A stretch of 63,415 nucleotides of DNA from a virus (Duplodnaviria > Caudoviricetes). A program made the position numbers and the translations under genes. The stretch spans positions 1-63,415 of IMG/VR virus record IMGVR_UViG_3300025085_000016; one strand, written 5' to 3'. The number at the start of each line of letters is the position of its first letter. Within the stretch, counting starts at the first letter, position 1. Below the pieces are notes generated by a model. The model searched no databases. It had not been told where the DNA came from and saw nothing but the letters and a program-made list of their open reading frames with translations. Below are positions 1 through 63,415 of this stretch, in pieces.

Positions 1-127
1 CAATCAGGCCGACCATCTGAATTGCACTGACGACCGCCGTAAGGACAAGAGGAAGTAGGGAAACGCTTTCAAAGCCTTCGGTTTCCTCTCTGAAGAACCA
101 TGAGAATACGCCCAGCGACCAGCACTT
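1..127 (+). repeat. Exact 127-bp direct repeat of 59125-59251
   Basis: Base-by-base identity CAATCAGGCC...AGCACTT; first mismatch at 128 (A) vs 59252 (G). Confidence 0.95.
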
Positions 128-193
128 ATATGCCAGAAAGAGACAAAAGCACCCCACCAAGAATTGCCATGTGCGATTTTCTTTAAGAGACAT
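1..193 (-). CDS. Membrane protein, holin-like (allele A, truncated by window edge)
   Basis: ATG at 193, MSLKENRTWQFLVGCFCLFLAYKCWSLG...; homolog of 58931-59317. Confidence 0.7.
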   Translation of the reverse strand, partial: MSLKENRTWQFLVGCFCLFLAYKCWSLGVFSWFFREETEGFESVSLLPLVLTAVVSAIQMVGLI

Positions 194-497
194 AACCCGG
201 CTCTCCTTTTGATGCTGTCCGTGAGATGGTATCCACTGCAAACAACTCGTCGTTTAGCCACTTGTCGATAAGCCGTTCGATGAACTTCATGGCTATGGCG
301 AGAAGCAAGCTTCCTAGAATCGAGTTGAATCTTCCTGACTCAATAAGCCGCGATCTTGTCTCCCCAATCGCAATCCTTCTTATTTCTGGTTTACTGAGAA
401 CAGGATTCAAAAACCTCTTTACAGTTCCTAGGTAGGCAAGACGAGTCTCTGCCCGAACAACCCCCATCTGCTCTTTGCTCATTAGGTATCTGTTCAT
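183..497 (-). CDS. Hypothetical protein with one hydrophobic segment (allele A)
   Basis: 104 aa, nearly identical to 59307-59621, with mostly synonymous differences. Confidence 0.8.
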   Translation of the reverse strand: MNRYLMSKEQMGVVRAETRLAYLGTVKRFLNPVLSKPEIRRIAIGETRSRLIESGRFNSILGSLLLAIAMKFIERLIDKWLNDELFAVDTISRTASKGEPGYVS

Positions 498-538
498 CCC
501 TGATCTCCTTGCCGCTAAACTAGCAACCTCTTTTTACG

Positions 539-787
539 TCACGACCTTGCTCGCTTCCCTGCCTTCTTCGCTGCCGGTGTGTTGGAAACGAACTGCTTTC
601 CCTTCTTTGAGGCTTTCTTCTTCTTGGCGTTTGTTGCTCGCTTCTCTGCTGGGCTTAAAGACTTCCAAGCCTTGTCAGGAAGGTATCGGACTGTGCCTCC
701 CTTCCTTTGGGCTTTCTTCCCGTCACTTGTCCTCCACTTCTCGGAGGTCCACTTCTCTAGGCTTCTCTGTGATTCGAGCTTTGCCAT
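539..787 (-). CDS. Small basic conserved phage protein (DUF5872-like)
   Basis: SLEKWTSEKWRT...RYLPDKAWKSLS...KQFVSN pattern seen in small basic aquatic-phage proteins; conserved in allele B. Confidence 0.65.
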   Translation of the reverse strand: MAKLESQRSLEKWTSEKWRTSDGKKAQRKGGTVRYLPDKAWKSLSPAEKRATNAKKKKASKKGKQFVSNTPAAKKAGKRARS

Positions 788-1017
788 CAGTCCATGTATC
801 CTCCGCCCGCTTTCTTGTATGCAAGCGCGAGCATCTGTGCTTTCCTAGCTGACCACTGACCGGGCTTTCCGCCCTTGCCACCGGACTTGATCTTGTTAAA
901 CATCCTTTTTCTCATGCCGGGCTTTGTGTAGTTCCCGGCCTCGTTGACTTTAGACTCTGACTTTCCACCGGACGGTTTTGCTTTTCGCTTGTACGCACCT
1001 TTGTCTCCGCTTGGCAT
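787..1017 (-). CDS. Small basic conserved phage protein (DUF5872-like)
   Basis: NYTKPGMRKR...GGKPGQWSARKAQMLALAYKKAGGGY; ATG at 1017 just after the upstream stop. Confidence 0.65.
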   Translation of the reverse strand: MPSGDKGAYKRKAKPSGGKSESKVNEAGNYTKPGMRKRMFNKIKSGGKGGKPGQWSARKAQMLALAYKKAGGGYMD

Positions 1018-1018
1018 A

Positions 1019-1573
1019 TCAGTCCTTTTTTCTTGCTCCGTGCTTGTCAACGAGCTTTCCTCTTAGCTCTCTTCTTGCATTATCGCTTTTCTTACAGGAT
1101 TCGTCTAACTTACGATCTCTGCCTCTGGCTTGACCCTCAAGCCGATCAACTATGTCTTTCGCTAGACGAGGCTTCTTCTTAGGACCGCCATACGCCTTGA
1201 CCTTCACCATCCCGTCAATGTCCATGCCCTTTTCTATGGCTGAGTTCTTGACATCGTTCGTGCTTGACACCCACGCTGCTGGATCGTTGTACTTACCAAG
1301 CTGACCGTTGTAGCTCTTTCCGTGTGTGTTGATCCCGGCTCTCTTAGCTATTCTGACAATGTCGTCCAACTGATCGTCGTTGAGAGCTTTCATTCGCTCG
1401 TTTTCTCTTTTGTTGAACTTACTGTCTGTATTCCACACCCCCGGAGGACGCATCGCCGCAAGCATTGCTGCCATATTTGGAGACTGACCATCTGCTACGA
1501 GCGTGTCGTAGATGTGTCGCACCCCAAGGGAGTCCATGTCCGACTCAATACTCGCTACTCGATCTTGGCTCAT
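1019..1573 (-). CDS. Hypothetical protein downstream of portal (allele A)
   Basis: 184 aa, ATGA-coupled to portal; homolog at 60143-60697. Confidence 0.8.
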   Translation of the reverse strand: MSQDRVASIESDMDSLGVRHIYDTLVADGQSPNMAAMLAAMRPPGVWNTDSKFNKRENERMKALNDDQLDDIVRIAKRAGINTHGKSYNGQLGKYNDPAAWVSSTNDVKNSAIEKGMDIDGMVKVKAYGGPKKKPRLAKDIVDRLEGQARGRDRKLDESCKKSDNARRELRGKLVDKHGARKKD

Positions 1574-3609
1574 TCTGATTGATCCTGTTGTTGAGTTTCA
1601 GCAGGCTGTGGTGGTGCATTCATCTGCACAAGCATCTGCTGTTCTGCATCTCCAAGCAGGAATTGTCCAACTTCCATATCCATTGCTCGCCCAAGAGCTT
1701 GCATATATGCGTTGTAAGGACGAGTTACACCGCTCATCATTGCCTGCTGGATCACGGGCAAAATGTACTGCCCGATGTCCGTTAGCTGCGCGATCTGAGA
1801 GTCCTTGTTCGGCTTTCGAGCAGTTCCAGCTTCTACCCTATACCGGAAGTCTCTGGTGATTCTGCTCACCTCGTCGGTAAGTATTTGCTGCTGAAACACC
1901 ATTGCAGCAGTCTGACCGACAATCGGAACGAGGTCTTCAAACTCGGAGACAAACCGCATTGCTTGAATCTCTCTAGTTGCCGAGAGAGAAAGCCAGTCCT
2001 CTACGCGAGATGCCATATCGTCTGGCCGAATGTTTATGTTCTGCTGACGATACTGAGCTTCTGCTGCCGAACGCATCTGCCTACTAGACTGCCCGTACAT
2101 CAATTCCGTAAGACCTAACCTCTTATCAATCTGCTCGTTCACCTGTGCAACCATATTCCAAATATCTATGGAAAAGTTAGGTGCTTGCATGAAGCTAATA
2201 GAGTCTGACAACTTTGTGCCGCTGATCCTTTCCAGATCAATCACTGAGAACGGACCCGAACCACTTGTCAACTGAGAGCGAATGTTTTCGCCAGCTTCCT
2301 TCATCACGCCAACATATATTTTGCTGCCCGCTGCAACCTTGTCAGCTATAAAGCTCATGCACCAGTTCACAAACTTCAGCTCGCCTATACATGGCTTGAC
2401 CATGCTGATCGGCCAAATCTCACCCGGCTTGTTGTAGAAGCTGAGCCTACATATAGGCCAGCCGCCATCTGCCATGTAGTCGTCCCAGTAAGGTGCTTCC
2501 CAAGAAGTCTTATCCAGAATCAGGTCCATGTCCCCTGACTGCAAAACATCTGGTGCTAAGTTCAGTGGGTACGGACACTGCTCGCAGATCGCCATGTAAA
2601 CAAAGTCACCGAGAGCATCTAGCCCTTTTACGGACTTGTCTTTCTCGCCTATCTTGAGATTCTGCCCTGCCCCTGACTTGCTATACACTTCGTAGTATTC
2701 AACGAGATCGTGAGTGACCCCTGCGTATGTTCCGTCTCCATTCTTCTTTCTTCCCTTGGCTCCCGTGACTGAAGACATTCTGGCGTACTTGCCCTTCAGT
2801 GAACCCTTTGGCAAGCCAAACTTCTCTTCTACCTGATGTGCAGGCTCACACGAACGAAGTGCGATCCAAGTGCAATCCTTCCAATACTTGGCATCGGGAT
2901 CTACTAACAAGTCTTTGTTGGACCTGTACCTGCTCCTTGCCATTTTGGGACCACCCCCCGGTGGCTGCTCTACCTTGACTTCAAGAAGACCCAGTCCCGT
3001 GATGATCGCCTCTGTTATTGCAAGACGAGCTTCGTCTTGCTTCGATCCTTCCTGCTGAATGTAATTACTTATCGACTCAAGGATGTGAGCATGGTCGCGG
3101 TCAACAACAGAAGCTTTCTCGTCTGCATCAACGACCTGCTGATACTGCTGATACAACGATTGCACTGACTGAATAACAAACGGGTCAGTCACAACCCCCT
3201 GCTGCACAGCATCAGCCATATTCAATAGCTGAGCAGCCTGCGGGTTTCCAGCGTAGAAAGTCTCGATACTGACTTCAGGATTTGATCTAGGGCTTACTGC
3301 AATCACAGGGTTCTGGTGATATAGGACTGGCCCGAACATACTCACAGCCTCAAACAGTCTGTTCACAGACATCTCAAACTGAGGCATCTGTACGTCAGCA
3401 GCCAAGAATCCGTCATGAGAGCCAGACTTCTTCTTCATCTGACTCCACATATGATTGACAGGACCATCAAAGAAAGTCATTGCCTCATCAGCGAAGACAT
3501 CAAACTTCTTCTTGCGGTCCTCTCTCGCAGCTTTGAATACCCGCTTCCACCTATCCACAATAGGCGCAAGTGGGTACTTCTGGCTTCCTGTTGGCTGATA
3601 TTCGTCCAT
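1570..3609 (-). CDS. Portal protein (allele A)
   Basis: 679 aa, two genes downstream of TerL; helical, with GLTELMYG...SAAEAQ and VEAGTARKPN segments and a Q-rich C-terminus typical of P22/SU10-like portals. Confidence 0.75.
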   Translation of the reverse strand: MDEYQPTGSQKYPLAPIVDRWKRVFKAAREDRKKKFDVFADEAMTFFDGPVNHMWSQMKKKSGSHDGFLAADVQMPQFEMSVNRLFEAVSMFGPVLYHQNPVIAVSPRSNPEVSIETFYAGNPQAAQLLNMADAVQQGVVTDPFVIQSVQSLYQQYQQVVDADEKASVVDRDHAHILESISNYIQQEGSKQDEARLAITEAIITGLGLLEVKVEQPPGGGPKMARSRYRSNKDLLVDPDAKYWKDCTWIALRSCEPAHQVEEKFGLPKGSLKGKYARMSSVTGAKGRKKNGDGTYAGVTHDLVEYYEVYSKSGAGQNLKIGEKDKSVKGLDALGDFVYMAICEQCPYPLNLAPDVLQSGDMDLILDKTSWEAPYWDDYMADGGWPICRLSFYNKPGEIWPISMVKPCIGELKFVNWCMSFIADKVAAGSKIYVGVMKEAGENIRSQLTSGSGPFSVIDLERISGTKLSDSISFMQAPNFSIDIWNMVAQVNEQIDKRLGLTELMYGQSSRQMRSAAEAQYRQQNINIRPDDMASRVEDWLSLSATREIQAMRFVSEFEDLVPIVGQTAAMVFQQQILTDEVSRITRDFRYRVEAGTARKPNKDSQIAQLTDIGQYILPVIQQAMMSGVTRPYNAYMQALGRAMDMEVGQFLLGDAEQQMLVQMNAPPQPAETQQQDQSE

Positions 3610-3611
3610 GA

Positions 3612-3998
3612 TTAACCCTCAAGCTGATTGATTCGTTCTTCAAGCTCTCTTAGCTTTTGCTGCACACGGTCGTCTGCAAACTCCCAGATGCCGCCAATCT
3701 CATCTAGTATCTCTGCGCCTGCCTTGATTCTCGGATCATCGCGATGGATGCAATCTCCGTAGGCGTTGTTCATGTAGACACAGTCAATGCTCTTCTCGCC
3801 AGCGGACACAACAAACGCAACGCCTGCGTTCCTTGCTGACACGGTCCCTCTCGGGTAGATCACAACGCACTCGCCACGGTCTGGCTGTGGCATTGACCAT
3901 TCCTTGGGAGGCTCTGGGCTTGGCACAATGTCAACTTGAGTTGACACTGGTTCTACTGGCTTCGGTGCGGGCTTTCGTCGTGCTGCTTTTTTAGCCAT
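3612..3998 (-). CDS. Hypothetical protein between TerL and portal (allele A)
   Basis: ATG at 3998 (MAKKAARRK); homolog 62748-63149 shares WSMP.P.RG, C.H.DDPR and GG.W.F. Confidence 0.8.
   Translation of the reverse strand: MAKKAARRKPAPKPVEPVSTQVDIVPSPEPPKEWSMPQPDRGECVVIYPRGTVSARNAGVAFVVSAGEKSIDCVYMNNAYGDCIHRDDPRIKAGAEILDEIGGIWEFADDRVQQKLRELEERINQLEG
3929..3946. repeat. 18-bp inverted repeat TGTCAACTTGAGTTGACA, copy 1 (in CDS)
   Basis: Exact match to copies at 14519, 22449 and 34599. Confidence 0.95.
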
Positions 3999-5736
3999 CG
4001 TATGTTCCTTGAGGTCCGAGAATAATTGTGCTGGTAATACCAAACGGATTCTTGGCCTCTTGCCTGTCTTTCATTCGCTTCTTAAATGCCCGCACTCGCC
4101 TCTGTCCTGCGGTCAAAGCCTTTCTCTTTCCTTTCGGTCTGATGTAAGGCTCGCTTATGTCATTTACATAGGTTGCTAAATACTCAAGGCACTCGATTGC
4201 GTGGGTGTTAGTTCGCCTGTTGCCAGTGTCTGTCACGACCCCATTGGCTTTCTTCTTTCGGAACCTTCGCATTTCGCGATCTAAGTTTGGACATGCGTTA
4301 AAGTCTACTAATATCTGTGGCTTTCCCGCGCCTGTAACTGCCAACATTCCTCTGGTGATTTCTTCTCGGTAGGCGATGACAGAGCAGCCGGGCGTGAATC
4401 TGTTTTTTGTTTCTATACACTGAACATCAAGTGCCTTCATCTCCCGCTCGTATGCTTCGCGAGGAGATATGCCTGTGTCCATAGAGGTCAGGTTTCCACC
4501 GTGAGAGTCAATCAAGAATGTTTGGAACCATGTTCCCGCAGTCGAATCATGCAGAGCTTTTGCAATCATCCTTGCCGTACACTGCCTGAGATATATCTCT
4601 CCGAAAACCAAGTGCCAAGTTCCACTTGGTGGCGTAGCAATCAAGATTCCTGCTGCGGTATCGTGTCCGGGGTCAACCGATAGACGCCTACACCAGTTAA
4701 TAGGAACCTTCCTATTCTTTAGGAACTCGTTGGCTTCAGGAATCTGCTCGCTATATCTATCCACATCATGAAGCGATCTGTTCCACATTGGGTACATCAA
4801 GACGCTGTCCGTTATCAGCTCACCCAAAGCCCTCTTGCGGTAGACATCGTCCCCCATGCTCTTCCAGCCAGCGACTGCTGCTTTCTTAGCCTCTGCCGGA
4901 AGGTAAGGGTTCGCCTCCATTGAGATCCGATACACGATGGTCGTTGGCTTTGGACCGCCTCTAGTGAACTCGTCGGCCTGTGTATCCGCTCTCTCAGCAA
5001 GTCTGGCGATTGCATCGTTGTCATCGTGCGGAAGAGCAGACCATATCAATCGACCGCTCCTGTCAATGAGACGACCGGCTGCTTCTTCGTAGTGCCTCGG
5101 ATCGAGAATATCTTCATCAATGTGCAGTAGGTCGCAACTGTAGCCTTGGTCTGGCTTAGAGCGTGAACTAAAAGCTTTGATTTCCCATCCTGTTTTCAGG
5201 AACACATTGCTGAATACGTTCTTGCCCCTGTCCTTCCATACGATCTTTTCAATCATTCTTGGAGGAATCAAAGGAGGTGCTGGCTTAGCCTCCTTCTTTC
5301 TAGCAACATCTTGTGGAACCCAAGGACGGTAGACCCTCCACAAGTCCGTCTCTTTGTCACGGATAATCTTGAATGCGCCTGCTTTGAACAAGTACGGATA
5401 CACTACCCCCCCAAGATGTGATTCTTTGTACCCGATGATTGCTAATACACCGTCTCTCTTTGGGTACTTGTCGTAAGGGTCTTTACCTAAGACAGCTCTT
5501 GCGTCCTCAACGAAAGCAGCCAGTGACTTGCCGCCTCTGTTTCCGCCCTGCAACATGCACTCCGGTGCATCACACCGATGGAACTCGTCTTGCGTTGGCT
5601 GAGGGATGTATAGATTTAGAGCTTCGATTCTCCTCTTGGCGATCTCGCCAGCGACACGAAACGCTTTCTTTTTTGCGAAGCTGCTGTGTCCAATGTCCTT
5701 GAGAGCATCTGCTGGCATTCCGGGCGAGTCAGTCAT
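3991..5736 (-). CDS. terL: Terminase large subunit
   Basis: Q motif (PQPTQDEFH), Walker A GGNRGGKS, Walker B LLHIDED, nuclease SVDPGH, C-terminal THAIECLEY; ATG 5736 overlaps the upstream stop. Confidence 0.92.
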   Translation of the reverse strand: MTDSPGMPADALKDIGHSSFAKKKAFRVAGEIAKRRIEALNLYIPQPTQDEFHRCDAPECMLQGGNRGGKSLAAFVEDARAVLGKDPYDKYPKRDGVLAIIGYKESHLGGVVYPYLFKAGAFKIIRDKETDLWRVYRPWVPQDVARKKEAKPAPPLIPPRMIEKIVWKDRGKNVFSNVFLKTGWEIKAFSSRSKPDQGYSCDLLHIDEDILDPRHYEEAAGRLIDRSGRLIWSALPHDDNDAIARLAERADTQADEFTRGGPKPTTIVYRISMEANPYLPAEAKKAAVAGWKSMGDDVYRKRALGELITDSVLMYPMWNRSLHDVDRYSEQIPEANEFLKNRKVPINWCRRLSVDPGHDTAAGILIATPPSGTWHLVFGEIYLRQCTARMIAKALHDSTAGTWFQTFLIDSHGGNLTSMDTGISPREAYEREMKALDVQCIETKNRFTPGCSVIAYREEITRGMLAVTGAGKPQILVDFNACPNLDREMRRFRKKKANGVVTDTGNRRTNTHAIECLEYLATYVNDISEPYIRPKGKRKALTAGQRRVRAFKKRMKDRQEAKNPFGITSTIILGPQGTYDG

Positions 5737-6334
5737 CTTTGACCTCCACAGCATCAGCGTCTATCACATCGCCATCAAGAGTTGGTATGGCTGTAGGCGG
5801 CAGCTCATTTCCTTTCTGATACTCAACCAAATGCTGACGCATCACTTGGAGCAAGTCTCGCTCCTCCATCATGTCTAGCTGCCTCTCAGCCAAGCCAAGC
5901 TTTGTCACCTTACCCGCAAGCTGCATCATCATGTCGTGAATCTTCACACGCTTTTGACTGCCCGGATCACAAGCCAAGTATGTTGCAAACAAATGCTTCG
6001 CCCACCCATTGACTCCACCGAACGGTTTCATCATCGCCTCAAAGACCTCGTTGATGTGCGGGTCGAAGCTCCCCCCCGACGATAAGCCACCCAGTGTCTC
6101 TAGCCCCTCTTCTTCAATCTGGCGTAGCTTTGCATCTAAACGGTCTTGTTTCTTTTGCTCGTTTATCTTGGACCTGCAATCCTTGCAAGTATCTCGCCTC
6201 CCACCTTCTTTTGTTTCATCTCTATGAAAGCTTTCAAGATCCTTTCGTATGCCACATGACGTACAGTATTTATGCTGAGGGTTGCTCACCACAGCTTCGA
6301 TAGGATCTTGTTCTGTGCTTTCTGACGTATCCAT
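5729..6334 (-). CDS. Probable terminase small subunit with N-terminal C4 zinc finger
   Basis: Immediately upstream of and coupled to terL; CTSC...CKDC; C-terminal VIDADAVEV tail. Confidence 0.55.
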   Translation of the reverse strand: MDTSESTEQDPIEAVVSNPQHKYCTSCGIRKDLESFHRDETKEGGRRDTCKDCRSKINEQKKQDRLDAKLRQIEEEGLETLGGLSSGGSFDPHINEVFEAMMKPFGGVNGWAKHLFATYLACDPGSQKRVKIHDMMMQLAGKVTKLGLAERQLDMMEERDLLQVMRQHLVEYQKGNELPPTAIPTLDGDVIDADAVEVKDD

Positions 6335-6344
6335 GTTGCCCCAT

Positions 6345-6382
6345 AAAAAAAGCGGACGAACCATTGTGGCGGCTCGTCCGCT
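6345..6382 (-). terminator. Rho-independent terminator after capsid/decoration genes
   Basis: Minus strand AGCGGACGAGCCG-loop-TGGTTCGTCCGCT followed by a T run. Confidence 0.8.
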
Positions 6383-6409
6383 GATAACTCATTTGCTACG
6401 AGCTTTGAA

Positions 6410-6973
6410 CTAGACCCATTCAGGGTTAAGTTCAACCTCTACCAAGGCATCGTTGGTTGAGTCTGCTTTTACAACAGTACCCAAGACGAGTCCGTGATCG
6501 CTACCAAGAGCAGCCTCTGCCAGTCGGCCTGAAGCTCCTGCTTTAATAACATCGCCAGCAGCCAAGTCCTCAGCACTAGCAGGTTGCTTAGCCTTGCTTG
6601 GGCCTCGGACGATGGCATAAAACAGGTCGTTTGCAGCAACTGTTGATGCACCCAGTGCTGGGTCAACAACTAAGCAGCAGCGGTCGCCTGCTGAAGACTT
6701 AGCGTCTGCGGTTCCAAGACCGGCGTGTCCTGCGTCAATGTCAACGAGGATGATCTCACCAGCAGCAAGAGTGCCACCAGTTTTGTTACGCAAGATGCGA
6801 GCTGTTACTCGACGACCAACAACTCGTCCGCTCATGCCTGCTGCTGTTGCAACATCTGCCGACACGGGGAACGTGTACTCACGCCCATCCAACGAAGTGT
6901 TGATGTCAACTGAATCATCGTTTTGGCCTCGGATGGTATCACCCAAGCCAAAGTCTGCTACTGAATCTAGCAT
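6410..6973 (-). CDS. Capsid decoration/cement-like protein
   Basis: 187 aa, Ala/Gly/Val-rich beta protein directly after the major capsid gene. Confidence 0.55.
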   Translation of the reverse strand: MLDSVADFGLGDTIRGQNDDSVDINTSLDGREYTFPVSADVATAAGMSGRVVGRRVTARILRNKTGGTLAAGEIILVDIDAGHAGLGTADAKSSAGDRCCLVVDPALGASTVAANDLFYAIVRGPSKAKQPASAEDLAAGDVIKAGASGRLAEAALGSDHGLVLGTVVKADSTNDALVEVELNPEWV

Positions 6974-7005
6974 TGTGTTAAGTCCTTTTTACAGGGGTGA
7001 TAAAA

Positions 7006-8151
7006 TTAGATTTCGCTATTTGGTTTCCAAACGACGAAGTTACGAGGCGACTTGTACTTGATGTTACTCAAGGTACTTACGACAGCATTCATACTCTGGG
7101 TATTGATGTCGTACTGAGGTCCACCTTCATCCTCGAACAGTCCGCCGGAAGTAAGTCCCATCAGCTCCATGCAAGCAAGGTTAATACCGAATGCGTAGCC
7201 AACCGGAACTGCGTTCTCGAAACCGAGTTCGATGCCATCGAAACGGAAGACGTTACGAAAGCCAAGTGAGATTAACGAGTCTGGTGCGTTCTTCACTTCG
7301 ATAGTCTGGCGACCATCGTTATGATCCTTGAGATCAATGAAGAGGTTGCGATCCATAAACACGTTCGTAATCTGACCGTCGATGGTGCTGTTACGCTGGG
7401 CATGAGTAATGCCGTAACGCAATGCTTTCTCAAGCTGCGCTCCACCAGTACCAGCAAACGAGCTGCTGTCACGCTGGACCACCAATGGCGACCAGAAATC
7501 GTACTGAGCATCTTGGGTCGCTTCAGGCCAAGGTGCGCTACTGTCCTGAGAACCACCGTAGGTTCCAAGTACGCACGACAAGTTACCATAGCTCCCCGAA
7601 GGAGCAGCGGCTTTGTCAGCAGCGTTCTTTGAACGTGCGCCTGATCCATCAATGTTGAGGGTCTGGCCGTTGGTTCGTGACAAGGTCTTGAAGCCGTGCC
7701 AGAAACGCTCGTTCTCAGGATCTTCTCCGTCGATATAGAACTGAGGAGCAAGCTCCTGCAAGAGAGACTCTTTCAGTCGCTCTGCAAAACCATCAAGAAC
7801 CTTGATGATCGCTGACTCACCTTTATTCTTTTCCATCTCGCGGCGCTTGATACTATCCGTAACTTCGTATCCGCGATAGTCTAGGCTGGCAGTCTTGAAC
7901 AGGTTGGTAGGTGTAAAGTTCCTGCTGTTCTCGCCTGTTGCTCCAACTGCCTTGTGGTTCTTGTAGCGAACCGGCCATTGGATGCCTTCACCGCCATGAC
8001 CAGTAGAGATTCGGCCTGCCGACTCTAGCAATGCCATGATCTGGAAGTTCTTCTTTGCCGTATCTTCTACTTCTCGTAAGAGCTTTGGCATCGTGGTATG
8101 CAAGGAACGCGCCCAAGCAAACCGATCAAAATTCTGGAATCCACTGGGCAT
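7006..8151 (-). CDS. Major capsid protein
   Basis: 381 aa after scaffold; GG..I.WPV.Y N-terminal motif, ELAPQFYIDG, GFRNVFRFDGIEL, C-terminal SNIKYKSPRNF resemble HK97-fold capsids. Confidence 0.75.
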   Translation of the reverse strand: MPSGFQNFDRFAWARSLHTTMPKLLREVEDTAKKNFQIMALLESAGRISTGHGGEGIQWPVRYKNHKAVGATGENSRNFTPTNLFKTASLDYRGYEVTDSIKRREMEKNKGESAIIKVLDGFAERLKESLLQELAPQFYIDGEDPENERFWHGFKTLSRTNGQTLNIDGSGARSKNAADKAAAPSGSYGNLSCVLGTYGGSQDSSAPWPEATQDAQYDFWSPLVVQRDSSSFAGTGGAQLEKALRYGITHAQRNSTIDGQITNVFMDRNLFIDLKDHNDGRQTIEVKNAPDSLISLGFRNVFRFDGIELGFENAVPVGYAFGINLACMELMGLTSGGLFEDEGGPQYDINTQSMNAVVSTLSNIKYKSPRNFVVWKPNSEI

Positions 8152-8191
8152 GATAGCCTCCTTGCGAATGTGGAACTACTAAAAACTGTGG

Positions 8192-9283
8192 CTACTCTGT
8201 GCCGCTCATCATGGCGGCAAGGGTTTCCTCACCGAACGACATCTGTTGACGACCTGTGGGATCGCCACCGCTCTCTGCTGTCACACCATTAAAGGAGGAC
8301 TGCCGAGTTCGACTTGTATTGGTTCTTCCACGCATTGCAGAGCGTTGCTGCTGCGCCGTTGACTGTGCTTGTTGTGACTGCTGAACTGGAGCCGCTGCTT
8401 GTGCAGTTGCGCCGCCCATTGCCATCTGTGCGTACTGGATCTGCTTTGTCACAGACGAAACACCGTCTTGTGCAAAAGAATCCATGTGCTGAAGGAATTG
8501 GTGTCCGCTGTCGCTGTAGATGTAATCTCCCGACATTGGATCTTTCAGAAACTGCCCTGTAGCTGGATCTTGTTGGTATAGCCAACTTGCGTTCTGATTG
8601 ATAAACGAATCAACCTGAGCGTTCTCTTGAGCCTGTGTTTGCTTCTGCTCGTAGGAACTCTCAAACCTCTCCTGAATCATTTGCTCCACACGCTGGTCTA
8701 CAGCGGCGGCGAACTGCCGAGGATCTTGAAGCACCTCTTGCCACTGACGAAGCTTGCGATCAATCCCCAGAATCTTGTCTCTGGTGTCATCATCGACATG
8801 CTCAGCAATCGTCCTGTTGCCCTCCTCATCAACTTCGATGTATTGATTTGCCCATGCAGGGTCTTGCCAACCATCAACCAATTCGCTCAGCGGATCTTTC
8901 TTCTGAGGCTCTTGTGTAACTGGCTCTGGAGCAGTTGTGTTGTGGCTCTGAAGTTGCTGTTGATAGAATTTTAGCTGGTCAGCATATGTGTTTATCTGCT
9001 GATCTCGCTGCCGGTTGGATTCAATCAACGCCCTTACAGCATTGTCAGCATCTTCAAATGATTGCAGTCCAGCCTTCTGAAGTTCAGTTTGCCAAGCTGG
9101 TTCGGCTTCAGCGGCTTCCGTGCCGCTGTCGCCTTCCTCCTGAAGAGCTAACGGGGAATGCTCTTCTGGGAGTTGTGTTTCTTGATCTTGCGCAGGCTGA
9201 TCCTGAGCTTCCAGCTCTTGCTCGGCTGCATCGAGTGCTTCCTGCTCTGTATCGTTTAGTTCAACAGAGTCGTCAGATGGCAT
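8192..9283 (-). CDS. Capsid scaffolding-like protein
   Basis: 363 aa, acidic Q/E-rich coiled coil immediately upstream of the capsid gene. Confidence 0.6.
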   Translation of the reverse strand: MPSDDSVELNDTEQEALDAAEQELEAQDQPAQDQETQLPEEHSPLALQEEGDSGTEAAEAEPAWQTELQKAGLQSFEDADNAVRALIESNRQRDQQINTYADQLKFYQQQLQSHNTTAPEPVTQEPQKKDPLSELVDGWQDPAWANQYIEVDEEGNRTIAEHVDDDTRDKILGIDRKLRQWQEVLQDPRQFAAAVDQRVEQMIQERFESSYEQKQTQAQENAQVDSFINQNASWLYQQDPATGQFLKDPMSGDYIYSDSGHQFLQHMDSFAQDGVSSVTKQIQYAQMAMGGATAQAAAPVQQSQQAQSTAQQQRSAMRGRTNTSRTRQSSFNGVTAESGGDPTGRQQMSFGEETLAAMMSGTE

Positions 9284-9413
9284 TTGTCTTTTCCATTTGC
9301 TGCGGTTTCAAAACAACATCACCGCAGTTTGAAACACATCTGAAGCACAGCAAGCTTAAACAGGGGGTGTCGGCCAGCTTTGTACTGGAATACACAAAAA
9401 CGGGAAAAGAAAT

Positions 9414-9653
9414 TTGATGGTGAAAGATACGCAAGACGAGACAAAGGCGTTGATGCCTCTGACTGATCTAAGGGCGGCACTCAAGAAGAAAGGTATTATT
9501 GACGTACCAAGGTCTACTGTTCGCAACTGGTACTTGTTTGGAGTTTCTACTCCTAGCGGTAGAATCAAACTGAAGACTCGAAAGGTGGGGAGCAGGCGAA
9601 TGTCGTCTGTGAAATGGACTCTTGACTTCTTGGACGAACAAGACTCCACCTAA
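9414..9653 (+). CDS. DUF1580-like small HTH DNA-binding protein
   Basis: STVRNWYLFGV...IKLKTRKVGSRRMSS..W..DFL matches the DUF1580/excisionase-like pattern common in Planctomycetota. Confidence 0.6.
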   Translation: MMVKDTQDETKALMPLTDLRAALKKKGIIDVPRSTVRNWYLFGVSTPSGRIKLKTRKVGSRRMSSVKWTLDFLDEQDST

Positions 9654-9673
9654 CACAAGCCACGGAGGTTGAT

Positions 9674-10363
9674 GTGAGAGTTCTAATTATCGGAGATACC
9701 CACTGCCCAGCTATGCACCCTCGCTACCCAGAGTGGTTAGCGGAAATTCACAGCCAGTGGCAATGCGAGCGAGTCGTTCACATCGGGGATCTAGTTGACA
9801 ACTTGGCACTCAACTTTCACAAGAAGAACCCCAAGCTAAAGAACCCTGTCCGAGAGAAAGAGAAAGCACAGGAACAGGTTGCTAAGCTGACTGGCTTCTT
9901 TCCAAAAGCTGACTGGCTACTGGGAAACCATGACATCCTGCCTTGGAGATGGGCGGACGAAGTTGGACTTCCCCATGACTACCTGAGAAAGCCGGGGCAT
10001 ATCTGGAGTGTGAAATGGAAAGCACACCCTCGCTACACTGACCTAAAGATCGACGGAGTCCTGTACCGTCACGGAGACAAAGGAAAGGGCGGTCGCATGG
10101 CTGCACTCAGCAATGCTGCCTGCGAACATGTATCTCTAGTTCAGGGACACCTTCATCAGCAAGGCGGCGTTGAGTACATGGCAAACAGCAAGCATCGCAT
10201 ATTTGGATGCCAGACTGGATGTGGGGTTGACGACAAAAGCCTCCATTTCGAGTACGGAAGAAAGTACAACCAAAAAAGCATATTGGGATGCTCAGTGGTA
10301 GTGGACGGACACACTGCATACTTTGAACCAATGCCCGATAAACTTGCAAAGGATTTGAAATGA
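9674..10363 (+). CDS. Calcineurin-like metallophosphoesterase
   Basis: All five motifs: IGDTH, GDLVD, GNHD, HGD, GHLH. Confidence 0.9.
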   Translation: MRVLIIGDTHCPAMHPRYPEWLAEIHSQWQCERVVHIGDLVDNLALNFHKKNPKLKNPVREKEKAQEQVAKLTGFFPKADWLLGNHDILPWRWADEVGLPHDYLRKPGHIWSVKWKAHPRYTDLKIDGVLYRHGDKGKGGRMAALSNAACEHVSLVQGHLHQQGGVEYMANSKHRIFGCQTGCGVDDKSLHFEYGRKYNQKSILGCSVVVDGHTAYFEPMPDKLAKDLK

Positions 10364-10599
10364 AAACGAACGACATCGTTGCGGTGACATTCTTAGATCA
10401 TGTTGAGTCACCAAAGGTTTCCAAAGCTGAGAAATTCACAGTATTCGGTAGGGTGATTCAAGTGACATCACGATCTATCATCGTCGGAGCTTGGTGCTAC
10501 GCAAACAAACGTAGGAAGTGCGATCACAATACGAACACATACACAATCCTAAGATCGTGTATCGAGAATGTTGACATCTTAGTTCCGAAAGAAGACTAG
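10360..10599 (+). CDS. Small hypothetical phage protein
   Basis: 79 aa, ATGA-coupled to the phosphoesterase. Confidence 0.65.
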   Translation: MKTNDIVAVTFLDHVESPKVSKAEKFTVFGRVIQVTSRSIIVGAWCYANKRRKCDHNTNTYTILRSCIENVDILVPKED

Positions 10600-10883
10600 C
10601 GTGGCCTTTTTCTTCTGAGCCTAGCCCCATGCTTTCGTGCGTCTAGGTATCTTGCGAGCCTACGCTGGCGATACGTCTTGGGGTACAGGTTGATGTCACT
10701 TGCTCTCTTTTTGCTCGGCCTGTGGTCGCTCACTCTGATCTTTAGCGACCTCTTGTCCTTCTTCGCGTAGACGTATCTGCTCAGGCTCTTGTTGCTCCTG
10801 CCTTGGGAAACAGACCATCCCCGTCTCTTGAAAGTATCCACAACCGACCGTACAACTCTTGCAATCGACTGAGCGTCTGTCAT
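10596..10883 (-). CDS. Basic hypothetical protein (S.S.Y...IRVSDH motif)
   Basis: SNKSLSRYVY...LKIRVSDH; start placed at MTDAQ. Confidence 0.55.
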   Translation of the reverse strand: MTDAQSIARVVRSVVDTFKRRGWSVSQGRSNKSLSRYVYAKKDKRSLKIRVSDHRPSKKRASDINLYPKTYRQRRLARYLDARKHGARLRRKRPR

Positions 10884-11039
10884 TCCATCTGATCTCGTCG
10901 TAGTTAGAATCAAACTTGTTTTTATCTACTGGTCGTGGCGCATCGCCTTTGCCGTTCACCATCCCCTCCGTGATATGAGAAGCAAGGCTACAGCGATCAT
11001 CATGGCCCCGATGATTAACATCCAGACTGCGATCATCAC
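10696..11039 (-). CDS. Hypothetical protein containing GKGDAPRP...NYDEI motif
   Basis: Motif recurrent in small phage ORFs; boundaries uncertain because of the overlap. Confidence 0.4.
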
Positions 11040-11404
11040 TCACCTCCCCCGGCTTGTTCGATGATGGCTCTCTCAAGTAGATGGACCCTCTGCTTGAGAT
11101 TCGCCATTTCTTTCTGCTGGTCGAGCCAGTCAAACCAATCAATCAAAACAAGAGATGTGCCACCGTCCTCCCTGAAGACAACAACATCAACATGCTCTGT
11201 TGGTTTCAGGAACTTGGCGATTGACTTTCGCCGTTTCGCCTGCACCTTCTGGCCGTTCACTAGGCAATCAACTTCCTCATGCATACCCATCGAACGACCG
11301 TCCGACCCCCAAGCCCGCTTAGCCTCTAGGCCGGATGCCTCGGCCTGCTTGACCAGTTCTCGCTCATATCCGTTTCCCTTGCGCTTGCTTGCACTACCAC
11401 CCAT
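11036..11404 (-). CDS. Holliday junction resolvase-like PD-(D/E)xK nuclease (Hjc type)
   Basis: SKRKGNGYERELV, VDCLV, VQAKRR. Confidence 0.75.
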   Translation of the reverse strand: MGGSASKRKGNGYERELVKQAEASGLEAKRAWGSDGRSMGMHEEVDCLVNGQKVQAKRRKSIAKFLKPTEHVDVVVFREDGGTSLVLIDWFDWLDQQKEMANLKQRVHLLERAIIEQAGGGE

Positions 11405-11658
11405 TACTCATCCCCTCGTAGACATGTGACATTGAACGTGACCTTCGCTTCCACATCGAAAGGAAACTCCTTTCCACTTCCGTCCTGATCGCGGACAAGT
11501 ATTCGCAGAGTTCTAGGGGTCTTTTTTTCTTTGCTGAAGTTGTACTTCCAGATCGCCATTCGTCTTGCAGCCTCTGCCATAGTGACGCTTCCCATCACCA
11601 TCCACTTAGGCCAATCTTTGTGGCCCTCGACTTTTGCCTCTCTTATTATTGGCTTCAT
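11404..11658 (-). CDS. Hypothetical protein
   Basis: ATG 11658 coupled to the upstream stop, in operon. Confidence 0.55.
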   Translation of the reverse strand: MKPIIREAKVEGHKDWPKWMVMGSVTMAEAARRMAIWKYNFSKEKKTPRTLRILVRDQDGSGKEFPFDVEAKVTFNVTCLRGDE

Positions 11659-12083
11659 GCTGACACCCCGTTCTGTTCGACTTCCTGTTGCATGTCTTTT
11701 AGTCTCGCAAGGCAAATCTCAACCTTCTCGATGGCAGTGCTTACATCACCTCCAAGCTGATGTATCGTTGCCTGATCCACTGCATCAGACAACTTTCTTT
11801 GTGCGTTATTCAAATTGACAGTTGCGATAAGGCTCTCGGAAACACTTGCACCTACCTTAACACCCCACCCCGCAAACACGCGACGACACTCTGCAATGTC
11901 CACCGCATCTTTGGTCTTCACTGCCTTGATGCACTTGCCTATCAACTCGGACTGTAGCTCGTCTTCGTTGATCGAATCCAAAATTAGCTGCCGGTCAATG
12001 TCGCGAGCCATCGCCATCCCTAACAAGATGCACTCCATCCTAAAGTGTCTTGCTGCTTTCATCTGTTCAGTTGTTCTGCTCAT
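11655..12083 (-). CDS. Hypothetical protein, weakly reminiscent of the DnaB N-terminal domain
   Basis: ATG at 12083; ECILLG...INEDEL pattern; functional hint weak. Confidence 0.45.
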   Translation of the reverse strand: MSRTTEQMKAARHFRMECILLGMAMARDIDRQLILDSINEDELQSELIGKCIKAVKTKDAVDIAECRRVFAGWGVKVGASVSESLIATVNLNNAQRKLSDAVDQATIHQLGGDVSTAIEKVEICLARLKDMQQEVEQNGVSA

Positions 12084-12252
12084 AAGTAACCTATTAGTAA
12101 TGTTGCTGGTTTGGTGAAGACGTAACGCTCCGCTATCCAGCATCGACAGATACTGGCAGGGAGCTTCGTTTTGCTGGTTCGGAGCCAGACGCAACGAGAG
12201 GGGTGCTATCACTTTCCCTCAGATGTTCAAGGCACATCCTCCAAAGCCTAAA

Positions 12253-12336
12253 GGGGGTGCGGGAGTCGAACCCGCTCGGTAGCGATGCACAGCGAGCTGC
12301 TGCGTTGGTCACCGCGAAGTGCCGTTCCATTACCCC
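12253..12336 (-). ncRNA. tRNA-like element (T-arm plus short acceptor stem, long hairpin instead of anticodon arm)
   Basis: GGGGT/ACCCC ends, GCGGG-TTCGACT-CCCGC T-arm, internal GCGGTG/CATCGC and CGCAGC/GCTGTG stems; intergenic. Confidence 0.45.
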
Positions 12337-12342
12337 AAACAC

Positions 12343-12585
12343 CTAGAAAGGTGCGTCTGCATCTGCCGAGGCAGTCGATGCTGACTGAGGTGCAGCATCC
12401 TTCACCTCAAAGCTCAAGCTCATAAACTTCATCCCCGACTTCGCCGTCTTGATCCAACTGGAGATCGAGTATTCCTTGCCGTCGATCTCGCAGTTCCCCC
12501 GGTACTGAGGCTGCTTGTTCTCGTCGGTCGCCTTGTCGTTCTTGAACAGAACTCCCCGCATGTTGTTGTCGTAATCCTTCATCAT
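12343..12585 (-). CDS. ssDNA-binding-like protein (DUF736/OB-fold type)
   Basis: GVLFKND...QPQYRG..EIDGKEY.ISSW......KFMSLS with an acidic DADAPF C-terminal tip. Confidence 0.7.
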   Translation of the reverse strand: MMKDYDNNMRGVLFKNDKATDENKQPQYRGNCEIDGKEYSISSWIKTAKSGMKFMSLSFEVKDAAPQSASTASADADAPF

Positions 12586-12775
12586 CTCTCCTAAAGTGTG
12601 AAAGCCGCTCTTCGTATGCAGAGCGACACGAATCCATAAACTCTTCATCAAGCGTGTGAGGAAGCTTGTTGAGCGACTGCACACGCAAAACCTGACCGAG
12701 AAACTCCAACGCACCTAGCGTCCTGCAATCCTTAATGCACTGGAGCAAAAAGCCTTCATTGACTTCCGTGTTCAT
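12407..12775 (-). CDS. Hypothetical protein (3' half overlaps the SSB-like gene)
   Basis: ATGA-coupled to the helicase stop; C-terminal extent doubtful. Confidence 0.45.
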   Translation of the reverse strand: MNTEVNEGFLLQCIKDCRTLGALEFLGQVLRVQSLNKLPHTLDEEFMDSCRSAYEERLSHFRRDDEGLRQQHAGSSVQERQGDRREQAASVPGELRDRRQGILDLQLDQDGEVGDEVYELEL

Positions 12776-14346
12776 ATTCGCCTCCCTGCGTAGTAGTCCT
12801 TGACTGTCCGCCCCCAGTCTGAGCCGCGAGTCGGAAGCTGAACGCTTGATATTTCGTGCGGCTTCAAGACCTTTACGCCCTCTATGCGGGCCTGACGCTC
12901 AGCCTGCTTGTAGGCAAGCTTGATGGTCCCTTGTCCCTGCCCGTTTCGGAACGCATAGAGCTTCTGACGAACGATGTCATCGAATCGTTTTCGACGCTTG
13001 TGCTTCGTGAGACGACCCACTTTTCGCTCAGTGAGCTTGCCATCAATCTCTCGGACCATGCGTACACTGCGGTTGTGCTTGTGTCCGCACTCGAAGCAAA
13101 CACCACCACCTGTCCTAGCTGCGCCGCACTTTGGACAAACGATTGGTTCCAAACCTGAACCCTTCGCTTCTTGCCTGCGTTTCCTGAGATCCTTCTGCAT
13201 CGAGTTGTTCGTGCAGCCAAGCTCCCAATCGCGATCCACAAATGGAAAATCGTGGCGATCTGTGCTTCCAGAGTGATCCTGAATAATCACATGGTCGTAG
13301 TTCGAGTGATAACGAAGTACCCTGCCTACCGACTGGAGGTAAGTCGAGAGTCCTGCCATCGTCGAGCAGATGATCGCGTGATATAGCCACGGCATGTTGA
13401 CACTCTCGCGAAGTACAAACCGATTGTGAACGATCTTGAAAGTTCCATCCTTGGAACCATCAATCACCTCCTGACGAGCATCGACAGTAGAGTCGTACTC
13501 GTCCACACCACTGAAGTCCGCTCTGCACATGACAACCCTCGATCCGTCGATGGATGCGGTTCGTACTCCCCGCTGCATGAACTTGTAGACGTACCCAACC
13601 GCACTGCTCACATCCGGTGCGAACAGAACTGCGGGTAGGGCTTCAGGATTTAGACGTTTCCATTCGTCGTACACCCGTCCGTGGATTGACTCGATGTGAT
13701 TTATCTTTGCGTCGATAGCCGCTGATATTTCGCCCGACGACTGTATCTTCATTACATCGCGATCATTGCGAGCTACGCAAGCTGGTATCTCTGGAACAAA
13801 GACCTTTGCTGGCAAGTGAGCCTTGCAATCAAGAAGCTCTTGAAATGTTGGCCCCTGAACCAGTTCGTCATAGCTAGCAGAGAGTCCCACAGGTGTTGCG
13901 GTATAACCAATGATTGCCTTGCATCCATTCGTGCGGTGAGCATCAAACACTTCTTGAGCCTGCTTGCTCACCATCTGATGCGCTTCATCAACAATGACTA
14001 TGTCAGCGTCGAACACTGCACCAGACCGGGCTGCTACTGTCTGAAGTTGGCACACCTGAACTTTTGCAAAGAAGTCTTTCTTCGACTTGAAAGCTGCTGC
14101 GATCCCCCCATACCTAATCCCCGACTCCTCTAGCATGTCCATAAGCTGCTTCGTATTCTGGATGCGAACGGAGTACACCGCCACCTTCAGGTTGTTCTTC
14201 AACGCACCCTCGATGATTCGTCTCATCATCAGCGTCTTGCCTGCTCCACAGGGAGCGACAACACACCACCGCTTACACTTCTTCGCCCACATTACTTGGC
14301 AGTCGCGGTGAATCCTGTCTTGATGCGGCCAAGCTGTTAGTTTCAT
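12772..14346 (-). CDS. Superfamily 2 (DEAH) helicase with C-terminal zinc ribbon
   Basis: APCGAGKT, IVDEAH, TAT, QSVGRVLR, CPKC...CFECG; ATG 14346 overlaps the upstream TGA. Confidence 0.9.
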   Translation of the reverse strand: MKLTAWPHQDRIHRDCQVMWAKKCKRWCVVAPCGAGKTLMMRRIIEGALKNNLKVAVYSVRIQNTKQLMDMLEESGIRYGGIAAAFKSKKDFFAKVQVCQLQTVAARSGAVFDADIVIVDEAHQMVSKQAQEVFDAHRTNGCKAIIGYTATPVGLSASYDELVQGPTFQELLDCKAHLPAKVFVPEIPACVARNDRDVMKIQSSGEISAAIDAKINHIESIHGRVYDEWKRLNPEALPAVLFAPDVSSAVGYVYKFMQRGVRTASIDGSRVVMCRADFSGVDEYDSTVDARQEVIDGSKDGTFKIVHNRFVLRESVNMPWLYHAIICSTMAGLSTYLQSVGRVLRYHSNYDHVIIQDHSGSTDRHDFPFVDRDWELGCTNNSMQKDLRKRRQEAKGSGLEPIVCPKCGAARTGGGVCFECGHKHNRSVRMVREIDGKLTERKVGRLTKHKRRKRFDDIVRQKLYAFRNGQGQGTIKLAYKQAERQARIEGVKVLKPHEISSVQLPTRGSDWGRTVKDYYAGRRI

Positions 14347-14996
14347 ATCTGCTCCAATCTGTCTTCGATGAGATTGAGCATCCGGTCGAACTCTTTCCCG
14401 ATCAGCCCAAGCTGACCTGCGTTCTTTTTGAACTTGGCAAGAGCCTCCAAAGCCCGCCTTGCACACTGCTTTGCCTCGTCGCCAGTCACTGGTTCGCTTG
14501 AGGGGCTGGATTCAGGAGTGTCAACTTGAGTTGACATCTTGGGGGTCGGTGCTGGAGAAGAGACTTCCTTGACTGCCTTCTTCATAAGCGATGTTGTGAC
14601 GACTTGTTTTCCCTCGTCCGCTGCCATGTCACGCGCTTTCTCGATGACTTCAGCAGCAGACGAATCATCCATTCCGATAAGCGGTCTAACAGAAGCTTCG
14701 TGAAGATCGCTTACGTCAATGTTCTGAGACAGCCTTTTCGCCATATCGACAAAGTCAATTATCTGGTGAACCCTCTGCCTACTGATTTGCCACTTCTCTT
14801 TGCAGTACGACTCAAAGTTGGTGTACCCAACAGATATGTAGAGCCTGCTGTCTCTGATCTCTTTTAGTGCAGCGTAGCCTTCCCTTTGCTTCTTGCGACC
14901 GTGTTCGACGATCTTCTCCAGATTCTCAAGGCGAGTCTTGTCTGCTTCCGTTACTTCAAGTTCCATCTTTAGATCCTTATTTGATTCTGATTCCAC
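14343..14996 (-). CDS. DUF3102-related helical DNA-binding protein
   Basis: ALKEIRDSRLY...FESYCKEKWQISRQRVHQII...EASVRPL pattern; carries the 18-bp palindrome in its own gene. Confidence 0.6.
   Translation of the reverse strand: MESESNKDLKMELEVTEADKTRLENLEKIVEHGRKKQREGYAALKEIRDSRLYISVGYTNFESYCKEKWQISRQRVHQIIDFVDMAKRLSQNIDVSDLHEASVRPLIGMDDSSAAEVIEKARDMAADEGKQVVTTSLMKKAVKEVSSPAPTPKMSTQVDTPESSPSSEPVTGDEAKQCARRALEALAKFKKNAGQLGLIGKEFDRMLNLIEDRLEQI
14519..14536. repeat. 18-bp inverted repeat TGTCAACTTGAGTTGACA, copy 2 (in CDS)
   Basis: Exact copy, encodes MSTQVD on the minus strand. Confidence 0.95.
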
Positions 14997-15330
14997 AAAC
15001 GGTTCGACCCGCGAACCGCACCTTGTTGTCTACATAGAGAGTGACGGTCTTACCCGCCCATTCGCGAACGTCCGTCCCGAACTTCGCTACCATCGTTTTC
15101 CTGTTGGTGTTGTTAAGAACCAACTGCTTTTGCTTCTTCTCAAACTCAAGCGTGTAGACAGTCGGTTCCTTCCTACCCTTGTCAAACTCGACATCCTTGT
15201 AGCGGTGACAGCGAACGACTTTGACTTTGACATCACCGACATCAAGCAAGTCCTCGCTCGCCAACCACGGAGACTCCTTCATCTCCGAACTTCTCCCCTC
15301 AAACACTTCCCCGTTTGGTTTTTTATTCAT
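14977..15330 (-). CDS. Conserved phage recombination-module protein (OB-fold/SSB-like)
   Basis: WLASEDL...LVLNNTN...FGTD...WAGK.VTL...GIRI; sits directly after the RecE-like nuclease. Confidence 0.6.
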   Translation of the reverse strand: MNKKPNGEVFEGRSSEMKESPWLASEDLLDVGDVKVKVVRCHRYKDVEFDKGRKEPTVYTLEFEKKQKQLVLNNTNRKTMVAKFGTDVREWAGKTVTLYVDNKVRFAGRTVCGIRIK

Positions 15331-16177
15331 CAAACCCCTCCAGTTCGCCTTCCTCGTCAACACCCACATCCCACGGGTCCAAGGTCAAATAAGTTGGCGA
15401 GGACTCCCAGTCCTCGCTCCAGTCGTTCTCGTCGGTTCGTCTTTTCAATTCATTGAGCAGGCGAACGTATGCTTCGCTCGCTCTCTCGCGGCTGATCTGG
15501 TCCCATTCGTACTGGGCGATTCGGAAGGGCCAAACGCTCTCAACTACCCAGAACTGGAACTTCACAGGCTTTCCGGTGATGTGGGCCAGTCCACTGGAGT
15601 AGTGTGCGTCCTGTAACCAGTACCCAAGTCGCTTAGCTATCCGTCCCCAGTTACTGGGTGAGATGCCTTCGCTTACTTTGAGGTCGTAGCAGATGACACT
15701 GTCCTCGGCTTCATACATGAAGTCTGGCTTTGCTTTGCAATCCAGCCCTGTCCCCATGTCCGTCCAGAAGATGGCTTCCTCAAACACGATGTCGTCGCGA
15801 CCGATGAGCTTTCCAAGGTCGTGGTGAAGGACTGCGTTGCAGATAGAGAACACTCGCTTGTATTCATCTTCCTTGACTGCGACCTTTCCCTGAGACTTCA
15901 TTAGCTCGCGGAACTCTTTCGCGGGCTTTGGCTTCAGCCTGTCCCCCACACCCAAGCAATCCATCGGGTAAGGAACGATGACCTCAGACACATCCCTCTT
16001 TTCAAGCAAGGCTTGGTGGACCATGTCCCCGATAATGACAGCCCGCTTATCCGAAAGATCCGGCTTTGGCTGCTCCCCGGTGACGTAGCAAGCCTGATAC
16101 TTGCGAGGGTTGCTCTTCAGCATCTTCAGACTAGATGTCTGCACTCTCTTCAGCGCGTGATACTCTTGGTTATCCAT
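15323..16177 (-). CDS. RecE/exonuclease VIII-like PD-(D/E)xK nuclease (DUF3799 type)
   Basis: YHA...SSLK, G...H.ALLE, CKAKPD, YDLK, YWLQDAHY. Confidence 0.85.
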   Translation of the reverse strand: MDNQEYHALKRVQTSSLKMLKSNPRKYQACYVTGEQPKPDLSDKRAVIIGDMVHQALLEKRDVSEVIVPYPMDCLGVGDRLKPKPAKEFRELMKSQGKVAVKEDEYKRVFSICNAVLHHDLGKLIGRDDIVFEEAIFWTDMGTGLDCKAKPDFMYEAEDSVICYDLKVSEGISPSNWGRIAKRLGYWLQDAHYSSGLAHITGKPVKFQFWVVESVWPFRIAQYEWDQISRERASEAYVRLLNELKRRTDENDWSEDWESSPTYLTLDPWDVGVDEEGELEGFDE

Positions 16178-16371
16178 CCCGCTCCACTCCTTCTGTTGCG
16201 TTTCGTTCTCTTTCCTGTATCTGCAAGTCGATCAACTCGCACGTTTGGTGGTGCGTCGATGACACACTTAACCTTCCCCTGACCGCTTGGTTCGACGAAA
16301 AGCCGAACAACGGTTCCATCTGGCAACGTGAGAGCTAATCCCTCGCCGCCCCGTCTGCTCAAAACGAGCAT
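16150..16371 (-). CDS. csrA: CsrA/RsmA-like RNA-binding translational regulator
   Basis: MLVLSRRGGE...KVKCVIDAPPNVRVDR aligns to CsrA MLILTRRVGE...VRIGVNAPKEVSVHR; SD GGAGGT upstream of ATG 16371. Confidence 0.7.
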   Translation of the reverse strand: MLVLSRRGGEGLALTLPDGTVVRLFVEPSGQGKVKCVIDAPPNVRVDRLADTGKRTKRNRRSGAGWITKSITR

Positions 16372-16865
16372 CCAAACACCTCCTTTAATTTGATTTCTCG
16401 AATGCCACCCCCATCCAAACCCGTCCATTCATCCATGTAGTCCGTGCGAGGCTTGGCGAGGCGTATGTTTCTGCACCTCTCCTTGATCTGCGCGGGCGTA
16501 GGAAACCGAGAAAGGTCGGTGGCTCGACATTCGTTTCGCGAAAAGATTGATCCATCACTTGCGACCACTTGCTGGTCGACCATCAGAACGAGGTCGTTAC
16601 AGACAGTGACCTGCACGAAAACATCTACTGGGTGCAAACCGAGTGCGGATAGGAGAGGAGAACCCTCAAGATTGTGCCGGTGTTCGATATGCCCGATGGA
16701 CTTACCTCTGAACCAGCTAATAGAGTGCTGGTCACACTTGGCGACCGCATCATTCTTCAGCAACTCAAACAATTCCGTGACGCTCCCCGTCGATGTGAGT
16801 CGCCATTGGGCATTGCGGTAAGCAGTGTTGACGAGAACTAACTGTCGCTGCTGTTCCGATACCAC
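16359..16865 (-). CDS. Hypothetical protein (PTPAQIKERC motif)
   Basis: 168-aa ORF heading the recombination operon, GAGG before GTG. Confidence 0.55.
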   Translation of the reverse strand: MVSEQQRQLVLVNTAYRNAQWRLTSTGSVTELFELLKNDAVAKCDQHSISWFRGKSIGHIEHRHNLEGSPLLSALGLHPVDVFVQVTVCNDLVLMVDQQVVASDGSIFSRNECRATDLSRFPTPAQIKERCRNIRLAKPRTDYMDEWTGLDGGGIREIKLKEVFGCSF

Positions 16866-17120
16866 GGCATCCTCACCTGTATCCTCACTATTGGTTAGCT
16901 TTCCCCCAGCTAACTCTGTTCAAGTGGGGATGTGGCGAACATCAAACGCAGCTAAAAAGCACCCCAGCGCATCTAAACAGCAGGGTTGCCTCACTGGAAC
17001 TCAGGTGACTGAGATCCAAAGCCGCGATAAAGACTGTGACGAAAAACATCACACACCACAAACCGCACTTGCAACAAACATAAGGGTGCAGGTATCAGAG
17101 TCAACAGGCGAATGGGAAGA

Positions 17121-17156
17121 AAATAAAAAAACCCAATGCTTGCAAAAGCACTGGGT
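17121..17156 (-). terminator. Rho-independent terminator downstream of integrase
   Basis: Minus strand ACCCAGTGCTT-TTGC-AAGCATTGGGT then TTTTTTATTT. Confidence 0.85.
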
Positions 17157-17159
17157 CTC

Positions 17160-17242
17160 GGAGGATAAGCGAATTGGTGAGCAGATTCACTGGAACTGAA
17201 TTACCCCGCAAGGGGCTGCGGGTTCGAGTCCCGTGTCCTCCG
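17160..17242 (+). tRNA. tRNA-Ser(GGA), probable attP
   Basis: Acceptor GGAGGAT/GTCCTCC with discriminator G, anticodon arm ATTCA-CTGGAAC-TGAAT, variable arm CCCC-GCAA-GGGG, T-arm GCGGG-TTCGAGT-CCCGT; weak D stem, A at position 8, no CCA. Confidence 0.8.
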
Positions 17243-18323
17243 CTCCATATAAAACATCAGCAACACTATCAGCTTGGATTGTGACGTAATAACGCTCAGT
17301 TGTTGTTACCGAACTGTGTCTCATTAAGGTTTTCAAAACAAATGGCTGAACCTTCAATGCCCAACGGCTCCCAAAGGAGCGGCGTAGGTCATGTGCGGAT
17401 GCAAATTTATTTTTACCAACCACGATCTTAGCGCGTTTGCCACACCAGCTAATGCGTTTTCCAATCGTCTTCAGGTTCGTCGTGTACCCACGGGACAACG
17501 GCCACTTGAATACGCTCCCGTTACGCCTGTTCGCAGGTATCGCCCGCAAGTGAGCGGCGAAGTCTGGTGTCATCGGAAGCACTCGATTGCGAAACGCCTT
17601 CTCAGCCTCAGCCGAAATGTGAATCTTCGGCCTCTCAGTGTCGATCCCAATGATGTGATGACCACCAATGGTCGGTTCCCAGTAGGTGCTAACCGTTTCA
17701 CCCAACCGGAAACCGCTCAGCCACATCGCTTCGAGGTTCCATTTCCATCTTGGCGCGTGTTCACCGACCACATTAGGCAGCTCGCCACACATACGCTCGA
17801 ACTCTTCAGGCGTGATTGCACGACCGCGAGTACCAGTAGGCACTCTCCTGAGTCGCGGAGGGTTCGGTTTCCTTGCAATCACCTCCACACGCTCGGCCCA
17901 ACCAAGCGATGCCATGATGTGATCGCGGTAAGATTGGATCGTGGCCTCCGATTTACCTTCAGCACGAAGCCGAACAGCAAACGTAACCAGAACCTTGCTA
18001 GTGATGTCACCCACAAACCGGACAGGACAGAGGTTGTTGAACCTCGTAACCGCTGTTCGGAACGCTTCGACTGTCTTCGCGGGGCTGTTACCAAGGTACT
18101 CAGCCTCATATCTCGCACAAAATTCGTCCCATCCATAGATTTCGAGCGCACCGTCTTCGTCAACTTTCCTCAGAATCTCCAAAGCTCGCCTCTCGGCGTT
18201 ACGCTTTACCGATTCTCTTGTAGATCGTTCCCTGACCGTTCCATCTTTCAGCGTATATCGAAGCTGATAGATGGTTGCTCCCTCTCGGCGGATCAACGTC
18301 CACCGCTGGATGTGGGCAAACAT
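17187..18323 (-). CDS. int: Tyrosine recombinase / phage integrase
   Basis: Catalytic R (GFRLGE), K, HDLRR, MRH and Y (TTERYY); adjacent to tRNA. Confidence 0.93.
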   Translation of the reverse strand: MFAHIQRWTLIRREGATIYQLRYTLKDGTVRERSTRESVKRNAERRALEILRKVDEDGALEIYGWDEFCARYEAEYLGNSPAKTVEAFRTAVTRFNNLCPVRFVGDITSKVLVTFAVRLRAEGKSEATIQSYRDHIMASLGWAERVEVIARKPNPPRLRRVPTGTRGRAITPEEFERMCGELPNVVGEHAPRWKWNLEAMWLSGFRLGETVSTYWEPTIGGHHIIGIDTERPKIHISAEAEKAFRNRVLPMTPDFAAHLRAIPANRRNGSVFKWPLSRGYTTNLKTIGKRISWCGKRAKIVVGKNKFASAHDLRRSFGSRWALKVQPFVLKTLMRHSSVTTTERYYVTIQADSVADVLYGAEDTGLEPAAPCGVIQFQ

Positions 18324-18517
18324 GCCAACCTTCCCTCCACTGCGAGTCTAAATTGTCGTCCAGATACGAGTTTCTTGTTACCCAGCACTACGACTGGACA
18401 CTCGATCTCTCTCAACAACCTCTCCACACTGCGTGGTTGCTTGTACCCAAGGGACTCAGCAAGTCCAGAAAGGGTATATGTGCGTGAATCTTCCACGATT
18501 CCTGCGGCAGTCTGCAT
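18293..18517 (-). CDS. Excisionase-like small DNA-binding protein
   Basis: 74 aa immediately upstream of int; YTLSGLAESLG...SVERLL HTH followed by a beta wing. Confidence 0.5.
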   Translation of the reverse strand: MQTAAGIVEDSRTYTLSGLAESLGYKQPRSVERLLREIECPVVVLGNKKLVSGRQFRLAVEGRLACLPTSSGGR

Positions 18518-18727
18518 GTTCGTTCCATCCTGTATATGGATCGGCTTGTAGATGATCGGAAGAGGGACTCGCACTCCTTCTTCCGGTCAGCCGCCTTTAC
18601 TGTAGCGGCAATGACAGCATTGAAAATAGTGAACCGATTGACACCATCGGTCACTCATGGCTGGCTAATCTCTCAGTGCGACCCCGCGAGCCGAGATGCC
18701 CTGCATAAAATGCAAGCAAATGCAATT

Positions 18728-18756
18728 TAGATGCAAATACTTGCGATATGCATCTA
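18728..18756. promoter_or_regulatory. Inverted repeat TAGATGCA-N13-TGCATCTA within a TGCA-rich tract (operator-like)
   Basis: Perfect 8-bp arms upstream of the xis/int operon. Confidence 0.4.
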
Positions 18757-18761
18757 GGTAT

Positions 18762-18796
18762 AAAAAAACCACCCTGCCGACGAATCAGCAAGGTGG
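18762..18796 (-). terminator. Rho-independent terminator upstream of xis/int
   Basis: Minus strand CCACCTTGCTGA-TTCG-TCGGCAGGGTGG-T7. Confidence 0.8.
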
Positions 18797-19086
18797 CTCT
18801 GTTTCTCTCTACTAAGGAGCAGAGAAAGCACAGCGTCCCACATGAGCCGTCTCCTGTCCACTGTACGGGCGTTCAGTAGCTAGCGTGGCTCATCACTCAT
18901 CTTTTCTCTTGCGTGCGTGAGAGAGCGTCTCAGCCTTTTGGCACTGGGGTCATTCAAAAACTCCGGGTGGGATATATATGTAATAGAGAAGTACAGTAGG
19001 GTCATCCACCCCCCCCTTCCTTAGCTAAACCGAAGAGAGGAAAGGAGTTATGTAGCTAGTAAGGGTTCCTATTCTAGCTTATTAAC

Positions 19087-19108
19087 ACTAGTAGTAACTA
19101 CTACTAGT
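19087..19108. repeat. Perfect AT-rich inverted repeat ACTAGTAGTA-AC-TACTACTAGT
   Basis: 10-bp arms in the non-coding strand-switch region. Confidence 0.8.
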
Positions 19109-19201
19109 ACATTCCGCCTGCATTACGGCGAAGCCGTTGTGAAGCTCGGCAGCAGTTGTCGCAGCGAAATTCACAATCCGAAACAACGGAAGAAGCTAGT
19201 T

Positions 19202-19714
19202 ATGTCACAAGAAATCAAACCAGTAGTAGTCGGTACGGAAGTCAAACCAGTCGATCTTGGTAACGGAATGTCAGCCAAACTTGGAGTCTGGACAACCAAG
19301 AGGGGGAACATGACTTGTGGGTTCTTCCTCAGAACCAAGAAGGGATCAAACGCTACTAGCGATCTCTGGTTGAACGAAAAGCAATCCAGAGTTGTATTCA
19401 AGGGTTTCCCAGAGTTTTACCCTGTCATGGAGAAGATGTTGGTCAGAGCGAAACAGATACACTCTGTTGGTTGTGAAATCAAGAACGTCAACCCAAGAAA
19501 CCAAGATGGAACCGATGCTCTTCGGGGTAACACTAAGTACAAGCTCTGGGTCAACATCATCACTCAGAATGGTTGGCGTCCAGTGGTCAACCAAACCTCT
19601 AAGGTTGAGACTAAACCAGTGGTTGAGACTAAACCAGAGCCAGTGGTTGAGGCTAAACCAGAGGTGATCGTTCCAGACAATCCGTTTGACGCTCTTGATG
19701 GATTCAGCAGCTAA
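19202..19714 (+). CDS. Early hypothetical protein with VETKP repeats and acidic-aromatic tail
   Basis: ATG 19202; ends PDNPFDALDGFSS; followed by a terminator. Confidence 0.75.
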   Translation: MSQEIKPVVVGTEVKPVDLGNGMSAKLGVWTTKRGNMTCGFFLRTKKGSNATSDLWLNEKQSRVVFKGFPEFYPVMEKMLVRAKQIHSVGCEIKNVNPRNQDGTDALRGNTKYKLWVNIITQNGWRPVVNQTSKVETKPVVETKPEPVVEAKPEVIVPDNPFDALDGFSS

Positions 19715-19739
19715 GACTCAACACTACTACTAACCACCT

Positions 19740-19775
19740 AAGACCCTTGGAGCTTCGGCTCTGAGGGTCTTTTTT
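19740..19775 (+). terminator. Rho-independent terminator
   Basis: AGACCCTTGGAGC-TTCG-GCTCTGAGGGTCT-TTTTT. Confidence 0.9.
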
Positions 19776-19808
19776 CGTTTCAACTCAACACTACTAGAGA
19801 GATACACA

Positions 19809-20081
19809 ATGTCACTACCCAAAGAAAACAGCAAGTCAGTCAGGACGACAACCACCCCCTTAGACTACCGTGTTCCCACTGACGAGAACGATAAACACAA
19901 TCTGGCAGAACATGAAAGGGAGATGAAAACTACGTCAGATGTCTATGAAGCTCTCCAGAAAGCGGAACAGGCTCTCCATGACCTAGTCACTCTCTACAAA
20001 TACGCTGAAGGAATGGGAGTCGTCGTAGACCGTGCTAAAGAGGCTGGAAGAGCATGTAGGAGAGTCTCTTCACAACTCTAA
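19809..20081 (+). CDS. Hypothetical protein
   Basis: 90 aa between two terminators. Confidence 0.65.
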   Translation: MSLPKENSKSVRTTTTPLDYRVPTDENDKHNLAEHEREMKTTSDVYEALQKAEQALHDLVTLYKYAEGMGVVVDRAKEAGRACRRVSSQL

Positions 20082-20100
20082 GAACAACCCAAGTCAACTT

Positions 20101-20133
20101 AGCTCTACATCTTCAAGGTGTAGAGCTTTTTTT
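20101..20133 (+). terminator. Rho-independent terminator
   Basis: AGCTCTACATC-TTCAA-GGTGTAGAGCT then a T run. Confidence 0.85.
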
Positions 20134-20166
20134 ATGTACCAACGTCACTACATAGCTTTTTTTCTA

Positions 20167-20203
20167 AGAGCCAATGCCGGTTCGAATCGCTACACCAGTG
20201 ACG
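20167..20203 (+). promoter_or_regulatory. Early conserved motif copy 1 (core TCGCTACACCA at 20187)
   Basis: Ungapped match to four other intergenic copies. Confidence 0.75.
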
Positions 20204-20236
20204 GCAAATCGCTGTTTCTCACTATAAGGATTAACC

Positions 20237-21454
20237 ATGAATACAAGTATGTCACCAGAAGAAAGACACGAATCCAGAAAGCAGCTCTTGGAGTTGTTCA
20301 GCACCTCTTGGAGTTGTGTTGAAACAAGAGTTACCTACTGGTCTACCCAGAAGAATCTCAACAGTTGTAGGAACGTCACTCCAATAGTCTACAAGACTGG
20401 TTGGCGGAATCACTCTGAGGTGCAGTTCTGGTTACGGAAGAATGAGTTTCCTACTACGTCTAGTCTGACAGAGGATCAGTCCTCGGAGTGGCTCTATGAA
20501 CAGGAACAGTTGGACGGCTCTAGGGGTCAGGATCTACCAGAATGGATGTCAGAGTCTCTGCCAGACGTTGATCCAGTGGGTCTTTCAGACCTGACGTTCA
20601 CTGTCACTACAGAGAATGGTCGAGTTACACACTCCATTGAGGACAACTCTCCGGTCTTACCAGACAGTGAGGTGACTGACTTCCCTGAGGTTATGCCAGA
20701 CGATAAGACAGAGATTGTGTCTAGGATCTGGCCTGCTGTTCAGTACCTCTTAGAGAAATCCAGAAACAAACCTACCAAGAGCCTTAGTGCTTGGCTCTCA
20801 GACTGTGCCTTGGCTCTCATGGAGATTGACGTTGATAAGCTCAAGAGTCTTGGCGGCTACCTCAGAGAGCATCGGTGCTTCCCTATAGGTTGGCAGAAAG
20901 AGTTCGACTGTCTAGCTATGAAACGTAGGGTCAACTCTTGGGATGTTGGTGAGTCTACTGGAGATGTCAAGAAAGCAATCAAGGCTCAGAGACAGGAGAC
21001 TGAGGAGTATTGGTACAAGGTTCCAGCCTCAGACCAAGACCCTCGTAAGATTGCTGAGGAGAACGAGAAGCCACCTCTTGAGAGGAAAGCTGAGTTCACC
21101 GATCTACTGACCAGACTGTGTTTCCTAGACAGTCCTGAGAACGTATCTACCAAGATCAACGAACGGTCTGACACTTCTCAGTCTGGGTTCACTCTCTACA
21201 GACGGCAGCATCTAGCTAGGTTCATCATGCTCAAGAGTCTTGTGGAATGGCCTACTGCTACTACTACAGAGAGACAGCGGTTCATGGCTCAGTTCATGAG
21301 AAAAGCCAAGCTAATCCAAGGTAAGACAGACGCTACCAAGTTCCCTCTTGAGAGCCGGTCTTATGGCAGAGTCAAGGATTCTGTAATCAGCTCTATCACC
21401 TTGAACACTCTCATCTGGTCTGACCCAGAGTCTAAGGCAATCCTCAGTAAATAA
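20237..21454 (+). CDS. Hypothetical early protein
   Basis: 405 aa, AAGGA SD, flanked by the motif and a terminator; no recognisable family. Confidence 0.8.
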   Translation: MNTSMSPEERHESRKQLLELFSTSWSCVETRVTYWSTQKNLNSCRNVTPIVYKTGWRNHSEVQFWLRKNEFPTTSSLTEDQSSEWLYEQEQLDGSRGQDLPEWMSESLPDVDPVGLSDLTFTVTTENGRVTHSIEDNSPVLPDSEVTDFPEVMPDDKTEIVSRIWPAVQYLLEKSRNKPTKSLSAWLSDCALALMEIDVDKLKSLGGYLREHRCFPIGWQKEFDCLAMKRRVNSWDVGESTGDVKKAIKAQRQETEEYWYKVPASDQDPRKIAEENEKPPLERKAEFTDLLTRLCFLDSPENVSTKINERSDTSQSGFTLYRRQHLARFIMLKSLVEWPTATTTERQRFMAQFMRKAKLIQGKTDATKFPLESRSYGRVKDSVISSITLNTLIWSDPESKAILSK

Positions 21455-21474
21455 GACTAATACAGTCTCTCACC

Positions 21475-21512
21475 AAGGACACAGTCTAACTAATAGGCTG
21501 TGTCCTTTCTTT
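21475..21512 (+). terminator. Rho-independent terminator
   Basis: AAGGACACAGTCTA-ACTAA-TAGGCTGTGTCCTT then TCTTT. Confidence 0.75.
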
Positions 21513-21516
21513 CTTA

Positions 21517-21553
21517 GAGCCGAACGCCGCTGCTGTTCGCTACACCACTGCCG
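21517..21553 (+). promoter_or_regulatory. Early conserved motif copy 2 (core at 21537)
   Basis: GAGCCGAACGCCGCTGCTGTTCGCTACACCACTGCCG. Confidence 0.75.
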
Positions 21554-21581
21554 ACCACCAACCACCAACCATTCAAGACTA

Positions 21582-21815
21582 ATGTTACCACAAATAAAGT
21601 TCTTCAAGACTCCAGCAGACCCAGAGAATTATCTGTTGTTTCTTAGGAAGTTTCAGTCGGAAGCTATCAAGACTCTGACAGAGAAGTGTACCACCTTAGA
21701 TAGCTCTGGATTCAAGAGACTGCTCTCTCAGAAACAGAAGATAGATAAGGAGGTAAGAAGGGTAGAAAGGATAATTACTTTCAACAAATACAATGAAAGT
21801 CAGCAAGTCCTTTAG
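21582..21815 (+). CDS. Hypothetical basic protein
   Basis: 77 aa exactly filling the space between motif copies 2 and 3. Confidence 0.6.
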   Translation: MLPQIKFFKTPADPENYLLFLRKFQSEAIKTLTEKCTTLDSSGFKRLLSQKQKIDKEVRRVERIITFNKYNESQQVL

Positions 21816-21851
21816 AGGCCAATGCCGCCGCCATTCGCTACACCATTGCCG
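21815..21851 (+). promoter_or_regulatory. Early conserved motif copy 3 (core at 21835)
   Basis: GAGGCCAATGCCGCCGCCATTCGCTACACCATTGCCG. Confidence 0.75.
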
Positions 21852-21910
21852 ACAAACGGCAGTTACAAAACAGTTTAATTTTCTTTCACTATTAGGAATA
21901 GTAATCAGTT

Positions 21911-22378
21911 ATGAGTAATCAACTTAAAGACATCACTGTAGAAGGTATCAAGATCAAGTCTCACACTGTCCAGACCAAAGAAGGTGAGAAGGTCTATGGC
22001 TTCATGGTCTACCTCAACGAGAAGAAAATGGGGTTCTTCAGTGCTAAGCGTCTTGCTGGGTTCCAAAAGGGACTGCGAGAGAGTGGTCCTCTCTTGAAGG
22101 AGATGCTGAAGGAGTCAGTGGAACACACTAAGAAAGGCTTCGACGTTGCCTTTGGTGAAGCCAGACCTCCAGAGGGTGCAGCTAATACCCAAACCGAGGC
22201 CAAAACCAAGACCAAGAAAACTCAGGGTGACGATCTCTGTTTCGACAACATCGTCCCAGAGACTGTCACTCAGCCTCAAGTGCAGACTCAGCCTCAAGTG
22301 CAGACTCAGCCTCAAGTGCAGACTCAGACAACACAGTCTGAGGACAACCACGATGTCTTTGACTGCCTTGGCTTCTAA
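21911..22378 (+). CDS. Early hypothetical protein with TQPQVQ repeats and acidic-aromatic tail
   Basis: 155 aa; ends EDNHDVFDCLGF. Confidence 0.75.
   Translation: MSNQLKDITVEGIKIKSHTVQTKEGEKVYGFMVYLNEKKMGFFSAKRLAGFQKGLRESGPLLKEMLKESVEHTKKGFDVAFGEARPPEGAANTQTEAKTKTKKTQGDDLCFDNIVPETVTQPQVQTQPQVQTQPQVQTQTTQSEDNHDVFDCLGF
22268..22327 (+). repeat. 18-bp tandem repeat x3.3 (ACTCAGCCTCAAGTGCAG)
   Basis: Exact in-frame tandem copies. Confidence 0.9.
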
Positions 22379-22400
22379 GACACTGCGACCACCCTCCCCT

Positions 22401-22447
22401 TGGATTGTCTGGTGACTTCAAGACAGGTTCGATTCCTGTCGGTCCAC
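22401..22447 (+). ncRNA. Minimal tRNA-like element (acceptor stem + T-arm, no anticodon arm)
   Basis: TGGATTG/CGGTCCA 7-bp stem, ACAGG-TTCGATT-CCTGT, 15-nt linker containing CTGGTG. Confidence 0.6.
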
Positions 22448-22448
22448 T

Positions 22449-22466
22449 TGTCAACTTGAGTTGACA
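22449..22466. repeat. 18-bp inverted repeat TGTCAACTTGAGTTGACA, copy 3 (intergenic)
   Basis: Exact copy. Confidence 0.95.
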
Positions 22467-22551
22467 TCTTACATAGCCTGACGGCTTGCTGTCTTAGACT
22501 CACCGGAGTCACAGTCAGTCCTCAGGCATAATCAAACTCTAAGGAGCCGCC

Positions 22552-22881
22552 ATGACAGTCTCAGTGCTGTTACTCTTGGCTTCCACCGCCCTCTTGACTT
22601 TGCTTCGGCAACAAGAGCAAGGAAGCTCTCACTATCAGATTATCTTGATCGCAACTCTGGTTGTTCACAATCTCTGGGGATTCTACTACGGACAGAAGGC
22701 AAGGAGGAGGGAGATAAGGAAACAACAACAGAAGGAAGTCAGACCCCTTCAGGAATCAATACAAAAGATGGGCGAACTGTCCAATCTCTGCGATGAGATC
22801 AACGAGAGATGGGGAGGGAGTCAATCCCAGCAGTCTCATTACTCAGACAGAGAATCAATCTGGTACTCGAAAGGAAACTGA
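22552..22881 (+). CDS. Membrane protein
   Basis: AAGGAG SD; two hydrophobic segments followed by a basic stretch. Confidence 0.7.
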   Translation: MTVSVLLLLASTALLTLLRQQEQGSSHYQIILIATLVVHNLWGFYYGQKARRREIRKQQQKEVRPLQESIQKMGELSNLCDEINERWGGSQSQQSHYSDRESIWYSKGN

Positions 22882-22882
22882 A

Positions 22883-23212
22883 GTGGAAAACAGAAACAAG
22901 ACATTCGGGATTAAAAGAAAGTCAATTAAAGAAATCAAGTCAAGTCCAACCAGCAAGGGGGATTTGTTCAAGGGAATGGAAGTGACGTTTGACTACGCCT
23001 TGCCACAAACTTGGCTCGATACGTTCTCCAAGTGGTGTGCCGATCATCTTCCATCGTCCTATGGGGAGATCAATTACAACCTGATTCGTTCTACGTCAGT
23101 CATGGCATATCCCAAAGATGACTATGCAAGGGTTGTCTCTGCTTGCACCGAAGTACACGAAGCTCAGGAACTCTACATGAAACTCAGGGGGTGGACTCTA
23201 GTGGAAGCATGA
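22883..23212 (+). CDS. Hypothetical protein
   Basis: GTG at 22883 after AAGGA. Confidence 0.65.
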   Translation: MENRNKTFGIKRKSIKEIKSSPTSKGDLFKGMEVTFDYALPQTWLDTFSKWCADHLPSSYGEINYNLIRSTSVMAYPKDDYARVVSACTEVHEAQELYMKLRGWTLVEA

Positions 23213-23261
23213 TTGTGGACAGCCGACTCTTGAACCTCAACTGAAATCACAGGAAACCTAA

Positions 23262-23474
23262 ATGAAACGAATAGGTATGCACCTCTACCACACTCCTGAA
23301 CTCAGGCAGCAGATGACTTGCACTGAGTGCGGTGTCAACTCTCTTGGAGATGAAGCGCACTCTACTGAAGCAGGAGCCTACGCTGGATCTGCAATCAAAG
23401 ATCCATCTGAGAATGAGTGTCTTTCCAAGTGCGGTAAGTGCGGAAAGTTATTTACTAAACGAAAAAAAGACTGA
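23262..23474 (+). CDS. Small zinc-ribbon protein
   Basis: CTEC...CGKC; AGGA SD. Confidence 0.6.
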   Translation: MKRIGMHLYHTPELRQQMTCTECGVNSLGDEAHSTEAGAYAGSAIKDPSENECLSKCGKCGKLFTKRKKD

Positions 23475-23503
23475 CCTTTCTTGTCAGTAACAACATCTAC
23501 CTT

Positions 23504-23540
23504 GGGGCGAACGCCGCCACCAATCGCTACACCATTGCCG
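23504..23540 (+). promoter_or_regulatory. Early conserved motif copy 4 (core at 23524)
   Basis: GGGGCGAACGCCGCCACCAATCGCTACACCATTGCCG. Confidence 0.75.
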
Positions 23541-23595
23541 GGCAGCAGTTGCTCGTCATTGCTTAATTGTTTCTCTCACGGAGTTTTACTTAACC

Positions 23596-24750
23596 ATGTT
23601 CAACAAACAATCAAAACGAAAGATTCTCAACGAGGCTCTTTGGATTGTCGCTCAAGCCAAGAGTGGTTCTATCCCGGTTGCCTACGGTAATCCCGGCCTT
23701 GCCAAGACCGTCAGTGTCGAGGCGTTTGCCAAGCTACTGGGATACTACTACAAGCAGTTCATCCTGTCTCAGTCCATGCCAGAAGATGCTGGTGGCAACC
23801 CTTGCCCCACTGAGGTCAACATCGGTGGCACTGTCTACAAGTGTGTGTCCAACCTCAAGCAAGAAACTCTGCTTAGGGCCATGCACCAAGAGACTGTCGT
23901 TCACTTGGACGAGGTGAATCAATGTTCTCCTGCTGTTATGGCAGCTAACCAAGAGCTATGGTTCAACAATCCACCTGAGAAGTCCATCGTAATCGCCACT
24001 GCCAACAGCTTGGAGGTTGCCACTGATGGATTCCAGTTCTCTGCTCCGATGATTAACAGGATGTGTGTCCTTGACTGGGAGTTTGACGACGATGCTTGGC
24101 TACAAGGCATGACTCAGGGTGAGTTTCCTCCTCTTGAGTTCCCCGTTCTTGAGGGTGACTGGTCTGGTTACAAACAGAAGTGGAAGGCTCTTGTCGGTCA
24201 ATTCCGACGACAAAAGCCGGGTCACTTTGACTGGGCTAACGTGTTCCCTAAGACTGATGCAGAGAGAGCTTTGCCTTGGCGTTCACCTAGATCTTGGGAA
24301 CGTGGTGCTGTTTGCCTTGGTGCTGCCGAGGCTGTTAGTGCTGGTCAAGACACTGCCAAGAAGATCCTGTCTGGGTTTGTTGGTGAGGGTCCAGCTCTTG
24401 AGTTCTTCAGTTGGGTAGAGTCGGCTGGCTTCCCTCCATCTGAGGTGCTGTTCAACAACCCTTCGATGCTTCACTTGCCACCTCAGTTCGACACTGCGGC
24501 TTCTCTCGTTGGTGGCGTCTACTGCCACGCTGCAAGACTCATCACCAAAGAGCCTGAGAACGCAGAAGAAAACTTCGAGAAGTGCTTGGACTTCTGTGAG
24601 CATGTCTTTGCCGAGAACCGTGAAGCTGGCACTGCTTTTGTTGGTAGGTTTGTCAAGCTCAAGCCACAGAGCTACAAGCCCATGCGACGATCCCATCTCC
24701 TCTGGGACACGGTTGGTGCTTCACGACCTAAGCAAGCTGTGACCGTCTAA
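23596..24750 (+). CDS. MoxR-like AAA+ ATPase
   Basis: Walker A GNPGLAKT, Walker B HLDEVN, sensor IATAN, arginine finger MINR, SPRSWE. Confidence 0.88.
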   Translation: MFNKQSKRKILNEALWIVAQAKSGSIPVAYGNPGLAKTVSVEAFAKLLGYYYKQFILSQSMPEDAGGNPCPTEVNIGGTVYKCVSNLKQETLLRAMHQETVVHLDEVNQCSPAVMAANQELWFNNPPEKSIVIATANSLEVATDGFQFSAPMINRMCVLDWEFDDDAWLQGMTQGEFPPLEFPVLEGDWSGYKQKWKALVGQFRRQKPGHFDWANVFPKTDAERALPWRSPRSWERGAVCLGAAEAVSAGQDTAKKILSGFVGEGPALEFFSWVESAGFPPSEVLFNNPSMLHLPPQFDTAASLVGGVYCHAARLITKEPENAEENFEKCLDFCEHVFAENREAGTAFVGRFVKLKPQSYKPMRRSHLLWDTVGASRPKQAVTV

Positions 24751-24833
24751 TGCGGCGACTTCTAACTATTATTTTCTGCGAGTCAATCTTCTGGCTTGCC
24801 CTTTGGTATTTAAGAATCCTCATGGTGAGGTAA
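24750..24833 (+). CDS. 27-aa single-pass membrane peptide MRRLLTIIFCESIFWLALWYLRILMVR
   Basis: TAATG overlap with the ATPase stop; hydrophobic core flanked by Arg; below the ORF-track cutoff. Confidence 0.5.
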   Translation: MRRLLTIIFCESIFWLALWYLRILMVR

Positions 24834-24898
24834 CTCCGTAGCTGTTCACTAGCTCGTAGCTAGTGGACAGCAGCAGTGTGACCTTTCTCTTACTAGGA

Positions 24899-26173
24899 AT
24901 GATGATGGACGCTAGAACAAAGTTTACCGTAGCTCTCAAGCAATCATGTGTTGATCTCCCACAGATCGCCACCATGCTGCTTCGGCTCTCGCCCAGAGAG
25001 AAAGAGGGTATCGGCACTGTCGGTGCTGACCAGAGACTACGCTTCTACTATGACCCAGAGGTCATGGATGCTATGTCTGTTGATGAGGTTTCATTTGAGC
25101 AGAAGATGGCTATTGCACATGGCTTTCTCAGTCACGGAAGCAGAGGATCTTTCTTGGGCGACGACCCCAGTTCTGTCGAAGCGTGGAAGAAATCTACACG
25201 GATCAGTGCTGTGGAGTTCCTCAAGACCTACGGACAAGAGGTTCCACCTCATGCCCCATGCTGTGACAACACCACAGACGTTGACGGAAACCCGTTGCCT
25301 CAAGGTCTTTGCTCTGAGGAATACTACGGGCTGCTGCTTGAAAGCGGACAAGAGCCACCGCCTCCACCAGATGGACCAGATGGACCAGAAGAACATAAGG
25401 GTCCAGTAAATGATACAGGGCGGGGCGGTGGTGGCGAAATCCAAGACGGAAAGGAACGTGATTGGCAAGATGAGTTCAGTGATGACGACATCAACTCTAG
25501 GCCAGACGGACCTACTGACGGTGAACTTGAGAAGCTCCGGTCTAAGCTGGGCGAGGGACTCAAGAGCATGGGTAGGTCTGGTTGTGGTGACTTCGCTATG
25601 GTTCAAGATTCACTAGAGAAACCCAAGATTCGACCAGAGCAGTTGCTTCGTATGGCAATCGCTAGGAACGTCACTAAGTTTCGCCGTGGAACCAGCCAGC
25701 CTACCTATCGTAGAGTCTCTCGCAGGCAGCAGATTGGCGACCCTTTCATCAAGCCTAGTCACGTTGACCCCACCCCTAAGGTCACAGTTGTCGTTGACAC
25801 TTCAGCAAGCATGACCAAGAGAGAACGGGAGCTTGGTCTTGGGATGGTTGATCTTGCCCTCAAGGGGATGAAGCTCGACGAGGTTCGTGTTGTTGGTGCT
25901 GACACTCAGATCTCATCAGATCAGTCCAGCATCAAGAACGCCAGTCAAGTCAAGCTGACTGGAGGTGGTGGCACTCGAATGGACGAGGTGGTCAACACTT
26001 TGCTTTCAGAGCCAGCCAGCAAGCTTCCTGATCTTCTGATTCTTGTTACTGACGGTGGAACTGAGTGGCCTGATAAGAACAGGGTTCCTGTTATCAGTTG
26101 TGTAACCCAGCCAGAAGAAGTTCGTTTATGGCAAACTCCACCTGACTGGATGCCTTTGGTTTACGTTGGGTAG
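24899..26173 (+). CDS. DUF2201-type metallopeptidase-like + VWA domain protein
   Basis: MIDAS VDTSASM, GGGGT, LVTDG; PTYRRVSRR linker; adjacent to a MoxR ATPase. Confidence 0.85.
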   Translation: MMMDARTKFTVALKQSCVDLPQIATMLLRLSPREKEGIGTVGADQRLRFYYDPEVMDAMSVDEVSFEQKMAIAHGFLSHGSRGSFLGDDPSSVEAWKKSTRISAVEFLKTYGQEVPPHAPCCDNTTDVDGNPLPQGLCSEEYYGLLLESGQEPPPPPDGPDGPEEHKGPVNDTGRGGGGEIQDGKERDWQDEFSDDDINSRPDGPTDGELEKLRSKLGEGLKSMGRSGCGDFAMVQDSLEKPKIRPEQLLRMAIARNVTKFRRGTSQPTYRRVSRRQQIGDPFIKPSHVDPTPKVTVVVDTSASMTKRERELGLGMVDLALKGMKLDEVRVVGADTQISSDQSSIKNASQVKLTGGGGTRMDEVVNTLLSEPASKLPDLLILVTDGGTEWPDKNRVPVISCVTQPEEVRLWQTPPDWMPLVYVG

Positions 26174-26182
26174 TTACCCTCG

Positions 26183-26219
26183 GAGCCGAGTGCCACCACC
26201 GTTCGCTACACCATTGCCG
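26183..26219 (+). promoter_or_regulatory. Early conserved motif copy 5 (core at 26203)
   Basis: GAGCCGAGTGCCACCACCGTTCGCTACACCATTGCCG. Confidence 0.75.
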
Positions 26220-26267
26220 ACAAACGGCAACCAGCAATTTGTTTCTCTTACTAATGGAATACTTACC

Positions 26268-27155
26268 ATGAATGTTATTGATAAAGCAGGATACGAATTA
26301 TGGTTCTCTTGCAGCAGAGCTACTGACCCAGACCGACTGCTCAATGGACTGTCTCAACTGTCGTCTCAGCCACCATATGTACCAGAGCAACGCAGCAGTC
26401 TGGAGTGTTTGCAACTTGCTCTGACTGATGTTTGTCAGTACCTGACCAAGCCTCCCATTCACTACTTAGTTCGACCACTTGCTGGCAGGTCTGGTCGTCA
26501 TGTCTTTCGTGAAGTTCGTGGTGCTGACCAGAACTCTCATGACTCTATGTTTACCATTCGAGTTCCTGAGGATGGTGACGATCTGGTTGCTGAGGGGCCG
26601 CACTGTCCCGGCGATGGGGCAATGAATAAGATTCAGTCTACCTATCACAGCTATCAAAAAAGCATCGGCGCAAGAGCCGTGAAAACTATCATGGTCAAAG
26701 AAGTTCTTCGACTTGGTGGGATCAAGATTGACGGGAAGGATGCTTACTTCATCCCCCCCGATGTTAAAGACGATTGGGAGAAGATTGTTCAGGTTGCACT
26801 GAACGCCGCTGAGTTCAATGACTCCAAGTTCTACGACTCCAAGTATGAACTCAATGGGACAGCACTCGATGCTGTTCAACTGTCTGTTGAGGAGGAGATC
26901 GTTGCCGGAGTGGACAACATCCTCAGCGAACTTAGCCAAGGCCAGTTCACTGACAGAGTTCAAGCCAACAGGCTCAAGACTCTCAAGAAGATGACTGCAA
27001 AGATGCAGCGTTACGAGTCACTGTTTGGTGCTGGTCTACAGACCTGTCAGTATAAGCTCAAGGAAGTTCTCAATGCGATGAATCTTTCTCAGGCTGTTGA
27101 AACATCAAGTGCGTTTGATGATGTCCTTGATGATGTCCTTGATGTCGCTGTGTAG
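26268..27155 (+). CDS. Hypothetical protein (GG...AYFIP motif plus C-terminal coiled coil; DUF3150-like)
   Basis: ATG 26268; family hint tentative. Confidence 0.65.
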   Translation: MNVIDKAGYELWFSCSRATDPDRLLNGLSQLSSQPPYVPEQRSSLECLQLALTDVCQYLTKPPIHYLVRPLAGRSGRHVFREVRGADQNSHDSMFTIRVPEDGDDLVAEGPHCPGDGAMNKIQSTYHSYQKSIGARAVKTIMVKEVLRLGGIKIDGKDAYFIPPDVKDDWEKIVQVALNAAEFNDSKFYDSKYELNGTALDAVQLSVEEEIVAGVDNILSELSQGQFTDRVQANRLKTLKKMTAKMQRYESLFGAGLQTCQYKLKEVLNAMNLSQAVETSSAFDDVLDDVLDVAV

Positions 27156-27181
27156 CATTGGACGCAGCAACATTGAGCTGA

Positions 27182-27273
27182 GAGAGCGAGCAAGCAAAGA
27201 GATATTACAGACAGGATTGACATACTCCTGTTCTTTGTGGTGCAGATCGTCGTTCAATCCGATGACGCTCTCC
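27182..27273 (+). ncRNA. tRNA-like structured RNA element
   Basis: GAGAGCG/CGCTCTC closing stem, TCGTCG-TTCAATC-CGATGA T-like arm, long internal hairpin (GCAAAGA/TCTTTGT, ACAGGA/TCCTGT). Confidence 0.45.
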
Positions 27274-27321
27274 TTGTGTCGAGGTGGGAATGTCGGGTAG
27301 CTCCCGGATAGCCGCCGACCA

Positions 27322-27369
27322 GCGAGTGAACTGGTGTTCTACGTTCAGGTTCGATTCCTGACTCTCGCC
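27322..27369 (+). ncRNA. Minimal tRNA-like element (acceptor stem + T-arm, no anticodon arm)
   Basis: GCGAGTG/CTCTCGC (one mismatch), TCAGG-TTCGATT-CCTGA, 16-nt linker containing CTGGTG. Confidence 0.6.
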
Positions 27370-27413
27370 TGACCTTTCTTGTCAAACCTTTTAATAACAT
27401 ACGGAGTAAAGAA

Positions 27414-27899
27414 ATGAGCGAAGAAATTGATTACGACCTACTTGTAGATTCCATTGACATGGACCAGTTAGCTGCATTGATTGCAGGCGAAATCAGCGAA
27501 GAGTCTATTGCTGAACACATTGATGCTGAACAGATTGCTGAACACATTGGTGTTGATGACGTTGCTAGTCACTTAGATACACAAGACGTTGCTAGTGAGA
27601 TAGCACTTGAAGATCTTGCCAACGAGTTTGATACATATGACTTGTCATATGAGATCTTCTCAAATCACATCGACATGGACGGCATCTACGACCATTGCTC
27701 TGAAGCGATAGACATGGACTGGCTTGCTGAAAGAGTAGACTACGGAAGTCTCTCAGAAACACTCGATCTTGACGGAATCGCTGAGTGCCTTTCGGACGAT
27801 CAGCTCACAAAGTTGGCAGACAGCGTCGATGCCAAGTCGGTAGCGAAGCATGTCACCGACCCTTGGTCAATGATGGTAACACCGTTCGCAAACAACTAA
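27414..27899 (+). CDS. Highly acidic 9-residue-repeat protein
   Basis: About 42 D/E vs 4 K/R in 161 aa; ID.E.IAEH-like period. Confidence 0.75.
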   Translation: MSEEIDYDLLVDSIDMDQLAALIAGEISEESIAEHIDAEQIAEHIGVDDVASHLDTQDVASEIALEDLANEFDTYDLSYEIFSNHIDMDGIYDHCSEAIDMDWLAERVDYGSLSETLDLDGIAECLSDDQLTKLADSVDAKSVAKHVTDPWSMMVTPFANN

Positions 27900-27929
27900 C
27901 AAACACTCAAGAGATAAAGGAATACAAAG

Positions 27930-28379
27930 ATGGACGAAGAAGATTTTGATGGCGAAACCCATCCGCTGCCTGACGACTTGAAGTTCAAGGACTTAGTAAA
28001 CATGAGCCTAGAGCTTTCGGAAAAAATGGGAGAACACCTTGACGGGCAAGAGCAGACACTTGCTGTCTGCTCACTAATACTTCTGCTAAAGAAGGGGATG
28101 AAGATGGTGCAGCTTCAATGCTCTGAAATCATCACCGACCACCCGTCTGCCCTTCAGGTCTTAACACAGTGCTGTGTTGCTGAAGAAGCGATCACAAAGT
28201 TTCTTGCCCTGTACCCTTCTCTGAGAATAGGTGACAGTTACGAGCAGCAGGTCGAAGAATACTTTGCTGAAGAAGAACGCAAAGAGAAGCAAGAGAAAAG
28301 CGTTGTCGAAGTTCCAACAGAAGAAGAGCTTTCTTCTCTTTGCGACAGCTTGTTTAGAACCAAAGAGCCAGAGGAATAG
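27930..28379 (+). CDS. Acidic hypothetical protein
   Basis: 149 aa with AAGGA SD. Confidence 0.7.
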   Translation: MDEEDFDGETHPLPDDLKFKDLVNMSLELSEKMGEHLDGQEQTLAVCSLILLLKKGMKMVQLQCSEIITDHPSALQVLTQCCVAEEAITKFLALYPSLRIGDSYEQQVEEYFAEEERKEKQEKSVVEVPTEEELSSLCDSLFRTKEPEE

Positions 28380-28383
28380 AACA

Positions 28384-28872
28384 GTGAAAGTAACCGGAGT
28401 GTATAGAGATGACGGAGGCAAGGACTACCTCATAAGTCACAACGGGAAACAGCATAAGGCTACCAAAATCGGTAGCCTTTTTTCTTGCAACGGGGTCACT
28501 GACACGCTTAGGAATATCAAGAAGATGATTCAAGAAGGTGAGTTGGTTACAAGTCAGCCACCAATTAACGCTATCGGCGGAGTCATCCAAATACACGACG
28601 AAACAAAGGAGATAAGAGAAAAGTTTTCAGACATCAAGAAACGCATACAGGAAGACAAGCCGAGCATCGACGTTGGCTTATGGGACTGCGTTCATCCCTG
28701 TGCATTGATTGTAAAGATCATGGTGGAGTGTCACACCGAGTTCATGCCTCAAGGACTAGAGGCTGAAATAGACAGAACCCTTGATGCTCATGGCTACCTG
28801 CTTCCTTACGGCAGCTACGACACTGAGCAAGCTAACCACGAATATCAAACAAACATGGAGATATTAAAATGA
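28384..28872 (+). CDS. Hypothetical protein
   Basis: GTG 28384 after GAGG; coupled to the next gene. Confidence 0.65.
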   Translation: MKVTGVYRDDGGKDYLISHNGKQHKATKIGSLFSCNGVTDTLRNIKKMIQEGELVTSQPPINAIGGVIQIHDETKEIREKFSDIKKRIQEDKPSIDVGLWDCVHPCALIVKIMVECHTEFMPQGLEAEIDRTLDAHGYLLPYGSYDTEQANHEYQTNMEILK

Positions 28873-29075
28873 AATGTTGTATCTGCAAGAAAGAGATTGA
28901 AAAGAAGTACACACCTGATGGTGAAATGTACTGGGATCAGGGACATAATCCTTACCCAGTAACTGACGCACTTGAATCTCGGTGCTGCGATTCTTGCAAC
29001 CAGTCGGTGGTTGTGCCTCTTAGATTCTCCCTTCTTACGAACAAGGATGTTCACGATGTCAAGGCAAACGATTAA
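28869..29075 (+). CDS. Small Cys-rich phage protein
   Basis: CCIC...GHNPYP...RCCDSCN...V.P.R. Confidence 0.7.
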   Translation: MKCCICKKEIEKKYTPDGEMYWDQGHNPYPVTDALESRCCDSCNQSVVVPLRFSLLTNKDVHDVKAND

Positions 29076-29328
29076 AAGAATCCATGTCAATCAGCATGTG
29101 GTAAAGAGCAACTCAAAGAACGATGAGCGTAAGCCCATCTTCACTGTGAAGTGCAGCAACCGAAACCACTACGGACACACTGTAAGAATCCAAGGTCCGT
29201 CAGAGGTGGTGTACCCCGGCAAGACTCTCTCTTGCGGGGCTAAGGCTTGGATCGAAACGACAGCACCAGTGGAGGTCTGGGTTACATCTGGTCCAGACAG
29301 TGAGTACATGACAGCGAGGGAACCATGA
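29056..29328 (+). CDS. Conserved small phage protein
   Basis: IHVNQH...TVK...V.I.GPSEVVY...LSCGA..WIET pattern. Confidence 0.7.
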   Translation: MSRQTIKRIHVNQHVVKSNSKNDERKPIFTVKCSNRNHYGHTVRIQGPSEVVYPGKTLSCGAKAWIETTAPVEVWVTSGPDSEYMTAREP

Positions 29329-29738
29329 CGCTCATCTACAACGGATTGTTTTTTGTTTACGGATTCCTTGCGGGGTTCTGGACCCTGCTCATTCTCACAA
29401 GGAGAGATCAACGAATGGCAAGCGAACAAGAGATTGATGGCAACGAAGTGGTTGTCGTTACTGGCACTGCCTTTGACTTGGGTACTGTTGTTGCTACCAG
29501 CAACCTACAGCAACGCCTTGGCGACAAGGCTCATCGGTTATTGCCGAAGATAATTGCTCGTCACTCTGCTGGTGACTGGGGCGATGTCTGTGATGAAGAA
29601 GCAAAGATTAACGATGAGGCACTTACCACTGACTGTCGGGTCATGTCTGTCTACAAGGTTAAAGACGACCTTGAAATCTGGGCGATCACCGAAGCGGATC
29701 GTTCGTCTACCACCCTACTTTTACCGGAAGATTACTAA
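29325..29738 (+). CDS. Conserved mobile-element protein (H..GDWG...ITEADRS.TT.LLPEDY family)
   Basis: Characteristic motifs; alternative start ATG 29415 with its own AAGGAG SD, preceded by a hydrophobic N-terminal extension. Confidence 0.75.
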   Translation: MTLIYNGLFFVYGFLAGFWTLLILTRRDQRMASEQEIDGNEVVVVTGTAFDLGTVVATSNLQQRLGDKAHRLLPKIIARHSAGDWGDVCDEEAKINDEALTTDCRVMSVYKVKDDLEIWAITEADRSSTTLLLPEDY

Positions 29739-30061
29739 TGTTAATGAAACTATCTAACATCGCCAAGAAGCACAACGTAACTAGGCAATCAGTCCAGCGG
29801 TGGGTTGATGTCGGTCGTGGCAGTGGCGATAGTCACCAGAAACTGAACACCACTGTCATTGATGGTGTTCACTTTGCTGAGAGCCAAGAGGTTGAGGAGT
29901 TCATCCAAAAGACTGGGTCAGGGTCTAAGAACCCACGCATTGCTGCATCGGGACAGATGCTTGAGACTCTTGAGTTGGTGCATCGGCAAGGCAGTCTGCC
30001 TCCGATGGTTCGGAAGCAAGTCCTTGACGTAATAGCACTGGCAAAGGGAGAAGCTAGGTGA
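29738..30061 (+). CDS. HTH protein, DUF1580/MerR-like N-terminus
   Basis: LSNIAKKHNVTRQSVQRWV..G...KLNTTVIDG.......VEEFI. Confidence 0.55.
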   Translation: MLMKLSNIAKKHNVTRQSVQRWVDVGRGSGDSHQKLNTTVIDGVHFAESQEVEEFIQKTGSGSKNPRIAASGQMLETLELVHRQGSLPPMVRKQVLDVIALAKGEAR

Positions 30062-30306
30062 AACCATTTGACAGAGACTACGGCTACGGTGATTCACCTG
30101 AGCCAACTGGACCGCCAGAGATTAAGTCTGGCCCACTCGATGAGTCTTGTCCCAACTGTGAGGGCAAGACTCTTTTTATGCTCGAAGTAACCGTGCCAAA
30201 CAATCCAATGATGGCTGGGATGCTTGGCAGTAAAGAAGGTGTTGGGGTTTACATGGGCTGTGCAGCCTGCCCCTACGCTTCACCCATGATGACGAGGGCT
30301 AAGTGA
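30058..30306 (+). CDS. Small zinc-ribbon protein
   Basis: CPNC...CAAC. Confidence 0.6.
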   Translation: MKPFDRDYGYGDSPEPTGPPEIKSGPLDESCPNCEGKTLFMLEVTVPNNPMMAGMLGSKEGVGVYMGCAACPYASPMMTRAK

Positions 30307-30896
30307 TGAGCATGACAGAAGAAATGATCGAGTCATTGATTGATGCTTGCATCGACGTTGGATTCTTTGATGCACAAAAAGAGGTGCTTCAAGCTAGTGG
30401 CAACGGGTGCTGCGTCAATGCAACCTACATTGGCCTTGAGGTTCTTCGCAAGCTTGGGGTCGATGCTTCGCCATCGGCTTGGGACGCGATGGTCATGAAC
30501 GAAGAAGCTCGCTTGCTAATGATGGAGCAAACTCCTGTCGATGAATGGCCCGATACTGCATGGTCAGTGGGAGTCAACGCGAAAACAAGAGACGCTAATG
30601 GAGTTGGGTTTCATGCTGTCGTTCAGATCAGAGAAGGAATCCTTGACCTCTCGTCAATTCAGTTTGACCGGCCAAGCAAAAACATCAATGTTCCGATGGC
30701 AATGTTTGTCTCAACCAAAGACTTTAGTGGAGGTGAGATTCATGTGGAGCAACACAGCACTCACTACGTTCTCTACAACAAAAGAAGCAGGACATCAGCC
30801 GCACTGCGAACTGCAAAGGGATTCTCTTCTGATGGGATGCTCGGTCGCATAACTAATTCAGACTGGATCAACATGATACTAGGAGAGATGGAATGA
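30303..30896 (+). CDS. Hypothetical protein with Cys-His-Asp (transglutaminase-like) pattern
   Basis: GCCV...FHAVV....ILDLS..QF; catalytic-triad reading is inference. Confidence 0.5.
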   Translation: MMSMTEEMIESLIDACIDVGFFDAQKEVLQASGNGCCVNATYIGLEVLRKLGVDASPSAWDAMVMNEEARLLMMEQTPVDEWPDTAWSVGVNAKTRDANGVGFHAVVQIREGILDLSSIQFDRPSKNINVPMAMFVSTKDFSGGEIHVEQHSTHYVLYNKRSRTSAALRTAKGFSSDGMLGRITNSDWINMILGEME

Positions 30897-31738
30897 TAAA
30901 AGTTGCAGGCTATGGTCGCATGTCCACCGACAAGCAGCAGATGTCGCCTAAAGTACAGACAGACAAGATTGAGCAGTGGGTAAAGCAACAGCAGTCTGTA
31001 GGCAAATGGAAAGACGGAGCAAAGTTCATTGGCATGTTCATCGACGAAGCTGTGTCCAGTAGAGTTGACATGCTGAAACGCCCCTTTGGTCAGCATGTGG
31101 TTACAGTCCTCGACCCCGGTGACATGGTTGTAGTCGCCTCTCTTTCTCGCGCCTTTCGCAGCGTCAACGACACTTGGAATACCATGCGTGTGCTAGACGA
31201 GGCTGGCATAAGCATTGCATTTCTTGACTCTCCTATGGATACATCCACTCCAGTAGGAAAGCTGATGCTTACTATGGTTGCTGGATTTGCTGAGTTTGAA
31301 AGGGACTTAATTTCAACCAGAACAAAGGACACCGCAGCAGTAAAGAGAAAGCTCGGTGAACCAATAGGACCGGCCCCAGTAGGATGGAGAAACATGAAAG
31401 ACAAGCGAGGCTGCTACATGACTCCAGACAAGACGATCAGAACAGTAGCCTCTGCTGCCGCCAATCTCTTTCAGCAAGGTAACTCAAGGGAGTCAGTCTT
31501 TCTGAAGATGAGGGCAGCAATGTGCAAGCGAAACCTTCAGCCAAAGTCACACCAGTGGTATGTCACTGCTGCCGCTGCATCCTGCCTAGACTTCCCCAAG
31601 CAAAGCATAAGATTCGTAAGCAGCGTACTTGGGTTCGATGTTGATAGAATGTCTTTCGTAACTCATGGAAATCACGGAGACGCAAGGCGTCAGCTATCGG
31701 AATGGTTGAAGCAAGAAGGGTTCAAGGATGCACCGTAA
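30893..31738 (+). CDS. Serine recombinase (resolvase/invertase family with C-terminal extension)
   Basis: YGRMSTDKQ (catalytic Ser), DEAVSS, RP, GD.VVV.SLSRAFRS, FAEFERDLISTRT. Confidence 0.92.
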   Translation: MIKVAGYGRMSTDKQQMSPKVQTDKIEQWVKQQQSVGKWKDGAKFIGMFIDEAVSSRVDMLKRPFGQHVVTVLDPGDMVVVASLSRAFRSVNDTWNTMRVLDEAGISIAFLDSPMDTSTPVGKLMLTMVAGFAEFERDLISTRTKDTAAVKRKLGEPIGPAPVGWRNMKDKRGCYMTPDKTIRTVASAAANLFQQGNSRESVFLKMRAAMCKRNLQPKSHQWYVTAAAASCLDFPKQSIRFVSSVLGFDVDRMSFVTHGNHGDARRQLSEWLKQEGFKDAP

Positions 31739-32318
31739 AAAACTACAGAACATGCACGTTAAAGACCTCTATGACCAGATCATTTCAGGTGACAGGGAAG
31801 CACTAGACGAACTCATTGAAAGGCAGCAGTCTGGCAAGTCTCTAAGGTTTTATCCAGACGGAAGAACCGGACCACAAGATGAAGGCATGATACCTATTGT
31901 TATTGATGTTCTTGACAACTCTGTCTGCATAAGATCTGGCAGGCCATCGAAGCCTGTAATCATAGACAAGCATGTCGCATTCAAGTGGATAACAGGAATA
32001 CCTGAGTGCTTGGCAAGCGTTGTTTCAAACCACAAGATGGACGGACTTTCTGAGCATTACATCGACGAGAAAATCACAGATGAATCTACCCAAGAGTTTG
32101 ACCATGAGGTGCGGTACGAACTCTTAGACGACCGCGAGGAAGTTTCAATAAAGTTCTTCCCTGAAGGAGAAAGGCACTGGAAGATGGACACTCAAGATTG
32201 CTGCAATGTCATCAAAAGCCTGTGCGATGTCTGCATTGATTTGGGCTGGCAATACGCAGATGCGGTGTCAGACAAGCAAGCTAAAGTGGTAGCCGCTATG
32301 TACTTAAAAGGAGAGTGA
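31728..32318 (+). CDS. Hypothetical protein
   Basis: 196 aa, last gene of the + strand block. Confidence 0.7.
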   Translation: MHRKKLQNMHVKDLYDQIISGDREALDELIERQQSGKSLRFYPDGRTGPQDEGMIPIVIDVLDNSVCIRSGRPSKPVIIDKHVAFKWITGIPECLASVVSNHKMDGLSEHYIDEKITDESTQEFDHEVRYELLDDREEVSIKFFPEGERHWKMDTQDCCNVIKSLCDVCIDLGWQYADAVSDKQAKVVAAMYLKGE

Positions 32319-32564
32319 TTACCAAGCCTTGCATGACCAGTAGCCAGCAGACAGCTTTGATTTCTTTTCTCCGCACTTATGCCTAGCCCTAAAGCTCTTT
32401 CTTCTGGCTGGCTTATGCTTCTTGATTGTCATGTTGGGGTCGCCAAACCTCACAAGCCTGATCTTGCTTCCCTCTTTGGCAAGCACTGCTGACTTCTTTG
32501 GACCACCCGGTGTTTTCTTTGGCTTGTTATAGCCGGAAAACTTCTCGCCTCTGTACTCAATCAT
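32319..32564 (-). CDS. Small basic conserved phage protein
   Basis: VRFGDPNM...RRKSFRARHKC...AGYWSCKAW. Confidence 0.75.
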   Translation of the reverse strand: MIEYRGEKFSGYNKPKKTPGGPKKSAVLAKEGSKIRLVRFGDPNMTIKKHKPARRKSFRARHKCGEKKSKLSAGYWSCKAW

Positions 32565-32572
32565 AGCTAGTC

Positions 32573-32941
32573 CTAGCTCTCAAGGGCGTTGATAACAACA
32601 CGACAGGCTGCTGTGTCTGCTTTCAGATACAACGTGGTCGATGCGCTGTTGATCCTAAATGGACCAGCAGTTTCGCCAGCCATCAGCTTGCCACCGTAAA
32701 CACCAGTGCTGAACCCCCACTCAACAAAGTTAGTTGAGTCAAGGTTCTGAATGGTACACCAACCCGGTGTTGTCAGCTCACTGAAAGCCTCCGTCTCTTC
32801 GGAGGTTCCGATCTCTTTCATACCCGGCGATGGTCCACCCACCGCTGCTTGGTCGTAGCTCTTTGTGCCATAGTTCTGTGAGAACGAAAGGTTCCCATTG
32901 TCTACAGACATGCTTGCTGCTATTCGGATCTCGTCAGCCAT
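32573..32941 (-). CDS. Putative small virion protein
   Basis: 122 aa beta-rich (IQNLDSTNFVE..LMAGE..LYLKADTAAC), coupled to the giant gene. Confidence 0.65.
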   Translation of the reverse strand: MADEIRIAASMSVDNGNLSFSQNYGTKSYDQAAVGGPSPGMKEIGTSEETEAFSELTTPGWCTIQNLDSTNFVEWGFSTGVYGGKLMAGETAGPFRINSASTTLYLKADTAACRVVINALES

Positions 32942-35900
32942 CAGTTATTCTCCTGTGCTTGTTGCATTTCTCGGATTGCTTTTCGCTGCTTTGCTCTATC
33001 AGCCAACAACGCGCTTGCTTTCTTGAGGCTGTCTGCCATAGCCCTTTGCTCTGGATTAAGAGATTCTAACGCTTCTTCTGGTATATAGTCTCGCTCAAAG
33101 GTGCGACCACCAAGCTCGCTCATCAGCAGAGAAGAACGCTCCCTAAGAATTTGGTCTTGAGCCTGCGGACTTACCTTGCTCACTTTGAATCCAGTGAGCG
33201 TGTTCAACGCCTTGGTAGGCAGGCTCTTTCGCGTGTCTGTAATCTGCTTCGCTGTTGAAACAAACTTTGAGATTGGACTGTTAGACAGAACGCTTTCAAG
33301 AATCTTCGGCGTCCCAACAGGTTCATTGCTGTCACTGAACCCAAGCCCAGAAGCTACGTTATTAAGAGTCCTGCCAAGCGGCGGGTCCATATCGTCGAGA
33401 AGTCTTCCCCCTCTAGGATCTTCTTGGAAAAGACTCCTGTTAAACATTGTCTCTAACATAAACTTAGGAGCAGGATTCAACATCCCTCCTACCTCGAACA
33501 TAGGTTTCTGAATGCTTCCACTGGAAAGAACATTCGCTGTAGCATCAGCAAGAGGCAATACAGATTCGTGCATCAGGCCCAGACCTGTAATGAAGTTTCT
33601 TGATCCATCTTCATCAGCACCAAGAGGGACAGAAACTCCCTGAGCTATGTAGTCTGGCGTAGTTACATCATCACTCCTGCTTCTGTTAGCTGCTCGCAGC
33701 GTGTTCGATACCTTGCCTCCGGGCTTAGTGTATATCTCGTTGGCTAAGTATTTCGACATCCCTTTGCTAAAGGAATAGAAAGGAAACAGGCGACGAATAA
33801 CTGTCCGCTCTGCACTTGACAAGTCAGAGTAGTCAACATGAAGAAGCCTGATTCTCTTAGCTGCCTCAGCAGGATCGTAGCCCTGCTTGAGTAACGCGAT
33901 GAATCCTCCAAGACGATGCGAACCCTCAACCAAGTCTCCAGCTTGGCGACCTACCCTAGCGGGGCCAAACCTGTCAATGGAACCATCACCACCAGCTACC
34001 TTCCAAGGCTTAAAGGAATCAAACGAAGAAAGCCTCTTGTCTTTGGGAATCCTAACGTCAGCACTTTGCGAACCAGACTTCATGAAGGACATCATCTTCT
34101 CTCTGAGAGTGTTGCCCTCCTGCTTGATAGATCCGGGGATAGCTTCCTGAACTGCACCTCCTACTCCGTAGATCTCTCGGTGCTGCCCCGGAGAATCAAA
34201 CACTCCGTGCCTAAACGCGAGCTTCCTTAGCTCTCCTGTGGCTTCCTCTGCCGTCAAGGAACTTAAAGAAGGAATCGCTTCAAGACCCTCAATAGAATCG
34301 CCCACCATCACTGTGGCCGCGTCCTTGTAAGGTCTTAGGTACTTCCGCAAGCCGGGCTGAGTAGGGTCGAAGATGTCGTTCAGTGCATTCTGTATTGCAC
34401 CGCTAGTAAGGTTCCTGAAGTGGAATGACGGCCACACTGTGGTGACGTTGCTCTTGAACATGTTGGTATAGGAGTCATACCAATCGGCCATAGACTTAAA
34501 GGCATTGTCCTTAGTGAGTTCATTGCTTAACTGGTACACCCTTGTGACATCGGACATTACGTCTTCGTCCATGCGGAACTGAGCCAGCTTTTCTTTGATG
34601 TCAACTTGAGTTGACACTTCCATCTTGCTGTTTCCAGTACCGACAGTCATCTTCGCTGGTATCTTCTTGCCGCTAGAGTTTAGCGACTCCATCTTGCTTA
34701 CAAGCTCGTCTATCGAGTCATCTACTGTTCTTACCCTTCCCTCTGCGTCTTTGACCCCACTTCTTTCTAGGTCAGCAACAACAGCAAACCTTTCCTTCTC
34801 CAGCCTAGACCTAAGAACTAGACGCTCTGCTTCCATGAGATCATCAGTTCCGATCTCATCCTGCATTGCATTCAAAGCGCGAACGCTTGTGTACTTCATC
34901 TCATCTAGTGCATCCATCAGAGTGCGAGTCTTGTAGGATGTGTACTTCTGCTCACCCACAAGGTCGTCAAAGAATTGGTGCATCTCTGGACGCATCTTTC
35001 GCTCAATGTCAGAACCACGGATGACACCGCGATAAGTGCTGACAATAAAGTCCTTGAACTTATTCCACATTCCTTCCCAACCATCGTCTACCTGCTTGCC
35101 ACCGTCTCTGTTCCACTGCATGAACGCATCGGCAAACACTTCCTCTCCACTTCTTAGAGTCCCCGTTGCTGGGTCAGTAATTTGTGCAGTCCAGTTGCCG
35201 TTCTTAATGCCTAGCGTCCGCTCTACTCTGTCCAAGTAGGCTGGCTCTATCTGACGCAATGACATCCTTAGCAAGTGACCCATTTCGTGAACAAATGAAT
35301 GCTGATCTGCTTGCTTGTAAGCAACGATCAGGGTTTTGTACTGGCTCTTCATCCAGTCTTCTGGCAAATCAATATCTCCAGACCGAATCCCTTTGGGGTC
35401 TTTGACGGGAAACAGAATGGAAGCCTTCGCTCCACCGTTGACGGGTGTTCCTTGGTAGAACACGTTGTCAACAGCGTTAGCTCTGGTTACGTCATCGAAA
35501 AGAAACTCTGTTGTTTCGTAAGAGTATTTTTTTGCACTACTGTATTTGTCGGCGGGAAGCGCGTCGTTCATAATTTCTGCTGCCGCTTTCTTAGCATCCG
35601 ACATCACCTTAAAAGCGCCACGATGTTCTGCATCTACGAACACTTCAAAATAATCAAGTTCTAAATTCTCTTTGATCCATACTTTTTCAGGGCTGTTCAT
35701 AGTAACGGGCCTGAAATCAGACAGCGGAAGAACGCCAGCCATAAATACTTTCTCTTCTTCTCCGAACTGATTTTCATCCCACTGATACAAGTCTAGTTTA
35801 AGGTTGTCAGCGTCTACCCTTTCTGGAAACGCATGTCCTGTTGATGCAGAAAATTTCTGACCACCGCCAAGACCTCCCTCTTCGCGGCTCTTCTTGAAGT

Positions 35901-38900
35901 GTTTCTCAAGCTGTCCGATTGCATCCTTTTGGTGCATACCGATAGCATCAGGATCTCCACCAACAGCCTTGGCAATGTCTGACCCGTTAAGCACTGCGAT
36001 TCCGTCATAGCCCTGTTCTGATGCTAAGTGCGCCGCACTCTTCAACCCGTGAAGCTTCCATGTTGCTCTAGTAGGGATGAACGGCATCTCTGGCATACCA
36101 CCCGGACCTATTGACCCATCTGTGTATCTTCCTTTGCCTGTTTGATCGAGTATCCTTTTCTTGACAGTGCGTAAGTAACTAGCTGACGCCGCCGCAATTT
36201 CTCGAATTTCGGTGTTTGTGCTTTGAACACCCGCTTCCCTGCGCCGATCTAAGACAAGACCCAAGGCTTCGTCCAGCACTTCATCTTCCGAGTTCATAAG
36301 CCTTCGATTTTCCAAAATATCATCAAATGCGCTAGGTTCCTCGCCAAACTCATTTGTTTCTTTTCTGGTAATGTTAAGTAAACGGTTGACTGTGCCTTCT
36401 ACCTCCTCCTCGGTTAAACCCATCTTTATCAAATTTTTGTTCGCTGTCAAAAACTTCCGCTCATCCTGAATCATGTCCGACTGAAGCTCCTGAACCAAAA
36501 GAAACTTCTTTCCCTCGGTGCTTGTATAGTCGTTGAGGCGAAGGTGCATCAGTATGTCTCGCGAGAATGGACGCTCTGACTTCAGCGTTTCTTGGTTGAG
36601 GACATCGTCAATGCCTTGGTCGTCAAGAAAGTGTGCTGACTTAAAGAATCTGTCGCTTTCGAGAGGATTGTCGGGCGAAAAATAGTCTTCTTTTCCGAGC
36701 CTGATGAGTATCTCTGTGTAAGAAGACTTGTTCCCAGCATCAGTGGCATAGTCTGCATACTGCTGCCTTCCTGTTAATCCGAGATTGACTATCTGAACCT
36801 GAGGCTTGTTCTTTCTAATCAGGTCTCTTACTTCCCCAGCAGTGACTGCCTCGCCCCTCCCCTGTTTTTCAGCAATGAACCTGCTGACCCCAAGAACAGT
36901 GTCCTCATCTTTGTTTACGTTGGCAGGATTCGTCAGCCACTTCAACTGCTGCTGGTGCAATGGCTGATCGTCTGCCATGTCAAGCTGATCGAGGAAACGC
37001 CCTGCCCTTGTTGACATTGGTATGTCGATGTAGCCCTCAGCCAAGAATGCGTCTGTATAGAACTCTTCGTCAGCCATCTGATAAAACACAGATCGCTGAT
37101 CCACTCTTGAGCCGTAGTCCAATCCAGAAGAAGGGAAGCTGGACATCCAGTCTTGCAGATCATCAACCGCATGAGAGAACACCTGCGGCTCGCTACTTAT
37201 CAGTGACTCAAGGTCAGGGAACCCAGATCCTCTCAAGTAATTCTCGCCAGCAAGCCTCTGTGCTGTCTCAACTACGGCAACAGGACTCATGTAGTCCTCC
37301 ATGTACCTGCTTCCAAGAGTGAACCCGTCAACGTCTGACAACGGATTAGCAATAGAAGCGACAATGTCTGCCGACCCTCGGTTGCCTTGTGCAGCGAGAT
37401 CTTTCGCTGTACTCATCAGGATGTCATAGCCCTCTGCCGTGTTAAGTGCTACGCCCTCTGGAACCGAAACGCCAAGACCCTCAAGAGATTGCCTGATAGA
37501 AGAGTCTGAGGTTTGCGTTAGCGGGGTTATGTTCGCTGACCGGATCGACGCATCTTGCTGCCGAGCCGCCATGCGAATCGTGTCAAGGTAGTTGTTCTCA
37601 GCAAGAGCCAACTTTATTCGCTGCATCTGAGGTATGTCAGCATTGAAAAAATCTTCATACGACTGGTGGGGTTGCTTCAGCTCTTGCACCAAAGCTGCCA
37701 CATCCTGAGAAGGAGTCTGAAGAATAGAGTCATATCTGCCCAGCCCAACGTCTAGGTGTGTAGCCAGCAAGCTCATCTTTGCTGCACCAATTTGCCCGGC
37801 TGCTGCTGTGTAGTTGTAGATGTCTCTCCCTACAGGCTTGTCACTGCCTAGATCAACAGACTGGTCAAGCCTCCCCTTGTCTTTGTTGACAAAGGATTTC
37901 AACCCAGACCCGGCCTTGCCCTTGGGCTTTGCTGCTTCCCTTGCAGAAGCCGCCTTCTGAGCCTCCTCCACTTTCTTCTTAGCAGCCGCTTTAGCTTCTT
38001 CAGGAAGCTCACGCATCACACTTTCGGGGATGTAATCAGGATCAAACTCATCCAACTCAAACCCACTGCCTGCCAGTTCTTCACTGCTCGCTTCGTCCAG
38101 TCGTCGAGCCATCTCGTCTTCAAACAGCTCAGGCTCTGCCTCTCTCGCCATGTGTACTTCAGAGAAAGTAACCTCTTTCCCATTTACCTGCATGTCATCC
38201 CCAAGCGATCTTATGATTGCTTGGTCGTCCACAACCACCCGCTGGCTCAAGTCTTCTTCAGTCTGACTAAAGCCCCGCCTGAATGTTGATTCAAATGCGT
38301 CATTGGCCTCAAGAAGCTTCGGGTCAGTGAACAGCCCCATTGAGGCAGTGCCACCGCCTTCAGTTGAGTAAAGCTCTCTCTTGGCTTGTACTGGCTTCTT
38401 AGCGAGTTCTTTAGCGATTGGCTGGGGAACCTCTGTTCCTGTTCCGTCTGCGCGGCGTTTAACAGAGGGGATTCCGTCAAGCAGCTTTTCAAACCTACCG
38501 TTAATCCTGTCGTAGTTCTGATAAACAAAGCCAGCAATGTCTTCAGGGACTTCTGCGTACTTGTTTTCACGCAAGTTAGTTGCAGCTCTAGATAACCACT
38601 CTGGGGGATTTTCGTCCCTAAAAACATTCCTCGCGAGTGTCTTCGTCTGCGCGCTCATGCCTGCATCGCGAAGATAGAAGCCAGTCTTCCCCAGAGCCTT
38701 GTTGATCCATTGCTTATCTGCGGGTTGCAGTGACGCTCTCTTGTTTACCTCAGCAAGCTTCGCCTTAAATCTGTCGCTCTTTATAGTCGCTACGTCCTTG
38801 CCTCTATCAATCTCTCCCGCCAGAATTTTCTCTATTCTTTTGTTCAGGATGGGAAGCAAGTACGCCACTCCTTCTTGCTCTCCGCGTCTAGGAACAGAAT

Positions 38901-41900
38901 GTTCAAACCTGATTATTCCCTCGCCAAACAGATTGGCGTAATGCTGCTTCCTTGCAGCACTCCTGTAAGTTTCAGCAAGAGTCTCCAAGGTGGGCATGTT
39001 GACCCAGTTCATGTTAGCCTGCCTGTCATAACGGCCCTCTGCATCGTACTCCAGTCTGTACTCCGTGCCTTTGGGCCTGCGCTTCCGCTCAAACATCCTT
39101 TCAGTCTCAGCAACCTCTCGGTTTCTGTTGACGTTTGATTGATATTCTTTGTTCTCCTTTTCGGCCTTATTCTTTGCTCTTCTTGCTCTTGATTGAAGAT
39201 CTTTCTTTGCACCACGATCAATCTTCTCCTTCTCAGCCACATCCCTCATGTGTGTAATGGCTTTTTCTATGTCTCCCATGCTGTTGTAGGCTTCGTCTCC
39301 CAGCGTTTTCCGGTCAGGTGACAGCCGAATGTCAATTTTCATCTCCGTATACAACTGCCTAAGATCAGCGTAGATGTCGTCGCCTTGCAGAGCTTTTGCC
39401 TGCGTCCATATTCCGCTGTTTCTAAGGCTAGAAACTTCTTCCTCAGGGATATTGTCTAGGCCATGCTTGTCAATAAGGTCGAACACCTCTCTTGCGTACT
39501 GAGCTACGTTCGCAAACGATTCTTGAGCTTGTTGAGTGCTTCTGTTAGACGCAGCTCTTGGGTTGCCAACCGACCTTGCAAGACTCCTGTTGGACCGCTC
39601 CATCTTCTCAGCAAGCTCCTTGTCTGAATCCAACACAGAGCCAGCTAAAATATCCCTAGCCTTTTGATGCTGCCTCGTCATCTTGGTGGGGCTTTCTATG
39701 AGTTTTTTCGCGACACCTCTAGCTGCTTCCTCCCACTTGCTCCAGTTACCATCAAGCCTGTCTTTCATCTCTTTAGCAATGTCATTGCCGGTCCAATAAT
39801 TTTTTGACCGATGCGTCATAGGTACGCCAGCGTCCTGAGCCGCCGCTTTTAGAGCTTGAGTCTTGTTTATTTTCTTTTGGTTTGGCCCCTCTCTGTCTGG
39901 CACTCGCAAACTTCCGTTCTCATCTTTAACGAGCTTATTGCTAAGCACACTAGGGTATGGAGAACTATCCTTTGCACCCTTACCTGCCTTTTTCTTTTGA
40001 CCAGATGCACCGTCAACGACTCCGGCCTTCGCAGGCGACCCTGCCGACTCTGCTGCTTTTTGATTCTTAGCGAACCGCTCCCTAGCTTCCTTATAAAGCT
40101 GAGGATGTTCTGACATGAGAGCTTTGTTGATATAGCCAACAAGCATCCTGTCTTCTTTTGAACTTGATTTATTAAGCCTAGCAAGTGCTGGAGTTATTTT
40201 CTCTAAAGATTCTGACGTAGCGTTCTGGATGTCTTGCAAAAACTCAGTAACACTTGCTCTGTCAGAGTCAGATGCTTTGACAGCCTTGGATGCACCGTCA
40301 ACCACTCCGGCCTTCGCAGTCTTACTTTGTTGTGCAGGCTGACGCTTCGGAGACTTGCTACTTGTCGATGCCGATGCTGCCTTTTGCTTTCGAGCGAATC
40401 GCTCTTGAGCCTCTTGATAAAGGTGAGGACGTTGTGTCTGTAGAGCCTGCTTAATAATGCGAACAAGCTGAACGTCTTCTGCTGAAGTTGATTTGGAAAG
40501 TCTAGAAAGTGAAGGAGTCACATCTTCCAGAGCTTTTGACGTAGCGTTCTGGATGTCTTTCAGGAACTCAATAGCACTTGCTTTGTCAGCCTCAGATGCA
40601 CCGCCTTCCGTGAACCTTACCTTGGATTTCTCTGAAGCGGGGGTAGACTCAGGACGAGCAGCCTGTGAACCAGAGGGAGGAGTTCCTTCAGGTGGAGGCG
40701 ATCCTCCACCATCGCCATCAAAGTCAGTAGGATCGTCGGGATTCGGTTCGTCTGGGTTCGGCGGCTCTCTGCCACTTTCGTCAGACTTTCGACCAGCAGT
40801 AACTTCCTCAAACTCACGGTCAGGACTAAGGTTGTCGCCTACTCCTCCGGGGTTTGGCCGCAACCTTGGATCTGTCGTTGCGAATCCATCTAAACCTCGC
40901 TGATCTATGATGTCAACTTTGCGCAAGAATCTTAGGTTGTCGATGAATATGTCACCAGTTGAGTTCATCGCTCTATCAATAGCTTCGCCGTCACCGCCCT
41001 CGTCAAAGACAGCCTTAGCCCTGCCCCTTAGACGTTCAACCCCTTCGCCCATCGTGAGCTGAGATTGATTTCTCAAAAACTCTCGTAGCCCCCTCCCCTT
41101 TGCAGCAGCCTCATAGAGACTGTCCACGCTGCGCATTGCTGCTTCAGCAGGGTTCACACTGTAAAATCCATCACCGCGAAGTGGCATAGAAGGTGGTCGA
41201 GAAGTTACTTCATCAAATAATCCCTTGACATTTTCTTCCTTCATAGCCGATGTTTCATTGGCATACTTCGTCTTGAAGTTCTTGTAAATCTCTTCAGATT
41301 GCTCCTTCCACTGATCTGCTGTAAACCTTTCCTTTATGCCAGCAAACCCACCCATCTCTTCTGTTTCTCTTGAGATCCTCTGAAGAGAAGCAGTGCCACC
41401 GACAATGTTCCTGCGTGTGGGCGATCTTGGAATTGCAAACTCTGTTCTTGGATCGTTTGCTCTAGCACCGCGAGATCGCCTTGCTGCATTGCCAGTATCA
41501 AGCAAGAGGGGAATCCGGCTTGCGTATCCAGCAAATTCGTCTTGGTACTCAGCCAAGTCAATGCCTGTCCTCTGAGCAACAAGCAGGCTTTCTTTAAGTG
41601 TGCCTTTAACATCGTCAAGAGCGTCAAGCATTCCCGAAGCATCCATCTCCCTGAACAATTCGTCGTTCTGGATCAGGTCTTTCTTCCACGCAGCAAGCTT
41701 AGATGGGTCAGCGTAAGTTCTTTTTAATTCGTTCTTGCTCCCAGCCGTGTCGATGTTCAGATAATTCTGGTAAGCACCAACGTCTTTCGATCTCAGATCG
41801 GCTTCATTCTTGTAAAGACTCGAACTGGAGCTTCCGTCATCGAAAGTTTTTTCAATGTAAATAGAGCCATCGTTTTGCTTTTTGATTGTCTCTTTAATTC

Positions 41901-43134
41901 TAGGGACACCAATGTCCTCCATGTACTCATATGCCCGATCAGAAATGTCGTTGACTTTCTTGTTGGCTACAGCATCGTCGGTGTAGTTCAACATCCCTGA
42001 GTCAAGCATAGAAGCATTCGCATCATAAAGCTTTCCCCGTGCGGCAGCTTGTGCCTCAAGCAACGTGTTAGACAACTCAAGAGCTGCTTTCTGGGCTTCA
42101 GGGGTTTTTGCGTTCCTAACAGCTTTGCTGAAGATAGGAGCTGCTTTCATTATAGGAGAGAACTTGCCGAACCTCGTCGCCTCTCCCAGCTTGTCCATAG
42201 CTCTGGCGTAGGATCTCGCCTTGTCTCCGCGAAGGAAAGACATTTGCGTAGACTTCAGGCCGGGTAGCTGCCATGTAAAGTATGCGTCCTGAAGTGTTGC
42301 CTGACGCATCTTGTTTGCAGCATCAGCAGTAAACTCTTCTCCCATCTGTTTCGATAACTGCTCGTTTAGCTGGGCATCCTTAATTTTCTTGGAATACTTT
42401 GTACCTGACTTCACAACATCATCGGCACTGACAGTCAACGCAGCTTCACGTTTGCCCATCTTTCTGCCGGTCTTCTCGAAAGCCGCATCAGTAAGACGCT
42501 TGTTGAGAGCAAACATTGAGTCGTCAACAAGCCCAATCCTTCCGGCTGCTTTCATACCCGTCTTTCCGCCAGCCTTTAGACCAGCAGACAGACCTCCGCT
42601 CAGGTAAGTGAGAGGATCAAGCAAAACCTCAACACCAAGCCCACCAGCAAAGCGACCAATGCTGGTCAGCATCCCTCTATCTTCACTTGAGCCATCGTCA
42701 TACAGCCCATACTTCTCAAGAAGCTGCTCCCCAGTGGTCCTGTTCTCTGCGCTCGCTGGACTAAGTAGCTGGTCGAGAGGGTTCTCTAATGCAAAAACAT
42801 CCCTCACCATGCTGCCCGGCAAGTCTAGGACGTTAGCCAATCCACCAACTGCACCAAGGGCAGGCTGAGTAATCTTTGTAGCCGCCGATAAAACCGAACT
42901 GTCGGTTGGCTCTGGCATTGCCGGAACACCCTGCGCAGGTGCTTGCATTGCTGGCTGAACAGGTGCTTGAGGCTGAAGCCTGCTGTATGAACTTCCGAAT
43001 GGCTTGGGAGGTCTTGGCAACTGTGCGCCAGACACTCTCTGAAAAGACTGCCTGCGTTGCTGGTCGTCCTGTCTGTTACTAAGAGAGCCAGCCGCCCTTG
43101 CTCCGGGGAGGAGCAAATCGTAAGAAGAAACCAT
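32941..43134 (-). CDS. Giant internal virion / large polyvalent protein
   Basis: 3397 aa; zincin FVHEMGH...EEVFADAF, HF...MHLR...QELQSD...GYDGIA block, C-terminal DYSDLS..ER...RRLFPFY block. Confidence 0.7.
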   Translation of the reverse strand: MVSSYDLLLPGARAAGSLSNRQDDQQRRQSFQRVSGAQLPRPPKPFGSSYSRLQPQAPVQPAMQAPAQGVPAMPEPTDSSVLSAATKITQPALGAVGGLANVLDLPGSMVRDVFALENPLDQLLSPASAENRTTGEQLLEKYGLYDDGSSEDRGMLTSIGRFAGGLGVEVLLDPLTYLSGGLSAGLKAGGKTGMKAAGRIGLVDDSMFALNKRLTDAAFEKTGRKMGKREAALTVSADDVVKSGTKYSKKIKDAQLNEQLSKQMGEEFTADAANKMRQATLQDAYFTWQLPGLKSTQMSFLRGDKARSYARAMDKLGEATRFGKFSPIMKAAPIFSKAVRNAKTPEAQKAALELSNTLLEAQAAARGKLYDANASMLDSGMLNYTDDAVANKKVNDISDRAYEYMEDIGVPRIKETIKKQNDGSIYIEKTFDDGSSSSSLYKNEADLRSKDVGAYQNYLNIDTAGSKNELKRTYADPSKLAAWKKDLIQNDELFREMDASGMLDALDDVKGTLKESLLVAQRTGIDLAEYQDEFAGYASRIPLLLDTGNAARRSRGARANDPRTEFAIPRSPTRRNIVGGTASLQRISRETEEMGGFAGIKERFTADQWKEQSEEIYKNFKTKYANETSAMKEENVKGLFDEVTSRPPSMPLRGDGFYSVNPAEAAMRSVDSLYEAAAKGRGLREFLRNQSQLTMGEGVERLRGRAKAVFDEGGDGEAIDRAMNSTGDIFIDNLRFLRKVDIIDQRGLDGFATTDPRLRPNPGGVGDNLSPDREFEEVTAGRKSDESGREPPNPDEPNPDDPTDFDGDGGGSPPPEGTPPSGSQAARPESTPASEKSKVRFTEGGASEADKASAIEFLKDIQNATSKALEDVTPSLSRLSKSTSAEDVQLVRIIKQALQTQRPHLYQEAQERFARKQKAASASTSSKSPKRQPAQQSKTAKAGVVDGASKAVKASDSDRASVTEFLQDIQNATSESLEKITPALARLNKSSSKEDRMLVGYINKALMSEHPQLYKEARERFAKNQKAAESAGSPAKAGVVDGASGQKKKAGKGAKDSSPYPSVLSNKLVKDENGSLRVPDREGPNQKKINKTQALKAAAQDAGVPMTHRSKNYWTGNDIAKEMKDRLDGNWSKWEEAARGVAKKLIESPTKMTRQHQKARDILAGSVLDSDKELAEKMERSNRSLARSVGNPRAASNRSTQQAQESFANVAQYAREVFDLIDKHGLDNIPEEEVSSLRNSGIWTQAKALQGDDIYADLRQLYTEMKIDIRLSPDRKTLGDEAYNSMGDIEKAITHMRDVAEKEKIDRGAKKDLQSRARRAKNKAEKENKEYQSNVNRNREVAETERMFERKRRPKGTEYRLEYDAEGRYDRQANMNWVNMPTLETLAETYRSAARKQHYANLFGEGIIRFEHSVPRRGEQEGVAYLLPILNKRIEKILAGEIDRGKDVATIKSDRFKAKLAEVNKRASLQPADKQWINKALGKTGFYLRDAGMSAQTKTLARNVFRDENPPEWLSRAATNLRENKYAEVPEDIAGFVYQNYDRINGRFEKLLDGIPSVKRRADGTGTEVPQPIAKELAKKPVQAKRELYSTEGGGTASMGLFTDPKLLEANDAFESTFRRGFSQTEEDLSQRVVVDDQAIIRSLGDDMQVNGKEVTFSEVHMAREAEPELFEDEMARRLDEASSEELAGSGFELDEFDPDYIPESVMRELPEEAKAAAKKKVEEAQKAASAREAAKPKGKAGSGLKSFVNKDKGRLDQSVDLGSDKPVGRDIYNYTAAAGQIGAAKMSLLATHLDVGLGRYDSILQTPSQDVAALVQELKQPHQSYEDFFNADIPQMQRIKLALAENNYLDTIRMAARQQDASIRSANITPLTQTSDSSIRQSLEGLGVSVPEGVALNTAEGYDILMSTAKDLAAQGNRGSADIVASIANPLSDVDGFTLGSRYMEDYMSPVAVVETAQRLAGENYLRGSGFPDLESLISSEPQVFSHAVDDLQDWMSSFPSSGLDYGSRVDQRSVFYQMADEEFYTDAFLAEGYIDIPMSTRAGRFLDQLDMADDQPLHQQQLKWLTNPANVNKDEDTVLGVSRFIAEKQGRGEAVTAGEVRDLIRKNKPQVQIVNLGLTGRQQYADYATDAGNKSSYTEILIRLGKEDYFSPDNPLESDRFFKSAHFLDDQGIDDVLNQETLKSERPFSRDILMHLRLNDYTSTEGKKFLLVQELQSDMIQDERKFLTANKNLIKMGLTEEEVEGTVNRLLNITRKETNEFGEEPSAFDDILENRRLMNSEDEVLDEALGLVLDRRREAGVQSTNTEIREIAAASASYLRTVKKRILDQTGKGRYTDGSIGPGGMPEMPFIPTRATWKLHGLKSAAHLASEQGYDGIAVLNGSDIAKAVGGDPDAIGMHQKDAIGQLEKHFKKSREEGGLGGGQKFSASTGHAFPERVDADNLKLDLYQWDENQFGEEEKVFMAGVLPLSDFRPVTMNSPEKVWIKENLELDYFEVFVDAEHRGAFKVMSDAKKAAAEIMNDALPADKYSSAKKYSYETTEFLFDDVTRANAVDNVFYQGTPVNGGAKASILFPVKDPKGIRSGDIDLPEDWMKSQYKTLIVAYKQADQHSFVHEMGHLLRMSLRQIEPAYLDRVERTLGIKNGNWTAQITDPATGTLRSGEEVFADAFMQWNRDGGKQVDDGWEGMWNKFKDFIVSTYRGVIRGSDIERKMRPEMHQFFDDLVGEQKYTSYKTRTLMDALDEMKYTSVRALNAMQDEIGTDDLMEAERLVLRSRLEKERFAVVADLERSGVKDAEGRVRTVDDSIDELVSKMESLNSSGKKIPAKMTVGTGNSKMEVSTQVDIKEKLAQFRMDEDVMSDVTRVYQLSNELTKDNAFKSMADWYDSYTNMFKSNVTTVWPSFHFRNLTSGAIQNALNDIFDPTQPGLRKYLRPYKDAATVMVGDSIEGLEAIPSLSSLTAEEATGELRKLAFRHGVFDSPGQHREIYGVGGAVQEAIPGSIKQEGNTLREKMMSFMKSGSQSADVRIPKDKRLSSFDSFKPWKVAGGDGSIDRFGPARVGRQAGDLVEGSHRLGGFIALLKQGYDPAEAAKRIRLLHVDYSDLSSAERTVIRRLFPFYSFSKGMSKYLANEIYTKPGGKVSNTLRAANRSRSDDVTTPDYIAQGVSVPLGADEDGSRNFITGLGLMHESVLPLADATANVLSSGSIQKPMFEVGGMLNPAPKFMLETMFNRSLFQEDPRGGRLLDDMDPPLGRTLNNVASGLGFSDSNEPVGTPKILESVLSNSPISKFVSTAKQITDTRKSLPTKALNTLTGFKVSKVSPQAQDQILRERSSLLMSELGGRTFERDYIPEEALESLNPEQRAMADSLKKASALLADRAKQRKAIREMQQAQENN
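34599..34616. repeat. 18-bp inverted repeat TGTCAACTTGAGTTGACA, copy 4 (in CDS)
   Basis: Exact copy, encodes VSTQVDI. Confidence 0.95.
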
Positions 43135-43153
43135 ATTTAATCACTCTGATTGG

Positions 43154-45421
43154 TTAATACTGACTGCCCGGACCACCACCCATGTACCCCTGCCCCATAG
43201 AAGTCATAGGGCTTTTATTGGAACCACCTGAATTTGCTGGATTAGCAATCCCCATGATCCTCATCAGGTCTTCGGTTAGGAGATACTCTTGGGGACCAAA
43301 CTCGTCGAAAATCTCAGTGTTGTTTTGAAGAGCGTTGATTCCAGCGAGGGTGGTCAGCTCAGGGTACATCTCTCGCAATGCTATCTCTCTTTGCTTGTCA
43401 TTTAGATTAGGGTTTTTAATGATTGATCTAACCTGAACCCCCATCAAGTTGCGTTCCGCAGCAGGAACCTGAGAAAACGTCCTTCCATTCATTGACGGAA
43501 CGCCACCCGTGATCCCCCCATCTTCTATCTCTCTGTTAATAGCTTCCTTATCTGGATTAACATTAAGTCCGACTTGCTTGCGAAGAGCATCTGCTGCCCG
43601 ACTGTCGCCTTGTTCGGCCATTAGCCTCAGAGTTTTAGTTCTTTCAGCATCCTGCTTGCGCTGCTCTGCTTGGCGAAGCCTGCTTTCTTGATCCAACTGA
43701 CCTTGAGCCATGCGAGTGGCTTGATTAAGGCTCATATTCGGACCAAAGGTTGCTTGCGTTCCGACACTCATCGGACCTGCAATCCCACCACCCGGTGCTA
43801 CAGTGACTCCACCAGTCCTTCCGTAATTCATTAGCTGCGCCCTACGCATTCGCATCTTGCGCTGGTCAGACATGTTCTCTAAGGTCGGCCCTTCGGCCAA
43901 CCTTTCTCGGTACTCATTGAACTTACCGTAGTCTGTCATCTCTCCCGTGTGAGGATCGGTGTATGTCTCCCCAGAAAGCCTCGCTGCTTTTCTGGCTGCA
44001 AGGTTTCCATCAAGCCCTTGGTTTAGTTGCTTTCGGTAATCCCTGCCCGCTGCGCTATTCAGCTCTCTGCCGGTGTTGACAAACGCCTTTACATCGCTTG
44101 TAACATCAGGCCCGTAATGATGCTGGAAAATTTCTGATTCTACTTCATTTTGGGTCGAAGCCATTGGCCTAGCATTCGCAGCACTGACCCTATCGGCATC
44201 ACGCTGCCTAAGACGGTCAAACGTGCTGCCATCACCCATTCCTCCCGGCTGCATTGACGACCTGTTTCGTTCACTGCGAGATGGAAGCCCAGAAATAAAC
44301 GACTCGTTTACTCTTGGCGACATGGGAACCCTACCTGTCTGCTCATACGGCATCATCTCATTTGGCAGCACGGGTCTTTGCATGTAACTGTTCGTTCGGT
44401 CAATGAAGTTGGGCTGCACGGGAAGGAAAGAAGTTGATGGCGAAGTCCTGCCTGTAGCTGCTTGCTCTAAAGGCTCAGGAACCATCGGAAAATTACTTGG
44501 ACTTTCTGGTTCGGTGGCAAACTCAGTTGCTAGTGGATCAAGACTTGGCGGCGCGGGTTGTCTAGATCGCGGCACGGGCCGAGGAGATTGCTCAGCAATG
44601 TTGGCAAGCAGGCCCGAAGACTCAACCGTAGGCACGGGGTTCAGAGTGTCCATTGTGTCTCTGCGTTGACGCTCCCTTCGCAGGAACTTGCCCGTTTCGG
44701 TAACAGGAAAGTTTTGGTGTGAGCCGGAGTTTGGATATGGCGTGAAGGCAGCAGAAGGCAGTACGATGTCATCTAATCCAGCGCTGTAGACGCCTCCTTC
44801 ACTGGCTGATGATGGAATCCCGAACGAACCGTAGCCCTCTGCTGTAAAGCCGCCCGGATTTGGGTCGAAGCCATCCATCTTTAACGGACCGCCGGGCGTA
44901 TAGGGTTCTCCAAACCCGTCAAGTTTCTGGCCGGGCTGTAACGCCGGTCGCTGTGTTGACGGCGTTGCTGGAACCGCCTTGTCGTAAGATCCTTCTTCAA
45001 GACGAGGTGGGAAAATCGGCTTATCCAGCAACTTCTCTACAGGCCCAAGTGCCGCGCCTGTTTTTTTTGCGGCCTGTATTTCTTCGAGAGGAGTGCCTAG
45101 GTACTTGAACGCATCTTTGGCTGTGTCAGAAAAGCGTGTGCCAAGGACTGTACCCTTATTGTTCTCATCTAAAGCGTTTCGCCTGTTCCTGTTGTTTATA
45201 GACTGCTGCCTTCGAGTCTCTGCTTGCCTTGCAAAGTATTGCTCAGCCTTGGTAGGGGCGCTCTTGGGGGCAGGCTTTGGGGCAGCGCTGAAACCCTGCC
45301 CTGTACTAGGCTTTGCCATTCGCGCTGCCCTGTCCCTCTTTGCCTTCTCCTCCTGCTCTTTTGGAGACAGCACAGGAACAGGAAACCCTCTTCGGGGCAT
45401 TTTATATAGGGGAGGCTGCAT
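43154..45421 (-). CDS. Pro/Gly-rich low-complexity protein, probable internal virion (ejection) protein
   Basis: 755 aa directly upstream of the giant gene. Confidence 0.6.
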   Translation of the reverse strand: MQPPLYKMPRRGFPVPVLSPKEQEEKAKRDRAARMAKPSTGQGFSAAPKPAPKSAPTKAEQYFARQAETRRQQSINNRNRRNALDENNKGTVLGTRFSDTAKDAFKYLGTPLEEIQAAKKTGAALGPVEKLLDKPIFPPRLEEGSYDKAVPATPSTQRPALQPGQKLDGFGEPYTPGGPLKMDGFDPNPGGFTAEGYGSFGIPSSASEGGVYSAGLDDIVLPSAAFTPYPNSGSHQNFPVTETGKFLRRERQRRDTMDTLNPVPTVESSGLLANIAEQSPRPVPRSRQPAPPSLDPLATEFATEPESPSNFPMVPEPLEQAATGRTSPSTSFLPVQPNFIDRTNSYMQRPVLPNEMMPYEQTGRVPMSPRVNESFISGLPSRSERNRSSMQPGGMGDGSTFDRLRQRDADRVSAANARPMASTQNEVESEIFQHHYGPDVTSDVKAFVNTGRELNSAAGRDYRKQLNQGLDGNLAARKAARLSGETYTDPHTGEMTDYGKFNEYRERLAEGPTLENMSDQRKMRMRRAQLMNYGRTGGVTVAPGGGIAGPMSVGTQATFGPNMSLNQATRMAQGQLDQESRLRQAEQRKQDAERTKTLRLMAEQGDSRAADALRKQVGLNVNPDKEAINREIEDGGITGGVPSMNGRTFSQVPAAERNLMGVQVRSIIKNPNLNDKQREIALREMYPELTTLAGINALQNNTEIFDEFGPQEYLLTEDLMRIMGIANPANSGGSNKSPMTSMGQGYMGGGPGSQY

Positions 45422-45469
45422 GTTTCCATCCTTGAAAGAGTTAGTCCATCATTTTACCGGACTTGTGTT

Positions 45470-45922
45470 CTATTCCGTAAGTTTTGCTTTTTGCTCCATT
45501 TTGATTGCAAGTTTCAGCATTCTCTCAGCCGCTTTCCTTCGCAGGACTAGCGGAACAACAGTAGCAACCTTCCCCATCTTGTCGCTTTGACCAACCAAAT
45601 GAGAGATGATGTATTCAGACTCTTGCTCGCACTTATCGATGCCCCACATGTTCATCTTCTTTTCAAGGTCGCTGCACCCGCACGTTGATTTTGGAACTTT
45701 GCTTCTTAGTACCGCTGGTACTTTCCGCTCGATCAGATTCTTCAACTGCGATCCGACTGTACTTTGCCCTCGCAAAGCTGACTCGATCTCTGTTCGATGA
45801 TTGGTAAACCATTGGCGTGTTTCTGGCGGACAAGTGGACCACGGGCTTACCGCGAGCCTATTGCGATGACGGTCGATGCGAGGATGGTATCCCATCTCTT
45901 TGATCTGTTGCAGTATTTTCAT
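45470..45922 (-). CDS. Hypothetical protein (CGC...MN.WG...C motif)
   Basis: 150 aa, ATGA-coupled. Confidence 0.65.
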   Translation of the reverse strand: MKILQQIKEMGYHPRIDRHRNRLAVSPWSTCPPETRQWFTNHRTEIESALRGQSTVGSQLKNLIERKVPAVLRSKVPKSTCGCSDLEKKMNMWGIDKCEQESEYIISHLVGQSDKMGKVATVVPLVLRRKAAERMLKLAIKMEQKAKLTE

Positions 45923-46632
45923 GGGTAGCCTGAATCTCCGCCATCGTAGCCATCGTCGTAGCCACCTCCACCACCGGGATCGCCTCCACCACCGGGGTCA
46001 CCTCCGCCACCGGGATCGCCTCCACCACCGGGATCGCCTCCACCACCGGGGTCACCTCCGCCACCATCGTCGCCACCCCCGCCATCGTCGCCCCCATCTT
46101 CGCCACAAACATCGCACTCTGTGATTGGCACATTGTCTGCGTTCGCTAGAACTCCGCTTACCACACCTTGGAAGCTGCCTCCTGCTGCATCACCGCAGGT
46201 TCCATCCCCGTCAAAGTCGTCACACCCTCCACCAATTTTGACGGGGCCGGTTGGGAATGTTAGGCCGTCACATGGTTGTATGACCAAGACATAAAAGGGA
46301 TCGGAGCAGTGATCGCAGTCTATCGTTAGAGTCACTGTCGCAGTGGTATTGCAAGTCTGTCCTGTGATCTGGCTTTCAACTTCCAGCTCCAAGTTAAATA
46401 CGACATCGCAAGTGCCACCATACGCCAAGGTGCAAGAAGTAATTCTGTACTCCCATTGGCCTGCCGAAGCAAAGTACATATTTGGAGGTGCGCCAAAACC
46501 GTTCGTTATGCACTCATCACCAGTGAAGCCTTCGCAGCAGCATGGGACATCATCGCAGCAGCATCGTTCGTGGGTTGCGAACCCTCCGTTCTTGAACAGA
46601 AACTTGCCGTTGTATCTGTATAGACTAACCAC
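45919..46632 (-). CDS. Cys-rich protein with GGGGDP tail repeats
   Basis: CCCDDVPCCC; five GGGGDP units. Confidence 0.65.
   Translation of the reverse strand: MVSLYRYNGKFLFKNGGFATHERCCCDDVPCCCEGFTGDECITNGFGAPPNMYFASAGQWEYRITSCTLAYGGTCDVVFNLELEVESQITGQTCNTTATVTLTIDCDHCSDPFYVLVIQPCDGLTFPTGPVKIGGGCDDFDGDGTCGDAAGGSFQGVVSGVLANADNVPITECDVCGEDGGDDGGGGDDGGGGDPGGGGDPGGGGDPGGGGDPGGGGDPGGGGGYDDGYDGGDSGYP
45961..46098. repeat. 18-bp tandem repeat encoding GGGGD(P/D)
   Basis: CCACCACCGGGATCGCCT-like units in tandem. Confidence 0.9.
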
Positions 46633-48244
46633 CTCCAGATGACTCCTCTTCTGGGCAATCTGTCAGTGGCAGGCAAACTGCACTTGGGCCGCTGATTGGG
46701 GTGTCGCCGCACTGCAATACCATGACTGTCCCAAAGCACATCTCGTTTCCGCCACTCAAGCTGTTGCTGCACTGCGCTGTTACCCGATCCCCTACAGCCT
46801 TGGTGCTAATGTCTGGTAATTCTGCTGTCGAGCAAACACATCCGGTTGAGCATGTTGTGCCAGACACAAGCTGCCATGTTTTTCCTCCACCGTTATTGAC
46901 CACCTCGTAAGTGCAGTTTCCTGTGCAGTAAAACGGATCAGAGCCTAACATCACAGGGACTTGGCTGAACCCAAGGGAAGACGTAACTGCCTCGTCCTCG
47001 ATGCAGTTCGGGTTTGTTTCGTTTACTCCCCAACCGTATATCTCAGACTGTGTGTAAGATAGGGTTGGATCGGTGCAGTTGGTAAAAGACAGTGCTGTGT
47101 TACCCGGACTGTCTGAACCCTTGACGTAGGAGTATTTGCCCGGCGCACCAAGAATTGCTGATATTGTTGACACTGCAATGTACTCATGGCCTTCTGGATT
47201 GTAGAACGCATAAGCTGTCGTCTCATCTTTGGGCAGGCAAGTCATTGATGCGCCAGAAACCGTAGGCTCGCATGAACTACCAAAAGCACTGAAGCCATCG
47301 TAGACAGTGCCGTTACTCCACTCCCAACCACCAGAAGCCATATATCTGACAACAGCCCATCTTGCTATCTTCTTCTCTACTCTTACGATTTCCCATTCAT
47401 GCGTAGTTGCCGACCCGCTGCCAAGGGCGTAGTCTTCCGGTGTTGATGGCTTGAGGTTGGTTGTTCGTCTGATCCAAACCTTAGAGCCTGCCACTGCATC
47501 CAAAAAGTAATTGTTGTGTGCCGTAACTGTTCCCGATCCTGACGCTTCCGGGGGCGTATCAACATTTGGATAAGAACTGCGTATGTCACCGCCAGAAAAA
47601 TTCACAGTGACTGCAATGGTCGTTGGACTGCCGGTGTTTCCTTTGAGCAAGCATGTGCTAATTGTCCCTTCCATTTCTTTGATAGGAAGACTGCACTCTT
47701 CAATCTCGTACCTCGCTGGATGCGTAGGCTCTGTCACCTCTGTTGTTTCTGTGTCGTCAGACGAGGCTGCAACATAATATGCCCATCCTGTTGCGTTCGG
47801 CTCTACCTCTGCCCAAAGGTTAAACGGGTCCGTTACGTTCAGCGTACTACCAAACTGAAGGACACCACCGCTGAGGTCTGGTGCTGCACCGTGAACTCGC
47901 AAGACCTTTACCGCTACCTGCTGGCTTGTCATCTTGCTGGTTGTTACAAACTGAATCCGTGGCGCACCAGCACCGCCATTGATTACCACCCATCGCTCGT
48001 CAATGGTTTCGCCAACCATGATCTCATCGCCAACAGCTATCGACTGCTCAGTCGTGTTTGCTACCGGAACATGCTGAGAGTTTATCGTCGCTAGAGTTAG
48101 GTCGTCTGGATGCTCTGCTGGTGGAGTAGGGGCTGACGCATTCTCAAACAGACGGAGCTTTGCGTTAAACAGCGGGCATGTTTCCCCACTGCGTGGGTCT
48201 GCTGCCTCCATGCAGGTTGCGATTGCGATTCTTGCGTAGAACAT
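46625..48244 (-). CDS. Putative tail-tip/fibre protein, Cys-rich C-terminus
   Basis: 539 aa, Thr/Ser/Gly-rich, in the structural operon. Confidence 0.5.
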   Translation of the reverse strand: MFYARIAIATCMEAADPRSGETCPLFNAKLRLFENASAPTPPAEHPDDLTLATINSQHVPVANTTEQSIAVGDEIMVGETIDERWVVINGGAGAPRIQFVTTSKMTSQQVAVKVLRVHGAAPDLSGGVLQFGSTLNVTDPFNLWAEVEPNATGWAYYVAASSDDTETTEVTEPTHPARYEIEECSLPIKEMEGTISTCLLKGNTGSPTTIAVTVNFSGGDIRSSYPNVDTPPEASGSGTVTAHNNYFLDAVAGSKVWIRRTTNLKPSTPEDYALGSGSATTHEWEIVRVEKKIARWAVVRYMASGGWEWSNGTVYDGFSAFGSSCEPTVSGASMTCLPKDETTAYAFYNPEGHEYIAVSTISAILGAPGKYSYVKGSDSPGNTALSFTNCTDPTLSYTQSEIYGWGVNETNPNCIEDEAVTSSLGFSQVPVMLGSDPFYCTGNCTYEVVNNGGGKTWQLVSGTTCSTGCVCSTAELPDISTKAVGDRVTAQCSNSLSGGNEMCFGTVMVLQCGDTPISGPSAVCLPLTDCPEEESSGGG

Positions 48245-49680
48245 TAGCGGATCATTGACTCCGTGCCGGGCTGGTGGTTCAAGGCAATTCGCATTGTGTG
48301 TTTCTTTCCTGTCTGACGTTGAGCAATCGAGAACTCGTACTCCACGCCTCCGATCTGTCCGATACCACCAAGCTCATAGAACTTGTCGGTCGTTATTGTC
48401 TGGGCTGGCTCAGGTGGGTCGTACTTTGCGACAAGTGCTTGGCAGACTTCCCGGAACAATGATTGCCAATCACCATATGGTGGATTGTGGATGTCTGGCT
48501 CGCTTGAGTTGATCGGAACAATCCAATCAACGAATACCTTTAGCTCGGTTTTTTGCGTTGCGTCGATCATCACAGGAACGTGTTCGCGATGCAGCCCGTT
48601 CACTCCGTCCTTCTTGTAGAACCCAGTAAGAACTGTTGCTGCTGTTGATATTGTTCCACCCGACTGCGCTGACAAGACTGGATGATCTGTAACAAAAACC
48701 TGACCGCCGTTGGTTAGCTCAATGATTCCTGTTATCGAACCAGCTTTTGAAACCAATGGCTGGTGAACAGGGAACGGTTCCCACGCATCTCTTATTACCC
48801 TGCCCTGCTCGTACTGAGGACGCTCAGGGTCGTTAAGAATGGACTTTGGGCGATGCTTTATGTATATGCGATCACTCGACGCAGATGGATTCCAGAGTCG
48901 GTAGTCGTGCTGCACATGCTCGGAAGCAGACGCATCGTGAACTAAACTTAATGTCGTGTCTGCTGGCAATGCGGTCGCGCTTCCTGATGATGCGTCGATG
49001 TAGACAGCGGTGCATGAAATTCTCTCCTCGTACACGGTAGGAGCAGACATGAACCTGACACTTTTCAGGTTATTGTTTGGTGCAGGCTTGTATTTCTTCA
49101 CGGGGAAATCAGGCAGCGTTCCCGACCCTGCTAAAGACATCACATACGCACCATTCTCAGGGGCATAGACCAGCCTACAGCCAGTGTTGTCGAGCAGGTT
49201 TTGCATTGCTTCTGCGCATGTCTTCTCTGCCCAGCGAGCAGGCGGCTTGAAGGTTGGCACACTTGCATCAACGACAATCGTTATCCTGCTGTCACACGCA
49301 GCAACTATCTGCTCCACAAGCTGTGCTATAGTTTGCTGGTTGCCTGTCTTCAGGCGTCCAAACGCATCTCGTTCATTCCAGTTTTGGTCAAGCTTATGTT
49401 CTTCGAGAATCCAGCGAGAGTCTTCTAGTACCACATGCAAACAGTCGTACCGAGACTTGATAGCCTTGACCACACGCATGTCGTTCCACGTTCCAAACCA
49501 CCCGTCTGTCTCTGCTTTAAGTGTTGTGACTCTTGGCCTCGCTGGACCTACACTTTCGAGCGTGCCGGGGTTTCCGACCGTACAGTCGATGACGCACCTA
49601 CCCGGCTTTGCCTGTGAGCCTTGGACAAAGTGAAACTTATGAACGTCAGGAAAATCTTTAAGGTCTACGTTTACGGTCAC
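48244..49680 (-). CDS. Putative tail/baseplate hub-like protein
   Basis: 478 aa; LEDSRW.L...T...LVEQI...CAEAMQNLLDNTGC pattern and position. Confidence 0.45.
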   Translation of the reverse strand: MTVNVDLKDFPDVHKFHFVQGSQAKPGRCVIDCTVGNPGTLESVGPARPRVTTLKAETDGWFGTWNDMRVVKAIKSRYDCLHVVLEDSRWILEEHKLDQNWNERDAFGRLKTGNQQTIAQLVEQIVAACDSRITIVVDASVPTFKPPARWAEKTCAEAMQNLLDNTGCRLVYAPENGAYVMSLAGSGTLPDFPVKKYKPAPNNNLKSVRFMSAPTVYEERISCTAVYIDASSGSATALPADTTLSLVHDASASEHVQHDYRLWNPSASSDRIYIKHRPKSILNDPERPQYEQGRVIRDAWEPFPVHQPLVSKAGSITGIIELTNGGQVFVTDHPVLSAQSGGTISTAATVLTGFYKKDGVNGLHREHVPVMIDATQKTELKVFVDWIVPINSSEPDIHNPPYGDWQSLFREVCQALVAKYDPPEPAQTITTDKFYELGGIGQIGGVEYEFSIAQRQTGKKHTMRIALNHQPGTESMIR

Positions 49681-50447
49681 GGACCATACCCCTGATTAGG
49701 TCTGAAGTTTGGTTGGTCCCCAAGTCTCTCGAAAACATACTTGTAGGTCATTCGGAAGTGAGTCGGCTTACCGTTGCCGTGATACTTTGGCGTGTGCATG
49801 GTGATGACCCGATGCTCCTGCATTTCTTCCTGCGGCCAGTAAGGGTTCGGCGCACTGAACCAACTGCCCAACGAAACTATTTCGCCTTGCTGAACATGAA
49901 CCACCTTAGACTTGGAAGTGAGAAAGTGCTTGTACGGATCGCCTCGCCAATTTGCTCTAACCTTCCATGTTGGTCCGCCCGTGCCAGTTTTTGAAACGCC
50001 CTCACTGAAGCTAATGATTTGGCTGTCCGCCATCTGATAGAGAGCTTGAATTGTCATTGAGTACGAGCGAGTATTTGCGTACTCACCTTCTGTCAAGTTA
50101 TCCCAGCTTCGCCGTGTCACTCTGTTTCCAGACAGGTTGTATGTGTCATTGCTGTTTAATACATGAGCTGAGGGAGTGCCATCGTTGAGGAGAAACCCAC
50201 AGTTCTGGTAGTTCCGGTTGTAGGCAGTCCTGAGCTGACCGATCTTTGTTCCTACTTGAGCAGCATTAAGCTCCGACGACTGGGCTGGGTCTTGGAAGAA
50301 ATTTCCCCTTAACCTCCATATGTAATCAGCACCCCAGCGAACACCCTCTGGCCCGAAGCGTGGGATGATCTCAATGGCTTCTGGGTACACTTCACCTTTT
50401 TCGTGAGTGTAGTTGCCGTAGTAGAACTGCATTCCCTTACCCGACAT
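49677..50447 (-). CDS. Putative distal-tail-like protein
   Basis: 256 aa beta-rich, position in tail operon. Confidence 0.4.
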   Translation of the reverse strand: MSGKGMQFYYGNYTHEKGEVYPEAIEIIPRFGPEGVRWGADYIWRLRGNFFQDPAQSSELNAAQVGTKIGQLRTAYNRNYQNCGFLLNDGTPSAHVLNSNDTYNLSGNRVTRRSWDNLTEGEYANTRSYSMTIQALYQMADSQIISFSEGVSKTGTGGPTWKVRANWRGDPYKHFLTSKSKVVHVQQGEIVSLGSWFSAPNPYWPQEEMQEHRVITMHTPKYHGNGKPTHFRMTYKYVFERLGDQPNFRPNQGYGP

Positions 50448-51366
50448 CTGATTCGCTCTCCATATCGAGTGTGTCTTCTATCTGGGCGATACGTTGCGAG
50501 TGAGCATTCATCGCCTGCGCGAGTCCTTGCAGCATATCGACGATCCGGCCAGTTGCTGTGTTTATGGCGTCAGTGGCCTTTTCAACTGCCTCGTCTTTTG
50601 CGGTGCTTGCTTGGCCCGTAAGGTTGAAGCTGCTTGGACCCGACCCCCCGTAGTCTCCAGCTAGATCCACACTTGGCTGGTTGGCTACATGCTCGGCAGT
50701 TCCGGGACCGCCGTGAGGCATGAACGGCGAGCTATCAAACTTCCTGATGTCGCCTGTTCCAAGGTCGTCGGCAGCTTTCTTGACATCATCGCCGGTGGCT
50801 TTCGGAGAAAACTTTCCAATGCCCCCTATCCCAAGAGCATCTGCTGCCTTGCTGACATCATCGCCAGTAGCCATCTCTGGTGGTTTGACTGGCTTGTCTT
50901 CTTCGGCCTCCTTGTCGTCTTCCTGCTCCTCTCTTGGACCGGGAGAAGGAGGATACCCTTCTGCCGCTGCCGATCTCGCTTGGCTGTCGATTTCCGCCCA
51001 GTCAACATCCTCTAGGTAGTCGCCAATCGAGTCTACCTCCAACGGACCCTTGGCTCCGGGAAGCTTAACTTGACGCCGCACCGACCTTGGCTGCATCGGA
51101 GGCTTCTCATCTTCCGGTGGATCATCTTCCGGTGGATCATCTTCCGGTGGATCATCGTCCTCAAGCCCATCCTCCATTGGCTCAAAAGGGTTTTCATTCT
51201 CGTCTCCCGGCTGGGCAGGTGTTGGCCCCGATGCAAACGGATCATCTGAGTCAAACGGATTTACCTTGTCGTCTCCCGGCTGGGCAGGTGTTGGCCCCGA
51301 TGCAAACGGATCTTCGTCGTCTTTAGGATCGTAACTGCTCGGATCATTTGGATCTGGCATGGTCAC
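50437..51366 (-). CDS. Acidic Pro/Asp-rich repeat protein
   Basis: Duplicated DPFASGPTPAQPGD (44-nt identity at 51200 and 51269) and DDPPE x3; helical C-terminus. Confidence 0.65.
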   Translation of the reverse strand: MTMPDPNDPSSYDPKDDEDPFASGPTPAQPGDDKVNPFDSDDPFASGPTPAQPGDENENPFEPMEDGLEDDDPPEDDPPEDDPPEDEKPPMQPRSVRRQVKLPGAKGPLEVDSIGDYLEDVDWAEIDSQARSAAAEGYPPSPGPREEQEDDKEAEEDKPVKPPEMATGDDVSKAADALGIGGIGKFSPKATGDDVKKAADDLGTGDIRKFDSSPFMPHGGPGTAEHVANQPSVDLAGDYGGSGPSSFNLTGQASTAKDEAVEKATDAINTATGRIVDMLQGLAQAMNAHSQRIAQIEDTLDMESESDVG

Positions 51367-51368
51367 TC

Positions 51369-52355
51369 CTATGGATGAGCATTTGTGATCGTGATCGGCT
51401 CAATGGTTCCCGATGAATCTGCTGACCTGTATGCCTCAAGGTCGAGAGACAAAGGTATTTCACCTCTGCCTGCCGTGTTTGGCGTGATCCTTGTCTGACG
51501 CAACTCAGGCAAGGTAATCACCGTGCTGTAGGCAGACGGTACTTCGGTGTTCTTGCTTCCCAAGAATGACAGTACACCCTGACCTTTAAAGTCATTGATA
51601 TAGAGATTCGTGTGAGAGCTTGAGGTGTATGGAGTCCGAACTCTCAGCTTGATCTGTCGTCCATTTGTCTGAACGCAAGTTACGCTAAGGAAGTTTCTTG
51701 TCTTAGGCGTTAGGTTGTTGTCGATTCGCAGACTGAAAGCATCGAAGTAATACTCAGTTGCGCTTCCACCATCAGGTGTCATCTCAAGCTTTCCATCGCC
51801 AAGAAGCCAGTAAAGCCTTTCCTCTGTAGGCAAGCTTGGTGGTGTGGCAGGGTATGTGGTGTCATGCTCCTCATAGCCAAGCACCCGAAGAGTAAGCCTT
51901 GTAACTTGCTCTGCACCTCCGATGCTTGCCGTTGACGTAATCGTTGCTGCGCTCACGCTGCATCGACGATATGTGACTGTTCCTTGGTCACGCTTCAGCA
52001 TGATGTCGAAAGGACGAAGGTCAAATGTTTCGTCTGTGGTGAACGTGGTTCCACTAGCTGCCTTGCCAAGAATGCGCGGAAGCCAGTTATCAAGCTCGTA
52101 AGGACCGACTTCTAAGGAGAACTCTCCAACTACAACTCTTGCACCATGACGGGTGTGGTTGCCGATCTTGTCAATGGTCCCAGTCAGGCCGTTGCCACCC
52201 AGCAAGTTATCCGTGAACCGGATACTTTCACTTAGGATTTCGTATCGCTCTGAGTTTGCGTCAAAGGTAGCGGGGTTGCAGTTCGCCAGATCGCTCTCTT
52301 CTACAAGCAGCGATGTGTAAACTCCCTGACTGCCACAAGTGTCAATACATGTCAT
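51369..52355 (-). CDS. Tail tube-like protein
   Basis: 328 aa; SESIRF...GEFSLEV...FSLRIDNNL pattern; follows adaptor/terminator-like genes. Confidence 0.55.
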   Translation of the reverse strand: MTCIDTCGSQGVYTSLLVEESDLANCNPATFDANSERYEILSESIRFTDNLLGGNGLTGTIDKIGNHTRHGARVVVGEFSLEVGPYELDNWLPRILGKAASGTTFTTDETFDLRPFDIMLKRDQGTVTYRRCSVSAATITSTASIGGAEQVTRLTLRVLGYEEHDTTYPATPPSLPTEERLYWLLGDGKLEMTPDGGSATEYYFDAFSLRIDNNLTPKTRNFLSVTCVQTNGRQIKLRVRTPYTSSSHTNLYINDFKGQGVLSFLGSKNTEVPSAYSTVITLPELRQTRITPNTAGRGEIPLSLDLEAYRSADSSGTIEPITITNAHP

Positions 52356-52816
52356 GCCCGATCCTCCCTGAATACGGTACTGATTTCGATTGTGTCGATG
52401 TCGTACTTACGACTGACAACATCGTCGGTGTCGTAGTCACCCATCGAAGTAAAGCTGTATAGCTCGCCATTCATTCCGGTTGCCCTGCGGTCCTGAAATA
52501 AATCGCGTATTTTGTCTCGGATGAGTTCGTAGTCTGTTTCCCCAGAAGATTGCCGTGTGCTGCTCCCAGAAACAAACACAACCAGTGTCTTTCGGACAAC
52601 ATCTCGCACACCACTAAATGTTCGCCCCGGCTGGCTACCTAGCGGCTTAATCCAAACTCCGCTTTTTACTGTCTCTGTGAATCGCTTTCCGGTTACTCCG
52701 GGTATTTTCTTGAGAAGCTCAGGTCTTCGCACACCGACCCCAGACGGCCAGTTATCTCGAATTAACTGCGCGTGAGTAGTGGAAACTGACCAGTCAGTAT
52801 GCTGAATGCCTGTCAT
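52352..52816 (-). CDS. Tail completion/terminator-like protein
   Basis: 154 aa between adaptor and tube; positional call. Confidence 0.4.
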   Translation of the reverse strand: MTGIQHTDWSVSTTHAQLIRDNWPSGVGVRRPELLKKIPGVTGKRFTETVKSGVWIKPLGSQPGRTFSGVRDVVRKTLVVFVSGSSTRQSSGETDYELIRDKIRDLFQDRRATGMNGELYSFTSMGDYDTDDVVSRKYDIDTIEISTVFREDRA

Positions 52817-52817
52817 G

Positions 52818-54020
52818 TTAGCTCTCAGAAACGTAGATAGTCTTCACAAGCCGATCCACCTGAACGCTGGAGTAACCGCCTCTTTTCTGATACGGAGAAT
52901 CCTGTTCCATTGCGTACCGTAGCTGCTCATCAGCTTCCACCATGAGTGTCCTGTATTCTCGTATGTCGCCTCTGCCGATCCTTGCCATCTGTGCCTCTGC
53001 GTAACTCTTCACTGCAAGAAGGAGCCGTGGTGAAACATCTAGTGTATCCGTTATGACCATTTTTCCGTCAGTCATGCTTGGGACACCAGCAACTGTGAAC
53101 TGGGTTGTGCTTGCCTGCTCAGTAACAAACCCTTCAAAAGCGACCGGAACCTCGGAACTGATCCCGAACCCCACCTCAGACTCAGGCGAATTAGCTGTCG
53201 AAGCAGCAACCCTAACGAGCGATCCAACTAGGCTAATGCCCACTGGCATTGGGGTCGCAAGAGTTACCGTTGTTCCAGATGCTGTAACCCCAGAGCAGAA
53301 CTCAAGAACCTTTGGATTTCTTGCGTATCTTGCGTATGCAACATCAAGCTCGATTGCCTTGGTGGTTGCGGGGCTTACTCTTAGCTCTGTCCTTTGCTTT
53401 CCGTCTAGCATTGCAGCACGAAAGCAAACCAGCCGAGGGTCACTTCCCTTGTAAATCCTTGGCCTGTCGTATTGGCGAAACGACTTTGCGTCAACTGGCT
53501 CAAGGCAGCGGTCCTCGCCGTGATACCAGACATCGTAAACCTCTCTGGCTTCGTTTGGCATCAGCACCCTGTCTTGCCGCAGCGAAAACACTGTCGGAGA
53601 TTCAGTCTGGCCGCTCCAGTCTTCTAGTGTAATCTGCGTGTCGCTGTCTCTCGACTTGACCCTGTACGCCCTTTCTTCATCTACATAGAGAGATGCGAGC
53701 GATGCCCAATCCGGCCATGCTGGTGAGGTTCTTGTGACCACTCCCGATGAGCTGATCGAGATCGTTCCTTCCTTGTCTTCAGCGTTGAGGTAGACGGTGG
53801 TTTCATCGTCGTACAGATTCCACTGATGGCGTGTCATCGCCTGCTCATACCCCCACATGGCTGATCGCTTTGCCCTGCGAACATCCATCTCGTTATCGCT
53901 CAGATCAAATACATCCATCACATGAGATACTAGCCCCTGTAGAGTCAGGACTCTGCTAGTGTCTTGAGTGATCGCTGGTGCGGCTGGACTGCTGCTCGTT
54001 GTTCCATTTACCGTTGTCAT
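52818..54020 (-). CDS. Head-tail adaptor-like protein
   Basis: 400 aa; TL..L...V N-terminus, HQW, ELRVSP, helical C-terminus. Confidence 0.5.
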   Translation of the reverse strand: MTTVNGTTSSSPAAPAITQDTSRVLTLQGLVSHVMDVFDLSDNEMDVRRAKRSAMWGYEQAMTRHQWNLYDDETTVYLNAEDKEGTISISSSGVVTRTSPAWPDWASLASLYVDEERAYRVKSRDSDTQITLEDWSGQTESPTVFSLRQDRVLMPNEAREVYDVWYHGEDRCLEPVDAKSFRQYDRPRIYKGSDPRLVCFRAAMLDGKQRTELRVSPATTKAIELDVAYARYARNPKVLEFCSGVTASGTTVTLATPMPVGISLVGSLVRVAASTANSPESEVGFGISSEVPVAFEGFVTEQASTTQFTVAGVPSMTDGKMVITDTLDVSPRLLLAVKSYAEAQMARIGRGDIREYRTLMVEADEQLRYAMEQDSPYQKRGGYSSVQVDRLVKTIYVSES

Positions 54021-54021
54021 A

Positions 54022-55707
54022 TTAGCTCACAGTGAATGCGGTTGGATTGCTGAAGTTGACCCCACTTCTCTGACACCATAGGTAGTAGCTCCCGGCGTCA
54101 AGCTGGAACGTCACTTGGCCTGAGTTGTCAGTCACCAATGTCCCGGCTACTACGTTTGTTCCTGCTGAATCAGTCGTAACCCAAGCATCGACTGCTGGTG
54201 CAGGATTGCCGTCGATGTTGACTGTGATGGTGTGAGATATTGCTCCCGATCCAATCGGCTGACCGCCACCCGTGACTGCGTTGGCGTCAACTTGATTCGC
54301 TATCGTAAAAGTCAAGCTGTCAGTCTTTGCCTTGATCGCTGCAATCCCGGCGTTGTCTGCGTTGACAGTGGCAAATCCTGTTGCTGTTAGCCAATCGCCC
54401 TGATTGCTTTGCAACTCGTGGGTGTCTGCCAAGATTGAAGCGATGGAAGCATTGGCAGGATTCACCGTAGCGAACCCAGTTGCGGTTAGCCAATCGCCTT
54501 GGTTTTGTTGAAGCTCGTTAGTGTCTGCAAGGATACTTGCAATCGAAGCGTTGTCTGCGTTGACGGTGGCAAATCCGGTTGCTTTGAATACGTCTTCGCG
54601 ATTGCTCGTTGTGAAGTGAAGGTAGATGTCTTCCTTGCTGTCACCACCACCACTACCACCGCCACTCAAGCTGTTACTGTCAACTTGATTAGACACAGTA
54701 AATGAAAGCTGATCCGTCTTTGATTTAATTGCTGTGATCGAAGCGTTGTCAGGATTGACGGTGGCAAAACCAGTGGCTGTTGCCCAGTCGCCTTGATTTG
54801 CTTGCAGGTCAGCAGTGTCAACAAGAATTGCTGCGATTGAAGTGTTGTCTGGGTTGATTGTTGCAAAACCTGTCGCTGTCGCCCAATCACCTTGGTTGCT
54901 TTGTAGTTCGTTTGTGTCAGCAAGAATAGAGGCTATGGAGGCGTTGTCGGGTGCGACCGTATTGAAGCCTGTCGCTGTCGCCCAATCACCTTGGTTGCTT
55001 TGTAGTTCGTTTGTGTCAGCAAGAATAGAGGCTATGGAGGCATTGTCGGGTGCGACCGTGTTGAAACCTGTCGCTGTCGCCCAATCACCTTGGTTGCTTT
55101 GTAGTTCGTTTGTGTCAGCAAGAATAGAGGCTATTGAAGTATTGTCAGGCACAACGGTATTCGGAGTCGTTGTATTTGCACCATCTGTTCCACGCATATC
55201 AGTGTTGGTCGTTGTAGTTGCAACCAGAGTCACGTTTGCGACCACATCATTTGTTGGATCAAAATTATTGAGACTCGAAATATCACCTTGCGTAGCTAAT
55301 CCCGAAACACTAACCATATCTGTGTTTGTAGTTGTCGTAGCAACAAGCGTGACGTTAGCTACAGTGTCAGTTGCAGGATCAAAAGTAGATGCACTATCCG
55401 TCCCGCGCTCTGGTGCAATCACCTTAATTTGCCAAGAATTAACATAAGCTTGCGACGAAATGAGTGCTGTTTCTTCGACCGTGAACGTATCGCCCTCGAC
55501 CTCGCTCGCAGGGTTGTAAGAGCAGTCATAAATTCCGGTTGTTGCTGCTCGCTTTGTGACCGTCACAACATCTACAGTCGCAGTTCCGTTCTTGCGGATG
55601 GCAACCGTTGGCGTGCTGTCTGCATCAACCAATACACCAGCATCTGTGTATGTCATCAACGACCAATAAACTATTCCATCAACTTTCAAAGTGGTTGGCC
55701 TACTCAT
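54022..55707 (-). CDS. Fibre-like virion protein with 33-aa repeats
   Basis: PDNASIASILADTNELQSNQGDWATATGFNTVA units; C-terminal Ig/prealbumin-like TDNSGQVTFQLDAGSYYL. Confidence 0.7.
   Translation of the reverse strand: MSRPTTLKVDGIVYWSLMTYTDAGVLVDADSTPTVAIRKNGTATVDVVTVTKRAATTGIYDCSYNPASEVEGDTFTVEETALISSQAYVNSWQIKVIAPERGTDSASTFDPATDTVANVTLVATTTTNTDMVSVSGLATQGDISSLNNFDPTNDVVANVTLVATTTTNTDMRGTDGANTTTPNTVVPDNTSIASILADTNELQSNQGDWATATGFNTVAPDNASIASILADTNELQSNQGDWATATGFNTVAPDNASIASILADTNELQSNQGDWATATGFATINPDNTSIAAILVDTADLQANQGDWATATGFATVNPDNASITAIKSKTDQLSFTVSNQVDSNSLSGGGSGGGDSKEDIYLHFTTSNREDVFKATGFATVNADNASIASILADTNELQQNQGDWLTATGFATVNPANASIASILADTHELQSNQGDWLTATGFATVNADNAGIAAIKAKTDSLTFTIANQVDANAVTGGGQPIGSGAISHTITVNIDGNPAPAVDAWVTTDSAGTNVVAGTLVTDNSGQVTFQLDAGSYYLWCQRSGVNFSNPTAFTVS
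54340..55150. repeat. 99-bp tandem repeats in two blocks
   Basis: Near-identical units in register at 54871, 54970 and 55069; more diverged units at 54340-54590. Confidence 0.9.
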
Positions 55708-56567
55708 TATCTTACCTTTGCATTGCCCGCATTGAAGCGTTTGTTTGTGAATGGATCGTACACGCCGGAAGTCACGCCAGAAGTAGGAGGTGCTGATGTC
55801 CTTCCAGACGCTAACGATGCTATTTCAGTAGTGGACAAAGCACGATCAAAGAAACGCAAATCATCGGCATAACCGTTGAAGTAAGGTGCAGTCCCAGCAC
55901 CCGCCCAAGCAAATCCATCTGCTGGAAAAAAGCCGATTCGCATTTGTCTTTCATGTGCGTTGGTAATGTTTTGCATACTACCCGTAGCGTTTGCTGACGC
56001 TCGCAGCACTCCGTTGACGTACACTCTTTTTTGTGAGCCGTTGTACCAGTAAATCCAGTGCTGCCAGAGTCCGCTGTCTAACAGAGAAGGGTTCCGGTAT
56101 ACCATCCAATTCTGGCTTAGGCCGTCTGATTTGAAAGAGAGTCTGTCCATTCGATCATCGTAGAACATGCATACAGGCTGAAGGTTTGTAGAACCGACAT
56201 ACTCATTTCCGCCGTATCCAAATCGAGTTTGAAAATAATTGCTTCCAGTTCGGTAATACGGAATCGCCTTGAACCACCCGCACAATGTATAGGTAGAATG
56301 GTTGTTGCACTTCCCGTTGGGTATGTCGTCGTAGTTTGTGTACTGCTTCTTCATCGATGTATACGGCACAGGCGCATTGTCGTAATACAATGCGTGGGTT
56401 CCACCGTTTGTTGTGTCCGCTACAACAGTCGAAAGAGTAGTAGAGTTGAGCGCGTAGTTTACCGCCGTCAGCGGATTGGCCGACAAGTCATCCCAAGAGT
56501 TTGAGCCACCGCCCTGAATAGTGGCGGAAACTAAAAACTTTTCGTCGCCAATAACCGTGTAAGTCAT
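55707..56567 (-). CDS. LamG/concanavalin-A-like lectin domain protein
   Basis: TLCGWFK, WQHW...Y, VYVNG, RIG, FNGYADDLRFFDRALS..EI..L. Confidence 0.85.
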   Translation of the reverse strand: MTYTVIGDEKFLVSATIQGGGSNSWDDLSANPLTAVNYALNSTTLSTVVADTTNGGTHALYYDNAPVPYTSMKKQYTNYDDIPNGKCNNHSTYTLCGWFKAIPYYRTGSNYFQTRFGYGGNEYVGSTNLQPVCMFYDDRMDRLSFKSDGLSQNWMVYRNPSLLDSGLWQHWIYWYNGSQKRVYVNGVLRASANATGSMQNITNAHERQMRIGFFPADGFAWAGAGTAPYFNGYADDLRFFDRALSTTEIASLASGRTSAPPTSGVTSGVYDPFTNKRFNAGNAKVR

Positions 56568-56571
56568 GCGA

Positions 56572-57144
56572 TTACTCCGTGTAACTGTTTGCCCATTCTA
56601 TCAACGCCGATGAAATGTCAGCATTCGTGGCGTCGATGTCATCTAGCACGGGCGACAGGTACTCATTCTGCTTCTCAGCCGCGACCACCTGACGGTCTGC
56701 CCTAGCTTTATCTGCTAAGTAAGCATCCCTTGAATCAGACACATTGGTTGCAGTGGCCCCCGCATCAGGTTGCCCACCGCCAAGTGCGATCATCGCGTCT
56801 GCAAGTTGCCCCAAATCACTAGGCAAGCCTTCAACTAAGGTCGCAAGCTGCACAGATCGAGGGTAAGCGTGAGAACTGATCTCTACGCCTCGCCCCAAGA
56901 GGTGGCTGAGAAACCACGACATGAGCATTGCATCGCTACCAGACAGCGTTTGGTAATGCTCGATGAGCGTACCGCTGCGTTGCTGGGTGATCGGGTCTTC
57001 CACGATTGCGCCTGCACCCTCCAGCAAGACTAAAGTTTCTTCGCACGGGATTGCCTTCGCTGTTCTCGCGCTCAGGTGAGCTGCAATCTCAGCATCAGAG
57101 AGTTCGCCCTCAAGCGGCTCGATGTCTGCTAAGTAACTAATCAT
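56572..57144 (-). CDS. Hypothetical protein
   Basis: 190 aa, ATGA-coupled. Confidence 0.7.
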   Translation of the reverse strand: MISYLADIEPLEGELSDAEIAAHLSARTAKAIPCEETLVLLEGAGAIVEDPITQQRSGTLIEHYQTLSGSDAMLMSWFLSHLLGRGVEISSHAYPRSVQLATLVEGLPSDLGQLADAMIALGGGQPDAGATATNVSDSRDAYLADKARADRQVVAAEKQNEYLSPVLDDIDATNADISSALIEWANSYTE

Positions 57145-57359
57145 TTGTCATCTTGATTCTTGAGGTCTTCGATGTCTGTGCCAGCCTGCCGCGCAAGCTG
57201 CCGCCAAAGCGCAAGCCTGTCTGACTCGCAGTCCGACAGCTTGCTTTCGATCACTTGCAGGTGTCTTGTTACCTGTCGCCATAGCACTCCAATAGCCGAC
57301 CCAAGGCCGGTAATCGCTGTGAGCAACATGCCGATTGTTGTTGGGTCAGGGGTAGTCAT
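57141..57359 (-). CDS. Small membrane protein (1 TM + coiled coil), holin-like
   Basis: ATG 57359; IGMLLTAITGLGSAIGVLW followed by a heptad helix. Confidence 0.6.
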   Translation of the reverse strand: MTTPDPTTIGMLLTAITGLGSAIGVLWRQVTRHLQVIESKLSDCESDRLALWRQLARQAGTDIEDLKNQDDK

Positions 57360-57706
57360 TAGCGTTTTCTCCATCGAAAGAAAATTCCTCGACGGACTCG
57401 CTGGCTGCATGACCGAACGGTGGTACGGACTGGCTTGCTTGCCTGTATGTTTGCAGCCACACCACACACTCCGTTCACGCAACTGCTTGCTGCGGATCGG
57501 ACTGGCTTTCTTGCCGAGGCTAACTGAACTTCTGCTGACTCGGTTGCCGTCAGGATAATTGGTTCAGATACATCTTCGTAATGCTCCTGTGCTTCCTGTG
57601 CTGTCACGCCTTCTGACATTTGCCCGGCGAAAGCAGCAACGACTGCTAAGATCACCGACCCTGCCAAAAAATACAAACAAGCATCTGCTAACTTTGTGAG
57701 TCTCAT
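57359..57706 (-). CDS. Secreted/membrane-anchored protein with C.NG.C motif and basic tail
   Basis: N-terminal hydrophobic segment; SCVNGVC; RRGIFFRWRKR end. Confidence 0.6.
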   Translation of the reverse strand: MRLTKLADACLYFLAGSVILAVVAAFAGQMSEGVTAQEAQEHYEDVSEPIILTATESAEVQLASARKPVRSAASSCVNGVCGVAANIQASKPVRTTVRSCSQRVRRGIFFRWRKR

Positions 57707-57708
57707 CT

Positions 57709-58485
57709 TTAACCTTCCTTGACCGCTTTAACGGATCGAACTGCTACACTCTCAAATGGTTTTGCTTTGGAGTTCCAGACTGTGCCGTAGCCCTTGTCAC
57801 CCCACTTCTCACCCCAGCTATTAACGAAGCCAAGGCCATACTCAATGTTTCTTCCGCTGCCTCGATAGAGTCCTTGCAGGCCAGCAACTAGGTGTCTCCA
57901 CCAACTGAATGCCAACGTGCATGGCGATGGGTCGATTGGATCAATGAGAGCAGACATCACTGCATCGAAGCTATCGCGAGGCAGCTCCTCGAAGGTGACA
58001 AGCTTGTGCTTCTTGCAGCTTGCAATCACCTTGGGGTCTGTCTCCAGCGAACGATTCATACTGTACTCAGGCCAGACCTCGTACTCAGGAATCCCATATT
58101 GTTCAATGTACCGGGTTGCCTCGACGCCGAAGCCACCTTGATTGCGGTATTTCTTGCCCATAGCGGCAGTCGCGTGAGCGTTCAGGTCAGGTGCAGGGTC
58201 AATTCCTTGAGCTGCATATCTGTTCAAAATGCAGTTGACGGTCCCATGCATCCAGCAGTAACCGTATCGGCCTTGGGATCGCACGGGAATGCTGTTTCCC
58301 TTATGAATTTCCATCGGGCTTGTGCGGTTTTTTTTCTGGAGTTCAATCAACTCCACCCAGTCTTTGCGAGGGTAGATCGTGCCGCTGTATTCTGGGTGCG
58401 AACTAAACTGCGGATGTAAGTCCCAATCGCGAGACTCGTACCCACACACTCCATCGGTATTTGCGTCCCAGCTAATGTCGGTCAC
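57709..58485 (-). CDS. Papain-family (C1-like) cysteine peptidase
   Basis: QGRYGYCW (oxyanion Q and catalytic C), WRHLV (H), VNSWGEKWGDKGYG (N); GTG 58485 overlaps the upstream TGA. Confidence 0.88.
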   Translation of the reverse strand: MTDISWDANTDGVCGYESRDWDLHPQFSSHPEYSGTIYPRKDWVELIELQKKNRTSPMEIHKGNSIPVRSQGRYGYCWMHGTVNCILNRYAAQGIDPAPDLNAHATAAMGKKYRNQGGFGVEATRYIEQYGIPEYEVWPEYSMNRSLETDPKVIASCKKHKLVTFEELPRDSFDAVMSALIDPIDPSPCTLAFSWWRHLVAGLQGLYRGSGRNIEYGLGFVNSWGEKWGDKGYGTVWNSKAKPFESVAVRSVKAVKEG

Positions 58486-58934
58486 AGTCTGCTCCTTATC
58501 TCTGAGATCGCATCGTCGATACTGCCCGGCATCGGGATGCAATCGAGCCGAGCAGACTTAGAACGGAACACCACTGATGGTGCTTGCCCGTATCCGATCT
58601 CTGCCATCTCCTGAAGCCACTTCTCTGCGCCGGATGTATCTTGCCCGACTTCGAGTCGCCGCTTCTCGATTCCGTTCTCGTCGCAGAAATCATCCACCTT
58701 CATGCTGACACTCGCCTGACCCTGACCCGGTGTCATGCTCTCGTCCGTCACAAACAACACCTGCGCAGACTTCTCTGAAGGGACAACAACCGAAGGAACA
58801 AACTTTCTCCAGTAGCTGCTGTCGTAAACAACCCACGCAAGCGCAAGAGCAAGCAGCAAGTTCACACTTACTTTCTTGGTTGGCTTCTGCTTTTCTTGGG
58901 CAGGCGCAGGGATGTCTTTGAGGATGTCGATCAC
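58482..58934 (-). CDS. Membrane-anchored protein, possible thioredoxin-like fold without CxxC
   Basis: One N-terminal TM (LLLALALAWVV); coupled to the peptidase. Confidence 0.6.
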   Translation of the reverse strand: MIDILKDIPAPAQEKQKPTKKVSVNLLLALALAWVVYDSSYWRKFVPSVVVPSEKSAQVLFVTDESMTPGQGQASVSMKVDDFCDENGIEKRRLEVGQDTSGAEKWLQEMAEIGYGQAPSVVFRSKSARLDCIPMPGSIDDAISEIRSRL

Positions 58935-59317
58935 TTGTCCCCCCCCACCTTGATTTCAATGGAGGCGATTCGTTCATCCAAGCTGTTAAGTGCTTCAACA
59001 AGTTTTTCAGCATCTATCTTTCCCTCTATGGTCTTCGCTGCGCGGTCAAGCCTCGGCATCCTTGCGCGAAGATAGTCCACAGCCTTTTCCGCGAGAGGCT
59101 GCAACCCGCTGCACAGCATGATCGCAATCAGGCCGACCATCTGAATTGCACTGACGACCGCCGTAAGGACAAGAGGAAGTAGGGAAACGCTTTCAAAGCC
59201 TTCGGTTTCCTCTCTGAAGAACCATGAGAATACGCCCAGCGACCAGCACTTGTAGACTAGAAAGATCACGAAGCACCCGACTAGGAATTGCCACGTTTTG
59301 TTTTCTTTAAGAGACAT
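58931..59317 (-). CDS. Two-TM membrane protein with coiled-coil tail, holin-like
   Basis: ATG 59317; two hydrophobic segments, charged C-terminus. Confidence 0.65.
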   Translation of the reverse strand: MSLKENKTWQFLVGCFVIFLVYKCWSLGVFSWFFREETEGFESVSLLPLVLTAVVSAIQMVGLIAIMLCSGLQPLAEKAVDYLRARMPRLDRAAKTIEGKIDAEKLVEALNSLDERIASIEIKVGGDK

Positions 59318-59621
59318 AACCCGGCTCTCCTTTTGATGCTGTCCGTGAGATGGTGTCCACTGCAAACAGCTCATCGTTGAGCCACTTGTCGATCAGACGT
59401 TCGATGAACTTCATAGCTATGGCGAGAAGCAGGCTTCCCAAAATCGAGTTGAACCTTCCTGACTCAATAAGCCTCGATCTTGTCTCCCCGATCGCCATCC
59501 TTCTGATTTCTGGTTTGCTGAGAACAGGACTCAAAAACCTCTTTGCAGTTCCTAGGTAGGCAAGACGAGCCTCTGCCCGGACGGCCTCCATCTGCTCTTT
59601 ACTCATTAGGTATCTGTTCAT
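59307..59621 (-). CDS. Hypothetical protein (allele B of 183-497)
   Basis: Near-identical protein. Confidence 0.8.
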   Translation of the reverse strand: MNRYLMSKEQMEAVRAEARLAYLGTAKRFLSPVLSKPEIRRMAIGETRSRLIESGRFNSILGSLLLAIAMKFIERLIDKWLNDELFAVDTISRTASKGEPGYVS

Positions 59622-59662
59622 CCCTGATCTCCTTGCCGCTAAACTAGCAACCGCTTTTTACG

Positions 59663-59911
59663 TCACGACCTTGCTCGCTTCCCTGCTTTCTTCGCTGCTG
59701 GGGTGTTGGAAACGAACTGCTTTCCCTTCTTTGAGCCTTTCTTTTTCTTGGCGTTTGTCGCTCGCTTTTCTGCTGGGCTTAAAGACTTCCAAGCTTTGTC
59801 AGGAAGGTATCGAACCGTGCCTCCCTTTCTCTGGGCTTTCTTGCCATCACTTGTTCTCCACTTCTCGGAGGTCCATTTCTCTAGGCTTCTTTGTGATTCG
59901 AGCTTTGCCAT
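59663..59911 (-). CDS. Small basic protein (allele B of 539-787)
   Basis: One visible amino-acid difference. Confidence 0.75.
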   Translation of the reverse strand: MAKLESQRSLEKWTSEKWRTSDGKKAQRKGGTVRYLPDKAWKSLSPAEKRATNAKKKKGSKKGKQFVSNTPAAKKAGKRARS

Positions 59912-60141
59912 CAGTCCATGTATCCTCCGCCCGCTTTCTTGTATGCAAGCGCGAGCATCTGTGCTTTCCTAGCTGACCACTGACCGGGCTTTCCGCCCTT
60001 GCCGCCGGACTTGATCTTATTGAACAGCCGCTTCCTCATTCCGGGCTTTGTGTAATTCCCAGCCTCGTTGACTTTAGACTTTGACTTTCCGCCGGACGGT
60101 TTTGCTTTCCTCTTGTACGCACCCTTGTCTCCGCTTGGCAT
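59911..60141 (-). CDS. Small basic protein (allele B of 787-1017)
   Basis: Near-identical protein. Confidence 0.75.
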   Translation of the reverse strand: MPSGDKGAYKRKAKPSGGKSKSKVNEAGNYTKPGMRKRLFNKIKSGGKGGKPGQWSARKAQMLALAYKKAGGGYMD

Positions 60142-60142
60142 A

Positions 60143-60697
60143 TCAGTCCTTTTTTCTTGCTCCATGCTTATCAACGAGCTTCCCCCTAAGCTCCTTTCTT
60201 GCATTATCGCTTTTCTTGCAGGATTCGTCTAACTTACGATTTTTCTTTCTCGCGTCACCTTCCAGCCTGTCGATAATATCTTCGGCCAGGCGAACCTTCT
60301 TCTTTGGCCCCCTGTAGGCGTTGACCTTCACCATTCCGTCAATGTCCATCTCCTTGGCTATGGCCGCCTTTCTCACATCTCCGGTGTCCGAGACCCAAGC
60401 CATTGGATCTTTGTAGCCCCCAAGCTGACCGTTGTATGTCTTTCCATGGGTGTTGATTCCTGCACTCTTTGCAACGCGAACAATGTCCTCCCTTTGGTCG
60501 TCAGCCAGGCATCGCATCCTGTCGTTCTCGCGCTTGCTGAAATCCTTGCCTGTGTTCCATGACCCGGGTGGCTTCATTGAGGCGAGCATTGCGGCCATGT
60601 TTGGGCTTTGCCCGTCCTTGATAAGACAATCATAGATATGCCTTATCCCAGCGCGGTCCATTTCTTCCTCTATACTTGCGATCCTCTGCTCGTTCAT
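60143..60697 (-). CDS. Hypothetical protein (allele B of 1019-1573)
   Basis: Same length, diverged N-terminal part, identical C-terminal end. Confidence 0.8.
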   Translation of the reverse strand: MNEQRIASIEEEMDRAGIRHIYDCLIKDGQSPNMAAMLASMKPPGSWNTGKDFSKRENDRMRCLADDQREDIVRVAKSAGINTHGKTYNGQLGGYKDPMAWVSDTGDVRKAAIAKEMDIDGMVKVNAYRGPKKKVRLAEDIIDRLEGDARKKNRKLDESCKKSDNARKELRGKLVDKHGARKKD

Positions 60698-62739
60698 TGC
60701 TGCTCCCCCTCAGGTTGTGGATATGCCTGTGGCGGCGCATTCATTTGCAGAAGCATCTGCTGCTCCGCATCACCAAGCAAGAAATTATCAATGTCAATGT
60801 CCATGGCCCTTCCCAAGGCCTTCATGTATGCGTTGTACGGCCTAGTAACGCCTGACATCATTGCCTGTTGGATTACCGGAAGTATGTACTGACCGACATC
60901 CGTGAGCTGAGCTATCTGCGTGTCCTTGTTTGGCTTTCTCGCTGTGCCGGCCTCTACTCGATAGCGGAAGTCTCGCGTGACTCTCGAAACTTCTCCAGTG
61001 AGGATCTGTTCTTCAAAGACCCTTGCTGCCGTTGACCCTATGACTGAAACAAGGTCTTCGTATTCAGCTATAAACCGCATGGCTTGGATCTCTCGCGTGG
61101 CGGAAAGACTGAGCCAGTCCTCCACTCTGCTTGCCATGTCATCCGGCCTTACGTTAATGCTCTGGTTTCTGTACTGAGCCTCAGCCGCGCTTCGCATCTG
61201 GCGAGAGGACTGGCCGTACATCAGCTCCGTCAGGCCGAGGCGCTTGTCGATCGAAGCGTTCACCTGGGCGACCATGTTCCAGATGTCCATGCTAAAGTCA
61301 GGCGCACGCAGGAAGCTAATCATGTCATTGATGTTCCTGCCGCTTATCCTTTCAAGCTCGATAACTGAAAACGGACCCTTTCCGCTCGTTAGCTGAGCGC
61401 GGATATTTTCCCCGGCTTCTTTCAGCATTCCGACATATATCTTTGAGCCTGAAGCAACCTTGTCGGCAATGAAACTCATGCACCAGTTGACGAATTTAAG
61501 CTCGCCTATACACGGCTTGACCATCGAGATCGGGTAGACCTCTCCCGGCTTCTGGTAAAAGCTAAGCCTACAAATCGGCCAGCCACCGTCTGACATATGG
61601 TCATCCCAGAACGGGACCTCCCAAGAGGCTTGCTCAAGGATCAGATCCATGTCTTGTGTTTCCAGCACTCCCGGTGCAAGGTTCAAAGGGTATGGACACT
61701 GCTCGCAGATGGCTAGGTAAACAAAGTCACCAAGGGCGTCGAGTCCTTTTACTCGCTTGTCCTTTTCTGCCATCTTGAGGTTCTGGCCTGCACCGTTCTT
61801 ACTGTAGACCTCCCAGTATTCCACAAGGTCGTGAGTTAGCCCTGCATAACTTCCGTCGCCATTCCTCTTTCGGCCTCGCGCATCATTTGATGCTGTCATC
61901 CGTGCATACTTCCCCTTTAGGCTTCCCTTTGGCAGACCAAACTTCTCTTCGACTTTATTGGCAGGCTCGCAGCTCCTTAGAGCTATCCAAGTCACATCTC
62001 TCCAATACTTGGCATCAGGGTCAACGAGAAGGTCTTTGTTGCTTCGGAACCTACTTCGAGCAAGTTTTGGCCCGCCAGCAGGGGGCTGCTCAACCTTGAC
62101 TTCAAGAAGGCCCATGCCTGTAATGATTGCCTCAGTGATTGCGAGTCTTGCCTCGTCCTGTTTGCTTCCCTCTTGCTGAATGTAGTTGCTGACAGCCTCA
62201 AGTATCCGGGCGTGATCTGAGTCAATGACAGAGGCTTTCTTCTCTGTGTCTACAGATTGCTGGTATTGCTGAATCAGATTTTGGTACATCTGAACGATCT
62301 GCGGATCTTGAGCTATACCCTGCTCTATCGCCGGACCCATGTTGAGGATTTGAAGCGCCTGAATATTCCCTGCGTAGAACGTCTCAATCGAGATGTCCGG
62401 GTTCGATCTAGGCGTGACCGCGATGATTGGGTTTTGGTGATATAGCACTGGCCCAAAGATGGCGACCGCTTCAAACAGCCTGTTTACAGACATCTCAAAC
62501 TGAGGCATCTGTACGTCTTTGGCTAAGAATCCATCATGTCCTCCGCCTTTCTGGGATGACCTTAACGACGACCACATGTGATTCAGTGGCCCATCGAAGA
62601 AGGCCATAGCTTCATCAGCGTACTGGTCAAACTTCTTTTTTCTGTCTTTTCTTGCGGCATCGAAGCACTTCTTCCAGCGATCTACGATTGGCTGCAAGGG
62701 GTAGCTTCTAGGCTTTGTCTGCTTCTCGTACTCGTCCAT
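60694..62739 (-). CDS. Portal protein (allele B)
   Basis: 681 aa, collinear homolog of 1570-3609. Confidence 0.75.
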   Translation of the reverse strand: MDEYEKQTKPRSYPLQPIVDRWKKCFDAARKDRKKKFDQYADEAMAFFDGPLNHMWSSLRSSQKGGGHDGFLAKDVQMPQFEMSVNRLFEAVAIFGPVLYHQNPIIAVTPRSNPDISIETFYAGNIQALQILNMGPAIEQGIAQDPQIVQMYQNLIQQYQQSVDTEKKASVIDSDHARILEAVSNYIQQEGSKQDEARLAITEAIITGMGLLEVKVEQPPAGGPKLARSRFRSNKDLLVDPDAKYWRDVTWIALRSCEPANKVEEKFGLPKGSLKGKYARMTASNDARGRKRNGDGSYAGLTHDLVEYWEVYSKNGAGQNLKMAEKDKRVKGLDALGDFVYLAICEQCPYPLNLAPGVLETQDMDLILEQASWEVPFWDDHMSDGGWPICRLSFYQKPGEVYPISMVKPCIGELKFVNWCMSFIADKVASGSKIYVGMLKEAGENIRAQLTSGKGPFSVIELERISGRNINDMISFLRAPDFSMDIWNMVAQVNASIDKRLGLTELMYGQSSRQMRSAAEAQYRNQSINVRPDDMASRVEDWLSLSATREIQAMRFIAEYEDLVSVIGSTAARVFEEQILTGEVSRVTRDFRYRVEAGTARKPNKDTQIAQLTDVGQYILPVIQQAMMSGVTRPYNAYMKALGRAMDIDIDNFLLGDAEQQMLLQMNAPPQAYPQPEGEQQ

Positions 62740-62747
62740 TGTGCTTC

Positions 62748-63149
62748 CTAGCCTTCGAGGTTATCGAGTCTATTTTCAATCGCCGAAAGACGCGCATCAT
62801 TTTGTAGCTTTTCTTTCGTAAAGTCCCAAACACCCCCGATGTCATTTTTCAGTTCAGGGTTAGCCGTCAGTCGTGGGTCATCCTTGTGGTAGCACTCGTC
62901 GTACCCTTGATTTCGATACGAGATGCCAATAGATGTCTTCCCCACAGTCGCGACAAACCCAATGTCAGCATTCTTTTCTGACACTGTGCATCTGTAGTAA
63001 AAGACAACTGGCTGCCCACGGCTTGGCATGGGCATAGACCACGCCTCAGGCTCAGTCGCCGGTTCATTCAGTACCGCTGGTACTTCCTTTGCTGGCCCTG
63101 GGGTTACGGGCTTTTGCGTTCTGGTGGAGGCGGTTCTTTTCTTAGCCAT
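62748..63149 (-). CDS. Hypothetical protein (allele B of 3612-3998)
   Basis: Distant homolog; lacks the 18-bp palindrome. Confidence 0.75.
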   Translation of the reverse strand: MAKKRTASTRTQKPVTPGPAKEVPAVLNEPATEPEAWSMPMPSRGQPVVFYYRCTVSEKNADIGFVATVGKTSIGISYRNQGYDECYHKDDPRLTANPELKNDIGGVWDFTKEKLQNDARLSAIENRLDNLEG

Positions 63150-63415
63150 TGTACGTTCCTTCTGGTCCTAGAATGATTGTTTGGGAAACCCCAAACGGGT
63201 TCTGGGCCTCTTGCCTTTGTTGCTTTCGTTTATGAAAAGCTCGCACGCGCCTCTGCCCGGCAGTTAGCTTTATTCTCTGGCCTTTCGGCTTGATGTATTT
63301 CTTTGTTGCGTCCTGTAGGTATGCAGCCAGATACTCCAGGCATTCAATGGCATGAGTGTTCGCTCTCCGGTTGCCTGTATCTGTAACCATTCCGTTGGCT
63401 CTCTTCTTGCGGAAC
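63142..63415 (-). CDS. terL: Terminase large subunit, 3' fragment (allele B, cut by window end)
   Basis: VTDTGNRRANTHAIECLEYLA...TIILGPEGTYNG matches the TerL C-terminus. Confidence 0.9.
   Translation of the reverse strand, partial: FRKKRANGMVTDTGNRRANTHAIECLEYLAAYLQDATKKYIKPKGQRIKLTAGQRRVRAFHKRKQQRQEAQNPFGVSQTIILGPEGTYNG

What the first reader, a model, noticed from the sequence alone, without database searches (positions are those of the whole stretch)
3929..34616. Candidate new protein/site system: four exact dispersed 18-bp palindromes, one inside a DUF3102-related DNA-binding gene
Seen: TGTCAACTTGAGTTGACA (7-bp arms, TTGA spacer, always the same orientation) occurs exactly at 3929, 14519, 22449 and 34599, about 8-12 kb apart. 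Near copies lie at 54678 (2 mismatches) and 31053 (3 mismatches). Three copies sit in unrelated ORFs, all read as STQVD. One is intergenic, so selection is on the DNA. The allele-B homolog of the 3612-3998 gene lacks it. Copy 2 lies inside the 217-aa LKEIRDSRLY...ISRQRVHQII helical protein gene, which also has a possibly decayed TGTC-N8-TTGAC at 14714-14731 just after the putative recognition helix. Established: parS sites often sit inside ORFs (read as VSRET), and phage N15 uses four dispersed inverted repeats as centromeres. Inference: the 217-aa protein binds these sites as a ParA-less, parS-like genome organising, partitioning or silencing system. My unverified recollection is that homologs carry other palindrome-encoded peptides (STIVD, SPIGD), which would imply site/protein co-variation.
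Basis: partly seen in the sequence, partly recalled or inferred. Interest (0 to 1): 0.85.

Follow-up and report, generated by a model that had tools for sequence, protein, structure and literature searches.

The report
Phage protein with self-embedded binding palindrome
A marine phage carries four identical 18-base palindromes, one inside the gene of a small DNA-binding-type protein, and related proteins in many other phages each carry their own matching palindrome at a fixed spot in their own gene, which points to an undescribed protein-and-site system.

Summary
TGTCAACTTGAGTTGACA occurs exactly four times, all on the + strand. Shuffles give a mean of 0.09 matches.

Copy 2 lies in the codons of a disordered linker of a 207-aa helical protein. 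Six homologous genes, down to 42% identity, keep this palindrome with compensatory changes.

The protein belongs to a large unnamed family: 9639 representative clusters. In 68 of 80 viral loci, a perfect palindrome follows the putative recognition helix. Control windows give 120 of 4000. The palindrome differs between phages and tracks the helix sequence.

Two other phage records show arrays. One, which shares only this protein with the window, has 10 dispersed copies of its own in-gene palindrome; a probable relative of it has 8. In 52 of 53 loci there was no second copy within about 10 kb.

Neither the window nor the 10-copy record encodes ParA or a ParB N-terminal domain. The site is not a host-chromosome motif.

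Best reading: a cognate dimeric protein and palindrome pair, amplified here to 4-5 sites. Binding rests on comparative evidence only. The role is open: anchoring or organising, replication-linked, or silencing.

One caveat: an unrelated prophage has six copies of the same 18-mer and no detectable family member.

The parts
14519..14536 (.). Copy 2 of the 18-bp palindrome. It lies inside the 207-aa protein gene, in the codons for residues 145-149 (STQVD) of the disordered linker. This is the conserved, ancestral copy of the subfamily.
   Evidence: linker 138-160 has pLDDT<50. Kept with covariation in 6 homologous genes.
14343..14966 (-). Gene for the 207-aa all-helical protein, counted from the ATG at 14966. 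It has an N-terminal domain with an HTH-like pair of helices (51-59 and 63-79), a disordered linker and a C-terminal helical hairpin. It is the proposed binder of the palindromes.
   Evidence: (homodimer score 0.64, best control 0.00).
3929..3946 (.). Copy 1, in the K/P-rich N-terminal tail of a 128-aa protein (3612-3998, minus strand). It is absent from the diverged second copy of that gene at 62748-63149.
22449..22466 (.). Copy 3, intergenic between the + strand ORFs 21911-22378 and 22552-22881. It directly follows a tRNA T-arm-like remnant.
   Evidence: No tRNA or Rfam family was called there. A contig from a close relative departs from the window at 22440.
34599..34616 (.). Copy 4, inside the 3397-aa ORF (32941-43134, minus strand), near residue 2840. 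It reads VSTQVDI, as copy 1 does.
54678..54695 (.). Probable degenerate fifth copy with 2 mismatches, both in the right arm. It has the same TG centre and reads SNQVD inside the 561-aa repeat protein gene.
   Evidence: My calculation of chance for a match within 2 mismatches in this window is about 0.003.
31053..31070 (.). Doubtful 3-mismatch copy inside the serine recombinase gene.
   Evidence: My calculation of chance is about 0.04, so this one is not relied on.
14714..14731 (.). Codons for LSQNID, just after the putative recognition helix. This is the position where most of the wider family keeps its palindrome. Here it is no longer palindromic and is possibly a vestige.
   Evidence: The vestige reading is inference.
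12772..14346 (-). SF2 (ResIII/DEAD-type) helicase gene. Its likely ATG overlaps the stop codon of the 207-aa gene (ATGA), so the two genes are probably co-expressed in the replication/recombination module.

Best explanation
The 207-aa protein and the 18-bp palindrome are a cognate pair.

**How it works.** The protein is a symmetric homodimer. Each subunit places a helix-turn-helix-type recognition helix (residues 63-79, ...SRQRVHQII...) on one arm of the palindrome.

**The in-gene copy.** One copy of the site is written into the protein's own gene. This is a trait of a very large, unnamed family of phage and plasmid proteins. In most members the palindrome lies 14-21 codons after the first residue of the helix. 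In this subfamily it has moved to the linker.

**The other copies.** In this phage the site has multiplied to 4-5 copies, 8-20 kb apart, mostly inside unrelated ORFs. The protein would therefore mark the phage chromosome at intervals.

**Most likely role (inferred).** The sites act as anchoring or nucleation points for a ParB/KorB-like task carried out without ParA and without a ParB CTPase domain. That task could be organising or bridging the phage DNA, or holding it for the neighbouring replication/recombination enzymes.

**Status of each step.**
- Shown: the repeats, the conservation, the covariation and the family-wide pattern.
- Inferred: binding, and the dimer-on-palindrome geometry.
- Open: the biological role. 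My odds, conditional on binding, are organising/anchoring about 0.35, replication-linked about 0.3, and transcriptional auto-regulation or silencing about 0.25.
For: 1. **Non-random repeats.** Four exact copies against 0.09 expected.
2. **DNA-level selection on copy 2.** In six homologous genes (97% to 42% identity) the flanking linker varies. The bases GTC.AC....GT.GA are invariant. The free wobble pair changes on both sides together: A:T in 3 genes and C:G in 3. Overall 91.7% of cells pair, and 1 of 500 shuffles reaches that.
3. **Family-wide pattern.** The A1 profile finds 9639 representative clusters at E<=0.001. In 80 viral loci, 68 have a perfect palindrome with arms >=7 within 32 codons after the helix; 64 have arms >=8 and 42 have arms >=9. 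In 96-nt control windows from the same loci the counts are 120, 57 and 28 of 4000.
4. **Site tracks helix.**
   - Nine of the 10 loci with an SRPRAY[QE] helix have a palindrome, and all nine begin GTCT[AG].
   - Identical helices give identical palindromes: L157/L159/L162, L139/L141, L133/L134.
   - In the close subfamily, Q at the third helix place goes with A:T (3 of 3) and S or A with C:G (3 of 3).
5. **Arrays in other phages.** Record G005 (56,278 nt) shares only this protein with the window (26% identity over 145 aa). It has 10 dispersed copies of its in-gene palindrome, control 0. G008, a probable relative of G005, has 8, and G006 has 2.
6. **Dimer.** The homodimer model scores 0.64 against a best control of 0.00. 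That mark was reached by 20 of 30 proteins solved as pairs and 1 of 23 solved as single chains. The runs share at least 86% of contacts and the partner pLDDT is at least 70. My own alignment was used.
7. **Location of the site.** It lies in the disordered linker, residues 138-160.
8. **Not a host motif.** The 58 stretches found in 185,579 species genomes are scattered, and none is titled Planctomycetota.
Against: - No binding experiment exists.
- No significant structural match to any solved DNA-binding protein. Foldseek against PDB gave 0 of 533 listed matches at E<=0.001, and the top hits were AAA+ lid domains. ParB-like viral hits had E of 0.47-0.89.
- Pfam gives no family.
- A prophage in an unrelated 7.2-Mb genome (G001) has six copies of the identical 18-mer. 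Neither profile finds a family member there, and no window protein has a homologue in the 116 kb examined.
- The same 18-mer also serves as an operator-type site for other regulators in Actinomycetes and in phototrophs. The sequence alone therefore does not name its binder.
- The helix-to-site code is not simple. KRQR helices go with GTCGGA (L120), and one TAAR helix goes with GTCAAC (L218).
- Dispersed arrays are rare in the family: 1 of 53 loci had another copy within about 10 kb.
- Copies 1 and 3 are not kept in close relatives.
Confidence: 0.62

Rival explanations
1. Same binder, but the function is replication. The protein is an origin-binding initiator whose origin lies inside its own gene, as in lambda O/ori (recalled) and SPP1 gp38/oriL. 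The distant copies act as secondary origins or fork barriers, as SPP1 oriR does.
For: The gene sits in the replication/recombination module. Its stop codon overlaps the start of an SF2 helicase gene, and a PDDEXK nuclease gene lies next to it. Among the 72 downstream neighbours in distant loci, 3 are ResIII helicases and 3 are Mu transposases. [quoted passage not shown] Gene 38 is named together with loader gp39 and helicase gp40 (PMC6316719, passages seen).
Against: There is a single palindrome rather than a cluster of iterons. No AT-rich unwinding element lies within 400 nt of any copy: the highest AT was 0.60-0.67, against a window mean of 0.50 and sd 0.057. Ten copies in G005 is many for origins. 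Most downstream neighbours have no replication family.
Confidence: 0.2
2. Same binder, but purely transcriptional. The in-gene site is an auto-regulatory roadblock or operator. The dispersed copies give KorB-like or stoperator-like silencing of the phage genome, for example in the prophage state.
For: The phage is temperate: it has a tyrosine integrase with a tRNA-Ser(GGA) piece at its 3' end. Copy 3 is intergenic, upstream of + strand genes. In the G001 prophage all six copies are intergenic, and several lie 17-55 nt upstream of start codons. KorB silences promoters from distal OB sites (PMC11790492, passages seen).
Against: Three of the four exact copies, and the 54678 copy, lie deep inside ORFs far from starts. 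All ten G005 copies overlap ORFs of at least 90 aa. No promoter evidence was obtained. The protein lacks the ParB CTPase clamp domain that KorB uses.
Confidence: 0.18
3. The sites are bound by something else, either a host protein or another phage protein. Their presence in the 207-aa gene is incidental.
For: The identical 18-mer occurs six times in an unrelated prophage with no detectable family member. The same sequence is an operator-type site next to a 73-aa HTH gene in Actinomycetes. It also lies upstream of crtI- and bchE-like genes in phototrophs, where it fits the recalled PpsR/CrtJ pattern TGT-N12-ACA.
Against: This cannot explain why 68 of 80 distant family genes carry their own, different palindromes at the same place, tracking the helix sequence. 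It also cannot explain why G005's array matches G005's in-gene site. There is no host regulon: G001 has 21 further matches within 2 mismatches against 15 for the reversed control, and no Planctomycetota record was hit. The G001 prophage appears split between two contig ends, so its early region may simply be missing.
Confidence: 0.08
4. The selected object is a nucleic-acid hairpin in RNA or single-stranded DNA, not a protein-binding duplex.
For: Both-sided compensatory changes keep the pairing, which is the classical signature of a stem.
Against: The copies keep one DNA orientation whatever the direction of transcription. The mRNAs would therefore carry two different loops. Many family palindromes are perfect with no loop at all, and 16-28 bp long. 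The sequences co-vary with a protein helix. Rfam finds nothing.
Confidence: 0.05

Closest known systems
KorB with its OB operators on IncP plasmid RK2
   Same: One DNA-binding protein has several identical short palindromes dispersed over a replicon of about 60 kb and acts at a distance (PMC11790492, passages). That RK2 has 12 OB sites is recalled, not checked.
   Different: KorB is a ParB-family CTPase clamp that works with IncC (ParA) and KorA. The window has no ParB_N and no ParA. It has no significant fold match, and most copies lie inside ORFs.
Chromosomal ParB/Spo0J with parS, and phage N15 SopB with four dispersed centromere repeats
   Same: A palindromic site lies inside coding DNA, including inside the binder's own gene, and copies are dispersed. 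Both facts are recalled; for N15 only the reference list was seen.
   Different: No ParA/SopA partner and no ParB N-terminal domain were found. HTH_ParB matched 1 of 85 family members. The phage has an integrase and an att-like tRNA piece, so it need not partition as a plasmid.
SPP1 gp38 with oriL inside gene 38 plus oriR, and lambda O with ori inside O (lambda recalled)
   Same: The binder's site is embedded in its own gene, the gene is part of a replication set that includes a helicase, and a second site lies kilobases away (PMC6316719, passages).
   Different: Those origins are clusters of direct repeats with an AT-rich unwinding element. Here there is one palindrome per place and no AT-rich flank.
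Borrelia PF49 (Pfam PF01672, NCBIfam borfam_49) and DUF3102 (PF11300)
   Same: The N-terminal 60 or so residues show weak likeness. borfam_49 scores 20.2 bits in the window protein and matches 4 of 10 family members tested. Language-model neighbour clusters carry PF01672 (16%) and PF11300 (10-74%). PF49 corresponds to PF01672 (PMC6945570, passage).
   Different: The scores are far below the curated cut-off of 60 bits. Pfam hmmscan gives 0 of 14 and 1 of 85. No function of PF49 was checked here.
Dispersed repressor sites of temperate phages (mycobacteriophage L5 stoperators, phiC31 conserved inverted repeats); recalled, not checked
   Same: Many identical short sites are spread through a temperate phage genome and bound by one phage protein.
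   Different: Those sites sit in short intergenic gaps, oriented with transcription. Here 3 of 4 exact copies are inside ORFs, and the binder candidate is not a recognisable repressor.

Membership tests
ParABS partition system | ParA (Walker-type ATPase) partner gene | tested here: not met
   PF13614 and PF01656 give 0 matches in the window and in G005. The controls match in 14 of 14 genomes.
ParABS partition system | ParB N-terminal (CTPase) domain and ParB-type HTH | tested here: not met
   PF02195 gives 0 matches in the window and in G005. HTH_ParB matches 1 of 85 family members at E<=0.001 and 0 of 14 close homologues. There are no PDB fold matches at E<=0.001.
ParABS partition system | Palindromic centromere site, often inside or next to the binder's gene | tested here: met
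KorB-type global silencer | Sliding-clamp ParB fold, with operators placed relative to promoters | tested here: not met
   No ParB_N domain. Three of the four exact copies are inside ORFs. Promoter positions were not determined.
DUF3102 (PF11300) | Match to the Pfam model above its threshold | tested here: not met
   0 of 14 at E<=1 and 1 of 85 at E<=0.001. The only support is ESM Atlas feature neighbours.
Borrelia PF49 / borfam_49 (NF033725) / PF01672 | Match above the curated cut-off of 60 bits | tested here: not met
   20.2 bits for the window protein. Four of 10 family members scored 16.8-21.2 bits.
Initiator with an in-gene origin (lambda O, SPP1 gp38 type) | Cluster of repeated binding sites plus an AT-rich unwinding element inside the gene | tested here: not met
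   One palindrome only. The highest AT within 400 nt of copy 2 is 0.60.
Initiator with an in-gene origin (lambda O, SPP1 gp38 type) | Binder gene directly upstream of helicase or loader genes | tested here: met
   The stop codon overlaps the start of the SF2 helicase gene. This holds in only 3 of 72 distant loci.
PpsR/CrtJ operator (TGT-N12-ACA, recalled) | PpsR regulator and photosynthesis genes in the host | not tested
   The 18-mer fits the pattern and occurs upstream of crtI- and bchE-like genes in phototroph genomes. Nothing links this phage to such hosts.

The most novel reading that the evidence does not exclude
A very large, unnamed family of phage and plasmid proteins is a self-linked identity cassette. 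Each gene encodes a dimeric DNA binder and also carries, a few codons after the recognition helix, the exact palindrome that this binder reads. Specificity and site therefore cannot be separated by recombination, and they diversify together like incompatibility types. Because the site is transcribed just after the helix codons, the nascent protein could load in cis on the very DNA molecule that encodes it. In a few phages, including this one, the tag has been copied 4-10 times around the genome. This marks the whole chromosome as 'self' for organisation, segregation or protection, without ParA.
Probability: 0.25. Interest if true: 0.9.

Novelty: new variant of a known kind. Interest (0 to 1): 0.8.

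Why it matters
If the pairing is real, thousands of uncharacterised phage and plasmid proteins gain a predicted DNA target that can be read directly from their own gene. The helix and half-site pairs form a natural table of recognition rules that can be tested. The arrays in this phage and in G005/G008 would be a ParA-independent way of marking a whole viral chromosome. That bears on how phage DNA is organised, replicated or silenced in poorly studied marine hosts. The work also shows that a conserved peptide in a disordered linker can be the shadow of a DNA site.

Tried and rejected
**Searches for relatives and for the site elsewhere**
- An exact scan of viral contigs for the 18-mer found 3 other contigs with one hit each. 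That is chance level, and each is a single site next to a LAGLIDADG-like gene.
- Close relatives of the protein in IMG/VR: none found. Only one 10.4-kb contig turned up, through the helicase. It has no second copy of its palindrome.
- A scan for a guessed 16-mer variant gave 16 single, chance-level hits.
80 loci were listed, nearly all with a single site; 3 of 81 sites lie in a family-like gene.

**Read laying**
- A contig 4-5% diverged from the window covers copy 2. The table of differences is cut (742 rows not shown), so conservation of the site there cannot be read.
- A relative's contig leaves the window at 22440, just before copy 3.

**Fold and family assignment**
- Foldseek against PDB gave no significant match.
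- Foldseek against BFVD gave 2 unnamed phage proteins at E<=0.001.
- hhalign of the family against the Actinomycete 73-aa HTH family gave probability 10% and did not align the HTH regions. HMMs of either family found nothing in the G001 prophage.

**Alternative readings of the sites**
- tRNA or other RNA family at copy 3: none.
- Mobile-element insertion: rejected. The diverged second copy of the 3612-3998 gene shows no indel at copy 1, and copy 2 is old.
- Host regulon in G001: no excess over the control.

**Tools and literature**
The long contigs that hold P0006, P0007, P0011 and P0012 could therefore not be read.
- Searches on DUF3102; palindrome with own coding sequence, phage and DNA-binding; PF01672/PF11300; and dispersed palindromic sequences in bacteriophage found nothing on this family.
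- Supplements were not consulted.

Full report
**1. The observation**

The window is a complete IMG/VR virus record of 63,415 nt. Its two ends are diverged copies of one another: 1-4264 against 59125-63415, at 72-92% identity. The unit genome is therefore about 59.1 kb.

TGTCAACTTGAGTTGACA occurs exactly at 3929, 14519, 22449 and 34599, always with this strand on top. A 2-mismatch copy lies at 54678 and a 3-mismatch copy at 31053. In 100 dinucleotide-preserving shuffles the mean was 0.09 matches.

Read closely, the repeat has 8-bp arms around a TG centre, so only two bases give it an orientation. Copies 1, 2 and 4 lie in minus-strand ORFs and all read STQVD. Copy 3 is intergenic. The diverged second copy of the gene holding copy 1 lacks the site and shows no indel there.

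**2. The gene around copy 2**

The ORF, counted from the ATG at 14966, encodes 207 residues. Its stop codon overlaps the ATG of an SF2 helicase gene. A PDDEXK nuclease gene (DUF3799) lies just upstream (15323-16177), and a tyrosine integrase gene lies further up the same strand (17187-18323). The only tRNA called, tRNA-Ser(GGA), overlaps the 3' end of the integrase gene, which fits an attachment site.

An AlphaFold2 model has mean pLDDT 78. It shows an all-helical N-terminal domain (7-136), a disordered stretch (138-160) and a C-terminal helical hairpin. Copy 2 encodes residues 145-149, inside the disordered stretch. A homodimer is predicted with score 0.64 against 0.00 for the best control. 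That mark was reached by 20 of 30 solved pairs and 1 of 23 solved single chains. The runs agree in at least 86% of contacts, the partner pLDDT is at least 70, and my own alignment was used.

No named family could be assigned:
- Pfam finds nothing.
- PHROGs gives three families of unknown function at E of 4e-5 to 4e-4.
- NCBIfam gives borfam_49 at 20 bits against a cut-off of 60.
- Foldseek against PDB gives no match at E<=0.001.
- ESM Atlas feature neighbours include clusters carrying PF01672 and DUF3102.

**3. Selection acts on the DNA**

Thirteen of the 14 homologues found (97-42% identity; the weakest, P0014, was left out) were aligned. They keep ST.VD inside an otherwise variable linker. 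DNA could be read for five of them:
- L008: GTCAACTCAAGTTGAC
- L009: GTCCACTCAAGTGGAC
- L010: GTCCACACGTGTGGAC
- L011: TGTCAACTTTAGTTGACA
- L086: TCCACTATAGTGGA

The only arm pair that is free at the protein level is the Ser and Val wobble bases. It is A:T in three genes and C:G in three, and is never mismatched. Overall 91.7% of cells pair, 1 of 500 shuffles reaches this, and slid controls give 23-38%.

**4. The family**

A profile of the close homologues finds 9639 representative clusters at E<=0.001 and 1500 at E<=1e-10. An alignment of 14 distant members showed S-T-x-V-D as invariant about ten residues after the conserved helix ...SRPRAYQLI....

Among the 168 viral-contig loci that encode relatives, the best 80 were examined. 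In 68 of these 80, a perfect palindrome with arms of at least 7 lies within 32 codons after the helix; 64 have arms >=8 and 42 have arms >=9. Random 96-nt windows from the same loci give 120, 57 and 28 of 4000. In 67 of 80 by my count of the listing, the longest palindrome of the whole gene starts 58-80 codons into the match.

The sequences differ widely. Examples are TGTCTACAATTGTAGACA, TGTCGCCAATTGGCGACA, TGGGACCAATTGGTCCCA and CGGTACCATGGTACCG. The peptides they force include STIVD, SPIGD, GPIGP and GTMVP.

The sequences go with the helix:
- Nine of the 10 SRPRAY[QE] helices have a palindrome, and all nine begin GTCT[AG].
- Identical helices have identical palindromes.
- Helices with Asn at the sixth place go with TGGG.., GACAC.. 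and other non-TGTC arms.

The rule is not simple. KRQR goes with GTCGGA, and one TAAR helix goes with GTCAAC.

In the window's subfamily the canonical place now reads LSQNID and is no longer palindromic (14714-14731). A palindrome that forces the same ST.VD peptide sits in the linker instead.

**5. Arrays**

In 52 of 53 loci with a palindrome, no second copy within 2 mismatches lies in the 5-20 kb of DNA held for that locus (up to 10 kb of flank on each side). The exception is L177. It belongs to G005, a complete 56,278-nt record with ten dispersed copies of its in-gene site: core GTCAACCGCGGTTGAC, as 18-mers 3 exact, 4 with 1 mismatch, 2 with 2 and 1 with 3. The reversed control gives 0.

G005 shares nothing else with the window: only the family protein matches, at 26% identity and E=4e-12. 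G008 has a near-identical helix and peptide and is probably a relative of G005. It has 8 copies. G006 has 2 and G007 has 1. Neither the window nor G005 encodes ParA-type ATPases or a ParB N-terminal domain.

**6. Is it a host motif?**

An exact scan of one genome for each of 185,579 species gave 58 stretches. None is in a record titled Planctomycetota. One close homologue, P0012, is labelled Rubripirellula.

Most hits are single and fall into two operator-like settings:
- In Actinomycetes, tandem GTCAAC-N4-GTTGAC palindromes lie upstream of a 73-aa HTH gene whose helix reads LGVSRQAVHKK.
- In phototrophs, single sites lie upstream of crtI-like and bchE-like genes. This fits the recalled PpsR/CrtJ pattern.

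The exception is a 7.2-Mb MAG, G001, with six exact copies. All are intergenic within a prophage that encodes a terminase, an SPP1-type portal, a scaffold protein and a capsid protein, with an integrase near the end of another contig. G001 has no excess of degenerate sites elsewhere: 21 against 15 for the control. It has no detectable family member. The 116 kb examined holds no homologue of any window protein. This is unexplained. The prophage seems to be split at contig ends, so its early genes may be missing.

**7. Reading**

The comparative pattern is hard to explain unless each protein reads the palindrome in its own gene. I put binding at about 0.8.

The role is not settled:
- An origin-like role fits the gene's neighbourhood and the SPP1 gp38/oriL/oriR precedent. 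It lacks iterons and an AT-rich element.
- A KorB-like or stoperator-like silencing role fits a temperate phage. It does not fit the position of most copies inside ORFs.
- A ParA-less anchoring or organising role fits the arrays and the faint likeness to Borrelia PF49.

I found nothing in print on this family.

Noticed in passing
G001 (7.2-Mb MAG): contig C77 at 12598-21502 and contig C190 at 53509; loci L070-L077: Six exact copies of the window's 18-mer, mostly as the 20-mer TTGTCAACTTGAGTTGACAA. All are intergenic in a prophage late region and near its integrase, and they occur in both orientations. No family member and no homologue of any window protein was found there.
   Followed up: partly
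Loci L013, L019, L023, L031, L033, L037, L039, L041, L043, L056, L060, L063, L065, L066, L068, L069 (Actinomycete genomes): The 18-mer sits next to a second GTCAAC-N4-GTTGAC palindrome about 10 nt away. In ten of these genomes the pair lies upstream of a conserved 70-97-aa HTH gene (helix LGVSRQAVHKK). This looks like an uncharacterised auto-regulated operator pair.
   Followed up: partly
window 1-4264 and 59125-63415: The two ends of the record are diverged copies of the same 4.3 kb (72-92% identity). The assembly probably ran from one strain into another around a circular or permuted genome. Genes here are present as two variants.
   Followed up: partly
window 20170-20204, 21517-21573, 21815-21871, 23504-23560, 26183-26239: A 35-57-nt repeat family (..GCCGCC..TTCGCTACACCATTGCCGAC..) has five copies. 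Three lie 60-100 nt upstream of ORF starts in the + strand gene block. It may be a phage-specific promoter or leader element.
   Followed up: no
window 17160-17243 and 17187-18323: tRNA-Ser(GGA) overlaps the 3' end of the tyrosine integrase gene. One run shows very high contig depth over just this stretch. Both points fit an attachment site in a host tRNA-Ser gene. Relatives in two runs skip 17125-18762, which includes the integrase.
   Followed up: partly
window 22400-22448: A tRNA T-arm-like piece (..AGACAGGTTCGATTCCTGTCGGTCCACT) abuts copy 3. ARAGORN and Rfam call nothing there. In one related contig the sequence after 22440 starts like a tRNA.
   Followed up: partly
window 16150-16428 (minus strand): A 92-aa ORF has a sub-threshold CsrA match (24.3 bits, cut-off 27).
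   Followed up: no
window 23596-26173 and 30893-31738: A MoxR-type AAA ATPase gene sits next to a DUF2201 metallopeptidase/VWA gene. A 281-aa serine recombinase is present in addition to the tyrosine integrase.
   Followed up: no
window 18650-18770: An AT-rich stretch with repeated ATGCAA motifs lies at the divergence point of the minus-strand and plus-strand gene blocks. It is a candidate switch or origin region.
   Followed up: no
window 32941-43134, 45929-46090, 54344-55132: A 3397-aa ORF, seven 18-nt tandem repeats (Gly/Pro-rich when read on the minus strand), and five 99-nt repeats inside the 561-aa ORF that holds the degenerate fifth copy.
   Followed up: no
P0014, P0022, P0069, P0112 (family members): The N-terminal domain occurs fused to other modules. 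These are a Dam methylase domain (precomputed PF05869), a 150-residue N-terminal extension, a radical-SAM 'mobile pair protein A' part and a weak Cas4-like part.
   Followed up: no
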